Positions 1-64,000 of a DNA stretch of 64,000 bases are shown here, piece after piece. Origin of the DNA: a virus (lineage: Duplodnaviria; Caudoviricetes); IMG/VR virus record IMGVR_UViG_3300031134_000001, positions 160,001 through 224,000 of that record; one strand, given 5' to 3'. The notes below the pieces were generated by a model, which was not told where the DNA came from, searched no databases, and saw only the letters and a program-made list of their open reading frames with translations. The translations under genes were made by a program, and so were the position numbers. Every line of letters starts with the position of its first letter. Positions within the stretch are counted from its first letter, which is position 1.

Positions 1-11
1 GCGAACCTATC

Positions 12-440
12 ATGAGTCGTACCGATCCGCGACCTGGACCTACGGACCCTACAGCCGATCAACGCTGCCCAAAAAACCAATTCGTGCCACGCATGTCTGG
101 ATGCAATGCTGATCCTCAAACCTGCGGCGTCCACTCTTCGCACGCTAAAGAAGTGCAACGTCGGCTCGCGGCTTTTAATGCTGAGCGTGCTGAGTTGGAA
201 CGACGGGCCGAAATGCCGGCGCCAGTTGTCCAGCTTTATATCTGGCGTCCTTCCATACAAATCCTTAATCACACCATCGTCGTTGCTGCCACCAGTTTGA
301 AAGAAGCTACTCAAGCTGCAAACGAAATGGTGGCGACAGCTGGTACCGGATTTGATGGTGGAAATTACTACGGATGGCCTGATCATTATCAGCATCCGAT
401 CGTTGCCCAAGTCGGCACCGCCGTCGGTTTAGAGTTCTAA
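12..440 (+). CDS. hypothetical protein
   Basis: ORF track; + strand like all neighbours. Confidence 0.6.
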   Translation: MSRTDPRPGPTDPTADQRCPKNQFVPRMSGCNADPQTCGVHSSHAKEVQRRLAAFNAERAELERRAEMPAPVVQLYIWRPSIQILNHTIVVAATSLKEATQAANEMVATAGTGFDGGNYYGWPDHYQHPIVAQVGTAVGLEF

Positions 441-458
441 TAGAAAAAGAGGCTGACG

Positions 459-635
459 ATGTCAATCTTTTATACGATAAAAACGATTTGGCACCACTCG
501 ATTTTAAGGCCCCGCAGTTTATTTGATTGCGTTTGGCTTGCTACTTGTATCATTTTGGCTATAGTAGCTGTATTAGTCTGGAGTGTTGGGGCAATTGAAT
601 ATTTACGCGCTCTAAACAGACTGCAATGGTATTGA
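459..635 (+). CDS. small membrane protein (58 aa, below track cutoff)
   Basis: GAGG 6 nt upstream of ATG 459; one hydrophobic helix (CVWLATCIILAIVAVLVWSV). Confidence 0.55.
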   Translation: MSIFYTIKTIWHHSILRPRSLFDCVWLATCIILAIVAVLVWSVGAIEYLRALNRLQWY

Positions 636-698
636 ACAAAGATGGATTATTCGCAAGGCGAAGTAATCACTCAGACTAACAATTAACAGGGATCAACC

Positions 699-1769
699 AT
701 GACCACGAACGGCCCACAAATCATCGCTACCATGCTCGCCAACAAGAAGATCAGCCCGCAAGAAGCGCAGTATCTGGAAATGATGGGTACTGTCCACAAC
801 AACGGCCAAGTCAAGACCGATCGCACAGGCACCGGCACGACATCCCAGTTCGGCAAGATGATGCGCTTCAATCTCCAGGAAGGCTTCCCACTCCTGTCGA
901 CCAAGAAGATCCACCTGAAGTCGATCATCCATGAACTGATCTGGTTCCTCCAGGGTTCGACCAACATCGCCTACCTGAAAGAAAACGGCGTGTCCATCTG
1001 GGATGAATGGGCTGACGCCGACGGTGAACTCGGTCCGGTCTATGGCGCGCAGTGGCGCCGTTGGCAAGACACCAAGATCATGCATCCAGTCAATGACGCA
1101 GTCAAGATTGAACAGATGCAAAAGAACGGTTACGTTCACATGGGCGACACTACGTATCGCGGTGTAGCTGGTAAAATGGTTGTGTTGGTCAAGGAATACG
1201 ACCAGATTAGCGACGCCATGCACGCGATCAAGACCACCCCTGACTCGCGCCGCATCATCGTCTCGGGCTGGAACGTTGGCGATGTGCCAGGCATGAAGCT
1301 GCCGCCGTGCCACGCCCTGTACCAGTTCTACGTGTCGGACCTGACGCTGGAAGAACGGGTGAAATGGTTTAACAAAACCACTGGCAACTATATCAAGGGT
1401 CCTGCTTCGCACGAGATGTACGACAAAGAAGGCGTGCCGCGCAAGAAGCTGTCTTGCATGTTGTACCAGCGCTCGGCTGATATTTTCCTGGGTGTGCCGT
1501 TCAACATCGCGTCGTACGCAATCCTGACCCACATGTTCGCCCAACAAGCTGACATGGCGGTTGGTGAATTCATCTGGGTCGGCGGTGATTGCCACGTCTA
1601 CTCGAACCACACGGAACAGGTCGAGACGCAGTTGCTGCGCGAAGCACGCCCGCTGCCGCAACTCGTGATCAAGCGTAAGCCTGATTCGATCTTCGACTAC
1701 AAGTTCGAAGACTTCGAAGTCGTCGGCTACGATCCGCATCCGGGTATCAAAGCCCCAGTGGCGGTGTAA
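699..1769 (+). CDS. thyA: thymidylate synthase ThyA with two insertions
   Basis: [26 protein letters not shown], catalytic [21 protein letters not shown] (Asn = dUMP-specific). Confidence 0.97.
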
Positions 1770-1770
1770 C

Positions 1771-2004
1771 ATGAGCTTATTCAAACGTTCCAGTGCATCC
1801 GCCGCTTCCCCAGCGATGGCGCTAGTTCTTGTTGCCGTACTTATCTGCATGGCAGTCAACACAACCGGCATCGGGAGTTACAACAAAGAACCGGGCGTGA
1901 TTGCCCGCGGTTGGTCCAAGTGGATGGCTGTGAAATTCGGCTATCAACTCCTGATCATTCTGGTGTTGTCCACCATCATCGCCACCACACTCTTCGGAAA
2001 GTAA
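1771..2004 (+). CDS. membrane protein, 2 predicted TM helices
   Basis: Abuts thyA stop; two hydrophobic segments. Confidence 0.65.
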   Translation: MSLFKRSSASAASPAMALVLVAVLICMAVNTTGIGSYNKEPGVIARGWSKWMAVKFGYQLLIILVLSTIIATTLFGK

Positions 2005-2006
2005 CC

Positions 2007-2153
2007 ATGGAAGACTACGATGACGGATTCCTTTCCAACGGGATCGGATACGATGACGATGAGGAAACGACCTGGACGAGCATTATCGTCAAGATCATCC
2101 TCTTGGGATTGTTCGCGGTGTTTCTGATCTGCACGGAAGGTAAGCATGTCTAA
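2007..2153 (+). CDS. small membrane protein
   Basis: ATG 2007 within track ORF 1911; acidic N-terminus then one TM helix. Confidence 0.55.
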   Translation: MEDYDDGFLSNGIGYDDDEETTWTSIIVKIILLGLFAVFLICTEGKHV

Positions 2154-2466
2154 AGAAGATGATTCCGTTGCTAAGTGGATACTGGCCATTCCTATTATCG
2201 TGGTAGTTATGGTGCTGTACTTGCTTGTCAGTGTTTATCGGATAAATCAAAAAGCGGCCGATGAACTACCTGCCAGGCAAGCCAGTTATCAGCAGTATCT
2301 ATTGACCCATCAATGTGTGGTCACCGGTTACGCTGGCAAACACGCCATGGAAATTTACCAGTGCGAACACGGCATGCTCCTGTCGCGTGATATCTGGACG
2401 CAAATTGAAGTCAAGGAGATAAGGGATGACCTTCGATTATTTTCAAAAGATGTCGCAAGACATTAA
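2146..2466 (+). CDS. membrane-anchored hypothetical protein
   Basis: N-terminal TM helix; overlaps previous stop. Confidence 0.65.
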   Translation: MSKEDDSVAKWILAIPIIVVVMVLYLLVSVYRINQKAADELPARQASYQQYLLTHQCVVTGYAGKHAMEIYQCEHGMLLSRDIWTQIEVKEIRDDLRLFSKDVARH

Positions 2467-2647
2467 CGCCCGCTTTCGCAAAATTACTCAGGAAACGTTT
2501 GCTGCCATTTCTGAAAGTTTTGATCGTCAGCGGGCGCAAGTAGCCACTAAAGGTCACAAAAAGAAAGTGTTCCACAAGAAGTCTCGACAAAAGGTAAAAC
2601 CTTCGTCGGTGCTGCAAAATCTTCTGAATAAAAATAACTCGCTATAA
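2426..2647 (+). CDS. basic hypothetical protein
   Basis: AAGGAG upstream; Lys-rich. Confidence 0.5.
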   Translation: MTFDYFQKMSQDINARFRKITQETFAAISESFDRQRAQVATKGHKKKVFHKKSRQKVKPSSVLQNLLNKNNSL

Positions 2648-2667
2648 GTCAACAACAAAGGAAAGTA

Positions 2668-3678
2668 ATGCAACTCGATTTGAACGCAACACAAGGCAAG
2701 CGGGTCCATGCGTCGGACAAACGCATGATCAATGCTACCACCGACGTCAACCAACTCGTACCGTTCAAGTACAAGTGGGCGTGGGACATGTATCTGGCAG
2801 CCTGCGAGAACCAGTGGATGCCAACTGAACACGACATGCGTGCTGATGCCGGTCAGTGGCAGTCGAGTGTTGTCAGCCAAGCTGATCGCTGCGCTGTGTC
2901 GCGCGCGCTGTACGCGTCGGTGTTCCAGTACGGTCAAGGCATGGACAGCATCGTCCTGGGCATCTATCGTCACCTTACGGCGCCTGAAGCGCGTCAGTAC
3001 CTGCTGCGTCAAAGCTTCGAAGAAGGTCTGTCCTCGCATGCGTTCTCTCACATCGTAGAAGCGCTGGGTGACATCCCTGAAGATACGATCGACCGTTCGA
3101 TCCGTAAAGACTACCTCGCGCCTTACCTGGCCGTGCTGTCCGATCCGAAGTACAAGACCGGCACGGTCGATACTGACCAAGCGTTGCTGCGCGCCCTCGC
3201 GGTGTACACCGTGACCATGAAAGGGTTGTTCCCGCTCGTGGACATTATCCAAGTGCTGGAACTGGGTCAGCGTGGCAAGATGGCGTCCGTGGCAGCTATG
3301 CACCGTCTGGAACTTCGGGACTTGACGATGCATTGCAATTTCGGTGTCGAAGTCATCAACGCCATCAAGACCGAGAACCCGCATCTCTGGACGCCTGCGC
3401 TGCGCGCTGAGCTGACCAACCTCATCACTCAGGCCGTCGATATCGAAGCGGCGTACATCGGTCAGATCTCGCCAGCAGACGACGCCAAGTACGCGATGTT
3501 CCTGCGCATCGTGGCCAACCGCCGCGCTAACCAAATCGGTCTGGACAACATCTATCCGAATCCTGGCAAGAATCCTTTCCCGTGGATCGGTGAACTGCTG
3601 GGTCTGCGCAAAGATGACGCCGGCTTCGAGGTGCGCGCCATGGAAACCAAAACCACAGAAACCCTGAGCTGGGACTAA
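2668..3678 (+). CDS. ribonucleotide reductase beta-subunit homologue, catalytically degenerate
   Basis: NQLVPFKYKWAW, WMPTE, EARQYLLRQSFEE, RDLTMHCNFG, NPFPW...LSWD match the Pseudomonas/Burkholderiales NrdB type; 4 of 6 metal ligands and both redox Tyr substituted. Confidence 0.9.
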   Translation: MQLDLNATQGKRVHASDKRMINATTDVNQLVPFKYKWAWDMYLAACENQWMPTEHDMRADAGQWQSSVVSQADRCAVSRALYASVFQYGQGMDSIVLGIYRHLTAPEARQYLLRQSFEEGLSSHAFSHIVEALGDIPEDTIDRSIRKDYLAPYLAVLSDPKYKTGTVDTDQALLRALAVYTVTMKGLFPLVDIIQVLELGQRGKMASVAAMHRLELRDLTMHCNFGVEVINAIKTENPHLWTPALRAELTNLITQAVDIEAAYIGQISPADDAKYAMFLRIVANRRANQIGLDNIYPNPGKNPFPWIGELLGLRKDDAGFEVRAMETKTTETLSWD

Positions 3679-3685
3679 TCATTAC

Positions 3686-3713
3686 CCCTAGTCTTTCGAG
3701 GCTAGGGTTTTTT
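3686..3713 (+). terminator. intrinsic terminator
   Basis: CCCTAGTCT-TTCG-AGGCTAGGG followed by T-run. Confidence 0.85.
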
Positions 3714-3721
3714 CTTACGTT

Positions 3722-3735
3722 TATATCACTAGGAG
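3722..3735 (+). promoter_or_regulatory. putative phage early promoter core (TATATCACT)
   Basis: Recurrent motif just after a terminator and before an RBS; resembles phiKZ TATTAC early element. Confidence 0.55.
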
Positions 3736-3742
3736 TATACCC

Positions 3743-4549
3743 ATGAAAATTTCGAACATCCCGATGATCGTCGCTCTGCTGGCCACTGCCCTGGCTGGCT
3801 GCGGTAATGACCACCCACCCGCACCACAAGCGCAATACCAGCAACCTGTCGTCATCCAGCAAGCCCCAGCCGTTCAGCAAGACAACTCCGGCACCAACAT
3901 GCTCGCCGGCGCCGCCCTGGGCGCAGCTGCTGCCATGGCACTGTCCGATCGCGATCGTCACTACGACAACCGGCCTCGCCATGTCGAGTACGAGAACAAG
4001 ACCACGATCGTCAACAACTACCACGGCCCTAAGCCTGGTGTCGCGGCACCGGTCGCCGCTGCTGCTGTTGCCGCCGCGACACCAGCACGTACGCCGGTTT
4101 CCGATCAACTGGTGAACATGGCCAAAACGACGCCGCCTGTTGTCAAGCCCAGTTATGCTGCGCCGGGCACTGCCAGTCCAGTCCCAGCGCCGTCCCAAGC
4201 CTTCCTGACCGGCAACAAGACTCTGACCGTATCGAATACGCCAGCGGTCAAGTCGTACGCACCAGCAGCCGCTCCGGCGTTGCCTGCACCCAAGCCCATG
4301 TTGGCGTTGCCTGCACCTACCCAGGTCAGCTTGACCAAACCGGCACCGACGGCAATGCAAGTTCCTAAGACTGCACAGAACGCCATCCCGCGTCCATCGA
4401 ACTACAACTACAAACCACTGCAAGCATCGTACACGCCGACCAAGTCGTATTCGTCCAGCTCCTCGTACAAACCGTCCAAGAGCTACAGTAGTTCGAGCAG
4501 CTCGCGCAGCTCCAGCAGTTCGCGTAGTTCGAGTAGTTCCCGTCGTTAA
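3743..4549 (+). CDS. lipoprotein with Pro/Ala-rich linker and Ser/Arg tail
   Basis: Signal peptide with lipobox LAGC; MLAGAALGAAAAMAL Gly-zipper-like segment; SSSSR repeats. Confidence 0.8.
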   Translation: MKISNIPMIVALLATALAGCGNDHPPAPQAQYQQPVVIQQAPAVQQDNSGTNMLAGAALGAAAAMALSDRDRHYDNRPRHVEYENKTTIVNNYHGPKPGVAAPVAAAAVAAATPARTPVSDQLVNMAKTTPPVVKPSYAAPGTASPVPAPSQAFLTGNKTLTVSNTPAVKSYAPAAAPALPAPKPMLALPAPTQVSLTKPAPTAMQVPKTAQNAIPRPSNYNYKPLQASYTPTKSYSSSSSYKPSKSYSSSSSSRSSSSSRSSSSSRR

Positions 4550-4552
4550 ACC

Positions 4553-4592
4553 ATAACCACTCCCAGCCATTGATTTGGCGGGAGTGGTTATT
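4553..4592. terminator. bidirectional-looking hairpin terminator
   Basis: ATAACCACTCCC ... GGGAGTGGTTAT inverted repeat. Confidence 0.75.
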
Positions 4593-4606
4593 AAAGGAGT
4601 GTTGTT

Positions 4607-4876
4607 ATGTCGCTTATGTATTACTCGTCCGGTTTCTCCAGTTTGTTCCATAGCTATCGTGACAGGTTCACTCAGTATTACGATCGCCCCTTTTACGCTG
4701 AGCTTAATGGTGGCAGTAATCTGCAAGAGATATATCGCCACCGGTTGGTAGTGAAAAATCAACGGGCTGCAGCACAATCCAAACGGCACAAGTCGCGCCA
4801 CATCCATGTGCCGGTGGACAAAGACGTCCCGCAGAAGATTCTGAACTTCATTAACCGCGCATGCGTATTGGAATAG
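4607..4876 (+). CDS. hypothetical protein
   Basis: AAGGAG RBS. Confidence 0.7.
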   Translation: MSLMYYSSGFSSLFHSYRDRFTQYYDRPFYAELNGGSNLQEIYRHRLVVKNQRAAAQSKRHKSRHIHVPVDKDVPQKILNFINRACVLE

Positions 4877-4931
4877 ATTAATTCAAATATACATTACTGT
4901 AGTGTCATAACCAACAACAAAAGAGGTGAGC

Positions 4932-5639
4932 ATGAGATGTTATATGAAATTGCGGGACCGTATTGATTTGGCTCAGCGAATCATGCGCGGTCAGCGTTTG
5001 GTAAACGTTGTCAATGAAACGGGTTACAGCACGGAAATGGTAAAACGTTTTGTCAGCGAAATCATCTTTCAAACGCATTGGATCGGTGTACACGCCGGCT
5101 TTAAGGTGGACATGCGCGATGTGACATCGGTTGAGCTGCGAAGAAACAAAAAGCACTACCAGCCAATCGTCAATTACTTTGAACAGCAGTGTATTGCTTT
5201 TCAAAAGAAGCCAACCCCTGACTATCCGTTTCTTTACCTGGACTTACCTAAAAGAGCTCAAGCCCCCATCTTGGCATTCATGAGCAAGCGGTTAGGTCCG
5301 CAGGTGTTACCAACCATCCAGCAAGTTGTGGATGTCTTCAAAGAAAACAGCGTGTATTACGATATGCCCAAAATGGGTGAATTGTCCATGCTCAAGTTGT
5401 TTGAGGCAATCCGGGAAAACAACTTGGAATTCATGTGGGGAGACAGGCACCTACCTCAAGTCGAGAAGTACATCGCCAGCGCAAAAATAAAACTGCGTCA
5501 CTATAACCAACAACAGAAAGCTTTACATGCTAAAAAGAATCAAGTGGTCTTTCCAACAAGCCTTCGTCGCAACCTTCGTGTGGAGCTTCACGATGCTGAT
5601 GTTTGTGGTGATCGTAGCCGGTCAACGCAGCATCCCTGA
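4932..5639 (+). CDS. hypothetical protein
   Basis: Promoter-like TACATTACT at about 4889 and CAACAACAAAAGAGG leader before ATG 4932. Confidence 0.7.
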   Translation: MRCYMKLRDRIDLAQRIMRGQRLVNVVNETGYSTEMVKRFVSEIIFQTHWIGVHAGFKVDMRDVTSVELRRNKKHYQPIVNYFEQQCIAFQKKPTPDYPFLYLDLPKRAQAPILAFMSKRLGPQVLPTIQQVVDVFKENSVYYDMPKMGELSMLKLFEAIRENNLEFMWGDRHLPQVEKYIASAKIKLRHYNQQQKALHAKKNQVVFPTSLRRNLRVELHDADVCGDRSRSTQHP

Positions 5640-6033
5640 CGTCTGGGCACTTCTGCCCGCGGTAGCAGTCTTCCCGCCCCTGGTATATCGCTGGTGTCAG
5701 TTTTACTTCATCTACGGTGTATCCGACTTCCAGACAGAAAAGCACGGTATCTCGATCGGGCATCGCAACTCGTTTGTATCGTCCAGCCGCAAACATCTCA
5801 TCCCCTCACCATGGGAGCGCGTGTCGCTGTATCCGTGGGAGGTTGTGGAGTTTGATAACGGTATGCTCATTCTTTACGAGCGCGGAACGACGATGGAAGC
5901 GTGTGAGGAGTTCTTGTCTGAATGCTTGGGCTACCGCAAATTCTGGCCGCTCATCGATAGCGGTAAACGCTACACCGGGTTCAAGGTCTACGACTACCGA
6001 CTCGGTTTTTTAAAGTTGGTTAAAATTCATTGA
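5527..6033 (+). CDS. membrane protein
   Basis: Two N-terminal TM segments; 113-nt overlap with upstream ORF. Confidence 0.6.
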   Translation: MLKRIKWSFQQAFVATFVWSFTMLMFVVIVAGQRSIPDVWALLPAVAVFPPLVYRWCQFYFIYGVSDFQTEKHGISIGHRNSFVSSSRKHLIPSPWERVSLYPWEVVEFDNGMLILYERGTTMEACEEFLSECLGYRKFWPLIDSGKRYTGFKVYDYRLGFLKLVKIH

Positions 6034-6095
6034 CCAACGGTATTAATAGGGGAGTCCTTAGAGACTCTCCATTTAACTAACAACAAGGAAACAAC

Positions 6096-6701
6096 ATGAA
6101 CCAACAAAACAGCGCAACTTCGATGGAAATGTCGTTCAGTAACTTCGACTTCAACATGAACCACATGAAGTTCATTGCCGGTCTGTTCACCAACATTCAT
6201 TCGGCCAAAGTGGCCAAGCTGGCCGAAGACATCCGCCTGTGGGGGCTGGCACGTTCGGCCAACAGCAAAAGCAGCGTCGCGTATCAAGTCCGCATTCACA
6301 GCAGCCGCGACATGGTCGTAAGTGGCAGTGAGTTCATCAGTCTGACCACCGACGAAGTGTTGTCCGATGTTGACAATATCCTGAGCGTCGGTCTGTCCTC
6401 GTACCGGCCAGATGACTGGGAAACGTTCCGGGCGGTGGTTAACCCAGAAGGTGCTCTGGAACTATACGACCGCGCCCTTCGCCTGCTTAAACCGCAGCTG
6501 GGTGAAGTCAACCTGGCAGCCTATGTCGCGCTGCGTCACCTGATCGCAACTGCCGCTCGCTTTTCTCAAGTGGCGCAGATTCAAGATGAATCGATCTCGT
6601 TCGAGTATCAAGACGGAAAAATGGTCCACATCTTCAAGGTGGTCATTCCGCACGTAGCGCCGCGCGCCATGGCCAATCTGGCAAACGAAGCAACGGCATA
6701 A
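6096..6701 (+). CDS. hypothetical protein
   Basis: AACTAACAACAAGGA leader; strong codon bias. Confidence 0.8.
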   Translation: MNQQNSATSMEMSFSNFDFNMNHMKFIAGLFTNIHSAKVAKLAEDIRLWGLARSANSKSSVAYQVRIHSSRDMVVSGSEFISLTTDEVLSDVDNILSVGLSSYRPDDWETFRAVVNPEGALELYDRALRLLKPQLGEVNLAAYVALRHLIATAARFSQVAQIQDESISFEYQDGKMVHIFKVVIPHVAPRAMANLANEATA

Positions 6702-6912
6702 CCGCCCCCTCCCCTGCCTGCGGGTGGGGGATTTGTGATATCAAAAAAATGACTACTTACGATATTGGCTACCAAGCATATAGCCAACGCCACCCACTTG
6801 ACTCCACCAAGCCCAATGTGTTTGATCCCTCCCAGCCGCAAGAATGGCAAAACGGATGGATACAAGCCCAACACGATGAAGTCGATCTGTTAACAACCGG
6901 TTAAGGTTTATT

Positions 6913-7491
6913 ATGGCTATTGATACTCTGTACGCAGCGATGTTGGCTGAACAATGCGCTGCGCGCCACCGTACGCCCAAAGCAACGGTTACGCATCCGA
7001 AAGGTGTGATCGTGCCTGGTAGCACCTTGCTCACCGAGAACATCCGCGACCCAGACTACGTGCCGTACTGCGGCCCGTGCGATCCGATGCAACGTATGCG
7101 TCGTAACGAGACGGGGTTTTACTGCCCAACTTGTTTGAATAAAACAAACTGGGACTTATCGAAATTCAACGGTAACGCCGACGTTCAGTTCGATCCTGAA
7201 TATGCGGACATGGAATGGGTGGCTACGCATCAAGCTAAAGTGCAAGCTTTGAAAGACCATGAAGCAAAGCATAAAAAACCGTTTTCAGAAAACCAAGATC
7301 CGGCAACGAAGTTCCAGATCGACTGGTCGGAAGATGCGGGCAAGAAGAACACCCACTTCCATCCGTGTAATAAATGCGGTAAATCTTTTTTTGGTAAAAA
7401 GAGCCGCAAGTACTGCGTCGTGTGCAACGAACAAAACGAAGAGCGTTTGAAACAACAGAAAATGCGCAACGATCCCATGCCGTGGAAATAA
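6913..7491 (+). CDS. Zn-ribbon protein
   Basis: Two pairs of CxxC motifs (CGPC/CPTC; CNKC/CVVC). Confidence 0.7.
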   Translation: MAIDTLYAAMLAEQCAARHRTPKATVTHPKGVIVPGSTLLTENIRDPDYVPYCGPCDPMQRMRRNETGFYCPTCLNKTNWDLSKFNGNADVQFDPEYADMEWVATHQAKVQALKDHEAKHKKPFSENQDPATKFQIDWSEDAGKKNTHFHPCNKCGKSFFGKKSRKYCVVCNEQNEERLKQQKMRNDPMPWK

Positions 7492-7507
7492 CTTAAAAGG
7501 AACCGAT

Positions 7508-8410
7508 ATGGCAGCCTACCAGATTCACACGATCCAGATGGCCAACCATCGCAAGTTGAAAGATGGGATGCATCTTCTGGACACGACTGCCAAATCGGGC
7601 GTTCCTGCGTTCGCTCCTGTCTTTTCAAATGTGATGGCTTATAAGGACGGTACGCTGTCTGAAGAAGAATACACCCGTCGCTATTTGGAGAAAATGGCGG
7701 CATCCCAAGTTACTTCCCCGAGTATCTGGGAAGAGCTGTTAGTGCATAAGCAAGTGGCTGTGGCATGTTACTGCACACCAGGCAAGTTCTGCCACCGGCA
7801 TTTGTTTGTGCCGATCATGAAAGAGTATCTGGAAGAACGCGGTCACACGGTTGAACTCATGGGGGAGTTAGGTGGCAAGCAGTATTGCAACCACATCCCA
7901 GAAGCGATCGTATCGATTCCGTTTGAGCGTAAGATCATTCCGTTTTACACACGCGACCATGTGCTGTCGAACCACGCCCCTATCGGCTTTACTGTCAAGG
8001 ACATCCATTTCAAGCATGGTGAGATGTTCCTGATGTACTGCAAGGCTGTGTTGATGGGCGACACGGAAACAGCCAACAAGATCCTGGTCACTGATAACCC
8101 ACAAGCGTGCAAGATGTTAGGCAAGCGCGTTAAGCCGTGGGATGAGCAAAAGTGGTTACTTAAGCGGCGCGGTATCAGTAACCGTTTGTGTTACGAGAAA
8201 GCGGTGCAAAACCCAGAGGTGGATGAATATCTCCTCGGCACCAATAACGATATTTTGGTGGAGGCCAGTCCCTCCGACCGCATCTGGGGTGTGGGTATTG
8301 CTGAGAACGATCCCCGTATCTTTGACGTTAACGAATGGCTGGGACTAAACCTATTGGGTGAGTCCTGGATGTGGGCTCGACGTAAGCGACAAGAAGATGT
8401 TATCTTTTGA
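7508..8410 (+). CDS. DUF488-like domain fused to NADAR domain
   Basis: N-terminal ACYCTPGKFCHRHL; C-terminal YCKAVLMGD, KMLGKRVKPWD, LVEASPSDRIWGVG, WLGLNLLG (NADAR signature). Confidence 0.88.
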   Translation: MAAYQIHTIQMANHRKLKDGMHLLDTTAKSGVPAFAPVFSNVMAYKDGTLSEEEYTRRYLEKMAASQVTSPSIWEELLVHKQVAVACYCTPGKFCHRHLFVPIMKEYLEERGHTVELMGELGGKQYCNHIPEAIVSIPFERKIIPFYTRDHVLSNHAPIGFTVKDIHFKHGEMFLMYCKAVLMGDTETANKILVTDNPQACKMLGKRVKPWDEQKWLLKRRGISNRLCYEKAVQNPEVDEYLLGTNNDILVEASPSDRIWGVGIAENDPRIFDVNEWLGLNLLGESWMWARRKRQEDVIF

Positions 8411-8419
8411 AAGTATTTC

Positions 8420-9076
8420 ATGAATCAATCAGCGTTTAAGTTTCACTTCTTCGGGGCGCTTGATGACAACAATCCCTTTTCCAAAAAGAACCGTGCAGAA
8501 TCTTTGCGCGGTGCGATTGCGTTATTACTGATCCCTTTTTTTGTTTACTTTTTCGGCGTTGCCATCGAGACTGAATTTAGTGCGTCGACATTATTTTTCT
8601 CGTGGCTGGTAGGTGTCGAGACCGCCTTGTTAGAAGTTGTTTACCAATCAGCGATGGTCGGTTGGTACGCACGGCGACGTGAGCGTGCGGGTTATAACAC
8701 AATCGATCGCTCCCCTGGTTATTTCGCCAAACACCTCACACTGTTTGATCGCTTTCATAAGCAGCTCATGTGTGACCATATTGACGACGACGATGAGCGC
8801 ATCGTCGCCTCAGCTAACCTGGACGATAACGACGGTGTGTGGTATGTGTTATGCCCAGGCAGGCACCATCACGTCATTTGGTTTATGGCCCAACACGGTA
8901 TGAATAAACGTATCGTCGACCAAGGTTTCCTGACCAACAAATACCGCTATTTGGATCGTGAAGCTGCCCGAGCGATGGCGATGCGTAATGGGCAGTGTCC
9001 TAATCCTGACCATAGCGTTGATTTGTTCTCAGAAGACCTCTGGTCAATACCTCCCTATCTCGCACAGAAAGAATAA
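8420..9076 (+). CDS. membrane-anchored conserved phage protein
   Basis: N-terminal TM helices; C-terminal GRHH...QGFLTN..YLDREAA..A..NGQ...LFSEDLW motif seen in phage hypotheticals. Confidence 0.7.
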   Translation: MNQSAFKFHFFGALDDNNPFSKKNRAESLRGAIALLLIPFFVYFFGVAIETEFSASTLFFSWLVGVETALLEVVYQSAMVGWYARRRERAGYNTIDRSPGYFAKHLTLFDRFHKQLMCDHIDDDDERIVASANLDDNDGVWYVLCPGRHHHVIWFMAQHGMNKRIVDQGFLTNKYRYLDREAARAMAMRNGQCPNPDHSVDLFSEDLWSIPPYLAQKE

Positions 9077-9078
9077 TC

Positions 9079-9666
9079 ATGCAACGCAAACCGCGCTTCG
9101 GATTTAACACGCATGGCAACGTGATCGCTCTGCCACAAAACCAATCCGGTCGTAACGTCACGATCATCGCTGCCATGGCCCGTAACAACGGGATCGGCAT
9201 CGCTAACCGAATGCCATGGCATGTGCCAGAAGACATGGCGCAATTCAAACGCTTGACCATGGGTGAACCAGTCATCATGGGTCGCAAGACGTTTGAGTCA
9301 TTGCCTTTAAATTCTCGCACAGGCGAACGGGTGTTGACAGGTCGACAGATGTTGGTGGTAACGCGCGATCCACATTTTAAAGCCAGTGAAGTTATGGCGG
9401 TAAGATCGCTTGAAGACGCACTTACCGCTTGTGGCGATCGTCAGATCTTCATCATCGGCGGTGGTCAGATCTACAAAGAAGCGATGGACAAAGATCTGGT
9501 GGACGACATGATCTTGACCCGCTTCAACAAGGTCGCGTCATGCGACACGTTCTTCCCAGAGCCGTGTCCTTCTCGATATACGCCTGTTGTATTTAGTTCG
9601 CACCAGTCTGGCAAATTGGCTTTTAAATACGAATACTGGTGTCACATCAAACCAGAGAAAGAATAA
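9079..9666 (+). CDS. folA: dihydrofolate reductase
   Basis: IIAAMARNNGIG, MPWHVPEDMAQFK, VIMGRKTFESLP, FIIGGGQIY, CDTFFP. Confidence 0.95.
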   Translation: MQRKPRFGFNTHGNVIALPQNQSGRNVTIIAAMARNNGIGIANRMPWHVPEDMAQFKRLTMGEPVIMGRKTFESLPLNSRTGERVLTGRQMLVVTRDPHFKASEVMAVRSLEDALTACGDRQIFIIGGGQIYKEAMDKDLVDDMILTRFNKVASCDTFFPEPCPSRYTPVVFSSHQSGKLAFKYEYWCHIKPEKE

Positions 9667-9671
9667 ACTAC

Positions 9672-10157
9672 ATGGCCATCAAGAGTTCCAAAGTTCCACC
9701 GCGATCTACTTCGCGTAAGTTCGGTAAGATCGAAGAGAATCAAGGCGTGATTGCGTGCGATCGCGTAGTGCCCTTGCCGTTTGACTTGGCCACCGTTTAC
9801 ACCGCTGCGCAGAACTTTCGTATCGATCTGGCAAAGGGTTACCATACACGACCCTCTGACTGGGTACTGGTGCAAGCCAGTTACATGCAAGAAGCATTGG
9901 AAGTCTTGCAAGAGCAAGGTTGCGGTTTGTATCCCGGTGAGAACAATGAACCATGGATTACTGTGCGTGTGGTGGGTAACGTACCCATGCCTTCGCCACG
10001 TGCGATGTCGTTGTCGTTGATCTTTACGTTCCTGTTCGTTCGTAACGATGTGAGTTTGCTTACGTCAAAGTACTTCCCGCACCCAGCCAAGATCAATACG
10101 GCTGAAGCGATCAAAGATTTGCAGACCGAAATCAACAGCGTTTTCGTTTATCACTGA
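9672..10157 (+). CDS. hypothetical protein
   Basis: ATG 9672 directly after folA stop. Confidence 0.7.
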   Translation: MAIKSSKVPPRSTSRKFGKIEENQGVIACDRVVPLPFDLATVYTAAQNFRIDLAKGYHTRPSDWVLVQASYMQEALEVLQEQGCGLYPGENNEPWITVRVVGNVPMPSPRAMSLSLIFTFLFVRNDVSLLTSKYFPHPAKINTAEAIKDLQTEINSVFVYH

Positions 10158-10249
10158 CATACTCCCCCGCCACCCTTACAGGTGGCGGGAGGTATGAACT
10201 ATTTTTTATTGGCAACATTGAAAATATAACGAAATTGTTAGGAGGTATC

Positions 10250-10444
10250 ATGCCCCATAAAGAACCCGTAGCGCCATTTGTCGCGACGTTAGAATTGCGC
10301 ATCGCAGTTCCTGAAGGGACACACATGCCCGACCAACAAAAGTTGCAGCAGCTGTGGGTGGCTGTAACGGCGGAAGGAGTAATCTTAAAGGAGTGGCGCG
10401 ACGTGCCACGCGTTTTAGTCCAAAAGGGAAAAGAACATGAGTGA
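10250..10444 (+). CDS. hypothetical protein
   Basis: AGGAGG RBS before ATG 10250. Confidence 0.6.
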   Translation: MPHKEPVAPFVATLELRIAVPEGTHMPDQQKLQQLWVAVTAEGVILKEWRDVPRVLVQKGKEHE

Positions 10445-10940
10445 AAAGTTGCAGAACAATCCGGAACATAACACGCCAGCAATCCGCGTTACTGTGGAGT
10501 CCCGCGCTCGCGGCACTGGCAGTAGTCGTCTGGCGCACGTCATTGCATTTCTGATCGCCAAGATCGGCTATAGCGATGTTCAGCTTGTTTCCAGCAAGAG
10601 TGAATTCTTGCCGAACGAGCGCCCGGACGCTGACGAAGAAATCGCTGCCATGAGCAAGCAGCCAATTCAAATTGTCGAGATGGTGGTTTTCGACGGCGGA
10701 CATCACGCGCCGCGTCAAGTGTATTCGCACCAAGTCGGCCCTATCAGCCCACTGATGCAAGAAACTGATCTTCGCATCCGTACGCTGTTCGAGGCCATCA
10801 AGCACGGCGATGAAGACCATCAAGCCTGGTTGCGCGCCGCCATCGCCGCACACTTCGCGGGTGAACCAAAACCAGAGTACGTGGCGGGTAAATCGAGCAA
10901 AGATAAACCTGCTGCGGACGTGGAACATCATCCCGTCTAA
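10437..10940 (+). CDS. hypothetical protein
   Basis: Overlaps previous stop; strong codon bias. Confidence 0.75.
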   Translation: MSEKLQNNPEHNTPAIRVTVESRARGTGSSRLAHVIAFLIAKIGYSDVQLVSSKSEFLPNERPDADEEIAAMSKQPIQIVEMVVFDGGHHAPRQVYSHQVGPISPLMQETDLRIRTLFEAIKHGDEDHQAWLRAAIAAHFAGEPKPEYVAGKSSKDKPAADVEHHPV

Positions 10941-11137
10941 ATCGTGTGGTAATAGAGATTTTAACGCACATATTACTGTTAAGATCTAGGTAACGGAACT
11001 TAGAGGCCAGTCCTTCGGGGCTGGCTTTCTATGCCGTCGTTTGGAAACGTAGGAAAAGTTATTCACCTCGCTCATGCTTTGGATGCAGTACGTCCGTATC
11101 CGGCTATTCTTTTGTGTCACTTTAAAAGGGAAGTACA

Positions 11138-12697
11138 ATGAACTCCAATAACCAACAACAAGAACCAACCAAATACGTTTTCTCCATCGATGAGGACGGC
11201 GACATCAGCCCGCATGCAGTAAAGGCAGGCACCGCAGTGCCTGAAATCCCAGCCGGCGTTTATACGTTGGTGTATATCGAACCAATGCCTGGTCGCGGCC
11301 CGCAGCTCTATCTGCGCCCAGAAAAGAACTTCCAGATTCCAGAGCGCCTCTACGGCGACGTCAAGCTGAACGTCGATCGCTATCTGCGTTCGTACGAGAT
11401 GAACGACAAGAATCTGGGTGCGCTGTTCATCGGCGAACAAGGTTCGGGTAAAACCATGCAGCTCAAAGCACTGGCGGTGAAAGCTGTCGAGCTGAGCTAC
11501 CCTGTGATCCTGATCAACGAGGTGATTCCAGGTTCGCTCCTGAACTGGTTCCTCTCGACCATTGTTCAGCCTACGCTCGTGTGTTTCGACGAATTCGAGA
11601 AATCGTACGACACCCCCGATAAGCAACGCCCGATCCTGCAGCTGCTCGACGGCACCAACACGGGTAGCAAAAAGATGTACTGCTTCTCGGCCAACGAGCT
11701 CAAGAAGATCAGCCCGCACATGGTCAATCGCCCAAGCCGTATTCGCTATGTGCGCACGTTCCGTCGCCTGGAAATCTCCACGGTGGTGGACTACGTGCAA
11801 ACCAACCTCAAGAACTGTACGGAAGACCACGTCCGTGCGTTCATCCATCTGGCTCTGGCTGACGGTCTGGACGAAGATCGCAAGAACATGTCGAACGGCA
11901 TGAACTTCGACATGATGGCCGAATACGTGCGCGAGATGAACCAATTCCCTGGTTCGCTCAACGAGGTGCTTCACGTGATGGGGTTGAAAGGCAGCGATAC
12001 GTGGGCCCGCTTCGAAGTGAACGGCTTTGTCGACGGCGAGCGGGTGCATCATGCCATGGCGCACGGCACGCACAGCGGCGCCTACGCGGGTAGCGATGAA
12101 TGGTTGATCAACTTCAGTATCCATGTAGAAAAACTGCGTGAGAAAGCTACCGAAGATGAAGTCGACCGCTGGAAATGGGACTACGACAAAGTCGAGCTCA
12201 CCCAGCGCGATTTCAAGAGCTTTGGCGATTCGCATGATTCGCTGATCTTTGAGAAAGATGGCGTGGAATACCACCTGCGCTATATCGACTTCGAGAAATC
12301 GAACAAGCTGAAAATCAAAGTGGAGGAAACCAATTCGGGAAAGCGGCCCGCGCAGCAGCCAAAGACGGCGGCTCTGCGCGTGGAATCGGCCGCGGATTCA
12401 GTTTCCCCATGTCCCTCCCCCTTGACCACAGCTTCGTCTTCCCACTCAGCCTCTCCTTCGGAAGAATGTACCGTGAAGCCTTCGGAGACTACAAGCCAGA
12501 CGACTACGCCGATGGCGGAAATCCAAAAAACATCCGAGAATCCGACGCAAAAGGAATCGAGCAGTCAACCTCCGGAGGAAAAGAACTCGACACCGACACC
12601 AACGAGAAACTCTCTGAAGACGGTGATGATGACGACGATGACGACGAAAGAAAGCCCGAAGGATGCCTCGACTGGTCATGACCCAGATCAGTCGTAA
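11138..12697 (+). CDS. AAA+ ATPase paralogue 1 (0-frame product; possible -1 frameshift isoform ending 12681)
   Basis: Walker A GEQGSGKT, Walker B VCFDEFEK, sensor SAN, NRPSRIRY. Confidence 0.9.
   Translation: MNSNNQQQEPTKYVFSIDEDGDISPHAVKAGTAVPEIPAGVYTLVYIEPMPGRGPQLYLRPEKNFQIPERLYGDVKLNVDRYLRSYEMNDKNLGALFIGEQGSGKTMQLKALAVKAVELSYPVILINEVIPGSLLNWFLSTIVQPTLVCFDEFEKSYDTPDKQRPILQLLDGTNTGSKKMYCFSANELKKISPHMVNRPSRIRYVRTFRRLEISTVVDYVQTNLKNCTEDHVRAFIHLALADGLDEDRKNMSNGMNFDMMAEYVREMNQFPGSLNEVLHVMGLKGSDTWARFEVNGFVDGERVHHAMAHGTHSGAYAGSDEWLINFSIHVEKLREKATEDEVDRWKWDYDKVELTQRDFKSFGDSHDSLIFEKDGVEYHLRYIDFEKSNKLKIKVEETNSGKRPAQQPKTAALRVESAADSVSPCPSPLTTASSSHSASPSEECTVKPSETTSQTTTPMAEIQKTSENPTQKESSSQPPEEKNSTPTPTRNSLKTVMMTTMTTKESPKDASTGHDPDQS
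12337..12383 (+). promoter_or_regulatory. candidate -1 programmed frameshift cassette
   Basis: In-register G_GGA_AAG (12337-43), 5-nt spacer, stem CGCGCAG/CTGCGCG (12349-55/12374-80) plus AGCC/GGCT; -1 frame open to 12681. Confidence 0.6.
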
Positions 12698-12790
12698 TCG
12701 GCACTACTTGTAATACCATCTAAGCCCGCGCTACCAGAGGCGGGTCGTAATCTGTACTACCCATAACCAACAACTATTAAGGATAAGACC

Positions 12791-14227
12791 ATGAACATTC
12801 AAAAACAACAACGCGAAGAAGTCAAGTACGCTTTCGATATCGCAGACGACGGCGTGGTTCGTCCAATGCGTCGAGTGCGTTCGAACATGGTGGCTGAATT
12901 GCCACCGCGGGTATACCGCTTGGTTGTCGATCAGACTGGTCCGCATCTGGTGCCAGAAAACGACTTCAACATGCCGGCACGGGTGTACGGTACATCGAAC
13001 ACCTACGCGCAACGCTTTATCCGCGCATACGAGCTGGGTACCAAAAACCTCGGCGCGTTGCTGATCGGTTTGCCTGGTTCGGGTAAGACCTTGACGCTCA
13101 AGCACGTGGCCATGCTCGCGGTGCAAGCGATGATGCCGGCGATCATCGTCAACACGGCGATCTCCGGTCAGATCCTAACGCAATTCCTCTCGACCATCAC
13201 CCAGCAATGCGTGGTCTGCATGGATGAATTCGACAAGAAATACGGCGGCAAAGATTCGGACGGCGATTCGATCCCGCTGGAGATGCAAGACTCGATCCTG
13301 GAACTGCTCGATGGCGCGACCGTCGGCGAAAAGAAGATGTTCATTCTGACCGCCAACGACGACGGCAAGATCTCGCCTCTGCTCAAGGACCGTCCTAGCC
13401 GGATTCGCTACACGATCAAGTACGCGCAAATCGACCAGGACACCGTCATCGATTATGTCAGCTCCAACCTCAAGAACTGCACGGAGGATCATATCCGCGC
13501 TTTCCTGATGGTGGCCAACGCCGACCGCATGAGTCGCACCGGCATGAACTTCGATTCGATGGTCGAACTCGTGAACGAAATGAACTACTTCGAATGCTCG
13601 CTCGACGAAGCGCTCGAACTCATGCTGCGTAACGGCAAGGAATCCTTCACGTCATTTAATGTCAAGGTGTTCCGTGAAGGCGTGTGGATCGATACTTCAG
13701 CCGGCTTCGGTAGTCATAACGGCGTGTACATGACGAATGGTGACTACGTCCTCACCTTCCAAATGGTGGTGCCGTCGACGCAGGAGGATGTACCCGCCCA
13801 GCGTTACGAGGTGAGACTCACGGCTGATCATTTCGTCGGCTTCGCTGAAAGCCGTTCGGCCTTCGAGTTCAAACTCAATGAGTTCACGTTCATGCTCGAC
13901 ATGGTTGATCAAGCAACAGCCAGTCGAAATAGTACGGCTGCAAAGAACGCTTATGAACAGCGGCCTGACGTGATCGCATACAAAGAGCAGAAGCAAAAGG
14001 AGAAGGAGAAAGAAGCTGCTGAAAAGAACGCGGCAGAAAACGACGATGAAGATGATGGTCTGAAAATCCGTCGTCCGCGGATGTTCGGCATGGATCTGGA
14101 GGCCATGGGCATGGGTCGTCACCATTTGACTAGCCTTATCCGCGATTACGGGACCGAGGTGTCTTCCGATCTGTTGCCGCCGGCGATGAATTTCGGCGCG
14201 CCCGACCCTGACGACAAAGCATCATAA
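12791..14227 (+). CDS. AAA+ ATPase paralogue 2
   Basis: GLPGSGKT, VCMDEFDK, LTAN, DRPSRIRY; VIDYVSSNLKNCTEDHIRAF closely matches paralogue 1. Confidence 0.9.
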   Translation: MNIQKQQREEVKYAFDIADDGVVRPMRRVRSNMVAELPPRVYRLVVDQTGPHLVPENDFNMPARVYGTSNTYAQRFIRAYELGTKNLGALLIGLPGSGKTLTLKHVAMLAVQAMMPAIIVNTAISGQILTQFLSTITQQCVVCMDEFDKKYGGKDSDGDSIPLEMQDSILELLDGATVGEKKMFILTANDDGKISPLLKDRPSRIRYTIKYAQIDQDTVIDYVSSNLKNCTEDHIRAFLMVANADRMSRTGMNFDSMVELVNEMNYFECSLDEALELMLRNGKESFTSFNVKVFREGVWIDTSAGFGSHNGVYMTNGDYVLTFQMVVPSTQEDVPAQRYEVRLTADHFVGFAESRSAFEFKLNEFTFMLDMVDQATASRNSTAAKNAYEQRPDVIAYKEQKQKEKEKEAAEKNAAENDDEDDGLKIRRPRMFGMDLEAMGMGRHHLTSLIRDYGTEVSSDLLPPAMNFGAPDPDDKAS

Positions 14228-14297
14228 CACCACCTAGACCCGCGCTAATATAGGCGGGTCTGGTCGTTACTTCATAACTAACAACAAAGGTACTATC

Positions 14298-15185
14298 ATG
14301 AAAGCTAAAGAAGTGTACTGCGGGATGATTCAGTTCTTCACCCGTACTTTCGATAAACTCGATTTCAGCGTACGTCGTCAAACGACCGTGCGTCCACTAC
14401 ACGATCCTGAGGTCAAGGCCGTGGGCAATGCCGAGCTGGAAGACATGGCGACTGCTTTGCTCAACGCAGCGCACGCGTCCGGCCAAACCATCACGATCGA
14501 AAGCAAAAGCGTGGCCCCATACGGCATGGGTGGTTATGCGCCTCAAGTGAAGATTCATCCGAACTACGCCAGCGTGCGCGCCGCGATGGATGCGTTACAA
14601 GCGCGCCGGGACGGCACCGCCAAGCCACCAGCCCAATTGAAGTACGATCCAGAGCATCTGCCACAACCGCTCAAGGCACGCTTGATCCCATGGCCAGACG
14701 CTGACGAAGAACTGCAAGACGCCTTAAGTCGCGACCCACGTCATCTGCCACACCACGTGTTGGTGCGTCTGGTGAAAGAATACGACCGCCGCCTGATGCA
14801 GATGTGGGACAAGGTCGGCTTCGAACGCCAACACAATCTGGTATCGGATTTCCAAAACTCCGTTCCGGCTAAGCTGCGCGAAAAAGACAGCCCGTCAGCA
14901 GATCCGACCAGTAAACCAATCACGGTGTCGTACAGTACCAGCGTTGGTGATCTGTCAAAGATGTTATCGCTCACATCTCAGCAGCTCATCCAGAGAATGA
15001 TCTCGCTGAAAATGCGCCAGTGCACAATCAGCAATCGGCTGTCTTTTGATGAAATCAAGAAGATAGCGCTTTCTTTCGGGTATATCTCTCGCCTCGAAAC
15101 CGAATACGCAATGGAACTGGTGCGCACTTCAGACGCAGTAAACGGAGGCACCGCAGCGAAGGAAGACCATGCATCCGGAACTTAA
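14298..15185 (+). CDS. hypothetical protein
   Basis: AACTAACAACAAAGG leader. Confidence 0.75.
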   Translation: MKAKEVYCGMIQFFTRTFDKLDFSVRRQTTVRPLHDPEVKAVGNAELEDMATALLNAAHASGQTITIESKSVAPYGMGGYAPQVKIHPNYASVRAAMDALQARRDGTAKPPAQLKYDPEHLPQPLKARLIPWPDADEELQDALSRDPRHLPHHVLVRLVKEYDRRLMQMWDKVGFERQHNLVSDFQNSVPAKLREKDSPSADPTSKPITVSYSTSVGDLSKMLSLTSQQLIQRMISLKMRQCTISNRLSFDEIKKIALSFGYISRLETEYAMELVRTSDAVNGGTAAKEDHASGT

Positions 15186-15477
15186 ATTCTTCCTGACGCT
15201 GGGCTTTCTGATCGCCTATGCCGTAGGCTTCTTCTGCTACGAGCTCTGGCTGTTCAACCTCGTGACGTGGTGGTGGACAGAACTGATGCGCTATCGCGAG
15301 ATCTTCACCATGTTCCAAGCGCTCGTTAACTTCGGCTGGGTGGCTGGTACTACAATCATGATGGTGCCGCTATTTGCCTGGGCGCCGGTGTGGTTGTTTA
15401 AAGAGCTGATGGAGATCTACCGCCAGTACCACTTCGATAAACCTTACGAAGCCAAACCGTACGTCTCTTACCGATAA
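15169..15477 (+). CDS. membrane protein
   Basis: Two TM segments. Confidence 0.7.
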   Translation: MHPELKFFLTLGFLIAYAVGFFCYELWLFNLVTWWWTELMRYREIFTMFQALVNFGWVAGTTIMMVPLFAWAPVWLFKELMEIYRQYHFDKPYEAKPYVSYR

Positions 15478-15557
15478 ATTTTATGCATCGCTAAGTCATT
15501 GGAGACTCAAAACATCGAGTCTCTTTTCTTTATCTTTTTATCAACGAGGTTAATGAG

Positions 15558-15767
15558 ATGTACTTTCGCATTCAACAAAGCTTGATGTTAAGTGGTTACC
15601 TCGGACTGCTGTTCTCGGTCTTTGGTCCATGGCCGATCGTTACCCCACACTGGGTGCGGGAAGCTTCAGCACTCTTCTTTGGCATCATCATGATTTCTGG
15701 CGTGATCATGGCCGTCATTACCGAGCATCGCTACGAGCGTGCTCAACGAAAAGCCTCCCGCCGATAG
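15558..15767 (+). CDS. membrane protein
   Basis: GAGG RBS; two TM segments. Confidence 0.65.
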   Translation: MYFRIQQSLMLSGYLGLLFSVFGPWPIVTPHWVREASALFFGIIMISGVIMAVITEHRYERAQRKASRR

Positions 15768-15892
15768 CGGGGGGTTTTTATACCTCTTCTTTTTTTTTGG
15801 TTGAATGGGGCTTTCGTTACCGTTTGATATGAGTCAACCAACTCATCCAAACATTATCATTCAGATTAAAAAGTATTACGAAGAGGAAAGTT

Positions 15893-16057
15893 ATGTGCAG
15901 ATTTTTAATTATGTCACTAATCGCTGTGTTGGTGATATTAGGTGTTGTGTTTTTTGTTGTCACTGCGTTAGCAACTGTTGTCGGTGTCCTGGCATGGATC
16001 GTCGGTTATGTGGCTTGGTCGTACGCTGCTGACGTTTCTCTACGTTTGAAAGACTGA
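15893..16057 (+). CDS. small membrane protein (54 aa, not in track)
   Basis: GAGGA RBS; almost entirely hydrophobic. Confidence 0.6.
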   Translation: MCRFLIMSLIAVLVILGVVFFVVTALATVVGVLAWIVGYVAWSYAADVSLRLKD

Positions 16058-16058
16058 C

Positions 16059-16679
16059 ATGGGACATCTTGTTAAAGTGGACGGCATTGAACTCAATGCC
16101 ACAGTACGCGCTCAATCGTTGGAGTGCGACGAATGCAATGATCAGTACAACGGCGGGAACGGCGAAGACAAAGCTGGCCCTATCAAGCCGAATGGCTACC
16201 GTAGTATCACACCTACCGATCTAATCTGGGACGCGAAGCGCTTAGGGTGGACGGGGCTGGAGAAGTACGAGACGCCCCCGCAAGGTAAAGCGCCGCCAGA
16301 CTTGTGTCCTGTGTGTTCTGCCATGAAACGAGCACCATACTGGCCAACACTGGTGCATGAACCGATAGGCTCCCTGATCATCGCTTATCAGCCTACCGGT
16401 CCCCTGGTGCAGCGCCACGTTCTGGTGGCTCCTCTGGAGCGTCGCAAGATCGGTGTGGGTGTGCATAATTGGCCTGGCCGTAGTCGGGTCATTCAAGCGC
16501 CTGCAATTATCGATGTCAAGATCGTTGCGCAAGAAATGGGACCACTGGAGATTGACTTTCTCAACATCGTCCGCTGGCCTGGTCACAAAACACAACCGCC
16601 CTTCAAAGCAAAGTCTCCCACCATCCGCCTGTGGTCCTGGGGTGATGGCAAAGTGTACGCCAAAGAAGTTTCTCATTAA
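16059..16679 (+). CDS. Zn-finger hypothetical protein
   Basis: CDEC ... CPVC. Confidence 0.7.
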   Translation: MGHLVKVDGIELNATVRAQSLECDECNDQYNGGNGEDKAGPIKPNGYRSITPTDLIWDAKRLGWTGLEKYETPPQGKAPPDLCPVCSAMKRAPYWPTLVHEPIGSLIIAYQPTGPLVQRHVLVAPLERRKIGVGVHNWPGRSRVIQAPAIIDVKIVAQEMGPLEIDFLNIVRWPGHKTQPPFKAKSPTIRLWSWGDGKVYAKEVSH

Positions 16680-16702
16680 CGCACCATAACCAAATAAGAA
16701 CC

Positions 16703-17677
16703 ATGTCCAAAGAGAAATTCCCTACCAGCACCGAACACCCAAATGTTTGCCTGTGGCATGCGAACTGCATGGACGGTCAGATTGCCGCAGCATTGATGTA
16801 TCGTTTCTTTCGCGGTAAGATCGAATGCGTACCAGTGCGCTACAACGAACCACCACCGCTTGAACTAATGCGCGGTAAGCACGTCTATCTGGTGGACTTC
16901 ACGTACCCAGTGGATGTGCTGTTACCTCATCTCGATTCGATGGCATCGCTTAACATCCTCGACCATCATCAAGACGCCATGGCGGACTGGCAGCGTCTTT
17001 GGGCAACTGCCGATAGCCCATCCGAGGTAAATCTGGAAAAGTTGTACGTCAAGTTTGACATTACTAAGTCAGGCGCGATGCTGGTGTGGGATTTCACCTT
17101 TGGCGTGGGCGGCGATCATCCTTTGGCGCTTACCGTACCAAAACTTGTGCGTTATGCACAAGCGTACGATCTGTGGACCAAAGAACTCCACATGACCGAC
17201 GAAGTGCAAAGCGCGCTGCGTTACAACTACCCGCCACATTTGGCCAAGCTCGATGAGCTGGCTAGCTTCCTGCTTCTGGCCAACGAAGCGGACATCGAAG
17301 AACTGAAAGACACCGGCAAGATTATTCTGGATCAAGAGCGCGTTCTGGCTGAGTCATTGATTCGCCGCTCGCTTCGATTCGAGACGTTCTTGGGTTACGA
17401 GAACGTCGCTGTGTGTCAGATGCCGGCTGAACTGGTTAACCAGGCAGGTGAGATGATTTACACTCGCCATCCTGAAGTACCGTTTGTGGTGCTGTTCGAG
17501 GACAACTACAAATACCAAAGCCGCAAGTACTCGTTCCGCAGCCATCGCGATCTGGGGATGAACGTATCCAAAGTCGCCGCGATGTTGGGCGGTAAAGGTC
17601 ACAAGAATTCGGCAGGCGCCACGGTTAACCTCGCGCTTGTCTTCGAAGCTGAAGCAATGTTCGACATCGTCGAATAA
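16703..17677 (+). CDS. DHH/DHHA1 phosphoesterase
   Basis: HANCMDG, VDFT, LDHH, YSFRS, LGGKGHKNSAG. Confidence 0.9.
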   Translation: MSKEKFPTSTEHPNVCLWHANCMDGQIAAALMYRFFRGKIECVPVRYNEPPPLELMRGKHVYLVDFTYPVDVLLPHLDSMASLNILDHHQDAMADWQRLWATADSPSEVNLEKLYVKFDITKSGAMLVWDFTFGVGGDHPLALTVPKLVRYAQAYDLWTKELHMTDEVQSALRYNYPPHLAKLDELASFLLLANEADIEELKDTGKIILDQERVLAESLIRRSLRFETFLGYENVAVCQMPAELVNQAGEMIYTRHPEVPFVVLFEDNYKYQSRKYSFRSHRDLGMNVSKVAAMLGGKGHKNSAGATVNLALVFEAEAMFDIVE

Positions 17678-17703
17678 CGACAAAGATAAAAAAGGAAAAC
17701 AGC

Positions 17704-19083
17704 ATGAGCCTGCACCATATCACCCAAGAAACCAAACGCTTGCCACAGTTTATCTTGGCGATCGACGCCGAGTATTACTACAACCTGGCCCCCAACTTCG
17801 TCAACAGCATCAACGAGTTCCCGGCGGACTCGTTTTGCCGTAACGCGCAAAGCTATCTGGCGATTCGTGAACGCGAGTACTTGGATGAGTCGACTTCGTT
17901 CACCCAACGCGATCTGGTCGGCGGTTGGACCATGAATGCCAAGGGCGAAAAGAAGAAGGGCGATCCTCGCTACAAACAACTGCTGCCGTACCTGGTCGCC
18001 CGTCAACTGCAGGAAGACGGCACGTACCTGTACTTCCCGTACCGCCGCACCAAGAAGGTCGGCGAGTCGCGCCTGGCTGGTAATGGCTCGCTCGGCTACG
18101 GCGGGCACATCGATCTGGAAGACATCGTCTCGACCAAGTCGATCATCGACCTGGGTGCTACCATTCTGAAGTCGGCTGAGCGTGAAGCAGTCGAAGAGTT
18201 CACCTTGCGCCACACCTTCTTTGGTGAACAAAAAGTCACTCTGGGCATGTACCGCGACAACATCTCGTTCGGCAACCTGTTCATCGTCGACAACAGCAAC
18301 GAAGTCGGCGAACTGCACCTGGGTATCATCATGTACTTCGACGTTCCGCTGGGCTGGACCCTCGAAGCGTCGGAAGACGAACTGGCGAAGCTGCCGCCGA
18401 TGACTGCCCAGCAGATGCTGACGGACCCATCGTTCAACGGCGAGAACTGGACCATGCTCTACCTTAACCACATCGCCGGCGGCGCCGACGTCGAGATGGA
18501 CGACTCCGGCTGCGAAGTCGAACAACTGAGCGACCTGTGCGAAGACGACATCCCAGGTAGCGAAGGCAATGGCGAAGGTGGCGATGTGGCACCGCTCTTC
18601 AATTATACCAGCACCGAAATCAAAGAACTGCCGATCTATATTGTCCCTCGTATCAATCCGTCCGAGTTCACTCATCTGGACCAGTACACCGCAATGACTG
18701 AACGTCCTCAATCGATTGAACAAAATTCGACCCTGTCGATCGACCACGGCGGCGAGAAAGTCGGCGAAGCCGATGCTCAGTTCGTGCGAGATGAAATCGC
18801 CAAGCGTGACAACCGTATTCCACAGACCGAGAAAGAAGCTCTCAATTTCGGCCGTGGCGGCGCTTACGCTCCTGAAGGAACACCTGAAGCTCTGGCTAAA
18901 CTGCAAAACGCATCGGCGACCTCGGCCAACAGTCACAAGACTGACGCCGCCACGGCGCCGCGCTATATCAGCGAAAACTTCAAGGCCACCATTAACGGTG
19001 TGGATATTCCGCTGGAAGTAACTGAGCAAGAAGAAGAACACTTCAAGTTCATGGCCGCGTCCGTCGGAGCGCCTCGTGTCTAA
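17704..19083 (+). CDS. Nudix-like phosphoesterase (YmaB/COG4112-like) with long acidic C-terminal extension
   Basis: DPRYKQLLPY, YRR..GESRL, SLGYGGHID, AEREAVEE, NEVGELHLG. Confidence 0.8.
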   Translation: MSLHHITQETKRLPQFILAIDAEYYYNLAPNFVNSINEFPADSFCRNAQSYLAIREREYLDESTSFTQRDLVGGWTMNAKGEKKKGDPRYKQLLPYLVARQLQEDGTYLYFPYRRTKKVGESRLAGNGSLGYGGHIDLEDIVSTKSIIDLGATILKSAEREAVEEFTLRHTFFGEQKVTLGMYRDNISFGNLFIVDNSNEVGELHLGIIMYFDVPLGWTLEASEDELAKLPPMTAQQMLTDPSFNGENWTMLYLNHIAGGADVEMDDSGCEVEQLSDLCEDDIPGSEGNGEGGDVAPLFNYTSTEIKELPIYIVPRINPSEFTHLDQYTAMTERPQSIEQNSTLSIDHGGEKVGEADAQFVRDEIAKRDNRIPQTEKEALNFGRGGAYAPEGTPEALAKLQNASATSANSHKTDAATAPRYISENFKATINGVDIPLEVTEQEEEHFKFMAASVGAPRV

Positions 19084-19136
19084 CCGGGCTGAAACGGCCC
19101 CAGGACCACAATCGTCGCCGGAACCTACCGACTATC

Positions 19137-19406
19137 ATGTCGGGGAGATTCGGCGGCGTGTGGACGCGCCTGTCAAGCCGACTGTGGAGAAACCACGTGA
19201 ACAAACCCCGTAAACGACGGGTCGTCAAGAAAGTTAAACAAGACGGCCCGTTCTCCAATAAACTGTTAACCTTGGCCCGCAACACTGTCGCTAAGGTTAA
19301 AGCTGGCACCATGACACGTGACGCCGCTCAGAAGCTGTTAACTGAAAGCGGCATGCCGGTACTTAAGATCGAAGGGTGGGTTGATCCTCATGCTCCTCAT
19401 GCGTGA
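19137..19406 (+). CDS. basic hypothetical protein
   Basis: ORF track; weak RBS. Confidence 0.45.
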   Translation: MSGRFGGVWTRLSSRLWRNHVNKPRKRRVVKKVKQDGPFSNKLLTLARNTVAKVKAGTMTRDAAQKLLTESGMPVLKIEGWVDPHAPHA

Positions 19407-19710
19407 AGCGCTTATCGAAAAAGCTGCAGCAGTAACCGCCGAAGTTTTCTACGACTTGCATCAAGGGCGTGGGGATACTTCGCTGGTCGAAGTCGACGGC
19501 GAGAAGGTAATTCGTCCTTATCTGCCGCTCATGGTCGATCCAATCGGGGAGGGTCTGGAGTTTCGCAATACGGAAATCACGGACCCGCAGAGCAAGAAGT
19601 CTTTCAATCTCACACCGACCGAGAAGAAATACCTCGACGAACGTGTGGATAAACTTCTGGCCAAGAAGGTGCGCGAAGCAATCACCTCAATGAAGAAGCA
19701 AGATGGCTGA
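19390..19710 (+). CDS. hypothetical protein
   Basis: Chained ORFs with overlapping stops and starts. Confidence 0.65.
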   Translation: MLLMREALIEKAAAVTAEVFYDLHQGRGDTSLVEVDGEKVIRPYLPLMVDPIGEGLEFRNTEITDPQSKKSFNLTPTEKKYLDERVDKLLAKKVREAITSMKKQDG

Positions 19711-19918
19711 TACTTCCGAAGCGCTCTTTCAAGAAGCCAAAAACTTGATTGAGCGCGCTCACGTGATCGGCGTGGTGATTAACTTATCCATGCCATCGGC
19801 CAAGCAAAAGCAAACCTTCGGCACGACTGACGCTGTCGTCGTTGCTCCTGACACCCACGGGTCGGGGAAGACGTTGTTCTACCCGACCCCTAGCCGAACC
19901 GGACAGAAATTCTTATGA
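19703..19918 (+). CDS. hypothetical protein
   Basis: Overlapping start/stop. Confidence 0.65.
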   Translation: MADTSEALFQEAKNLIERAHVIGVVINLSMPSAKQKQTFGTTDAVVVAPDTHGSGKTLFYPTPSRTGQKFL

Positions 19919-34954: not shown

Positions 34955-35485
34955 ATGTACTGCATCATCGCCAACGTCAAAGAAGACAAAGCATTTCGTA
35001 ACGGTGCCAAGGTGTATCTCCTCAACGGCAGGCAAAGCTCTAACAGTGTTGAAGTTCATGGCATTAGCAAAGGCGGTCGGAAGATTAACAAGTACATCCC
35101 GTACAAACGCTTGGAGAACTTCCGCGCTGCATGGGTGCCTGACCATCTGAACTACGAGAAAACCAAAGTATGGTGGGGGGTGGGATGCTGGTGGGAACTC
35201 AAGGAAGACGCGCAAGACGCGGCGAATAAGCTGGCGATGATCTGGGCGGGCATTCGTTACTTTAGTGAAAACGAAGGGCGCTTGATGCAAGATGGTGCGC
35301 CAACCAGTGAAGCACATAACCGCGCTCGCGGAGAACGGCTGGCTAGTCACTATAGCTGTAACTGCATTCCTATGGAATTCATGAAAGTTGGCCACACCAC
35401 CCATCAACGTTTTACACCTTCTGAATTGAAATTGAACAATGTCCAAATATCTCCGCCAACCACCCCAAGCCCTAAGCCCGATTGA
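34955..35485 (+). CDS. hypothetical protein
   Basis: GAAGG RBS. Confidence 0.75.
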   Translation: MYCIIANVKEDKAFRNGAKVYLLNGRQSSNSVEVHGISKGGRKINKYIPYKRLENFRAAWVPDHLNYEKTKVWWGVGCWWELKEDAQDAANKLAMIWAGIRYFSENEGRLMQDGAPTSEAHNRARGERLASHYSCNCIPMEFMKVGHTTHQRFTPSELKLNNVQISPPTTPSPKPD

Positions 35486-35969
35486 ACTTGATCTGACCAA
35501 AAAGGTTTTCAGAGAAAACTACGATTTGGTTGGCGAAACAGTCGACCGGTTCATCGATGAGATCGCCAAATTAGCGTATGCGAACGGTGTGGAAGATACG
35601 CGCAAAAACATCACTGACCACACACCCGACTTTTTCCCAGACTTGCCACCACCGGCGATGTTGTATTCGTTGTTTCCCAATGCCCCCCGTTACTATGAGT
35701 CGGGACAAATGCACCTTCATGCAGATGCCGCGGTTCAGTGCTACGAGAAAACACGAGCGCCTAAGGACCCAGCTGACGGTGACGCGGTGGCTTGGGCGGT
35801 GTGGAATATCCGAGAAGACAAACCCAAGTTCATCTCGACCAACAAAGGCTATATCAAAACGTTCATGGGTACTGTTGTCAAAGCCCATGAACCATACGAG
35901 TTCCGTGCATTGACGGTCGAACAACTCATCGCTTTGGTACGGCTACACAACAAAGTTACTTCGCTATAA
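35439..35969 (+). CDS. hypothetical protein
   Basis: ORF track. Confidence 0.7.
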   Translation: MSKYLRQPPQALSPIELDLTKKVFRENYDLVGETVDRFIDEIAKLAYANGVEDTRKNITDHTPDFFPDLPPPAMLYSLFPNAPRYYESGQMHLHADAAVQCYEKTRAPKDPADGDAVAWAVWNIREDKPKFISTNKGYIKTFMGTVVKAHEPYEFRALTVEQLIALVRLHNKVTSL

Positions 35970-35978
35970 AGGATCATC

Positions 35979-36245
35979 ATGTTCGCATGGATTGGCAATC
36001 TTTTCTCACGGCCACCCAAACAAGTCCAAGTTGTCAAAGCAGGCGGTGTAGGTATACAAGCTGGGCGCTCGGCAAACAACGCGGTGGTGGCTAACTGGGA
36101 TTATCCAGAAGACCAGCATGCTCCAGAACCACAGGACGCGCCTAGTGGTCGTAACTGGATCGACCGACATCCGTATCGCTCTGACAATCGTAAAGCGCCT
36201 ACGGCGGCGTGTGGCCATCCCTGCGACACTTGCAAAGATAAGTAA
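35979..36245 (+). CDS. hypothetical protein
   Basis: AAAGGA RBS. Confidence 0.65.
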   Translation: MFAWIGNLFSRPPKQVQVVKAGGVGIQAGRSANNAVVANWDYPEDQHAPEPQDAPSGRNWIDRHPYRSDNRKAPTAACGHPCDTCKDK

Positions 36246-36503
36246 TGGCGTGCACTTGTAAGTGTAGTCATTGCCAACAGATGGGCAATGTGCCAAACCC
36301 GAAACCCAAACCCGTTAAGCCGCCTAAGGCGAAATAAATAGAGGAGCTACGGCTCCTCTGTTATGTTGTCTGTTTTTCATGAATGATGTTTCCGTAGTAC
36401 ATTTTATGTCGAAACTTACGTGGTTTCATTTTGACAGACAACTGTATAGCGAGGACACTATCGTGACGTTCAATGTAACAGCCTTAAACGCGGAGCGTGA
36501 ATA

Positions 36504-36770
36504 ATGAATCCTCATTTTCACATGAAGCCAGAAATGTCGTCCTTGCGGGTGTATTCTGCCCCCAACGGCTACGAAGAACGCCGTCCGTATGACGGCATCA
36601 TCATGGTAAACCACTTAACTGACACCGTCGTTTATCTGCACGGCGCAATCGGTAAGGTTGATCGTGGCACGTACACCATGGCTTTGAAACTGCTGCGCGA
36701 TAGCGGCGTGAAGAAAGTCATGTACGAACGTCGCGGTGAAATGAAGACCATGCATTTGGCAGAGCTGTAA
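36504..36770 (+). CDS. hypothetical protein
   Basis: GGAG RBS. Confidence 0.65.
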   Translation: MNPHFHMKPEMSSLRVYSAPNGYEERRPYDGIIMVNHLTDTVVYLHGAIGKVDRGTYTMALKLLRDSGVKKVMYERRGEMKTMHLAEL

Positions 36771-36889
36771 TGGCAAGACACTATTTACTTAAGAGGACGG
36801 GCTTAGGCTCGCCCTCTTGCTATGCCGTCTTAATTTTTCACGACTATATCACTAACAAGTACATGCTAATAACTAACAAGGAAACTGAC

Positions 36890-37366
36890 ATGCTTGCGTT
36901 AGAAACAAAGGGATTAATTACACAAGCTGATTTTGTCATTCTCGATAGTGTCGACGAAATGATTGCCTTGTATGATTTACTCGAATTGACCAATCCTGAA
37001 AGATCTTTTCGAGGAACCATCGACGGCTTAATCTCATCGATTATTGAAATGTGTTTTTTTAAACGGTGCGCCCAAGAGGAACTCGACACCTATTTAGAAA
37101 CAAACTACTTTGTACACAAGCTACCCAATGCCGTTATCGCCAAGCAATGGAACGTTGTTATTGTTCATGCTAGCAATGGGGCTGAAGTGGTAGATCGTCG
37201 TAAGAATCGACGTAATCCAAAAGAGATCATCGAAACGCTAGCGCGAAACATCTGGTATCAGTTGTCCACTTACCAGCTGTACGATCCACACGGCACGCTG
37301 ATGTTTGAATACGATCCGACGTCGCCAGACGGATCGATAGAAATCAGGCTGCGTCGTTTACGCTAA
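36890..37366 (+). CDS. hypothetical protein (start revised from 36770)
   Basis: TATATCACT at 36845 and AACTAACAAGGA leader precede in-frame ATG 36890. Confidence 0.65.
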   Translation: MLALETKGLITQADFVILDSVDEMIALYDLLELTNPERSFRGTIDGLISSIIEMCFFKRCAQEELDTYLETNYFVHKLPNAVIAKQWNVVIVHASNGAEVVDRRKNRRNPKEIIETLARNIWYQLSTYQLYDPHGTLMFEYDPTSPDGSIEIRLRRLR

Positions 37367-37441
37367 CGACATTAACTTCAAGCAATTTTTCGGTAATCTT
37401 TGATCTGCAACCCCTATCGAATGTGAGAAAAGGATTCAAGG

Positions 37442-37864
37442 ATGTCAATGCTCTACACCCGCACCATTATTACCACCAATGGTTGGATTGAAAAACTACG
37501 CGCTTTGCTACCGCACGTGACGGATAACGTCGACGAAGCCTTTCGTGGTTTGGTCAATGCGGTGGTGGAGTCTGTGCGTTATCGTGACAAGGCAATGCGT
37601 GAGATCGTTGTCATGTCACAAGCGTTAGAACGTAACCTCGATTACGGCGTAACTGTCAAGAAGGAACTTGTCGCCACCATCAAAGAGCTGGCCAAAGAAG
37701 TGTACTTCCAAGTGGAGAGCTACAATCTCTACAACGAAAGCGGTATTCTCATGTACACGTATTTCTGGCATCCCGATACGGGCTTTGATGACATTATTTT
37801 GCACCCTATCATTTCTTTGACATACAACCCAACGGTTCCCTGCTATGAGCCCAGGACCTACTAG
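37442..37864 (+). CDS. hypothetical protein
   Basis: AAGGA RBS. Confidence 0.7.
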   Translation: MSMLYTRTIITTNGWIEKLRALLPHVTDNVDEAFRGLVNAVVESVRYRDKAMREIVVMSQALERNLDYGVTVKKELVATIKELAKEVYFQVESYNLYNESGILMYTYFWHPDTGFDDIILHPIISLTYNPTVPCYEPRTY

Positions 37865-38390
37865 ATCCCCACACCGGGTGTTCATCATCGACTTAAGGCA
37901 ACAGCTCATCGGGTTTCAAGAAATCGTTTCAGACTACTGTGACGACTTTGACTTGGTCAATGAACTAAGTCTACTGACGGTGACGATGAATTTGCTCCAC
38001 GTGCGTGACGCTGTGGGTGAAGCTATCGAAGCCATGGAAATTCACGTCAATAGCTTTTGTCGTTATGAGCACAACGTCTTTAACACCATGCGCCTGCGTT
38101 CGGTCATTGCCGCTTACATGCATGAGATGCACGACATCTTTGTGCAAGCTGGCTTGTACGAACACGGCTGTTATTTAGGGTACACCTTCGGTGGTTGGAT
38201 TGCGCCTTTCGAAGCGCGTATTGTGCCCTATACCCACATGGACGAATACCCGCACGCCCGTAACACGATTGTGCAGTGCGAACCCCTGTCGAATAACCCA
38301 CTTGACAGGTTTCCTGAAGTGCGTGACCCTGACACCATTCGCATCCGCTTTAATGCGTTACTGCGCGGCGAAGAAACAATCCCCTACTAA
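37845..38390 (+). CDS. hypothetical protein
   Basis: ORF track. Confidence 0.65.
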   Translation: MSPGPTRSPHRVFIIDLRQQLIGFQEIVSDYCDDFDLVNELSLLTVTMNLLHVRDAVGEAIEAMEIHVNSFCRYEHNVFNTMRLRSVIAAYMHEMHDIFVQAGLYEHGCYLGYTFGGWIAPFEARIVPYTHMDEYPHARNTIVQCEPLSNNPLDRFPEVRDPDTIRIRFNALLRGEETIPY

Positions 38391-38460
38391 AAACCCATAC
38401 GGCGTTTTTATCCAGCACTACTATACACAGCCAAACCACGGCAACTAATGAGAGGTTATC

Positions 38461-38829
38461 ATGACTACATCTTCCGTAAGCAAAGCTCCAATGCCCGTTC
38501 GTGTGCGACCGACGCACCGCACATGGCAATCGGTAAACGGGAAAGTGGTGACTGCTGAAAAAGTAGAAGCCCCCGCACCAACACTGACCAGCGTTGACTG
38601 GGAAGCACACGTCGTTGACACGGCTACCGACACCGATGTTGCGCATTACCCTACCGTTACCGGCACAGTCAATGTACCAGAAGGTGCCGATCCAAGCAGC
38701 GACATCGAAGCGGAATACATCGTGCGGTGCAAGTACGCTGACGGCGATAAACTCGACGTTGATAAGCTGATTAAAAACGTCCAAGCAGGGATCTGGGAAA
38801 TCCACCACAAAGTACCAGAGCCGGCATAA
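38461..38829 (+). CDS. hypothetical protein
   Basis: GAGG RBS; terminator follows. Confidence 0.75.
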   Translation: MTTSSVSKAPMPVRVRPTHRTWQSVNGKVVTAEKVEAPAPTLTSVDWEAHVVDTATDTDVAHYPTVTGTVNVPEGADPSSDIEAEYIVRCKYADGDKLDVDKLIKNVQAGIWEIHHKVPEPA

Positions 38830-38935
38830 TGCCACCGCCCACCTGACTTCGGTTGGGTGGGTCGTATGCCGACATTCTTTTTTTACAGAGGGTAACCATC
38901 ATGTTGACAGATACGCCCCTAGAACTTTTAAGGGC

Positions 38936-38951
38936 TATATCACTAGGGTGA
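38936..38951 (+). promoter_or_regulatory. putative early promoter core TATATCACTAGGGTGA
   Basis: Recurrent motif after terminator. Confidence 0.55.
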
Positions 38952-39006
38952 TACCTTTCTGAGTGTCAACCTATAATTTTGTCTATAACTAACAACAAAG
39001 ATTTCT

Positions 39007-39609
39007 ATGTCAACCAAACTGAAAGCCAAAAAGATCGTTGCTACGGTAGCGAATGCTCACGCACCGAAGTCGCAATCGCGACGCGTTTTCGGCGACTTTC
39101 TGAAACACGATGCGTTTGTCATTACGTCTAGCCGCATGTCGCTGGATGCCACGATGCGTATCGCCAACGGCAAAGGCAACTTCAAAGATTGGGACACCAT
39201 TACCAATCGCCTGTATGCTGGCTCGTTCATGTATCACCACTACTTCAAACCGAACCAAGACATTGTCGACGTGGTAAACCGCGCCGTCGATTCGGTCAAG
39301 CTCATCATGGTTCGTACGCTCTGCATCGGCGCTGACGGCTTTGGCATGCGGCCGAAAGAACTGGAGTACGTCCTTGAAGCGCTGGAACTGTTTGACACCA
39401 TGACGCGCTCCATGACATCCCAGGAAGTCATGCTGTCATACCACAACGCCGGTAACTATTTGGACGAAGTGCTCAAGGTCAACCAAGAAGCCATCGACAA
39501 GTTTCACAAACAAGAAAGCTTTTACAATTCACAACGGATGTTGCTAGACCTGGCTCTGGAACATCAGCAATACGTCGTCCCTCTCGGTTCTTGCCCTTGG
39601 GCTAGTTAA
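39007..39609 (+). CDS. hypothetical protein
   Basis: AACTAACAACAAAG leader. Confidence 0.8.
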   Translation: MSTKLKAKKIVATVANAHAPKSQSRRVFGDFLKHDAFVITSSRMSLDATMRIANGKGNFKDWDTITNRLYAGSFMYHHYFKPNQDIVDVVNRAVDSVKLIMVRTLCIGADGFGMRPKELEYVLEALELFDTMTRSMTSQEVMLSYHNAGNYLDEVLKVNQEAIDKFHKQESFYNSQRMLLDLALEHQQYVVPLGSCPWAS

Positions 39610-39620
39610 AAGGAAAAAGC

Positions 39621-39962
39621 ATGTGCGTAGTTTCCCATCAAGTCACGATGTCTCTTTGGCCCCAATGTACGGAGACGACCAACGAACTGCTCAAGCCTGA
39701 GTTAGTTACGTATCTCGTACAACCGCCAGTGTGGACCCAAGGAGACGATGTATCGTTAGAGATGTGGCTGGAACACCAAACCAAAATGAAGTTCTTGGTG
39801 GACCTGCGTAAGCGTGCTCAGTCAACACCCGAGTTGCACCACTTGTTAATCGGTGACCGCTTTACGATCCGCGGCACGATGCACGGATGGCTGGCACCTG
39901 TTGACGCCAAAGGTAATCGCCGTCAAAAGACGTATGTACCTCCCGATATAAAAGACGCATAA
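39621..39962 (+). CDS. hypothetical protein
   Basis: AAAGGA RBS. Confidence 0.7.
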   Translation: MCVVSHQVTMSLWPQCTETTNELLKPELVTYLVQPPVWTQGDDVSLEMWLEHQTKMKFLVDLRKRAQSTPELHHLLIGDRFTIRGTMHGWLAPVDAKGNRRQKTYVPPDIKDA

Positions 39963-40068
39963 CCCCCTCCCCTATCCTACTGGGATAGGGGGCGTATGCC
40001 GTTTGATAGAAAAGAATCGCCTGCTTCTAAGTTATAGCCACAATAACCAACAACATAAAGGAACAGCC

Positions 40069-40434
40069 ATGCTCACCATCTCCAAATCCCACAGCTTGCT
40101 CGCAGCAGAAGCTGTGGTCGCTATCTTTACCATTCTTAACAATGACGGCTCCGACATCGAAGAGGATGTTGATATCGAAATACAGGCAGCTACTGTTGGA
40201 CAGCGTTCGGCGCTTATGCTTGTCGATGAGACGGCAGGTAAAGTGGCGTGGATTTTACTTAATCGCTCTTCCGAAGGAATCCGGCTTCTGTTCGGTGAAC
40301 GTGAGAAGCGTAGTTATGATTTCGAAAATCATCACATTCCAAACGATTTTACTGAAGAATGTGATCTGAGGGACAACAGCTATTACGAAGCAGCCCAACG
40401 ACTCTACACCTTCTTTACTATCGCTAAGGATTAA
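40069..40434 (+). CDS. hypothetical protein
   Basis: AACCAACAACATAAAGGA leader. Confidence 0.75.
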   Translation: MLTISKSHSLLAAEAVVAIFTILNNDGSDIEEDVDIEIQAATVGQRSALMLVDETAGKVAWILLNRSSEGIRLLFGEREKRSYDFENHHIPNDFTEECDLRDNSYYEAAQRLYTFFTIAKD

Positions 40435-40438
40435 CATC

Positions 40439-41578
40439 ATGTCGAAGGATGACAACGTCACACCCATCAATAAATCGGTCGCTGAAAGTCTCGCTCTGGG
40501 AGATGATCCTACCGATCCGCTTAACTACGGGTTGGAGCATCTGGCTAACTGGATTCCCAATGCGCACTGGCGTTTTGGCATGACCCCGCAGGAGTTCAAC
40601 CTGATGTTTTCCATCGACGCGGATCGACTGCCTACTCCGCTCGAATTCAGAGACTATCTTCTCCACGGCAAACCAGAAAAGAAAGATGGCGGTTACATCG
40701 ACATCCGTCAATTCTCCAGCAACCCGTTCGTGAGCGGCCCAGCAGGTGACGATGCAGCGCACAACGTCTGGTTCGACGCTACTTCGCCAAAGATATCCAA
40801 CCTGCGTCGGCCTGTTGATAAACCAAAAGAAGGTATCTTCCGCAAGCACGTATCCGCTAAGCCAAATAATTTCACCTTTGAAGAGCAAGGTTTCTCCTTC
40901 AAAGGCGTTATCGATTCCATCATCAATAACCCAGACGCCCGGCTGAATATCCTCGTTACGGGTGACGTGGATCAAAAGCCCACGTACGAGCAAATGCGTG
41001 AATACATCCTGGCCAAGGACAAGAGTCTGGATGTGTTGAATGATATCAACGTCGAATCGTGGATTCCGAAAGTTATCTGGATGGACCCTGAGACAAAGAT
41101 GCCGCTCGACGCATTACGCGATATGGACCAATACTTAAACTCCCATATTGCCCCTCCAACGCTGCGGGACACTTCGCCTTGGGTGTCCACAGTAAAGTCT
41201 CATCTGCGGGCCGCCATCGATCCATCCCACATTGTGCACAACACGATGCCGATGCCGCCTAGGGCAGACATGCGCTTGCCGTATCCAATAATTCGTTTTA
41301 GTGAAGCTGAACGAAAGATGATCGATAACGCAAAGGAAATATTCAAAAACCTGTTCGAACCTCCCTCTGGGTATTTCGGTCCAAAACATTTCGATCTTTG
41401 TATCGGTCGTCAAGAACAGCGGCGTGCTAAAACTACCCAGAAGTTGAAGCAAGCTGGTTATGTGCCCAAAGCAGCAACAGGTCCCAAGAAGCGCGGAGAT
41501 CGCAACGCTGTGCAGTTCGTACGTGATGTTAAACCCCATCCCTTGCTCAGGGGAATAATCAAGAAAACGGAGAGCTAG
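40439..41578 (+). CDS. hypothetical protein
   Basis: 379-aa ORF in operon. Confidence 0.8.
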   Translation: MSKDDNVTPINKSVAESLALGDDPTDPLNYGLEHLANWIPNAHWRFGMTPQEFNLMFSIDADRLPTPLEFRDYLLHGKPEKKDGGYIDIRQFSSNPFVSGPAGDDAAHNVWFDATSPKISNLRRPVDKPKEGIFRKHVSAKPNNFTFEEQGFSFKGVIDSIINNPDARLNILVTGDVDQKPTYEQMREYILAKDKSLDVLNDINVESWIPKVIWMDPETKMPLDALRDMDQYLNSHIAPPTLRDTSPWVSTVKSHLRAAIDPSHIVHNTMPMPPRADMRLPYPIIRFSEAERKMIDNAKEIFKNLFEPPSGYFGPKHFDLCIGRQEQRRAKTTQKLKQAGYVPKAATGPKKRGDRNAVQFVRDVKPHPLLRGIIKKTES

Positions 41579-41579
41579 C

Positions 41580-41870
41580 ATGACTGCCAATAAATCGTCA
41601 ACGCTGTTTTTCGCTTACGAAGGTCCTTCGCCTTCGGTTATCGGCATCCTTCGTCAGATGAACAAAGCGGTAACCGGCGACCCTGATCGTGAGCCTACCA
41701 AAGAAGAATTGGCGCAGTTCCAAGCAAATCAACCGCGCTGTGTGGATTATATCACCAAGCTTCCCCGCGAGCCGATGACACCAGCAGAAATGGCTAACGC
41801 CAAAAAGCTGTTTGAATCCATGCGTAACTTCACAAACAACAACAAGGAAGACCAACATGAACCAAAATAA
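41580..41870 (+). CDS. hypothetical protein
   Basis: GGAG RBS. Confidence 0.7.
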   Translation: MTANKSSTLFFAYEGPSPSVIGILRQMNKAVTGDPDREPTKEELAQFQANQPRCVDYITKLPREPMTPAEMANAKKLFESMRNFTNNNKEDQHEPK

Positions 41871-42324
41871 CCAAGACGGCAGTCGTGGCGTCGTAATCGC
41901 CATTGAACAACTGACAGGCGAGGAGCCGATCGATGACAACCGCGCAGAGATGATCTTCGATCAAGGGCTGTCGATCAGTCACCAATCCACCATGCTGCTA
42001 AACGATACGTACAACATCGCACTGATTACCGGCATCGCTTGTGGCTCGTACGCTGAGTTGAACGAATTGTCAGAAAGTCGTAATAGCTCGTTCATTAAAA
42101 TCAACAACGAATGGCAGGAGCATAGTGGTAGTCACCGCAACCTAACTCGCGCGGAATCGATCGCCAAAACACTGCGCGCCATCGGCGGTGGTGAAGGTCT
42201 GAATTTCCCGATCACCTACAGCGAATACCAAAAACTGGTGGAACGTGTCCAAGAAGGCGATCTGCTTCTGGCCATCGCAGTGGTCGCCTCGATCGATGCT
42301 AAGGTAGCGAAAGTGAAAGGTTAA
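41857..42324 (+). CDS. hypothetical protein
   Basis: AACAACAAGGA before ATG 41857. Confidence 0.75.
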   Translation: MNQNNQDGSRGVVIAIEQLTGEEPIDDNRAEMIFDQGLSISHQSTMLLNDTYNIALITGIACGSYAELNELSESRNSSFIKINNEWQEHSGSHRNLTRAESIAKTLRAIGGGEGLNFPITYSEYQKLVERVQEGDLLLAIAVVASIDAKVAKVKG

Positions 42325-42328
42325 AGTC

Positions 42329-42685
42329 ATGGATCAGAAAAAGATCGAGTACAAGGATGTTGGTGAACCCTTGATCGTCATCGACAGTATGGCCGACCTC
42401 GTGGATCGTCAACAGGCTAAGCTGGCCAAACTTCACGTGGGTGATATTCCAGGAAAGGTGTCCCTGATAAGCAGCCGACGCAATGGAAAGGATGGTCAGC
42501 GAATCACCATGAACGCGGCCATCGCTACCATTCTGGCTAATAAGTTCGGTGCTACCGCCCCTGCCATCAATGCAAATTACGAGCAGAGATTTGCGGGTGA
42601 CACCCACGGTAAGCCGAGTAAGCCGGCGGCGCCTAAAGAACAAGCCAGCCTGCTAGCGCGTGCGCTGATGCAGCGTCTTAAATAA
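42329..42685 (+). CDS. hypothetical protein
   Basis: Operonic ORF. Confidence 0.7.
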   Translation: MDQKKIEYKDVGEPLIVIDSMADLVDRQQAKLAKLHVGDIPGKVSLISSRRNGKDGQRITMNAAIATILANKFGATAPAINANYEQRFAGDTHGKPSKPAAPKEQASLLARALMQRLK

Positions 42686-42695
42686 GGAACATTCC

Positions 42696-43052
42696 ATGAT
42701 TATCAAACAATCGAATTATGCGATCGTGAGCGGTCCTCGCCCCGATATTCCAGAAGAAGTAACAAAGCTTCAGAAAAAAGGTTGGATTGCTGTCGGCGGT
42801 GTTCACGTAACCATCGACGGCGTCGGCGCCGCGCAAGCCATGGTAATGCCAGCGCCAGAAAAGAAAGTGACCGACTATGTGTTAGCTTCTGAAGATAGCA
42901 CTGACGGTTTGGAAAAATCTGTCAACGCCATGCTTCATCAAGGTTGGTCGTTGCATGGCGGACCTGCCACGTCGACTCATGAACGACAGATGCACGGTAT
43001 GAAAATTCAATTTACCCGATATACTCAGGCGATGGTAAAGTACGATGCTTAA
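42696..43052 (+). CDS. tandem DUF1737-like domain protein
   Basis: Two repeats of Y.iv....l...V..l...GW...GG......QAMV. Confidence 0.75.
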   Translation: MIIKQSNYAIVSGPRPDIPEEVTKLQKKGWIAVGGVHVTIDGVGAAQAMVMPAPEKKVTDYVLASEDSTDGLEKSVNAMLHQGWSLHGGPATSTHERQMHGMKIQFTRYTQAMVKYDA

Positions 43053-43404
43053 CCTGAGCAAAGAGGAGTTGATTTACTTAGGCCAACTTACCATGGCCGC
43101 TAAGGGTGAACTGGCTACATCGATCACTGCGAAGATTAACGATGAGTTAACGCGCATCGAATCGATGGTGGGTAAGGATACCGTGATGGTGTCGTTGGTT
43201 TTCAAGATGAGCGAACAGATACTGGCTATAAAGTTCTATCGCGCTCTGACTGGCTTTGCTCTCAAAGAATCGCACGACTACGTTCGTAGCTGCATGCCTG
43301 GGGCTGTTACAGTAAAGATTTTGCGCAGTGAGTTAGAACATGCTCAAAAGCTTGCTGAACAATTTCCTGCAATTACGATGTTAGTTTCTGGTTATAGTTC
43401 TTAA
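43045..43404 (+). CDS. protein with ribosomal L7/L12 C-terminal-like domain
   Basis: QILAIKFYRALTGFALKESHDYV. Confidence 0.6.
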   Translation: MLNLSKEELIYLGQLTMAAKGELATSITAKINDELTRIESMVGKDTVMVSLVFKMSEQILAIKFYRALTGFALKESHDYVRSCMPGAVTVKILRSELEHAQKLAEQFPAITMLVSGYSS

Positions 43405-43419
43405 ATGAAGGAGTAGTAG

Positions 43420-43734
43420 ATGGCAAAGAAAGATGTGTACCCAGGCGCTCGGTGCCGTATCATCGGCTCGGCCGTAGGTCCTAAAGGGACGTCGGTGGGT
43501 CGTGTGTGTATTGCGCGCGGTCCTGCTAAATCCCTGACGGGAGAACCGCACACGCTGTGGGGTCGGTTCTGGGAATGTGAATCGGCTGATGGTAAACCGT
43601 TCGATATCAAATACGGTGATGGACGTATCGATCGCCGTATGGTGGCGGCATTTGCCGAGGATTGGCTCGAAGTCATCGAAGACGATGAAGACCTGCCGAA
43701 AGCGAAAGCCAAAGAACACGAGCTGGTTGACTGA
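43420..43734 (+). CDS. hypothetical protein
   Basis: AAGGAG RBS. Confidence 0.75.
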   Translation: MAKKDVYPGARCRIIGSAVGPKGTSVGRVCIARGPAKSLTGEPHTLWGRFWECESADGKPFDIKYGDGRIDRRMVAAFAEDWLEVIEDDEDLPKAKAKEHELVD

Positions 43735-43901
43735 TGACAACGTATAAACTTTTGGATGGCGCCACCAGTAAGCAGCTTGAGGTGAAAGTAAATATTCAGC
43801 TCAAGTTGGGCTGGAAGCTTCATGGTGGTACGTTTACGAACAACGGCTCCTTTTACCAAGCCATGATCGTCGCGCACCGTAAGACCGAAAAGGTCAACTA
43901 A
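43734..43901 (+). CDS. DUF1737-like protein (55 aa, not in track)
   Basis: LEVKVNIQLKLGWKLHGG...FYQAMI; TGATG overlap. Confidence 0.7.
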   Translation: MTTYKLLDGATSKQLEVKVNIQLKLGWKLHGGTFTNNGSFYQAMIVAHRKTEKVN

Positions 43902-43914
43902 GAAAGGAATTATC

Positions 43915-44424
43915 GTGAACCAACCAATTGAACGCGGCAGCGCCGAATGGCATCGCCGAGTGCAGATGCTACTGCAAAAGCAAGTGGGTCTGATCAAAGA
44001 ACATGGCTATACGGTGCAGGGCGTATTTCCTAGCGACGAGGATACGCTGAAAGGTGATGGCAGCGACTCCTTCTTCTACACCATCGGTCTGTTCCAGAAG
44101 CGCTGGCCAGAGCTGCTGGTCTTGGGCGCACTGCACGGCGGTTCAGCTGCCGGTATCATCAAAGACGTCTACGACTTCTGGATGAAGAATGGTGACGCTT
44201 CGATCGGGGACATCCCAGCAGACGTGCCTGGCGGTAAGCTGCGCTTGAATCTAGTCCAACGCGGTGTCGGTCAGCAATTCACCGTCGGAGTTCGCACCTT
44301 CAAGCGCGACGAGATATACGAAGTGGTCCAGGTGCTCTGGCCCGATAACAAAGGTTGCCTGCCCGATGAGTCCGGTTATTCGACCGAAGCAGCACTCAAG
44401 CAAAAGATCTTGGAAAAGATTTAA
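43915..44424 (+). CDS. DUF4262-like protein
   Basis: IKEHGYTVQGV, FYTIGL...PELLVLG, QVLWPDNKGCLP. Confidence 0.75.
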   Translation: MNQPIERGSAEWHRRVQMLLQKQVGLIKEHGYTVQGVFPSDEDTLKGDGSDSFFYTIGLFQKRWPELLVLGALHGGSAAGIIKDVYDFWMKNGDASIGDIPADVPGGKLRLNLVQRGVGQQFTVGVRTFKRDEIYEVVQVLWPDNKGCLPDESGYSTEAALKQKILEKI

Positions 44425-44498
44425 TATCAAGGGCGTGACACCACCCCCCACGATCGTCAAATCCACACCCGTGGTCAACAACCGGAGTAATTGAACCC

Positions 44499-44729
44499 AT
44501 GGCGGGCATCATTCTTTTCGCAATCTGGCTTTTGATAGGCTGGATGTTTATATTTGCTCGAAGGGGACACACAGCAACACAAATCGCTCACGTCCGCCGA
44601 CAGGGGTTTCCACTATTTACAGCCATAGCCACGCTGTGCGTATTAACACTCTGGCCAATTGCCCCGGCAGTCCTGCGTGGACTGATCTGGGCACTGAATA
44701 AACTTCTCGACACTGAAGTCGACAAGTAA
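44499..44729 (+). CDS. membrane protein
   Basis: Two TM segments. Confidence 0.65.
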   Translation: MAGIILFAIWLLIGWMFIFARRGHTATQIAHVRRQGFPLFTAIATLCVLTLWPIAPAVLRGLIWALNKLLDTEVDK

Positions 44730-44761
44730 CCTACAACTAACAACACAAAAGGAAAAGCACC

Positions 44762-45574
44762 ATGAAACAAATCTCGATCGTTACCGAACCAACCAAACCG
44801 CAATACGGCGCTTGGGGTTCTATCGCTCTGCGCCCACACAAGAAAAATATCGAACACCTGGACGATCTGCCGCTGGCGTATGTCATGCTGGCTAACTTCA
44901 ACACCGCCCAAAACATCATCCAACCACTCGATGTTGAGCTGCATGCCGCGGCCTTCGAAGAACTGAACTGGGATGTTGTCGCCCTGCAGATCGGTGAGGC
45001 CATCCAAAAGCTGGTATCGGAAAACACGCCTGAGGACACCGTCTACGAAATCCGCGCACCACACGGCTCCACCAACGGCTGTTCGCAAACCATGCTGACC
45101 AACGAAGCCCGACTCGAAGCCATCGGCAAAAACGTCATCATTCAATACCGCAATCGCCACTCTGGCTTCTATCAAGCCGTCAACAATGAGCCGTTGATGC
45201 ATTCCGGCATTAGCACTCATGGCAATATCATCAACATGCATCTGGCTGTCGGCGCAGGCATTACCTTCCAGACCTACAACGAGAAGGAGCAAGTCCGCGC
45301 TATCGAAAACGCAGTGGGTGGTTTCTACGGCACTTGCCGCCTCGACGGCGTGCTGAAGCATTTCTCGCTGACGCAGGAAATGCAGTATGGTTCGGCCGCG
45401 ATTCCCCTGAACGAATACGTCTTCAGCGACAACTTTTTGGTGCCGCTGATTAAGAATGCAGTGGGCGCAGCCTTCCCATTCCTGGACGCGCTGCACAACC
45501 CGCTCACAAAAATCTCGATCAGCTCGCGCGGCGACACCATGACCGATTGCGCTCTGCGCGGTCGTTCGTTCTAA
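44762..45574 (+). CDS. hypothetical protein
   Basis: AACTAACAACACAAAAGGA leader; terminator follows. Confidence 0.8.
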   Translation: MKQISIVTEPTKPQYGAWGSIALRPHKKNIEHLDDLPLAYVMLANFNTAQNIIQPLDVELHAAAFEELNWDVVALQIGEAIQKLVSENTPEDTVYEIRAPHGSTNGCSQTMLTNEARLEAIGKNVIIQYRNRHSGFYQAVNNEPLMHSGISTHGNIINMHLAVGAGITFQTYNEKEQVRAIENAVGGFYGTCRLDGVLKHFSLTQEMQYGSAAIPLNEYVFSDNFLVPLIKNAVGAAFPFLDALHNPLTKISISSRGDTMTDCALRGRSF

Positions 45575-45633
45575 ACTCGCAGGAGGGGATCGCAAACCCC
45601 TCCTTTTTTCTATCATCTTACCAGGATACTAAA

Positions 45634-47046
45634 ATGAACATTTCGCTCAAGATCACCAGCTTGCATTTCTCGAACATGGGAGCGCAGCAACAGCCGCACC
45701 ACCGCAGTTACTTGGCGGACTTTACCAATTCGACCAAAAAGAAAATCAAAGCGCTTGACGGTCAAGCCATGCGTCAAGCAGTGCGTCGCCTGTCCGCCGA
45801 CCATCCCGACAACGAAGAATACTTGCTCCACCCATTCGCTACCAACGTCGTGGGCTTTTCCGTACACAGCAAAGTCGTTCCTTTCCCCATGGGCAAACGT
45901 AATGGCTGGGAAGATGGTGTGGCAAGTTTTGTACTCCACGTTTCGGTGATGAATGGCGCTATGCCTAAGAAATACATCATCGCCGGTTACACCGATCGTC
46001 CTATCCCGGAAGACGGCGCAGCCTTTGATCCTGACATGCTGCTGATGATCAACTCGATCTTTGAAATTATCGAAGCACGTGGGTTCGGCGCCATCGTGCG
46101 TAACGCCAGTCATGTTCTGTCAAATCCGCAATACCACGGCCCGTATGGCGATGCAGATTCACCGAACAGTAATCCTCATCGCATGCGACCGCAAGAAGTC
46201 TTTGGCCGGATGGAAATCAACAGCATGCCTGAATTGATGAATGGTCAAAGCGTGTATGATACGCGTAGTGCACACACCTCTACAGCAATGCTCAGTAACT
46301 ACGGTTATAGCAATCCAGCGCACTGGCTAAGCACCATCGTTAACGCATCAGCCAAGCATCACATCCGCGAACTTCAAACGCCACATGAGTATCTTCAGAC
46401 GTCGACAGGGATCACGGCGCTCGCAAGTTCGGTGCGTGAACAAAGCGCACATGCAAATGTGTTCTTGGCGGCGCTGAAAAAAATCATCGGTCACGGCGCA
46501 CCTTCACCAATCTTTCAACTGAAAGACTTGGCGCCTATCGATACTGATTATCTCGATGTCTGCAATGTCGTTGAAGGATCGCGTCACCACATCGACATGG
46601 GCTTTGAAAGCTGGGGCGCTTTCGATTTGATGTCGTTGGCAGCGCACCACATCAACCAAGTCGTGCCAACGATTCTGGCTAAGCATGGTTTGCGCTCGAT
46701 TGCGTTTAACGCTTTCCTGGAAGCTGGAGCAGTCCAACAAGACGGCATCACCATCAGTAACGTTGGTGCTCTCGTTGGCGACACTGGTATGTCGCCGCAA
46801 ATGAACGTGGTGGAAGACCTGCGCTTGCAAGTGTTTGATGTTGTGGAAAAGATGTTGGGTGGTGACTATCGTTTTGCTGGTAAATTCGATCTGTTTGGCA
46901 CCAGTAAGTTCATGCTCGAACACCGCGGTGAGACGAAGCACTACGGCTTCCCAACGTTTGCCAATGCGTTGACGTCGCCTATCATTGCCGATCAGCTGGT
47001 TCTCGAACACATGGCTGCGGGTATTGAAGAAGCGCTGGTCTCGTGA
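45634..47046 (+). CDS. phiKZ gp69 (PicA/Imp1)-like protein, divergent
   Basis: NGW...FVLHV...IAGYTD...DPDM..INS...SHVL...RMRPQEVF...YDTR...NPAHWLS...FANALTSPI resemble the recalled core family; start revised to ATG 45634. Confidence 0.55.
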   Translation: MNISLKITSLHFSNMGAQQQPHHRSYLADFTNSTKKKIKALDGQAMRQAVRRLSADHPDNEEYLLHPFATNVVGFSVHSKVVPFPMGKRNGWEDGVASFVLHVSVMNGAMPKKYIIAGYTDRPIPEDGAAFDPDMLLMINSIFEIIEARGFGAIVRNASHVLSNPQYHGPYGDADSPNSNPHRMRPQEVFGRMEINSMPELMNGQSVYDTRSAHTSTAMLSNYGYSNPAHWLSTIVNASAKHHIRELQTPHEYLQTSTGITALASSVREQSAHANVFLAALKKIIGHGAPSPIFQLKDLAPIDTDYLDVCNVVEGSRHHIDMGFESWGAFDLMSLAAHHINQVVPTILAKHGLRSIAFNAFLEAGAVQQDGITISNVGALVGDTGMSPQMNVVEDLRLQVFDVVEKMLGGDYRFAGKFDLFGTSKFMLEHRGETKHYGFPTFANALTSPIIADQLVLEHMAAGIEEALVS

Positions 47047-47053
47047 TCATTTA

Positions 47054-47098
47054 ACGGCATAAGACAGAGAGCCTTCGGGCTCTCTTCTTTTTCTATGC
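47054..47098. terminator. ACGGCATA...TATGC-flanked hairpin
   Basis: GAGAGCC-TTCG-GGCTCTC plus T-run. Confidence 0.85.
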
Positions 47099-47117
47099 TT
47101 TCTTTTTTTGTTTCCTT

Positions 47118-47381
47118 ATGCCGCCTGATGTAGAACTCAAAGAATTGTTAAAACGCGTTCGCGCCTGGCACACAGTCAGGATGCGAAGATACAAGAACGA
47201 CTTACCGGACGACGTCTACTACGCCGCTTACTTACCCAGCTTACAATTATACCAACGCGCTAAGCAGAGTTACTACCTTAGCGATTTACGAGAACTGCGC
47301 ATTATTGCAAGATCCGTCAATTACCACATTGAACCGTGGTCAGTGACGGCGTGGTACGCGTTAAACACTAAGAAGGTGTGA
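47118..47381 (+). CDS. hypothetical protein
   Basis: ORF track; no clear RBS. Confidence 0.45.
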   Translation: MPPDVELKELLKRVRAWHTVRMRRYKNDLPDDVYYAAYLPSLQLYQRAKQSYYLSDLRELRIIARSVNYHIEPWSVTAWYALNTKKV

Positions 47382-47395
47382 ATTTATTTCACGCC

Positions 47396-47410
47396 TATAT
47401 CACTTAGGTG
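47396..47410 (+). promoter_or_regulatory. putative early promoter core TATATCACTTAGGTG
   Basis: Recurrent motif. Confidence 0.55.
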
Positions 47411-47484
47411 TTGTAGAGAGAAAACAACAACAGTTCTTTTCGTTATTTGACTTACTTACAAAAATCAACTACAGGAGTTAGATC

Positions 47485-48240
47485 ATGGCGGTGGCAGGAG
47501 CACATTACAAGAAGTTCAATGAAGACGAGTGGGACATTATCGAAGAACGCTTTCCGCCAAGCGTTTCGCATTACAAGCAGATTTTCGAAGAAGACCATCG
47601 CAAGCACTACAAGATCCGCGTAACGGAAAACGGCATCAAAGTCGATCGCGTCGTTATTATCAGTGACGTTGATTTCGACGACATGATTCACGTTACGATG
47701 GAAGAAGCGACGGTACATCCAGATTCGGACGATACCCATTTCGTCATGCACCGTGAAAAGTTTAAGATTCACGCTAACGTGCTGGATGAAGTTGAATTTC
47801 GCTTCAAGTATATCAGGTACTTCCTGATGCAAACGATCAACCCTAAAACCGTCCCACCGTTTGATCTGATCATTAAAGCTGAAAAGATTACGAAGGACTG
47901 GTTGGGTCGCAGCTCCACTAAAGTGGTGCTGTTTTTGGACAAAGGTGATGTCGGCGATCAATGGTGTTACAAGATCACGTCAGTGAGTTATCCTGACAAA
48001 ATCATCGTATCGCACCTCGACCCCGCTACGGCCGACGGCCCTCTGTACTCCAAGCTCGTGAACGTGTGGCATGATGGCCTACGTCAAGGACGACTGCAAG
48101 GCGTCGTAGAAGTGGGGGAAAAGATGGCGATGAATACCTTTCGTGAAGCGTTCACCGCCGGCCAAATCCTCCAAGGAGAAATCCCCGATTCCGTGCGCGA
48201 GTTCTTGCGAAACGGTTTTATTGACCAGCTGAAAAAATAA
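47485..48240 (+). CDS. hypothetical protein
   Basis: AGGAG RBS. Confidence 0.8.
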   Translation: MAVAGAHYKKFNEDEWDIIEERFPPSVSHYKQIFEEDHRKHYKIRVTENGIKVDRVVIISDVDFDDMIHVTMEEATVHPDSDDTHFVMHREKFKIHANVLDEVEFRFKYIRYFLMQTINPKTVPPFDLIIKAEKITKDWLGRSSTKVVLFLDKGDVGDQWCYKITSVSYPDKIIVSHLDPATADGPLYSKLVNVWHDGLRQGRLQGVVEVGEKMAMNTFREAFTAGQILQGEIPDSVREFLRNGFIDQLKK

Positions 48241-48248
48241 GGTACACC

Positions 48249-48986
48249 ATGGAAATTCGTAGACACGCTGGCAGTCTGGATGACTCGATAGCAACTGCCA
48301 AAGAGATCCCGAACACAATGGCCGCGATTCGCGCGTACGCTCTTGAGCAAGCGAAGTATCTCTCCTATACGGAAGAAGAACTGGCTTCGTTTGCTGTGGA
48401 ACCGCATAGCGGCCCTGATGAGCGCATTGGTTGGGATGCCACGTTCATCATCACGTACGTGAGTCACAACACCGGTAGCCGTGGTGTGTTTGGATTTTGC
48501 GATCAAGCGCCAGAGGAAGGCATTTACGCCAAACTTCTCAACCTCAATGGACCGACCCGCGGTGGCAACTTCTACCCGGCAGCGTTGATGGCAGAAGCGG
48601 TCAAGAAGTTCAATGCTAAGAACCGCGGAGAATTCTTCGGCGAGACGCGTACTCCCGATATATCGATCGAAGGTCTTGGGTTAGCACCTGATACTCCCTA
48701 TAAAGATCGCGCCGACGCGCAAATAAGGCGGGTCGCGATGGTGGCTGGTGATGAGATGGCTCTTCAAGGCACGAACTTGCGCATTGAAGACGGGTTCGTT
48801 GTCGCCACTGTTAAACCAGCAGGCGTGGCAGCTAACGTCGTGGAAATGTTACAAAATGCCGGTAAGGTACATTTCGCCATGCGCGCGTTTGTCAGCTACG
48901 AGTTTCAATTGCCGATGGACCAAGGCCCGCGGGTGGTGGATCGGTGCGACATCGTAACCTTCGATCTGTGTGATAAACCCCTGTAA
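48249..48986 (+). CDS. two-domain protein; C-terminus resembles a degenerate prohead protease
   Basis: N-terminal RRHAGSLDDSI...DERIGWD small phage domain; C-terminal FFGETRTP...KPAG...FAMRA...IVTFD. Confidence 0.5.
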   Translation: MEIRRHAGSLDDSIATAKEIPNTMAAIRAYALEQAKYLSYTEEELASFAVEPHSGPDERIGWDATFIITYVSHNTGSRGVFGFCDQAPEEGIYAKLLNLNGPTRGGNFYPAALMAEAVKKFNAKNRGEFFGETRTPDISIEGLGLAPDTPYKDRADAQIRRVAMVAGDEMALQGTNLRIEDGFVVATVKPAGVAANVVEMLQNAGKVHFAMRAFVSYEFQLPMDQGPRVVDRCDIVTFDLCDKPL

Positions 48987-49007
48987 CTGTAAGAAAGAAC
49001 CAACAAC

Positions 49008-49946
49008 ATGAATGAAGCTGCTATCCTTTCCGACCGCCAGATCCGTGAACTGTGCGAGAAACCTGTCGGCACCCTGCGTTACACCGATTCCCGCCATGGT
49101 CCGGTTACTGAAGAACGTCGGGTACAAGTCTACGCTGATCAACTCGTTAACGGGTATCGCCAACACTTTGATGCTTACGCGGAAAAGCACGGCGGTAAAC
49201 AGATCCACGGTACACGCATTACGCTGCATGACGTTCACAGCGACGTCTATCAAGAGCACTATCGCGACTTCCAACCAATGATCGAACCGTTTTCTCCGCA
49301 CCAAGTTCGCGAGAACGAGCGCAACGCTACGGACGAAGAAGTGTATGTGATTCAACGCATGCTCAATGAAGAAGGTGTCGGCAATAAAGTTGACATCATC
49401 GCGGAACTGCAAAAGAAATGGCCTAGCATCCGGTCATTCCGGCTAGACATCATGCTGGGCTACCAGATCCTGGAAAAGATCGTCAGCTACGGTTTGACCT
49501 CGTTCGGTTACGATGTGCGCTGCGGTCGTGAATTCAAGATCTTCACCAACATCAATTCCACGCTGATCGATCCGAAGAACTTCGACGACAAGAACTTCGT
49601 GGACTTCGTCGGCGACGTTTGCATTATCCCGCCCAATTCGTTCGTGCTGGCCCGGACCATGGAACGCTTTGATCTGCCCCGCGACATCGTCGCTGACTGC
49701 GTGGGTAAGTCCACTTACGCCCGGTGCGGCATCTCCATCATGGTCACGCCACTCGAACCTGAGTGGGACGGCTACCTGACGCTGGAGTTCGCCAACACGA
49801 CCCCGCTGCCAGCCAAGCTGTATGCTGGTGAAGGTTGTGGTCAGATCCGCTTCTTCCGCGGCAGCGAAGGCTGCGAGACGTCGTACCGTGACCGTGGTGG
49901 CAAGTACCTCGGTCAAACCGATCAACCTGTCACACCGAAGATGTAA
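49008..49946 (+). CDS. dcd: dCTP deaminase with two N-terminal insertions
   Basis: [71 protein letters not shown]. Confidence 0.95.
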
Positions 49947-49947
49947 C

Positions 49948-50382
49948 ATGAGCCAAGAAATCAACGGTCCTCATCTTGAGACGAATGGTTTTTACTTTCT
50001 TCTCAAGAAAGCAGCTTGCGCTACCTCGCTCAGAAACGCTTTGAGCAGTCACGCTTCTGGCGAGCCCCTCCATCCGAGTTATCTGCATTCGTGGCTCGCT
50101 GTCCTGCAAACCTTCAGTCTCTTCCGGCGGCATCAGATCGTCTTCGAAAAGGAAATCTTGTTTGAGCCAATCGTCATTACCGACGGTAAGCTCGAACCAG
50201 TGCTTGATGCCAAGCTGTGCGGCGTTCTGGTGATCTCTCCGTCGGAAGACTACGAGGGCGGTGAATACAACGGCGCCAAGGTCGAACAAGGCGGCGCTGT
50301 GTTCTATCGCCCTGAAGACTACCAAGACTTCGCACCGGTCACGGAAGGCGAATGCAAGGCGTACTACTTCGCACTTAAATAG
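49948..50382 (+). CDS. degenerate 2OG-Fe(II) oxygenase-like protein
   Basis: KLCGVLVISPSEDYEGGE...GAVFY...PVTEG resembles PKHD-type C-half; iron His residues not seen. Confidence 0.4.
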   Translation: MSQEINGPHLETNGFYFLLKKAACATSLRNALSSHASGEPLHPSYLHSWLAVLQTFSLFRRHQIVFEKEILFEPIVITDGKLEPVLDAKLCGVLVISPSEDYEGGEYNGAKVEQGGAVFYRPEDYQDFAPVTEGECKAYYFALK

Positions 50383-50436
50383 CAGTTCAGCCGAGGGCTC
50401 GCAACCCTCGGCTTCTTACCAGGGAAAGGATGCAAC

Positions 50437-50814
50437 ATGCTTGAACCAGTTTGGAAACGCACTAAAGGCTATAACTTGCTGGACCCGTACCAAAGCATCC
50501 AAACCATCGAAGACGGTAACCTGACAATGGCTGCGTTGCGGTCATTGTTTCCAGATGGCCAAGCCAACGCCATGAACCTGGCGATGTTCTCGACCGGTGG
50601 TACGTTTGGCACGTTTGCCACGATCGAGGACGTGGAAGCAGAAATCAAACAAAATGGCTTTACGTTTGATGGCTTGACGTTCGTGGTGGTGCAACCACGG
50701 GTTTTGTGCTTGCGTTACGGCAGAGCTTATCCGGAGAACGACGACGACTTCGCGTTCTTAAAGAAGCTGCGAACAACCTCGAACGAAGTGTTCGGCAAGA
50801 TCGGTCAGCCGTGA
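50437..50814 (+). CDS. hypothetical protein
   Basis: AAGGA RBS. Confidence 0.75.
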   Translation: MLEPVWKRTKGYNLLDPYQSIQTIEDGNLTMAALRSLFPDGQANAMNLAMFSTGGTFGTFATIEDVEAEIKQNGFTFDGLTFVVVQPRVLCLRYGRAYPENDDDFAFLKKLRTTSNEVFGKIGQP

Positions 50815-50815
50815 T

Positions 50816-51175
50816 ATGGGCTTCTTAGATGAGCTAAGTCAGCGTTTGTATAACGCCACTAAACGCCAATACCTCGAAATGAGATACGGTGCACCTTGGC
50901 CATATCCAGACGCAGCTGGAGTGGGTCTGCATATCACCAACATCCAACTTGATGCGCAACGTTTTGTAGATGCAATTCGTGGAGCCGGCTGCCCTACGAA
51001 CATGGCAATCGAACTCGCCGGTAATCTTGCTTTGAACGGGGAAATCAAAACCACCATATCGCAGCAAGTCGATCTGTTATCTGCGATCGACGACATAAAG
51101 AAAAGTGGCGCAGCTGTGCAAGTTATTGCGCCTGCCCAGAAATACATAAACGGTTTACATCATGAGTCCGTATAA
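50816..51175 (+). CDS. hypothetical protein
   Basis: Operonic ORF. Confidence 0.7.
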   Translation: MGFLDELSQRLYNATKRQYLEMRYGAPWPYPDAAGVGLHITNIQLDAQRFVDAIRGAGCPTNMAIELAGNLALNGEIKTTISQQVDLLSAIDDIKKSGAAVQVIAPAQKYINGLHHESV

Positions 51176-51347
51176 CAATCCGCCTCCGACGGGTATTTCC
51201 AACGAAGGTTACATGGGTTTTTCACTGAAACAATTGGCTGCGCTGTCTCAGCCGGCTAAACCTTGGTGGAAAGATATCTTCACCATCAGCGAATTGATTG
51301 TCATTGGCTTTTCGATCATCAAGGGTTTGATTGTTTACTATAACTAA
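51162..51347 (+). CDS. small membrane protein
   Basis: C-terminal hydrophobic helix. Confidence 0.55.
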   Translation: MSPYNNPPPTGISNEGYMGFSLKQLAALSQPAKPWWKDIFTISELIVIGFSIIKGLIVYYN

Positions 51348-51364
51348 CAACATCGGAGGTCGCT

Positions 51365-52141
51365 GTGAAAATCACTATCCTACCGCCACAAGAAGCGCCC
51401 AAGCAACTCACTGCCCAACATCGCTCTAAGTCATTAGGGGAACATTTCGAAGCGTTCATGAGCGTGAACAACATCCGTGGGTTCATGGATGAGTTGTGCG
51501 TTGAAGAACCGATCGTGGAAGAAGTCGCTGCGATGTGGTTGATTGTTGTCTGGGAAGTACAGTACCAGCGACAAGTCGAAGCAATGCGTTTGTATGCCGA
51601 GCAACAATGGCTGCTGGAACGTAAAGCTACGCAAGAGAAGAAGATGGCTGAGCGGGCAGCAAAGCGCGCGCTCGATACGCCTGTGTTGAAAACCGCGCAA
51701 GTAGCGCAGTCGATGGTGCGTGGGACTGTAGCAGAAGCGGACTCTCAACTCTTCAAAACACCACTGCAGCAATACGACGAAGCTGTCAAACAAGCGCGGG
51801 CTAGTGGTAAGATGTTTGACATCGCATCACCTAAGCCACTCCGTGACGCCGAGTATCGCGCCCGCTTGAATGAACTTTTGGCGGACAGTGAGATACTGAT
51901 CTCCGAAGCAGAGATGAGTGATCGCATGAAGACCTCACCGCTGCGCAAACATATCGTGGCTAGCCGAGATTTTTACTCGATGCGCGCCGTCACGCCAGAG
52001 CAAGCTAAAGCGATTGCCCAAGCTTATCAGGAATCTTTGGCGCCTGTTTTCGTATCGACATTTGACATTCAAGAATTTCTGATGTCTTCACCAAAGTCGG
52101 AACCTACAGGCGCGTACCGCATCAACCCGTACTTAAAATAA
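51365..52141 (+). CDS. hypothetical coiled-coil protein
   Basis: GGAGG RBS, GTG start. Confidence 0.75.
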   Translation: MKITILPPQEAPKQLTAQHRSKSLGEHFEAFMSVNNIRGFMDELCVEEPIVEEVAAMWLIVVWEVQYQRQVEAMRLYAEQQWLLERKATQEKKMAERAAKRALDTPVLKTAQVAQSMVRGTVAEADSQLFKTPLQQYDEAVKQARASGKMFDIASPKPLRDAEYRARLNELLADSEILISEAEMSDRMKTSPLRKHIVASRDFYSMRAVTPEQAKAIAQAYQESLAPVFVSTFDIQEFLMSSPKSEPTGAYRINPYLK

Positions 52142-52163
52142 CCAACAACTAAAAGGATCGCTC

Positions 52164-52598
52164 ATGAAGGAAAACTTTGATCCACACCAAGTGGTGATCT
52201 CCCGTGAGTATTTCAACACGCTCATTACCATGGCCGGTATTAACGACGTACCTGCTGGGCGCAAGAACCATCCCAACCAAACGATCATTGGACGCATCCT
52301 CTGGCATGCGCGTAAGTTCAATCGCGCGCTTCACAATGAGCGGCAGGTGGATGTCGAAAAGGATCTGCTGATTAAACGGCATCAAAGACACAAGCGGACT
52401 CAGCTGATAAAAGAGTACGGCAACGGCACTAAGCAGGTCTTTGTTATGGATGGCGAGAACGATTGGCCAACTGTCATCTGTGGCGAAAGCCGCAAAAGTA
52501 AAATGCATATCCGCTGCATGGTGATCCGTGCTCACACATGTAACTTTGAAGCGGTTCATGTCGACAGCATTATCCGCATACCACGCGCATTTAAATAA
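52164..52598 (+). CDS. hypothetical protein
   Basis: AACCAACAACTAAAAGGA leader. Confidence 0.75.
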   Translation: MKENFDPHQVVISREYFNTLITMAGINDVPAGRKNHPNQTIIGRILWHARKFNRALHNERQVDVEKDLLIKRHQRHKRTQLIKEYGNGTKQVFVMDGENDWPTVICGESRKSKMHIRCMVIRAHTCNFEAVHVDSIIRIPRAFK

Positions 52599-52621
52599 CC
52601 AACAACTAAAAAGGAATCATC

Positions 52622-53857
52622 ATGCAGTTCTATATCGTCGGCGGCTATGTCCGCGATAAGGTTTTGGGCAGAATACCTAAAGACCGTGATCTCGTGGTCG
52701 TGGGAGCTACCGAGGCTGATATGCTGGAGTTTGGCTGTCGGCCGGTTGGTAAAGACTTTCCTAGCTTCATCGGTCCAGATGGCGATGAAATTTCCATGGC
52801 GCGCCGTTCCCGTAATGGCGGGGTCGCTGACTTCGGTCCTGAAGTTACCCTCGAAGAAGATCTGGGTAAGCGAGATCTGACCATCAACGCCATGGCCATG
52901 GGCGAAGCCTACGAGGGTGATGCGTCGCTGATCGATCCGTATTTCGGCCACGACGACCTGCTTAACAAAGTGCTGCGTATGGTCAGCGAAGAAGCGTTTC
53001 GTGAAGACCCTATCCGAGTGCTGCGTGTTGCGCGGTTCGCTGCCCGCCTTCCGGACTTCCGGATCGACACCGACACCATGCATGTCATGAAGTCGCTCGT
53101 GATGGAAGGCAAACTCGACAACCTCGTGCCGGAACGGGTGTGGAAAGAACTGCACCGCGGCCTGATGGAAACCCAGCCCTCCAGGATGCTCAAGACGCTG
53201 CGTTTTTGCGGTGCACTCAAAGCCATCCTGCCGGAAGTCGATGCGCTCTACGGGGTCCCACAACCTGCCCAATGGCATCCTGAAGTGGATACGGGCATTC
53301 ATATCGAACAAGTGCTCGACTACGCGGCCAGCCAAGACTTTGCGCTGCCGGTGCGTGTGGCTGCGTTGCTGCATGACGTCGGTAAAGCATTAACACCGGC
53401 TGACACGTGGCCTGCTCACCATGGTCATGAAGGACTGGGCGAGCGCACTGCGCTGGCTGTGTGTGAGCGTCTGCGCGTGCCGGACTCTATCGCCCGTGTG
53501 GTGGCAATGACGACCCGTGAGCACGGTAACGTGCATGCAGCACTGAAGCTGCGGCCTGTGTCTGTGACGCGGTTGCTGCGTAAGTGCGACGCATTCCGTA
53601 ATCCCGATCGTTTTCAATACATGCTGCAAGCCTGCATGTGCGACGCACGTGGTCGTAAGTCCGACACCGTGAGCTTTGAAAACGTTGAGTATCCACAAGC
53701 CATGCGCTTGAGCGGTGCTCTGTGGGCAGCCCGGCAAGTCAAAGGCCATGACATCGCTGCCAAGTTCAAAGATCGTCCTGAAGAGATCGCAGTTCACATC
53801 CACGCTGAACGCGCCCGCGCTATCCGTCGCTTCGAAAAACAACACCCCGTCAATTAA
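52622..53857 (+). CDS. cca: multifunctional CCA-adding enzyme with HD domain
   Basis: YIVGGYVRD, DRD, VGKDFP, RDLTINAMA, EDPIRVLRVARF, ERVWKE, HPEVDTGIH, LLHDVGK, HHGHE. Confidence 0.95.
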   Translation: MQFYIVGGYVRDKVLGRIPKDRDLVVVGATEADMLEFGCRPVGKDFPSFIGPDGDEISMARRSRNGGVADFGPEVTLEEDLGKRDLTINAMAMGEAYEGDASLIDPYFGHDDLLNKVLRMVSEEAFREDPIRVLRVARFAARLPDFRIDTDTMHVMKSLVMEGKLDNLVPERVWKELHRGLMETQPSRMLKTLRFCGALKAILPEVDALYGVPQPAQWHPEVDTGIHIEQVLDYAASQDFALPVRVAALLHDVGKALTPADTWPAHHGHEGLGERTALAVCERLRVPDSIARVVAMTTREHGNVHAALKLRPVSVTRLLRKCDAFRNPDRFQYMLQACMCDARGRKSDTVSFENVEYPQAMRLSGALWAARQVKGHDIAAKFKDRPEEIAVHIHAERARAIRRFEKQHPVN

Positions 53858-53867
53858 GGAGTAATAC

Positions 53868-55037
53868 ATGGGCGGCAACGCACTGATGTTTGCGCACACT
53901 GAGCGCAAGAACAAAGAGCAGTACACTGAAATCACCCGCACCGTGATCGACAAGTTGTGCGAACTGTTCCCGGCAACCGAGATGGCAGCGATCAAATCGA
54001 TCGAAGGTAAAGAGACCTTTGGCGACTGCGACATTTTGTTGGTCGATAAGAACCTGCCGGCAAACTGGATCTACCAAGTCCAGCAAGCATTCCATACCAA
54101 GGAAATGCTGATCAACCGACTGGGTGGTGGACCGCTTCGCTTCATTGACCCTAACATCGCGTTGGAGGTGGAGCACGTCGCCCTGCACGACGGTAGCCAC
54201 TACGATGTGCCGCAGTCAGCTATCCCGTCTTCGACAGTGTCGTTTGCGTTCGAGGATTTCCAGATCGATCTGATGATCACCCAACCAGAAGACTTCGAGA
54301 TCGCCCAAATCTACTACGCTTACAACGACCTCGGTAACCTCATGGGGCGCATCGCTGATGCCATGGGGTTCAAGTTCGGCTGGAGCGGCCTGTGGAAGAA
54401 CCTCGATGAAGGTAGCGAGACATACGCGAAGTTGTGCGTCTCGCGCGACCCTCGCCCCATCTTCGAGTTGTTGGGATACGATTACGATCGCTATTTGGTC
54501 GGATTCGAATCGTTCGAGAACATGTACGAATACGCTGCTTCGTCGCAGTGGTTTCACAGTGCGCTTTACCAGTTTGAAAACCGCAATCACAAAGACCGCG
54601 TGCGTGATGAGAAGCGCGCATCGTACCGCGGTTTCGTGGCGTGGCTGGAAGGCAAACCATGGCTGAACAAACACACATGGACCCGGTACGAGCTGGGCAC
54701 CAATCCACCGGCTCGGGTGCGGGAAAAGGAGGCACATCTGCGCCGGGCTTTGAGCCGGCATACGAGTTTCCGCCTGAGTGTCGATATCGAAAAGCGGCGG
54801 TACGTGGCAGTCAAAGGCGCCAAGAAGATCTGGAACGGTGAGATCATTTCCAAACTCACTGGGTTTACGGGTATGGAGTTGGGCGACTTCATGCGTCACT
54901 GCAAAGAAACGACGTATTGGGAAGGGGAGTTTGTTTCGTTTGAAGAACTTCTGTACGTACGTCGTCATGCGATCAATGTCCCTGCCATGGTTCGTGACCG
55001 CCTGCAGCATTTCAAACGGAAAGTCGATGACGCGTAA
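53868..55037 (+). CDS. Pol-beta-family nucleotidyltransferase
   Basis: MGGNA, KETFGDCDILL (GDxD), FQIDL, YNDLGNLMG..FKFGWSGL. Confidence 0.7.
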   Translation: MGGNALMFAHTERKNKEQYTEITRTVIDKLCELFPATEMAAIKSIEGKETFGDCDILLVDKNLPANWIYQVQQAFHTKEMLINRLGGGPLRFIDPNIALEVEHVALHDGSHYDVPQSAIPSSTVSFAFEDFQIDLMITQPEDFEIAQIYYAYNDLGNLMGRIADAMGFKFGWSGLWKNLDEGSETYAKLCVSRDPRPIFELLGYDYDRYLVGFESFENMYEYAASSQWFHSALYQFENRNHKDRVRDEKRASYRGFVAWLEGKPWLNKHTWTRYELGTNPPARVREKEAHLRRALSRHTSFRLSVDIEKRRYVAVKGAKKIWNGEIISKLTGFTGMELGDFMRHCKETTYWEGEFVSFEELLYVRRHAINVPAMVRDRLQHFKRKVDDA

Positions 55038-55395
55038 GATGGTGCATCTTGCAATTACCCGGCAGCTAAGTCGCTGGTCGATTGACTACATGCAGCCGTA
55101 TCAGTTGCTAACGCATTACTTGATGGCGTCGTACGCGTATTACATTCTAGCGGAAAGCGTATGGGTGGATGACGACTACGACTTTTTGTGTAGTCGGTTA
55201 TTAGAAGAGTTTGATAACTTCGAACACCGGCACAAACACTTAACTGGCGTCGATGCGTTGGGAGCCGGTACCGCATACCACCTAAAGTCGGAAGATTATC
55301 CACCTCAAATCCGTCATGGCTTTCCGACGTACATACGCAACATGAATGACGGCACCATCGAAAGCGACCTCTTAAAACAAGGTCGTTATAAATAA
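55027..55395 (+). CDS. stand-alone protein resembling NAD-dependent ligase subdomain Ia
   Basis: YLMASYAYY...DDDYDFLCSRL...HRHKHL...YP. Confidence 0.55.
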   Translation: MTRKMVHLAITRQLSRWSIDYMQPYQLLTHYLMASYAYYILAESVWVDDDYDFLCSRLLEEFDNFEHRHKHLTGVDALGAGTAYHLKSEDYPPQIRHGFPTYIRNMNDGTIESDLLKQGRYK

Positions 55396-55489
55396 ACATC
55401 GGGAACTACGATCGTTTGACAGATGCGCTTCCCTATGGCAACTGTTCGCGACGTAGTTAACCGCACAAAACTAATAAAGGAAAACAAGC

Positions 55490-64000: not shown

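Follow-up and report, generated by a model that had tools for sequence, protein, structure and literature searches.

A predicted non-catalytic homologue of the ribonucleotide reductase small subunit, maintained by purifying selection in large phages

The supply of DNA precursors has its bottleneck in ribonucleotide reductase (RNR), a classic drug target. The window – the whole 64,000-nucleotide stretch of phage DNA analysed here, positions 160,001 to 224,000 of IMG/VR record IMGVR_UViG_3300031134_000001 – contains a gene for a homologue of the RNR small subunit (R2, or NrdB) from which most of the metal ligands and the tyrosines of the radical path are missing, and the question that it raises is what such a protein is kept for. 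A preliminary description, made from the sequence alone, proposed a pseudo-enzyme that decoys or regulates the large subunit (R1) of either the host or the phage, or else a repurposed scaffold.

Family membership and catalytic residues

The gene and the sites at which it departs from active R2 are as follows:

2658..2665, + strand: Shine-Dalgarno-like AAGGAAAG, read from the sequence, ending 2 nt before the ATG
2668..3678, + strand: R2 (NrdB) homologue with loss of the metal site and the radical residue, an uninterrupted ORF of 336 aa
2929..2931, + strand: ligand 1, Asp/Glu replaced by Y88 (alignments)
3022..3045, + strand: EGLSSHAF, with ligand 2 kept as E119, the ligand 3 His replaced by S122 and the radical Tyr by F126 (alignments)
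3220..3222, + strand: ligand 4, Glu replaced by K185, invariant in 13/13 clade members
3322..3333, + strand: LTMH, with the ligand 5 Glu replaced by L219 and ligand 6 kept as H222 (alignments)

The AGGA core of AAGGAAAG lies 5 nt 5' of the ATG. The protein is a member of the ferritin-like family of RNR small chains, scoring above both curated cut-offs: it matches PF00268 over the whole model (E 2e-46, 159 bits against a cut-off of 33.6) and scores 337 bits with NCBIfam NF005550, which models NrdB of the betaproteobacterial/Pseudomonas/Chlamydia type. The cut-off of that model is 309 bits, and a true NrdB of the family reaches 682, about twice the score of the window protein. It is already annotated by JGI as NrdB. 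The closest solved structures are the class Ic protein 6Y2N (E 7e-77) and Chlamydia trachomatis R2c, 1SYY (E 5e-70); identity is 47-49% to betaproteobacterial and other cellular NrdB and 36-39% to R2c. An AF2 model computed from an alignment of eight clade members has an R2 fold with a confidently predicted helical core, and superposes on Chlamydia NrdB with a TM score of 0.73-0.77. PADLOC finds no defence-family match.

DNA of this phage occurs in phyllosphere, straw, wastewater and food-production metagenomes, the phyllosphere sample possibly being the source of the record. The sequencing-run searches list no RNA sample as a holder of the gene; a 163-nt contig identical to positions 2692-2852, from one run labelled RNA-Seq, is probably DNA.

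Residues were read from alignments with betaproteobacterial NrdB and Chlamydia R2c, with extraction against a Methylotenera reference. Only two of the six metal ligands are kept (E119 and H222), so that where class Ia has D/E/H/E/E/H the window protein has Y88/E119/S122/K185/L219/H222; in addition the radical Tyr is F126, the relay Tyr of the tail (equivalent to E. coli Y356) is T327, and a cognate NrdA is absent. The tail reads ...FEVRAMETKTTETLSWD and residues 300-336 include no Tyr at all. About 13 residues are deleted after helix C relative to cellular NrdB, while NPFPW (302-306) and the terminal TLSWD are retained. The residue changes listed in the preliminary description all appear in these alignments: the first Asp ligand is gone, EEAIH has become EEGLS, HAY has become HAF, LEGIF has become MKGLF, RDESMH has become RDLTMH, and the EY of the tail has become ET; the conserved NPFPW and LSWD that it noted are likewise present. 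Since the nearest relative (P0001, 96% identical) and others of only 42-53% identity have the same losses, the pattern is not one of chance or sequencing error.

Class Ic R2 likewise carries Phe in place of the radical Tyr, and it is to this class that the closest solved structures belong, so that F126 is not diagnostic alone; as read from the alignments, the decisive losses are those of the four ligands and the relay Tyr. Assignment to class Ic fails, for although the Phe is present, four of the E/E/H/E/E/H ligands are lacking, the relay Tyr is gone, and the residue at the radical site varies among relatives. Nor is the protein an R2lox: its ligands are lost, and no R2lox model is among its NCBIfam matches, although these models are weakly present for true NrdB.

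Class Ie calls for a closer comparison. R2 proteins of this class lack three carboxylate ligands, have a Lys in the site and can nevertheless be active; they are VPK or QSK variants derived from class Ib, in which both His ligands are kept, the Tyr is converted to DOPA, NrdI is needed, and the genes lie in an nrdFIE operon (PMC11846895). The phage protein resembles them in the replacement of carboxylate ligands and in the Lys within the former metal site, but class Ib descent, the full pair of His ligands, the Tyr, NrdI and the nrdFIE operon are all wanting. Its descent is that of NF005550, TIGR04171 (NrdF) is not among its NCBIfam matches, one His and the Tyr are lost, and PF07972 (NrdI) has no match in the genome. 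The proposal that the protein fits neither class Ic nor class Ie is thus borne out, by loss of ligands and relay Tyr in the one case and by descent, His, Tyr and NrdI in the other.

The class Ie precedent (PMC11846895), together with a Lys that is invariant in the phage proteins as well, is what would speak for an active beta subunit using some unprecedented metal-free chemistry beyond class Ie. We regard this as very improbable, as the radical-site residue is F, Q, H or Y among the relatives, the relay Tyr is absent from every one of them with no other Tyr in the tail, the E350 equivalent is variable, the genome encodes neither NrdI nor R1, and descent is from class Ia NF005550 and not from NrdF. 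With no dinuclear metal cofactor, no radical Tyr and no relay Tyr in the tail, nucleotide reduction is not expected, and on its sequence we exclude catalysis by the window protein with high confidence.

A clade of inactive phage R2 proteins and what it conserves

Relatives were sought in about 5.8 billion proteins and by an exhaustive search of 1.84 billion representatives. Those with the same defects (P0001, P0002, P0003, P0012, P0121, P0123, P0127 and P0270-P0273) belong with the window protein to a well-supported dead R2 clade of 13 sequence clusters. In an IQ-TREE reconstruction that includes cellular and viral active R2, the 12 dead sequences used form one clade with support of 99/96 and long branches. 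All members whose context was inspected come from DNA that looks like phage, and the contigs of several are 270-320 kb long. The best 80 matches among 185,579 cellular species genomes, at 45-48% identity, include no clade member: all have the canonical D-E-H-Y-E-E-H-Y, with one regex mismatch that is probably a mis-hit. The 50,697 cultured phage records contain no clade member, the best match being an ordinary nrdB at 38% identity, and we found no description of a dead phage R2 or of a phage RNR inhibitor in the limited collection of literature searched.

All clade members have Glu at ligand 2, Lys at 185, a lost relay Tyr and a Lys directly after the relay position, and the ligand 1 position varies (Y/N/G/S/D/V/K). 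The basal pair, P0121 and P0273, still reads D/G-E-R-Y-K-E-H, and losses accumulate in the later branches, P0127 and P0270 for example reading EEALV...MKG...RDQQAQ. What the basal members retain suggests a stepwise decay that began with the change of Glu to Lys and of the tail, and the history of the clade looks, from these sequences, like gradual erosion following an early inactivating change. K185, opposite E119, probably substitutes for the charge of the lost metals and would stabilise the helix bundle.

Erosion of the active site has not been accompanied by decay of the gene. The reading frame is intact in 13/13 clusters, and dN/dS is 0.056 (dS 0.32) for the window gene against the closely related contig L005, whose DNA is 93% identical, and 0.12 for another pair (L020 against L022). 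The dN/dS comparison across homologues that had been suggested as a check therefore indicates purifying selection, and the frameshifts and neutral decay that were to count against the pseudo-enzyme are contradicted. The twelve amino-acid substitutions relative to P0001 tell a similar story: one (S122P) falls at a former ligand position, and position 122 is thus evidently free to vary; a second (G89A) adjoins Y88; a third (M325T) belongs to the tail segment under relaxed constraint; and both the N-terminal block and the final 11 residues, described below, are free of substitutions. A decaying pseudogene or annotation artefact might be suspected from the lost catalytic residues and the long branches, and yet it is scarcely credible given the intact frames, the dN/dS values of 0.06-0.12, the good ribosome binding site, and a genomic position kept across deeply diverged phages. 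The claim of a pseudo-enzyme, with cofactor site and radical path lost and the protein under purifying selection (dN/dS 0.06), holds.

What remains constrained was mapped by setting nine lineages of the clade against a varied set of fifteen active R2, and three segments are central to the argument:

2698..2823, + strand: N-terminal block, residues 11-52 (KRVxAxDKRMIN..TDVNQLVPFKYKWAW..YL..C.N.WMP), from invariant columns of the clade alignment
3610..3648, + strand: relay-bearing part of the tail, residues 315-327 (KE.NFFE..V.EY in active R2), with constraint lost and the Tyr replaced by T327
3643..3675, + strand: extreme C-terminus, residues 326-336 (ETKTTETLSWD), conserved; the R1-binding end in active R2

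Nowhere is the dead clade better conserved than in residues 11-52, where it agrees exactly with the consensus of cellular NrdB; across residues 21-40, mean conservation is 0.94 in the dead clade and 0.75 in the active set. Other blocks that are kept include residues 100-119, the RD at 217-218, ENP.LW, ANRRA.QIGL, NPFPW and E.K...TL.W. Relaxed in the dead clade are the ligand positions, their second-sphere neighbours and the KE.NFFE..V.EY segment of the tail, with positions 315, 316, 318-321, 324 and 327 conserved in active R2 and variable here. The two sets each conserve a different residue at just two positions, N being replaced by G at 93 and E by K at 185. At the C-terminus the clade conserves E326, K328, T332, L333 and W335. 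Retention of a conserved tail, as had been proposed, is thus upheld by the alignment, in which E.K...TL.W is constrained across the clade. That the C-terminus of R2 binds R1 is established (e.g. PMC2900304), and we consider it well supported by these patterns of conservation that the clade represents a dead enzyme kept for binding.

We note in passing that most NrdB of the NF005550 subfamily (P0005-P0357) begin with M-L-S-[F/W]-[D/E]-[D/E]-E, after which comes a variable linker. This motif resembles the C-terminal R1-binding L-S-W-[D/E] and, strictly defined, is present in 183/225. It is retained by most of the dead clade; the window protein (2668-2706) has MQLDLNAT and a very short lead.

Nucleotide genes of the phage and its relatives

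The source record is 271,026 bp long with direct terminal repeats, and is thus complete. It has exactly one PF00268 match, the dead R2, and the search for an intact nrdB elsewhere in the genome, which the preliminary description had called for, accordingly yields none. The complete genome also has no PF02867 (R1 barrel) and no R1 of any class, no NrdD, NrdI (PF07972), glutaredoxin or thioredoxin, and no dCMP deaminase. A phage-encoded R1 as the target, one of the two possibilities originally raised, is therefore excluded, and with neither an R1 nor another R2 in the genome the partner can only be that of the host. The same holds for relatives: the three complete records with direct terminal repeats and a clade member (G000, which is the present genome, and G001 and G003, the other two being 272 kb and 323 kb) each encode a single dead R2 and are without PF02867, a second R2 or NrdD; a further record, 83% complete, likewise combines one dead R2 with the lack of an R1.

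The nucleotide genes of the phage are confined to the dTMP branch, namely ThyA, DHFR and Tmk. The gene order is Tmk, ThyA, a few small ORFs and the dead R2, followed further on by a NADAR-DUF488 gene, a Y16D-like gene and DHFR, and this synteny is kept across phages whose proteins are only 42-53% identical. The thymidylate synthase gene is placed as follows:

699-1769, + strand: thymidylate synthase, 356 aa, matching the 266-position Pfam model end to end

It has some 70-90 extra residues as insertions, and the synthase is conserved in related phages. Directly after the dead R2, at 3743-4549 (+ strand), is a gene whose 268-aa product has a lipoprotein-type signal (…LAGC), no Pfam match and a long Ala/Pro/Ser-rich tail with Ser repeats; it is conserved in relatives at 41-95% identity. 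Close relatives and a straw-metagenome contig have an extra 363 nt after the dead R2 (a 106-aa ORF, L005:11013-11333) that is missing from this genome at 3676-3721. At 7508-8410 (+ strand) is a 300-aa fusion of DUF488-N3a to NADAR, which in all related phages is beside the T4 Y16D-like gene and DHFR. For a chimallin-like ORF at 22603-24288, neither solved-structure sequences nor cultured phages give a match, and no tubulin was found with PF00091.

The constancy of the Tmk/ThyA/DHFR neighbourhood suggests one alternative to an action on RNR, in which the R2 fold or its termini would serve as a scaffold that binds ThyA, Tmk, DHFR or a component of the replication compartment. The shift of the tail consensus away from that of cellular NrdB, with invariant K328 and T332, is consistent with a new partner, and reuse of an RNR subunit has a precedent in the M45/UL45-type R1 of betaherpesviruses, which has lost catalysis and is kept for a known non-RNR role. 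The M45/UL45 proteins and the phage protein are alike in being non-catalytic viral RNR subunits that have been retained; the former, however, are large subunits of animal viruses, while the phage protein is a small subunit that looks built for contact with RNR. Gene neighbourhood alone is weak evidence, there is no candidate partner, and both NPFPW and the terminal L-x-W are as in R1-binding NrdB; we regard a scaffold role as unlikely.

Related phages carry several other kinds of R2. Two jumbo-phage records (G005 and G006) have an intact R2 of the same family with nrdA directly upstream, and the NrdA of G005, a 272-kb phage (L114:1139-4045), is about 80% identical to Comamonadaceae NrdA, which points to recent capture from a Burkholderiales host. 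Two complete genomes with direct terminal repeats (G007, contig L015, 249 kb; and G011, contig L103, 312 kb) encode an intact-looking R2 with all ligands and both Tyr, and have no R1 anywhere. Phages that carry R2 only and need the R1 of the host therefore exist, and on their gene content G007 and G011 would be phage counterparts of the R2-only poxviruses; R2-only phages have been noted previously (PMC3653736).

Degenerate R2 genes also occur outside the clade. The sole RNR-like gene of a complete 269-kb phage (G009) is a much more degenerate R2 with an N-terminal extension of about 110 aa, and about 40 of 98 representative subfamily clusters are without at least one ligand, a count based on a FastTree analysis only and on some uncertain alignments. 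Further ligand-deficient lineages include P0134, P0140, P0146, P0161, P0182 and others, as well as L110 (G009) and L111 (G010); the consensus of those from metagenomes still ends in L-x-W, and P0134, P0182 and P0122 are found on short contigs of phage-like look with small unknown ORFs. Separately, a large group of viral R2 on IMG/VR contigs (L030-L087) reads E-E-H-[V/I]-E-E-H. The ligands of this group resemble those of class Ic, but Val or Ile occupies the radical site in place of Phe; the relay Tyr is still there, and the tail ends ...LEDDF.

Nine cultured Pseudomonas putida jumbo phages encode an unannotated protein between nrdA and nrdB, exemplified by:

L088:5923-6771 (Pseudomonas phage vB_PpuM-Voja-6, PP496442): degenerate R2 protein gp22 of 282 aa, with a PF00268 match below cut-off

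Over its first ~144 residues it is an N-terminal half of R2, 35% identical to the window protein (E 2e-17); its last residues read ...DTLTWD, and the active nrdB next to it is without the conserved N-terminal block. To judge by these sequences, the two proteins may form a beta-prime/beta pair in a culturable system.

Host ribonucleotide reductase as a candidate target

We put at about 0.5 the probability that the window protein is a folded, non-catalytic beta-prime that engages the class Ia RNR of the host, most simply through the beta-tail site on the host alpha subunit. The gene would descend from a betaproteobacterial-type class Ia NrdB, with selection acting on the fold, the N-terminal block and the last ~10 residues, which are the R1-docking part of active R2. 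The protein would form a beta-like dimer whose tails fill the beta-tail site on host NrdA, and this phage dimer would compete with host NrdB, modulating de novo dNTP synthesis of the host during infection; the biochemical default of such competition would be a throttling of host dNTP synthesis. Docking on host NrdA is the simplest reading because the R1-docking end is conserved and the phage owns no R1, and from that same conserved end we infer binding of R1 by the tail.

An experimental parallel is available from the poxviruses. Vaccinia F4, an R2, binds host R1 through its C-terminus, and poxvirus R2 works with host R1 (PMC2900304); the mutant F4 Y300F, altered at the relay Tyr but with its R1-binding tail unchanged, acts through host R1 as a dominant negative (Gammon et al. 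2010, PMC2900304). Relay Tyr gone and tail kept is the natural pattern of the phage protein, and by this analogy competition with the active beta subunit would be the default. The cases differ in that the natural poxvirus R2 is active, its dead form having been engineered in the laboratory and being detrimental to the virus, whereas the phage protein is naturally dead and selected, and is without the metal site too. The decoy of R1 that was proposed at the outset is plausible by the residues kept and lost. A complex prediction that paired the core (270-930) of a Delftia-type NrdA with the C-terminal 51 residues of the window protein, run without controls, scored 0.11 against a mark of 0.32 and is taken neither for nor against docking.

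Several observations count against the simplest form of this reading. The strongest conservation is in the N-terminal block and not in the tail, and the change of EYQxGG in the cellular consensus to ExKTxx means that the tail could have been retuned to another partner. A phage without RNR should moreover need the dNTP synthesis of its host, and pure inhibition therefore looks costly; whether the effect would be inhibition, tethering or activation is a matter of speculation. A wider form of the proposal, in which a dead R2 effector would dock on host NrdA, NrdB or both and control dNTP synthesis, whether by slowing it down or by tying it to the dTMP module or the replication compartment, seems to us possible but less likely than not.

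A rival reading follows yeast Rnr4, the beta-prime of the textbook Rnr2-Rnr4 pair, which has lost ligands and catalysis, is under selection and has an R1-binding tail. Like Rnr4, the window protein is an R2 homologue that has lost metal ligands and catalysis and is maintained by selection; unlike it, there is no active R2 in its genome. Active Rnr2 is encoded alongside Rnr4, while the phage encodes no active beta or alpha, and the origins of the two are independent. By analogy with Rnr4, the dead subunit might heterodimerise with host NrdB and support or stabilise the enzyme, or spread a scarce radical-bearing beta subunit, the conserved tail then anchoring a second alpha. Residues 11-52 and 100-119 follow the cellular NrdB consensus despite more than 50% divergence elsewhere, as expected if they touch a conserved host protein, although this match may reflect constraints of the fold only. 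The phage needs dNTPs and has no RNR, the active host-like R2 of related R2-only phages suggests selection for beta supply, and the P. putida phages have a degenerate R2 fragment, with N-terminal block and tail, between nrdA and nrdB. Against this, no active beta is encoded in the genomes of the clade, and R2 dimers are stable, so that freshly made phage protein would mostly pair with itself. Such heterodimerisation seems to us unlikely. Because the phage is without an RNR and has the thymidylate branch only, both it and tethering or a new partner are kept as serious rivals to docking on host NrdA.

At the level of function, the closest comparisons are yeast Rnr4 and the F4 Y300F mutant engineered in vaccinia, the phage protein being, by this comparison, the one directed at a host enzyme. 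Cellular NF005550 NrdB has in common with it the fold, the sequence family, the N-terminal block, NPFPW and the terminal L-S-W-D, and differs in possessing the four ligands, the radical Tyr, the relay Tyr and a cognate alpha that the phage protein is without.

The dead R2 passes curated NrdB cut-offs, and annotation pipelines therefore label these phages RNR-positive, with the result that RNR is overcounted among the 'auxiliary metabolic genes' of phages. If the proposed action on host RNR is true, the protein would be a natural probe or inhibitor scaffold for RNR of the Pseudomonas/Burkholderiales type and a viral, host-directed counterpart of yeast Rnr4, and would show how large RNR-less phages handle the nucleotide supply of their hosts. 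The other ligand-deficient R2 lineages of metagenomes would then represent a broad and unrecognised class of phage RNR modulators.

Follow-up and report, generated by a model that had tools for sequence, protein, structure and literature searches.

Six genes in one stretch of a nucleus-forming giant (jumbo) phage genome encode homologues (five real, the 2OG-like one plausible) of known proteins that lack the defining catalytic residues, tails or domains. For the most part they keep their positions in divergent relatives, yet are evolving faster than their parent genes and than the genome median. The copies have lost active or assembly parts but are conserved and fast-evolving, and they therefore probably still bind the partners of the original. 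Read from sequence, the six genes would be several independent, lineage-conserved accessory paralogues that have shed activity or assembly parts and probably kept the parent binding surfaces, and would not make up one system. We hold this reading with middling confidence, about evenly balanced between right and wrong.

The phage genome and its relatives

The window, meaning the whole 64,000-nucleotide stretch analyzed (G000:C1:160001-224000), belongs to a phage genome (G000) that is complete at 271,026 bp and carries terminal repeats. Coordinates below are window positions unless called genome positions, and all window features listed lie on the + strand. Comparison genomes G001, G002 and G003 are uncultured relatives, and PhiPA3 was added for the co-occurrence of ChmA2 and PicA2 (the spare chimallin and PicA described below).

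Canonical ChmA, PicA, major capsid protein (MCP), S80 protease and 2OG oxygenase are all encoded elsewhere in G000. A whole-genome paralogue census, proposed as a check in an earlier sequence-only reading, found canonical counterparts for all of the genes but NrdB. Having paralogues is nothing unusual in G000, where 14 families account for 37 of the 266 proteins.

G001 is collinear with G000 (171 reciprocal best hits, median identity 58%) and preserves the gene orders I-domain/ATPase/ChmA2 and PicA2/protease-like N-domain. Most of the six genes are retained at matching positions in G001–G003. G003 carries ChmA2 adjoining the I-domain gene, PicA2 and a short S80; G002 carries two I-domain genes, a short S80 and a dead R2, with neither ChmA2 nor PicA2.

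A second chimallin and a second PicA

ChmA2 (22603..24288; 561 aa) is a short-tailed chimallin paralogue, recognized by comparing a family profile with PDB chimallins and by its tail lengths. The window protein alone had no Pfam, PHROG or tblastn match. Its family comprises 10 clusters, and an 11-member profile matched the chimallin structures 7sqt (3.6e-24), 8fne (1.9e-15) and 7sqq (1.3e-13), so that homology to the chimallin core (NTD and CTD) is found at the level of the family. Three of the 11 members match PF25677 (best E 3e-5) and none passes its gathering score; 16 columns are invariant over the 11 sequences, which are ~25% identical. ChmA2 lacks the lattice-linking tails (NTS, CTS1 and CTS2, as defined in preprint 10.1101/2022.02.14.480162). 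Its C-tail is 16 aa long versus 50–54 in canonical chimallins, and its N-terminal part 10–11 aa versus 58–68. The G003 ChmA2 likewise has a 16-aa C-tail. The canonical ChmA gene lies at genome positions 86573-88594.

The transcription unit that ends with ChmA2 is opened by an AAA+ ATPase (21014..22102; Pfam AAA, 8e-10), with a 141-aa ORF from gene calls in between (22116..22541). A promoter-like motif, TATATCAC (20962..20969), of the class preceding canonical chmA, stands ahead of the unit, and a terminator-like hairpin (24292..24325; 14-bp stem, T run) closes it.

PicA2 (45634..47046; 470 aa) was identified by BLASTP and profile search as a paralogue of PicA/Imp1, the phiKZ gp69 family. It matches G000's syntenic gp69-like gene at 2e-16 and PhiPA3 gp63 at 1.4e-10 over 518 columns, a full-length homology. 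The gp68-gp69-gp70 block beside the RNAP genes is occupied by the other PicA copy (genome positions 96941-98608), not by PicA2. A tblastn search with PicA2 as the query gave one PicA-like place per record in 63 of 63 matching phage records. Terminator-like hairpins flank the gene on its 5′ (45581..45604) and 3′ (47066..47085) sides; because the former sits within a longer, TTG-start ORF, the real start is placed at 45634.

The ChmA2 core is predicted to accept the tails of its neighbours while being unable to donate CTS1 or CTS2. It could thus be built into the shell of its own phage at an edge, patch or docking site, as a subunit that does not propagate the lattice, probably working with the co-occurring PicA2 and with the AAA+ ATPase of its own transcription unit. 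A rival to independent paralogues would make these three genes a second, specialized shell module, a gate or patch given over to import, export or capsid docking, and the other four genes unrelated accessories. ChmA2 and PicA2 are jointly present in G000, G001 and G003 and jointly absent from G002 and PhiPA3, ChmA2 closes an ATPase-led unit with a chmA-type promoter motif, and G001 has a 45%-identical orthologue of the ATPase in the corresponding position. However, ChmA2 and PicA2 are ~21 kb apart in G000, G003 has a 164-aa ORF instead of the ATPase between the I-domain gene and ChmA2, and the pattern comes from five related, non-independent genomes. We regard such a module as rather unlikely.

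Capsid, protease and plausible oxygenase relatives

A stand-alone paralogue of the MCP insertion (I) domain (20296..20880; 194 aa) was identified by Pfam, by alignment with phiKZ gp120 and by its orthologues, which occur in G001, G002 (two) and G003. It matches Pfam PhiKZ_MCP (PF25620) at 5e-20, at model positions 144-315 of 635 only, and is 31% identical to G000's own MCP. The alignment with gp120 starts at residue 250, which matches the I domain of that protein (residues 248-472; PMC11297242), and what had been read as a capsid "fragment" is therefore the I domain alone. In a phiKZ-type MCP the I domain accompanies A and P domains of the HK97 fold; since A and P are absent, the protein cannot be a shell subunit. 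The 119-aa gene directly 5′ of it (19915..20274) is tandemly duplicated in G002 together with the I-domain gene. The free domain may bind capsomer surfaces where MCP I domains dock and act as an assembly modulator or decoration.

The protease-like gene (48249-48986) is a fusion. Its N-terminal small phage domain (phrog_8785; 48249..48509) is a separate gene in G001 and G002, and its C-terminal part (48510..48986) is, by fold, profile and alignment, a short S80-like pseudo-protease domain ending just after the TFD motif. Residues 88-245 resemble Peptidase_S80 (phiKZ gp175) in both fold (Atlas TM 0.82) and profile (hhalign E 0.0022 over 140 columns). A Pfam scan of the window protein alone gave no match; the G003 homologue serves as a bridge, matching both the protease-like profile (2e-11) and Pfam S80 (PF20034; 34.7 bits, cut-off 23.4). 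Of the His-Ser-Asp triad as defined for S80 protease (PMC5694885), only Asp is kept; Thr stands in place of His, and Ala in place of Ser. Short S80 paralogues form an old published family that is also present in PhiPA3, 201phi2-1 and SPN3US (Ali et al. 2017, PMC5694885). Aligned with PhiPA3 gp143 and the G002 and G003 homologues, the window domain is of the SPN3US gp117 type: short, S80-like, ending after TFD and with an incomplete triad. Such a pseudo-protease would bind protease partners or substrates without cutting.

A second copy of the TATATCAC promoter-like motif (47396..47403) precedes the unit that encodes, in order, a 251-aa protein, the protease-like protein, a dCTP deaminase-like protein and a 2OG-like protein. 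For the last of these an ORF at 49822-50382 had been proposed, which overlaps with the gene before it; the actual gene, at 49948..50382, matches P0014. Its 144-aa product bears a probable but weak similarity to a degenerate 2OG oxygenase (DSBH). A low-confidence model (pLDDT 0.58) gave Atlas TM values of 0.61-0.66 to 2OG-FeII_Oxy_3 clusters, pairwise BLASTP to canonical 2OG oxygenases gave weak values of 8e-4 and 0.014, and no Pfam family, PF13640 included, was matched. In the alignment there is no HxD, the distal His is Gln and the 2OG-binding Arg is Cys, so that neither the HxD...H triad nor the Arg of an active enzyme is found. A lineage-specific degenerate DSBH domain is a plausible homology. 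Tools bore out the other five of the six homologies first proposed; this one stands as plausible only.

A catalytically dead R2

The 336-aa NrdB-like protein (2668..3678) is, by Pfam, PDB and ligand comparisons, a catalytically dead orphan RNR beta. It matches Pfam Ribonuc_red_sm (PF00268) at 2e-46 (159 bits, cut-off 33.6) and the solved R2 structures 6y2n (7e-77) and 1syy (5e-70). The residue map drawn from sequence alone was reproduced for ligands, radical site and PCET Tyr. Two of the six metal ligands are left (E119 and H222); other ligand positions carry S122, K185 and L219, and residues 86-92 include no acidic residue. Both tyrosines are absent: the radical-site residue is F126, and the PCET position carries T327. 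The protein thus lacks what marks a class I RNR beta, namely six ligands, a radical Tyr (or a class Ic Phe with an Mn/Fe site) and the PCET Tyr. A class Ie metal-free R2, which needs a Tyr that is turned into the DOPA radical, both His ligands and NrdI, does not match either, given F126, S122 and the lack of NrdI (PF07972) in the genome. All four phage R2 copies share the E204 to K change and the loss of H118 and the PCET Tyr, and all retain the N-terminal block, NPFPW and the TL.W[DE] end.

The description of this gene as a copy of the phage's own core gene did not hold, as the G000 genome contains no second NrdB, no NrdA and no NrdI. The protein is closest to betaproteobacterial NrdB (46–49% identity) and retains the C-terminal TL.W[DE] tail; because of this likeness, the tail and the lack of a phage R1 partner, it suits a reading as a host mimic. 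Among the genes, the dead R2 appears to fit a decoy role best. It may bind host class I RNR, either host NrdA through the conserved C-terminal tail or host NrdB as a heterodimer, and such binding would change host dNTP synthesis.

Conservation, divergence and expression signals

Identity between G000 and G001 is 25–42% for the studied genes, against the genome median of 58%. Canonical ChmA, PicA and S80 stand at 58%, 52% and 69%, and the spare copies at 25% (ChmA2), 30% (PicA2), 36% (I domain) and 42% (NrdB-like). ChmA2, PicA2 and the protease-like N-domain rank in the lowest 5% genome-wide, and the NrdB-like gene in about the lowest quarter. At these distances G001–G003 are saturated for dN/dS. 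Fast evolution of this kind fits an arms-race role, as decoy or weapon, and relaxed constraint after subfunctionalization equally well.

One promoter-like motif class precedes canonical chmA, the gp68-PicA block, the ChmA2 unit and the protease-like unit. Codon usage of all six genes falls within the normal gene range, as the sequence-only reading had said; its claim of good ribosome-binding sites held for four of the six, which have a Shine-Dalgarno-like AGGA or AAGG.

That same reading had cast the six genes as a common decoy or dominant-negative arsenal, which would either titrate out the host defence sensors that detect capsid, protease or shell proteins, or spoil the assemblies formed by related phages in the same cell. 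All six probably keep binding-competent cores with activity lost, their low identities to G001 are expected of arms-race genes, and the likely host class has the kind of NrdB that the dead R2 resembles. However, the genes are distributed differently among relatives (G002, without ChmA2 and PicA2, has the I-domain, short S80 and dead R2 genes), the S80 paralogue is an ancient family found in model chimalliviruses, and NrdB is not a core gene of G000. A poison subunit would strike the phage's own shell, capsid and importer too, and no defence system triggered by ChmA, PicA or the S80 protease is known to us. Moreover, when tail-less chimallin was overexpressed, the 201phi2-1 shell was not disrupted, and truncated chimallin was partially incorporated with the shell unbroken (preprint 10.1101/2022.02.14.480162), which argues against a dominant-negative chimallin. 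We judge a common arsenal improbable.

That the genes are functionless, decaying duplicates or fragments, as lost residues, tails and domains and low identity among relatives might suggest, has a negligible chance of being right and is already contradicted by intact reading frames whose lengths agree across up to four genomes (25–45% identical in these genes), conserved synteny, invariant ChmA2 core residues, normal codon usage and precise domain boundaries (the I domain; the ends after TFD). The spare copies are not decaying relics because most are kept at equivalent positions in three uncultured relatives (median protein identity 58% to G001). Neither outcome that the sequence-only reading had named as refuting it was seen, as the homologies stood up to searches and the genes are not drifting.

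Implications

The phage nucleus has been described as a single-protein (ChmA) shell, with PicA/Imp1 as the import licensing factor. If a second, tail-less chimallin does co-occur with a second PicA as proposed, the make-up of the shell and its import would be more modular than in model phages, and the ChmA2 copies would be natural "tail deletion" variants for studying lattice growth and opening. The stand-alone I-domain genes suggest an unstudied layer of capsid assembly control, and the dead R2, conserved in four R1-less jumbo phages, could be a virus-encoded regulator of host RNR. Names can now be given to several "hypothetical" genes of jumbo-phage metagenomes. The family of short protease paralogues (SPN3US gp117) had been published before; the tail-less chimallin family, the PicA paralogue, the stand-alone I-domain genes and the dead phage R2 were not found in the literature searched.

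A bolder synthesis, which we consider unlikely, is that an uncultured chimallivirus clade, probably on Betaproteobacteria, builds a two-chimallin nucleus and controls host RNR through a dead R2 mimic. The ChmA lattice would be joined by the fast-evolving, tail-less ChmA2, unable to propagate it, and by a dedicated PicA paralogue, as a gate or patch or as a weapon against rival nuclei.

Comparison with known systems

The I-domain protein recalls T4 gp24, the vertex paralogue of the MCP gp23, in being a capsid-protein paralogue retained beside the MCP; unlike gp24, it has no HK97 A and P domains.

ChmA2 shares the two-domain core of the chimallins ChmA of 201phi2-1 (gp105), Goslar and PhiPA3 (PhuN) (7sqq, 7sqt and 8fne; E 1e-13 to 4e-24), its family aligning to the 201phi2-1 chain between about residues 68 and 586. 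It differs in its ends: the family C-tail is 11–20 aa rather than 50–54, so that CTS2 and most of CTS1 are gone, and the N-terminal part 3–45 aa rather than 58–68. It is also a second copy far from canonical chmA (182.6 kb versus 86.6 kb in the genome), and far more divergent (25% versus 58% to G001). PicA2 is likewise homologous over its full length to PicA/Imp1 (phiKZ gp69 and PhiPA3 gp63; 23–24% identity), but it is shorter (470 versus 548–555 aa), and it stands by itself, flanked by two terminators, away from the gp68-gp70 block.

Like SPN3US gp117, 201phi2-1 gp206 and PhiPA3 gp143 (~136–165 aa; PMC5694885), the protease-like domain ends just past TFD, without a C-terminal targeting region and with an incomplete triad. 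Unlike them, it is fused to the phrog_8785 domain, and it has lost both His and Ser, whereas gp117 retains Ser and Asp and gp143 His and Asp.

Yeast Rnr4 is an inactive R2 partner of Rnr2 (PDB 1jk0, 1smq), and catalytically inactive R1 homologues are known from herpesviruses. The dead R2 differs from both in being encoded by a phage that has no R1 or R2 partner for it, and in deriving from a betaproteobacterial-type class Ia NrdB. Like them, it is an RNR-subunit homologue without its cofactor or catalytic residues, which in the known cases is kept for protein-protein interaction.

Six genes and their genomic setting

The degenerate and displaced copies of core genes in the window (NrdB-like, capsid fragment, ChmA-like, PicA-like, protease-like and 2OG-oxygenase-like) form a pattern that is real and conserved more widely than the window alone shows, but that splits into separate modules, which differ in distribution and in age. 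The sequence-only reading had instead proposed a single decoy or dominant-negative arsenal built from the phage's own core genes, which is retained here as a minority possibility. The most novel element is a family of tail-less chimallins that co-occurs with a PicA paralogue.

The genome is complete (271,026 bp, with direct terminal repeats), and the window spans its bases 160001-224000. Almost all genes lie on the + strand, a tRNA cluster is present, and megablast of the window against isolate phages gave no match. The uncultured jumbo-phage relative G001 is collinear with this genome and shares 171 reciprocal best hits with it, at a median identity of 58% and a 5th percentile of 29.6%. Between the two, the canonical copies of ChmA, PicA and S80 protease are 58%, 52% and 69% identical, respectively; the corresponding values are 25% for the ChmA-like paralogue (ChmA2), 30% for the PicA/Imp1 paralogue (PicA2), 36% for the capsid insertion (I) domain and 42% for the NrdB-like protein. 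Codon usage is normal in all six genes.

Paralogues in general are common here, with 14 families comprising 37 of the 266 proteins. Two neighboring ATPases matching phrog_2376 (window 11138-12697 and 12791-14227) are paralogous (phmmer 2e-80 between them), and the former has an orthologue in G001 at 55% identity. Thymidylate synthase (699-1769) shares just 26.5% identity with its positional counterpart in G001, far under the 58% median, and is probably a non-orthologous replacement. Together with DHFR, the NrdB-like gene and a dCTP deaminase-like gene (49008-49946), it forms part of a scattered group of nucleotide-metabolism genes.

A short-tailed chimallin and a co-occurring PicA paralogue

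ChmA2 (22603-24288) gave no direct hit by itself against Pfam, PHROG or in tblastn, and its assignment comes from a family profile. An exhaustive HMMER search found one relative at 86%, P0002, and nine distant ones (510-569 aa), and the resulting profile matches the solved chimallins of Goslar (3.6e-24), PhiPA3 (1.9e-15) and 201phi2-1 (1.3e-13) over nearly the whole core. The canonical ChmA of the same phage is encoded at genome positions 86573-88594 (673 aa; PF25677, 7e-22). In alignments to 201phi2-1 ChmA, the core of canonical chimallins is preceded by 58-68 residues and followed by 50-54, except that the first-start ORF of the G001 copy gives 127 on the N-terminal side. In short chimallins (n = 12, including the G003 copy) the figures are 3-45 and 11-20, respectively. 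ChmA2 itself has 10-11 residues before the core and a C-terminal tail of 16 residues against the canonical 50-54. A basic-Arg-Pro-(Thr/Ala/Ser) motif is conserved in the 11-20-residue tail of most short chimallins (P0005, P0006, P0008, P0010-P0013) and is missing in ChmA2 and P0002. Several short chimallins also retain an N-terminal N..F.R.G motif that resembles the NTS.

Lattice assembly of chimallin is mediated by the NTS (48-61), CTS1 (590-611) and CTS2 (622-631) segments; their deletion abolishes self-assembly in vitro, and overexpressed truncations are only partially incorporated, leaving the shell unbroken (preprint 10.1101/2022.02.14.480162). It is for the chimallin that the decoy or dominant-negative idea is weakest. 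No match was returned by tblastn of three ChmA2-family members against isolate phages, by a metagenome scan with the ChmA2 alignment, or by IMG/VR scans with ChmA2, the window's NrdB-like protein, P0006, P0007 and P0011, and the words paralog, duplicat and decoy are absent from a 2025 review.

PicA2 (45634-47046) shows full-length homology to the phage's own syntenic gp69-like gene (2e-16) and is likewise a full-length paralogue of PhiPA3 gp63 (1e-10), a protein whose annotation notes similarity to phiKZ gp69. It does stand alone, as had been noted, between two terminator-like hairpins; a longer TTG start at 45547 was ruled out because it would span a terminator hairpin. With tblastn, PicA2 matched one place each in 63 of 63 matching isolate records. 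PicA-family genes number two in G001 and G003 and one in G002 and PhiPA3; canonical and short chimallins are both found in G001 and G003, and the canonical form alone in G002 and PhiPA3. It follows from these counts that ChmA2 and PicA2 are jointly present in three genomes and jointly absent in two, a suggestive co-occurrence in a small sample of five related genomes.

A stand-alone capsid insertion domain

The capsid fragment (20296-20880) matches Pfam PhiKZ_MCP (5e-20) at positions 144-315 of 635 only, and is 31% identical to the phage's own major capsid protein (MCP; genome 240738-242933). Its alignment to phiKZ gp120 starts at residue 250, and the published MCP I domain comprises residues 248-472 (PMC11297242). 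Because the match is limited to the I-domain span, the gene is, as judged by alignment, a stand-alone insertion domain cut at domain boundaries, and a random fragment is rejected. The 19 isolate-phage records that it matched did so in one place each, mostly annotated as MCP. G001 and G003 each have an ORF consisting of the I domain only at this position, and G002 has two in tandem, where a cassette of the upstream 119-aa gene plus the I-domain gene has been duplicated (G002:C1:153820-155505). This duplication suggests that the two proteins act together. A second kind of MCP piece lies at G003:C1:258035-258202, where a 131-aa ORF matches PhiKZ_MCP positions 566-623 only (E 5e-10), which is the C-terminal part; G002 has a similar but weaker match at G002:C1:158504-158584.

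The pseudo-protease and 2OG-like genes

In the protease-like gene (48249-48986), the first 87 residues form a small phage domain (phrog_8785), and residues 88-245 resemble Peptidase_S80 (Atlas feature score 0.95; TM 0.82). Against the phage's true S80 protease (genome 44762-45562), hhalign aligned 140 collinear columns with an E of 0.0022. A G003 homologue of 164 aa bridges the two, as it matches the protein's profile (2e-11) and also, above cut-off, Pfam S80. Peptidase_S77 (PF03420) was ruled out, being absent from the genome, where the real protease is S80. The protein does appear dead, with catalytic His replaced by Thr and Ser by Ala, and Asp kept. The catalytic Ser is also lost in the homologues of G002, G003 and PhiPA3 (gp143), all of which, like the window's domain, end right after TFD. 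Short paralogues of this kind have been published (SPN3US gp117, 201phi2-1 gp206 and PhiPA3 gp143; PMC5694885), and the novelty here is the fusion only.

The 2OG-like ORF had been drawn as 49822-50382, which overlaps the upstream dCTP deaminase-like gene (phrog_1663) that separates it from the pseudo-protease. The gene proper spans 49948-50382 and encodes 144 aa, with the same extent as in a 96% relative (P0014). Its similarity to 2OG oxygenases is weak: a low-confidence model gave Atlas TM values of 0.61-0.66 to 2OG-FeII_Oxy_3 clusters, and pairwise BLASTP to canonical 2OG oxygenases gave 8e-4 (G001) and 0.014 (this genome). In the pairwise alignment the EYEGGE loop and PVT.G are shared, and Gln stands in place of His and Cys in place of Arg. 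A search of G001-G003 returned no copy of the gene. Models built with AlphaFold2 for the protease-like (3 sequences; pLDDT 29) and 2OG-like (2 sequences; pLDDT 38) proteins were unusable.

A shared promoter-like motif

A promoter-like motif of approximate sequence ATTTCACGaCTATATCACT occurs with 13 exact TATATCAC cores genome-wide, each of them intergenic and in the same orientation as the genes. Strong copies occur at window positions 3722, 20962, 36845, 38936 and 47396, and weaker ones at 4890, 10969 and 59533. The motif stands ahead of canonical chmA, the gp68-PicA block and an RNAP gene, as well as two further units: AAA ATPase/141 aa/ChmA2, and 251 aa/protease-like/dCTP deaminase-like/2OG-like. 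It probably marks a single temporal class of promoters used by the phage's own RNA polymerase; we infer this class to be "early".

A dead R2 of cellular type

The NrdB-like gene (2668-3678) encodes a clear R2 homologue (Pfam Ribonuc_red_sm, 2e-46) that matches the solved R2 structures 6y2n (7e-77) and 1syy (5e-70). The residue map proposed previously is reproduced both by HMMER alignments and by aligning the protein with cellular NrdBs. Only two of six metal ligands are kept (E119 and H222); S122, K185 and L219 stand in for ligands, and residues 86-92 are devoid of any acidic residue. F126 occupies the radical site, and T327 the position of the C-terminal PCET Tyr. In an alignment-based scan, three further jumbo-phage contigs (G001, G002 and G003) proved to carry the gene. 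All four phage copies share the E204 to K change and the loss of H118 and the PCET Tyr, with additional ligand losses that differ by lineage. Retained in all four are the N-terminal block, the YRH.TAPE.RQY and NPFPW motifs, and a C-terminus ending in TL.W[DE], much as in cellular NrdBs.

Betaproteobacteria, mainly Burkholderiales, supply the closest cellular NrdBs; the four that were aligned (46-49% identity) possess every catalytic residue. Nearly all of the 80 cellular NrdB matches kept from a pattern-seeded scan are betaproteobacterial, including Thiobacillus, Massilia, Paraburkholderia, Undibacterium, Methylotenera and Gallionella, a hint that the host is a betaproteobacterium.

Reading F126 as class Ic is rejected: the closest cellular NrdBs are of class Ia type (Asp plus Tyr), and the three sister phage copies have Tyr. 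A metal-free class Ie R2 is ruled out by the Phe at the radical site, a ligand pattern that does not fit and the lack of NrdI. Of the six, this protein is the one for which the decoy or dominant-negative idea works best. It is not a copy of a phage core gene; searches of the genome found no second NrdB, no NrdA and no NrdI. We read the dead R2 as an old pseudoenzyme that descends from a class Ia NrdB of the host type, with selection acting on its interaction surfaces. The R1-binding element of R2 is its C-terminus, and for this reason the dead R2 is proposed to bind host NrdA or to pair with host NrdB. The latter would be akin to yeast, where Rnr4 pairs with Rnr2.

Follow-up and report, generated by a model that had tools for sequence, protein, structure and literature searches.

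A putative programmed -1 frameshift site with two alternative C-terminal tails in the AAA ATPase gene of an uncultured jumbo phage

The window analyzed here, a stretch of 64,000 nucleotides with a GC content of 52.5%, was taken from a virus record of 271,026 bp that has direct terminal repeats, in which it covers bases 160001-224000. The genome encodes a phiKZ-type major capsid protein; given this protein and the length of the record, we therefore regard the virus as an uncultured jumbo phage. The closest sequences came from phyllosphere and straw metagenomes, and the stretch was found in no RNA run. The gene of interest, P0001, is an ORF situated at positions 11138-12697 of the window on the plus strand; it codes for an AAA ATPase with a product of 519 aa in its own reading frame (the 0 frame). 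P0001 adjoins a paralogue, P0002 (12791-14227, plus strand), which encodes a 478 aa protein 42% identical to P0001 and is free of the frameshift site described below. In the phylogenetic tree P0002 falls into a separate, well-supported clade, and it is missing from the related strain L016. A third AAA gene of the window is located at 21014-22102. The segment 22603-24288, considered as a chimallin-like candidate, matched nothing in Pfam, PHROG, or tblastn, and we do not assign it this identity.

A blastn search with the ATPase gene against GenBank phages produced no match, and the tblastn search against GenBank phages found only relatives with less than 35% identity that covered the ATPase body. 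Scans of IMG/VR detected two related contigs only, while the one metagenome that was scanned yielded one unrelated AAA gene. In a protein search, homologues of P0001 were found at 41-61% identity.

The protein matched the PHROG family phrog_2376, annotated as ATPase, with E = 1.6e-59. The score against the Pfam family PF00004 was 22.2 bits, a marginal pass of the cut-off of 21.2; the score of the paralogue P0002 was 43.4. Across 16 sequences, the Walker A residues (GxxGxGKT; G99, G102, S103, G104, K105, and T106) and the Walker B residues (hhhhDE; D151 and E152) were invariant. An AlphaFold2 model built on 16 sequences was confident from about residue 8 to residue 400. In this folded body, the AAA module and its lid are flanked by an N-terminal and a C-terminal beta domain, and the last helix spans residues 385-400. 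The remaining residues 402-519 had pLDDT of about 35.

A Foldseek search with the model had the best matches among Bcs1, FtsH, the proteasomal ATPases (Rpt/Mpa), and Cdc48, with E from 1e-9 to 1e-6. The structural neighbours of the modelled P0001 are, then, classic-clade protein-remodelling AAA rings. Neither Pfam nor PHROG placed P0001 in the clamp-loader family, and a weak clamp-loader match (6.6e-05) was observed only in the paralogue P0002. We also considered P0001 as an orthologue of dnaX tau/gamma; this assignment was rejected given the absence of a clamp-loader profile and the classic-clade AAA neighbours.

The codons at 12335-12343 are TCG GGA AAG, and their last seven bases form the heptamer G_GGA_AAG (12337-12343) in the reading register of the ATPase gene, just as a preliminary description of this DNA had claimed. 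The heptamer ends with the codons of Gly401 and Lys402, and its position coincides with the end of the confident part of the AlphaFold2 model. G_GGA_AAG is listed among the highly shift-prone sequences in Escherichia coli (review PMC5009743). The same heptamer is not confined to the ATPase gene: a few more long open frames of this genome contain it in register.

All elements around the heptamer lie on the plus strand. Downstream, a spacer of 5 nt (12344-12348) separates it from an 11-bp stem-loop at 12349-12380, and both agree with the preliminary description. The stem consists of 7+4 bp and a single bulged base, the loop has 9 nt, and the structure folds at -18.3 kcal/mol (z = -2.97). Only two of the 200 shuffled sequences were as stable, and an equally strong hairpin at the same offset was found at 1.7% of the same-phase positions of the gene. 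Upstream, an internal Shine-Dalgarno-like (SD-like) box GGAGG occupies 12322-12326, at a distance of 10 nt from the heptamer. It forms the strongest anti-SD duplex of the gene (-9.3 kcal/mol), equalled at none of the same-phase positions. This box was not part of the preliminary description.

Downstream of the heptamer both the 0 frame and the -1 frame are open, with the extents that had been described earlier. The 0-frame tail (12344-12697; residues 403-519) has 117 codons followed by TAA and completes the 519 aa product; it is Ser/Thr/Pro-rich, predicted to be disordered, and has no aromatic residue. The -1 frame tail (12343-12681) has 112 codons and ends at a TGA codon at 12679-12681. The predicted trans-frame product would have 402+112 = 514 aa, with the 0-frame residues ...ETNSGK joined to the -1 residues AARAAAK. 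We examined about 340 positions of the same phase within the gene body, and at no position was the -1 open run as long as 112 codons.

The window -1 tail is Gly/Arg-, aromatic-, and Asp-rich and ends with ...LDWS. The frequency of C at its third codon positions is 53% compared to 18% in the 0 frame, in line with the C-ending codons seen earlier. A further claim, that this tail resembles the GF and acidic tails of the paralogues, held for composition only: BLASTP of either tail against the tail of P0002 (12791-14227), the one paralogue compared, gave a non-significant E = 1.2 to 2.8. Nor do these analyses support the earlier proposal of two substrate-specificity tails.

We considered whether the -1 ORF could be translated by independent initiation. 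In the window, no ATG, GTG, or TTG codon is present among the 28 open -1 codons upstream of the slip site, and the first ATG of the -1 tail appears 24 codons downstream and has no SD. Start codons are also absent from the -1 tails of seven orthologues (L003, L008, and L010-L014). Independent initiation was rejected for want of start codons; for the same reason, in these seven orthologues and in the upstream stretch of the window, the -1 tails could be reached only via a change of frame.

Two overlapping open frames could also arise from an indel introduced in assembly or sequencing, or be served by transcriptional slippage, with just one tail being real. The window does come from a metagenome assembly, and of its two tails the -1 tail, with poly-Asp, has a more protein-like appearance than the 0-frame one, with MMTTMTT. 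On the other hand, the same arrangement was present in about a dozen independent assemblies. The related strains L016 (98% identical) and L017, which belong to the same 90%-identity protein cluster as the window and come from other samples, have the SD box, the heptamer, and the hairpin unchanged. They differ from the window by indels of 3 or 12 bases only, and both frames are open in both strains, the -1 tail running for 112 codons in one and for 108 in the other. Logan contigs from two further samples cross the site with no indel; the gaps in the overlap add up to net 0 or 3 bases, and among the differences listed for these contigs none falls within 12320-12394.

Since the arrangement recurs in the independent assemblies and in the related strains, a sequencing indel is excluded. 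Further evidence that the 0-frame tail is real comes from the conserved C-terminal motif on the 0-frame tails of several orthologues, described below. With respect to polymerase slippage, runs of 9 A or T are cited (PMC5009743), while GGGAAAG has no sufficiently long homopolymer run. Overall, we judge it extremely improbable that an indel or transcriptional slippage accounts for the two frames.

Conservation in related phages had been proposed earlier as a check on the cassette. Besides the window, we analyzed the DNA of 13 homologues from independent assemblies (L003 and L007-L018). The nearest homologues all read ...x-G-K at the position of the slip site and diverge right after it. The genes that carry the cassette make up a clade with support of 100/100; this clade has 13 members, with 48-61% identity between lineages.

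We found G_GGA_AAG, in register and base for base, in 12 of the 13 clade members (the window, L003, L007, L008, and L010-L017). The residue before the slip-site glycine varies (S, M, E, A, L, R, K, or P), but the third base of its codon is always G. GGA is a rare glycine codon in the genes of the clade, with a frequency of 1-10% per gene. In the codon alignment of nine lineages, GGA was used at 9/9 slip sites compared to 4/126 codons at 14 other invariant glycine columns. Similarly, AAG was used at 9/9 slip sites, while six other invariant lysine columns showed a mixture of AAA and AAG. Under the codon usage of each gene, the joint probability of the heptamers at 10 loci was about 1e-21, a value to be read with the lineages being not fully independent. 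The protein path lengths were about 1 change per site; therefore, synonymous sites are saturated across lineages.

The SD-like box accompanies the heptamer. It was located 9-16 nt upstream (mostly 10-11 nt) in all 10 cassette-bearing lineages examined, in the versions GGAGG, GAGGAGG, AGGAGG, AAGGAG, or CAGGAG. In five of the 10 loci the box was the strongest of the gene, and in four more it had p ≤ 0.024; for L010 the value was p = 0.17.

The hairpin showed more variability. Hairpins comparable to that of the window were found in L008 and L015 (p of about 0.01-0.02 for the window, L008, and L015). The downstream hairpins of L012 and L013 were weaker and borderline, and nothing notable was detected in L003, L007, and L014.

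Two relatives serve as natural controls. In L009, which is nested within the clade, the site reads A_GGT_AAG, the SD is absent (-0.5 kcal/mol), and the -1 frame closes after 8 codons. In L018, an outgroup, the Gly-Lys pair is encoded as G_GGC_AAG, the SD is also absent, and the -1 frame closes after 1 codon. Thus, the heptamer, the SD, and the open -1 frame are gained and lost jointly, and this is the strongest argument for their acting together.

The same controls bear on an explanation with no slippage at all, in which GGAGG-N10-GGGAAAG would be kept as a pause at the domain boundary, as a protein-binding site in RNA or DNA, or as a consequence of a conserved Gly-Lys pair combined with codon preference. 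Indeed, the Gly-Lys pair persists in the proteins of L009 and L018 although both lack the heptamer; moreover, the hairpin is not universal and the frameshift product is a predicted one. However, the conserved bases are exactly those of the in-register heptamer, including the wobble base of the variable preceding codon, and the conserved glycine codon GGA is one that these genes otherwise avoid. Also, the loss of the heptamer tracks the loss of the SD and the closure of the -1 frame in both controls. A search of Rfam returned no relevant family. We find an explanation of this sort quite improbable.

The sequences thus show a set of signals in the correct register that are conserved beyond the needs of coding, are lost jointly, and sit at a domain boundary. 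From these observations we infer that G_GGA_AAG in the ATPase gene is a putative functional programmed -1 frameshift site of bacterial (dnaX-like) type, with a probability of a little over three in four. The earlier claim of a -1 cassette that would yield two alternative tails is thereby strongly supported by comparative evidence, with the trans-frame product itself being a prediction.

On the ATPase mRNA, a ribosome that has reached G_GGA_AAG would carry tRNA-Gly and tRNA-Lys in its P and A sites, respectively, and its 16S rRNA would pair through the anti-SD with GGAGG 10 nt behind. In this phage the GC-rich hairpin 5 nt ahead would also resist unwinding. In some fraction of the ribosomes, both tRNAs would re-pair one base back (on GGG AAA) and translation would continue in the -1 frame. 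The outcome would be two proteins with a common folded body (the N-domain, the AAA module, the C-terminal beta-domain, and the helix 385-400) and with different disordered tails: an isoform of 519 aa with the 117-aa 0-frame tail and an isoform of 514 aa with the 112-aa -1 tail. Frameshifting fixes the tau:gamma ratio in dnaX; by analogy, it may determine here which share of the subunits of an ATPase ring carries each tail.

The two tails, both disordered, evolve rapidly. In the gene body, the codon-usage log-odds were +0.35 for the 0 frame, -0.60 for the -1 frame, and -0.74 for the +1 frame. In the tail, the respective values were -0.02, +0.003, and -1.0. Such values would be expected if both frames were read. 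Pairwise conservation of the tails was weak in both frames (p < 0.05 in 5/28 and 3/28 pairs, compared to 1/28 in cross-frame controls) and does not discriminate which frame is functional. For substitutions between close strains within the overlap, the neutral expectation fits both frames.

The 0-frame tails of L003, L012, L013, and L014 end with ...(S)YGTNG, and that of L009 has a related end, ...SYGT. The ...GTNG end is also present on paralogues that have no frameshift, namely, on P0129 and on the only protein of this family in the relative G001. Since the C-terminal motif also ends non-frameshifting paralogues, the 0-frame tail is real as well, and it is probably the older of the two.

With respect to the -1 peptide, one possibility is that slippage is real and the peptide is filler, the selected property being a fixed share of subunits without the 0-frame tail, just as gamma is devoid of the tau domains, or a lower amount of the full-length form. 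Outside the window phage, the -1 tails have 14-61 codons (14 in L010), which is no longer than expected by chance. Since the tails are poorly conserved, their lengths are chance-like in most orthologues, and the close-strain substitutions are neutral-like, the -1 peptide may matter little. The ...(S)YGTNG end that one subclade shares with non-frameshifting paralogues fits here too, as it makes the 0-frame tail look ancestral and functional.

Several observations do not agree with filler. Across three strains of this phage, 108-112 codons of the -1 frame are kept open. The 0 frame of L015 ends 5 codons past the site, while its -1 frame continues for 37 codons, so that in L015 the -1 product alone has a tail. 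The -1 tails are also enriched in aromatic residues, well above the level expected from reading these genes in the -1 frame: the aromatic content was 12.4% compared to 1.8% when the same bases were read in the 0 frame (p = 0.004) and to 4.5% for the gene bodies read in -1 (p = 0.01). Furthermore, the -1 tail has W or Y at its C-terminus in five of the nine lineages at a null rate of 7% (p = 2e-4); here the window lineage was scored via the strain L016 (W), as the window itself ends with WS, and with this lineage omitted p becomes about 2e-3. The respective ends are LDW in L016, LEW in L003, NPW/SPW in L012/L013, LKW in L015, and APY in L007. The C-terminal Trp of L003 and L012/L013 is not a clean case, because TGG-TAA overlaps the conserved 0-frame Gly-Asn. 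Still, the aromatic content and the C-terminal Trp/Tyr point to selection on the -1 peptide. We consider filler an unlikely explanation, though a more probable one than the absence of slippage.

Of 189 proteins of the wider family, 82 (43%) have F, Y, or W as the last residue, frequently in the ending ...F-N-F-D-A-F, while the 0-frame tails of the frameshift clade, with the exception of L008, have no aromatic C-terminus. The -1 tail may therefore supply the aromatic C-terminal docking peptide that is typical of this ATPase family. In its full form, the idea is that the -1 tail is an overprint born with the cassette at the base of the clade, that it carries the family aromatic docking motif missing from the 0-frame tail, and that the frameshift rate sets the number of docking subunits per ring. 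We put this full form forward tentatively, as a possibility that we regard as less probable than not. It could be compared to the proteasomal ATPases with their unequal HbYX tails; here a similar inequality would be achieved from one gene. If the docking-tail reading is true, a single gene would provide a translationally fixed stoichiometry of docking tails.

We also tried a 'GRG + aromatic' motif as a link between the -1 tails and the in-frame tails of relatives. It was seen 7 times compared to 3.5 expected in shuffles among 148 family members and was rejected.

The putative cassette of P0001 is closest in mechanism to dnaX tau/gamma and is not homologous to either dnaX or lambda G/GT. In E. 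coli dnaX, the spacing between the SD-like stimulator and the heptamer is 10 nt. Both systems have an SD-like box upstream (10 nt in both), a heptamer of the type X_XXA_AAG, and a stem-loop a few bases downstream, and the two isoforms of dnaX have a common N-terminal body, as those predicted for P0001 would. In both genes the site lies past the ATPase body; the dnaX product is an AAA+ ATPase subunit that assembles into a ring or spiral, as the P0001 product probably does (PMC5009743).

The differences are several. The heptamer is A_AAA_AAG in dnaX and G_GGA_AAG in the phage ATPase gene. The -1 frame of dnaX stops after one codon, whereas the -1 tails of the phage ATPases have 14-112 aa. DnaX is a clamp loader, while the phage gene is of the classic clade (Bcs1/FtsH/proteasome-like). 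The alternative parts of the phage cassette are disordered tails rather than folded domains, and its hairpin is not conserved across orthologues.

The lambda G/GT system has the same heptamer, G_GGA_AAG, and is also a phage gene whose products have a common N-terminal part and a new C-terminus. However, lambda G is a small structural-assembly protein with the 0 frame ending just past the site, while the phage ATPase is a non-structural enzyme, and both frames run for tens of codons in most of its orthologues. No SD stimulator is known for lambda G/GT.

The orfA/orfAB genes of the IS3 family are similar in having heptamers of the X_XXA_AAG type, often a 5' SD, and a 3' structure (PMC5009743). 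More generally, 5' SD stimulators figure prominently in dnaX and in many -1 shifts of IS elements, being estimated for 56% of these elements (PMC5009743). In the IS3 family, though, two functional ORFs are fused into the transposase, while in the phage ATPase gene only the terminal tail would be swapped. The recoding signal is of a known kind, and the long alternative tails in both frames are unique among the systems compared.

Well-studied phage frameshifts occur in structural genes, such as those for tail chaperones and capsid proteins. Our search of the literature turned up no description of frameshifting in a phage AAA ATPase. All the database homologues are annotated in the 0 frame only, which indicates that gene callers overlook the site. 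The genes described here make a clean natural experiment, since the cassette is present in 12 of them, while two relatives are devoid of every part of it, through loss or from the outset.

The site would represent conserved recoding in a gene of a non-structural enzyme of jumbo phages, with the full set of dnaX-type signals. It would also be a case of extended dual coding: the overlap spans about 110 codons, and one of its frames is seemingly a young, fast-evolving overprint. For the abundant phage ATPase family phrog_2376, these observations would indicate the C-terminal tails as the regulated part of the protein.

Besides the slip site of the 519-aa AAA ATPase P0001 (window 12337-12343), the in-register heptamer G_GGA_AAG was found within a long open frame at four other places in the genome: at positions 229302, 231045 and 13602 on the plus strand, and at position 163581 (window 3581) on the minus strand. 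The open frames around these four sites (putative genes) had lengths of 132-451 aa, as measured from stop to stop, and the -1 runs at the sites were short, 7-32 codons. The slip site itself is read as a Gly codon followed by a Lys codon. The cluster of seven tRNA genes identified by ARAGORN in window 30730-34837 (Tyr, Ser, Gln, Asn, His, Thr, Leu) included neither tRNA-Lys nor tRNA-Gly; therefore, within the window, neither of the slip-site tRNAs is supplied by the phage.

Read in the -1 frame, the GAT/GAC-rich stretch at window 12612-12648 encodes the poly-Asp run; numerous unrelated metagenome contigs aligned to it at high depth, up to 177x (run X4). This depth is an alignment artefact caused by low complexity and is no sign of abundance.

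A third, more distant AAA ATPase gene (window 21014-22102, plus strand, 362 aa; PF00004, E = 8.4e-10; phrog_14322) is situated 7 kb downstream. It was not recovered when the genome was searched with P0001, and it is probably the 'third paralogue' intended in the preliminary description. Among other genes of the window, a free-standing gene at 7508-8410 (plus strand) codes for a 300-aa protein in which a NADAR domain (PF08719, E = 1.9e-34) comes after a DUF488-N3a domain. For a 561-aa ORF at 22603-24288 (plus strand), searches of Pfam and PHROG and a tblastn search of GenBank phages gave no match at the thresholds applied.

For the wider phrog_2376 family, to which P0001 belongs, we counted C-termini in proteins P0013-P0054 and P0125-P0270. 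The C-terminus was strongly aromatic, with F, Y or W as the last residue in 82 of 189 members and F alone in 62 of 189. A frequent pattern was ...[FY]-N-[FW]-D-A-F, position -2 being Ala or Leu. This aromatic C-terminus looks like a docking peptide; we know of no description of such a peptide in phrog_2376.

The related-strain contig L016 carries an ATPase 98% identical to P0001, and the two fall into one 90%-identity cluster. We observed that at L016:2001-4548 (compare window 11138-15185) the gene of an IF2_N-domain protein directly follows the frameshift-bearing ATPase gene, and the 478-aa paralogue (window 12791-14227) is absent. Therefore, this paralogue is dispensable, or else its gain or loss was recent.

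Follow-up and report, generated by a model that had tools for sequence, protein, structure and literature searches.

A second, tail-less copy of the PicA/Imp1 nuclear import gene in an uncultivated nucleus-forming jumbo phage

A monocistronic gene in an accessory arm of the phage genome

The window analyzed here is a stretch of 64,000 nucleotides that comprises bases 160001-224000 of a 271,026-bp virus record from IMG/VR (hereinafter G000) with direct terminal repeats, rated 100% complete. The record represents an uncultivated, nucleus-forming, chimallin-encoding jumbo phage with a genome of about 271 kb. Positions given below are those of the window unless they are denoted as genome coordinates. 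Nearly all plausible genes in the window are located on the plus strand.

The gene at the focus of this analysis occupies positions 45634-47046 of the plus strand, where an open, intact frame with an ATG start encodes a 470-aa protein of the phiKZ gp69 family that is characterized below as a tail-less paralog of Imp1. A Shine-Dalgarno-like AGGA, read from the sequence, is found on the same strand at 45623-45626, 7 nt 5' of the ATG. On both sides, the gene is delimited by intrinsic-terminator-like hairpins followed by T-runs, also on the plus strand. The upstream hairpin (45581-45604; 8 pairs, of which 6 are G-C) closes a 270-aa gene (44762-45574, plus strand) that lies directly 5' of the paralog, and a gap of 29 nt separates this hairpin from the paralog ATG. 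The downstream hairpin (47066-47085; 8 pairs) closes the monocistronic unit of the paralog and is also kept in a closely related sibling contig. The upstream hairpin, the gap and the ribosome-binding site are 100% identical in the sibling genome compared to 92% identity for the paralog coding sequence. The paralog is its own terminator-bounded expression unit, in agreement with the preliminary description of this DNA, made from the sequence alone, in which the gene was said to be isolated between two terminators.

The 270-aa upstream gene has no PHROG match, and a 267-aa ORF is found in the same place in one of the related genomes (G001; see below). The possibility that this gene encodes a second Imp6 was considered and rejected given that BLASTP detected nothing and no PHROG matched. 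Farther out, a 104-aa gene (43420-43734, plus strand; 40-54% identity in relatives) and a dCTP deaminase gene (49008-49946, plus strand; 47-50% identity in relatives) mark the upstream and downstream edges, respectively, of a syntenic site that encompasses the paralog. The match of the deaminase to PHROG 1663 starts at residue 88, leaving an N-terminal extension of about 87 residues. Immediately 3' of the terminator of the paralog, at 47118-47381, there is an 87-aa ORF whose ATG forms part of a TATGCCG motif. G001 and contig L029 have weak homologs (27-29% identity) at the corresponding position, and the ORF is uncalled in the sibling contig. More generally, the arm of the genome that carries the paralog consists of fast-evolving genes without family assignment mixed with genes for nucleotide metabolism, such as the dCTP deaminase and a CCA-adding enzyme (52622-53857). 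The same arm includes another duplicated pair, namely, the adjacent ATPase paralogs at 11138-12697 and 12791-14227 (PHROG 2376, E-values of 1e-58 to 1e-59).

The gene encodes a member of the PicA/Imp1 family

Proteins of the PicA/Imp1 family (PHROG 3141) are known as gp69 in phiKZ, gp63 in PhiPA3, gp125 in 201phi2-1 and gp174 in Goslar. The PHROG 3141 profile matched the 470-aa protein with an E-value of 2.3e-30 across residues 4-462; for comparison, the same profile yielded 2.7e-179 for phiKZ gp69 itself and 1.3e-61 for the canonical copy that is encoded elsewhere in the same genome. In a tblastn search, the protein aligned with PHIKZ069 over 96% of the query at 23% identity (E-value of 6e-7), and 57 phage records yielded a match to PHIKZ069 or one of its orthologs, with identities of 22-25% and a query coverage of 77-97%. 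When 1.84 billion representatives were searched exhaustively with phmmer, 322 family matches were recovered at an E-value of at most 1e-3, and a Pfam search with the same protein gave no significant match.

The structure predicted with AlphaFold2 from an alignment of 121 sequences has a pLDDT of 90 and a pTM of 0.91. When this model was used for a fold search of BFVD, all of the top 15 matches were chimallivirus proteins of the gp69 family, with TM-scores of 0.73-0.86 and E-values from 1e-21 to 1e-32, from the Ralstonia phages RSF1 and RP12 as well as Serratia, Klebsiella, Erwinia and Aeromonas phages; the next match was at the level of noise. The PDB contains no relative of the family that would be detectable by sequence or by fold, in keeping with the literature, where Imp1 is stated to lack homologs of known function. 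All 11 near-invariant positions of the family (at least 90% conservation among the 121 sequences) are present in the protein, and the same genome encodes a canonical chimallin (genome coordinates 86573-88594), as is the case for the phages that encode PicA/Imp1. Thus, sequence, profile and predicted fold agree in showing that the gene is a genuine, intact member of the PicA/Imp1 family with full-length homology to gp69, so that the family call in the preliminary description was correct.

Two features set this gene apart from its relatives: it lies outside the gp68-gp70 interval that adjoins the nvRNAP genes, and it duplicates a gene that is treated as a single-copy, essential component of the core. 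Because location and copy number typify the family but do not define it, these deviations mark the gene as a paralog and not as a non-member.

The canonical copy is located in the conserved block of nuclear-core genes

A tblastn search with the phiKZ proteins gp50 to gp82 revealed a collinear block at 81-115 kb of the genome, with homologs of gp50, gp52, gp54 (chimallin), gp55, gp59 (Imp3), gp65, gp66, gp68, gp69, gp70, gp71, gp73, gp74, gp75, gp77, gp80 and gp82; a positional homolog of gp67 (Imp6/ChmC) in this block is backed by PHROG 3284. The gp69 homolog in the block, identified with PHROG 3141 and by tblastn, is a 555-aa protein encoded at genome coordinates 96941-98608 (L006:12941-14608), between the gp68 and gp70 homologs. 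The canonical chimallin of the block (673 aa; genome coordinates 86573-88594) matches PHROG 4795 with an E-value of 4e-43 and Pfam PF25677 with a score of 77.7 bits (cut-off 27).

The paralog is 108 kb away from this canonical block, its neighbors are unrelated accessory genes, and it shares 24% identity with canonical Imp1 over 496 alignment columns. The gene at 45634-47046 is therefore a true second copy of PicA/Imp1 rather than a displaced sole copy in a rearranged genome, and the placement of the gene outside the nvRNAP block in the preliminary description is borne out along with its status as a second copy. Imp6, Imp3 and gp68 are single-copy each, with no second match in the genome at E-values up to 10, and the only duplicated nuclear-core genes that were found are Imp1 and chimallin. 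In cultivated phages, PHROG 3141 has one match each in phiKZ, RSF1, RAY, Noxifer and FLC9, and tblastn across 126 cultivated phage records located the family at one place in each.

Distribution and origin of the paralog

The closest relative of the paralog is encoded in the sibling contig (JGI, 39 kb), where an ortholog with 90% identity is found in an identical gene order. More distant relatives include two other IMG/VR genomes, the complete G001 (322,570 bp) and the 83% complete G002 (226,011 bp). Two PHROG 3141 proteins are encoded in each of these genomes, one of the canonical type and a short one of the paralog type; the paralog of G002 (P0007) is also present on a complete JGI contig of 269,010 bp that carries the canonical block. 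The co-occurrence of the two Imp1 copies is based on three species-level genomes, G000, G001 and G002, that are mutually divergent, with their chimallins being 34-58% identical to one another. Five contigs share the syntenic site, which consists of homologs of the 104-aa gene, the paralog, genes for 87-aa, 251-aa and 245-aa proteins, and the dCTP deaminase gene. A distant sub-clade of the paralogs (P0005, P0006, P0008 and P0009) occupies another site, near a helicase gene and the major capsid gene and not beside gp68. More than 10 clusters, delimited at 50% identity, have an intact reading frame for the paralog, and the dN/dS ratio for the comparison with the 90%-identical sibling is 0.22, similar to the values for the flanking genes. 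Judged by these sequence comparisons, the paralog is maintained by selection and is positionally fixed.

A phylogenetic tree of 150 sequences (LG+G4) groups the paralog-type proteins in one clade (SH-aLRT of 99), which joins the canonical clade of the same lineage in a 21-sequence clade (SH-aLRT of 98). A tree of 53 sequences (LG+C20+F+G4, PMSF) yielded supports of 100 for the paralog clade, 100 for the canonical clade and 94 for their union; the SH-aLRT values come from quick tree searches. The trees place the paralog clade as the sister group of the canonical clade of its own lineage. Because the larger tree comprises the 150 proteins of the entire library with the greatest similarity to the paralog, any closer donor lineage would have been among them, and hence the best reading of these trees is an old duplication within this uncultivated chimallivirus lineage, antedating the split of G000, G001 and G002. 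The internal branches of the paralog tree are poorly resolved and do not clearly mirror the canonical tree, and given this pattern, the paralog may have been exchanged between phages.

Fast evolution and loss of the terminal tails

To judge from the comparison of the proteins of G000 with their G002-type counterparts, the conserved components of the block are 50-68% identical (gp68, 68%; Imp3, 67%; Imp6, 66%; ChmA, 58%; canonical Imp1, 52%; gp70, 50%), whereas the Imp1 paralogs and the chimallin-like proteins described in the next section are only 29% and 25% identical, respectively. These identities show the paralog as evolving about twice as fast as its canonical sister. The sequence neighborhood of the paralog is also discontinuous: beyond the sibling ortholog at 90% identity, the next relatives are at 34% or less; Imp6, by contrast, has about 20 relatives at 54-71%. 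Because the paralog diverges so fast, word-based protein search and pattern scans retrieve few of its relatives. The flanking accessory genes diverge as fast as the paralog (23-54% identity), and therefore its rate is partly a property of the region.

In the model of canonical Imp1 (pLDDT of 90.4), strands and helices follow one another in the same order as in that of the paralog. The parts that are found only in the canonical protein are a disordered N-terminal tail (residues 1-36; pLDDT of about 50), a beta insert (residues 166-182) and a C-terminal tail (residues 534-555), and throughout the paralog clade, the proteins start at the first strand and end with the last helix. Thus, unlike its canonical sister, the paralog is predicted to consist of the whole PicA/Imp1 core fold, with the N-terminal and C-terminal tails and the small beta insert lost. 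Within the canonical clade, aromatic positions are conserved in the 36-residue N-terminal tail, and so is a terminal TPSGxRY motif. These elements are candidate short linear docking motifs, which would be absent from the paralog clade.

Compared to the near-invariant residues, all of which are retained, the less strictly conserved positions have changed substantially. Among the 81 positions that are at least 60% conserved in the family, the paralog keeps 44 and the canonical copy keeps 52; at the level of clades, the same columns are kept in 40 and 52 cases, respectively. The N-terminal TGTY..RP motif is mostly lost in the paralog clade, and the two clades have become fixed for different residues at six sites, those of the paralog clade being S98, W231, R399, F418, S424 and T441. 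Of the positions at which mutations affect cargo selectivity in phiKZ (as listed in PMC11087766 and bioRxiv 10.1101/2024.03.27.586873), 14 of 15 differ between the paralog and the canonical copy, but about 11 differences would be expected from the overall identity of 24% so that this count is not specific evidence of altered selectivity.

A remote chimallin homolog in the same arm

The preliminary description also invoked a displaced chimallin. A remote paralog of chimallin (ChmA) is indeed encoded in the window, at 22603-24288 on the plus strand (561 aa). The similarity was detected by hhalign, with a probability of 97.6% and an E-value of 3.1e-12 over 368 columns, by comparing a profile of this ORF, its sibling ortholog and its G002 homolog with a profile of four canonical chimallins; residues 129-542 align with residues 202-617 of the 673-aa canonical chimallin, the C-terminal end of which has no counterpart. 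The relationship is very distant, such that BLASTP was negative, and neither PHROG 4795 nor Pfam PF25677 detects this ORF in G000; the sibling ortholog has a precomputed Pfam chimallin match, and the G002 homolog has a sub-threshold one (E-value of 0.002). Another candidate for the displaced chimallin, the gene at 55490-57169 (PHROG 1735), was rejected.

In both G000 and G002, the chimallin-like gene lies in the same arm as the Imp1 paralog, about 21 kb away from it. In G001, neither single-sequence nor profile search found a chimallin-like gene although the Imp1 paralog is present; the gene may be too diverged to be detected. The two genes belong to separate transcription units and have no common upstream motif. 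The proposal in the preliminary description of a second set of shell protein plus importer, which would confer alternative cargo specificity or interfere with rival phages, would fit the presence of both paralogs in G000 and G002, and fits less well with the separation of the genes by 21 kb, their separate transcription and the situation in G001. The chimallin-like protein could possibly be a functional partner of the Imp1 paralog.

Functional implications of the second Imp1 copy

[quoted passage not shown] In the literature, which here includes open-access papers and bioRxiv preprints (among them the founding papers, reviews from 2025 and 2026 and a 2026 preprint on RNAP import), Imp1/PicA figures as one conserved, essential gene, and no paralog is described.

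The best explanation of the observations, to which we would give about an even chance, appears to be that the paralog is a functional, lineage-conserved second cargo-licensing factor for nuclear import, with a cargo range different from that of canonical Imp1. On the best reading of the trees, the paralog stems from an old duplication; it occupies a fixed site in the fast-evolving accessory arm and has been kept by purifying selection. Its product would act at the nuclear shell as a second cargo licenser that reads surfaces of folded cargo proteins other than those read by canonical Imp1, and the phage would thereby widen or re-time nuclear entry while leaving the essential canonical importer untouched. 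The paralog may perform this role together with the co-occurring, tail-less chimallin paralog. The loss of about half of the moderately conserved positions of the family could also reflect changed function rather than changed cargo. The prediction of a complex of the paralog with the single-copy Imp6 (residues 1-215) gave a score of 0.00, which speaks neither for nor against binding.

We consider it unlikely that the paralog is instead a modulator or competitor of import, that is, a tail-less core that would bind cargo or shell sites without being able to complete transport and would slow import, gate it in time or serve as a decoy. Such a protein might, for example, sequester the nuclear proteins of co-infecting relatives or block their importer, which is the interference with rival phages suggested in the preliminary description. 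This possibility is compatible with the loss of both flexible tails that contain conserved motifs in the canonical clade, with the location of the paralog among the fast-evolving genes of the accessory arm, and with the published finding that the nuclear proteins of one chimallivirus are discriminated against by others (PMC11087766). The very fast, discontinuous divergence of the paralog is the pattern expected under conflict, but the flanking genes diverge equally fast, so that the rate may reflect the region, and the dN/dS ratio of 0.22 reveals no short-range excess of replacements. Furthermore, several single-copy canonical members of the family in cultivated phages are also short (482 aa in RSF1), and hence the absence of the tails alone does not imply inactivity.

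Somewhat harder to credit is the possibility that the paralog is a dedicated partner of the tail-less chimallin paralog, the two jointly building a structure with a specificity of its own, be it a distinct shell gate or patch or a separate compartment. Three facts speak for such a partnership: among the nuclear-core genes, duplicates were found only for Imp1 and chimallin; in G000 as well as in G002, about 21 kb of the same arm separates the two paralogs; and these two proteins evolve the fastest in the compared set, with identities of 29% and 25% where the other proteins have 50-68%. The separate transcription units, without a shared upstream motif, and the apparent absence of the chimallin-like gene from G001, by both types of search, speak against it. 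It appears similarly doubtful that the two tail-less paralogs co-evolve to provide the shell with a second, specialized gate or to supply both wall and gate for a separate compartment.

We regard as very unlikely a re-purposing of the fold for a job unrelated to import, such as a protein of the early infection vesicle, a factor of mRNA export or a virion protein. The retention of only 40 of the 81 family-conserved columns in the paralog clade, the six residues that this clade conserves on its own, and the location of the gene of one sub-clade near the genes for the major capsid protein and a helicase (L039) would all be consistent with a new role; against this, the fold is identical over the full length (TM-scores up to 0.86), every near-invariant residue of the family is kept, and the family is not known outside chimallin-encoding phages and has one known role. 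Finally, two readings suggested by the accessory location and by a length below that of the sister copy are effectively refuted: a decaying duplicate, by the intact frame in more than 10 clusters, the dN/dS ratio of 0.22 and the confidently predicted fold; and a gp68-like RNAP subunit, by the match of PHROG 3209 to the canonical gp68 gene only, at E-values up to 10 across the genome, and by an E-value of 0.46 in the BLASTP comparison of the paralog with the phage's own gp68.

If the paralog is a second cargo-licensing factor as proposed here, it invites comparison with phiKZ Imp2, Imp4, Imp5 and Imp7, which are lineage-restricted, fast-evolving, encoded outside the core block and tune the nuclear cargo (bioRxiv 10.1101/2024.03.27.586873; 10.64898/2026.09.21.753271). 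The paralog shares the first three of these properties. Unlike those proteins, which are small and unrelated to Imp1, in this case specificity would diversify by duplication of the central licensing factor itself, so that gene duplication, besides the recruitment of small adaptors, may have diversified nuclear import in these phages. A further parallel, as an analogy only, is with the karyopherin/importin-beta families of eukaryotes, in which paralogous receptors carry different cargo sets through one shared gate; there is no homology between the two, and the phage shell is a protein lattice. Should a second gate indeed exist, these phages would import proteins through two channels that obey different cargo rules; such a gate would be the viral equivalent of paralogous transport receptors and would offer a handle on minor components of the shell. 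Given that the same genomes encode a tail-less chimallin paralog, current models may underestimate the heterogeneity of the shell. A maintained copy that lacks the tails can also be viewed as a natural experiment that separates the role of the core, probably contact with cargo and shell, from the role of the tails.

Promoter-like motifs

The motif CTATATCAC occurs 11 times on the plus strand of the genome and 0 times on the minus strand, with about one occurrence expected. Within the window, copies of CTATATCAC(T) are located at 20961, 36844, 38935 and 47395, for example, CTATATCACT at 47395-47404, and 'ctaaa' is often found about 15 nt upstream. The motif stands 5' of the chimallin gene, the gp68-gp69 pair, gp71 and several genes in the window, and it resembles the core of the phiKZ early promoters, TATATTAC. 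It is probably the early or middle promoter of the phage RNAP in this lineage. Unlike the operon of its canonical sister, the paralog has no such motif: the region upstream of it contains neither the CTATATCACT motif nor the hairpin-TATGCCG motif, and a sigma-70 scan yielded nothing relevant.

A second motif, TATGCCG(T), is found directly 3' of GC-rich hairpins that lack a T-run. There are 29 copies on the plus strand, compared with about 16 expected, and many of these are intergenic; those in the window are at 11030, 34875, 36821, 38865, 39995, 57211 and 63305. Together with the hairpin, this motif may constitute a composite signal of termination and late promotion or, alternatively, a signal for RNA processing. 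Its TATG core recalls the late promoters of phiKZ.
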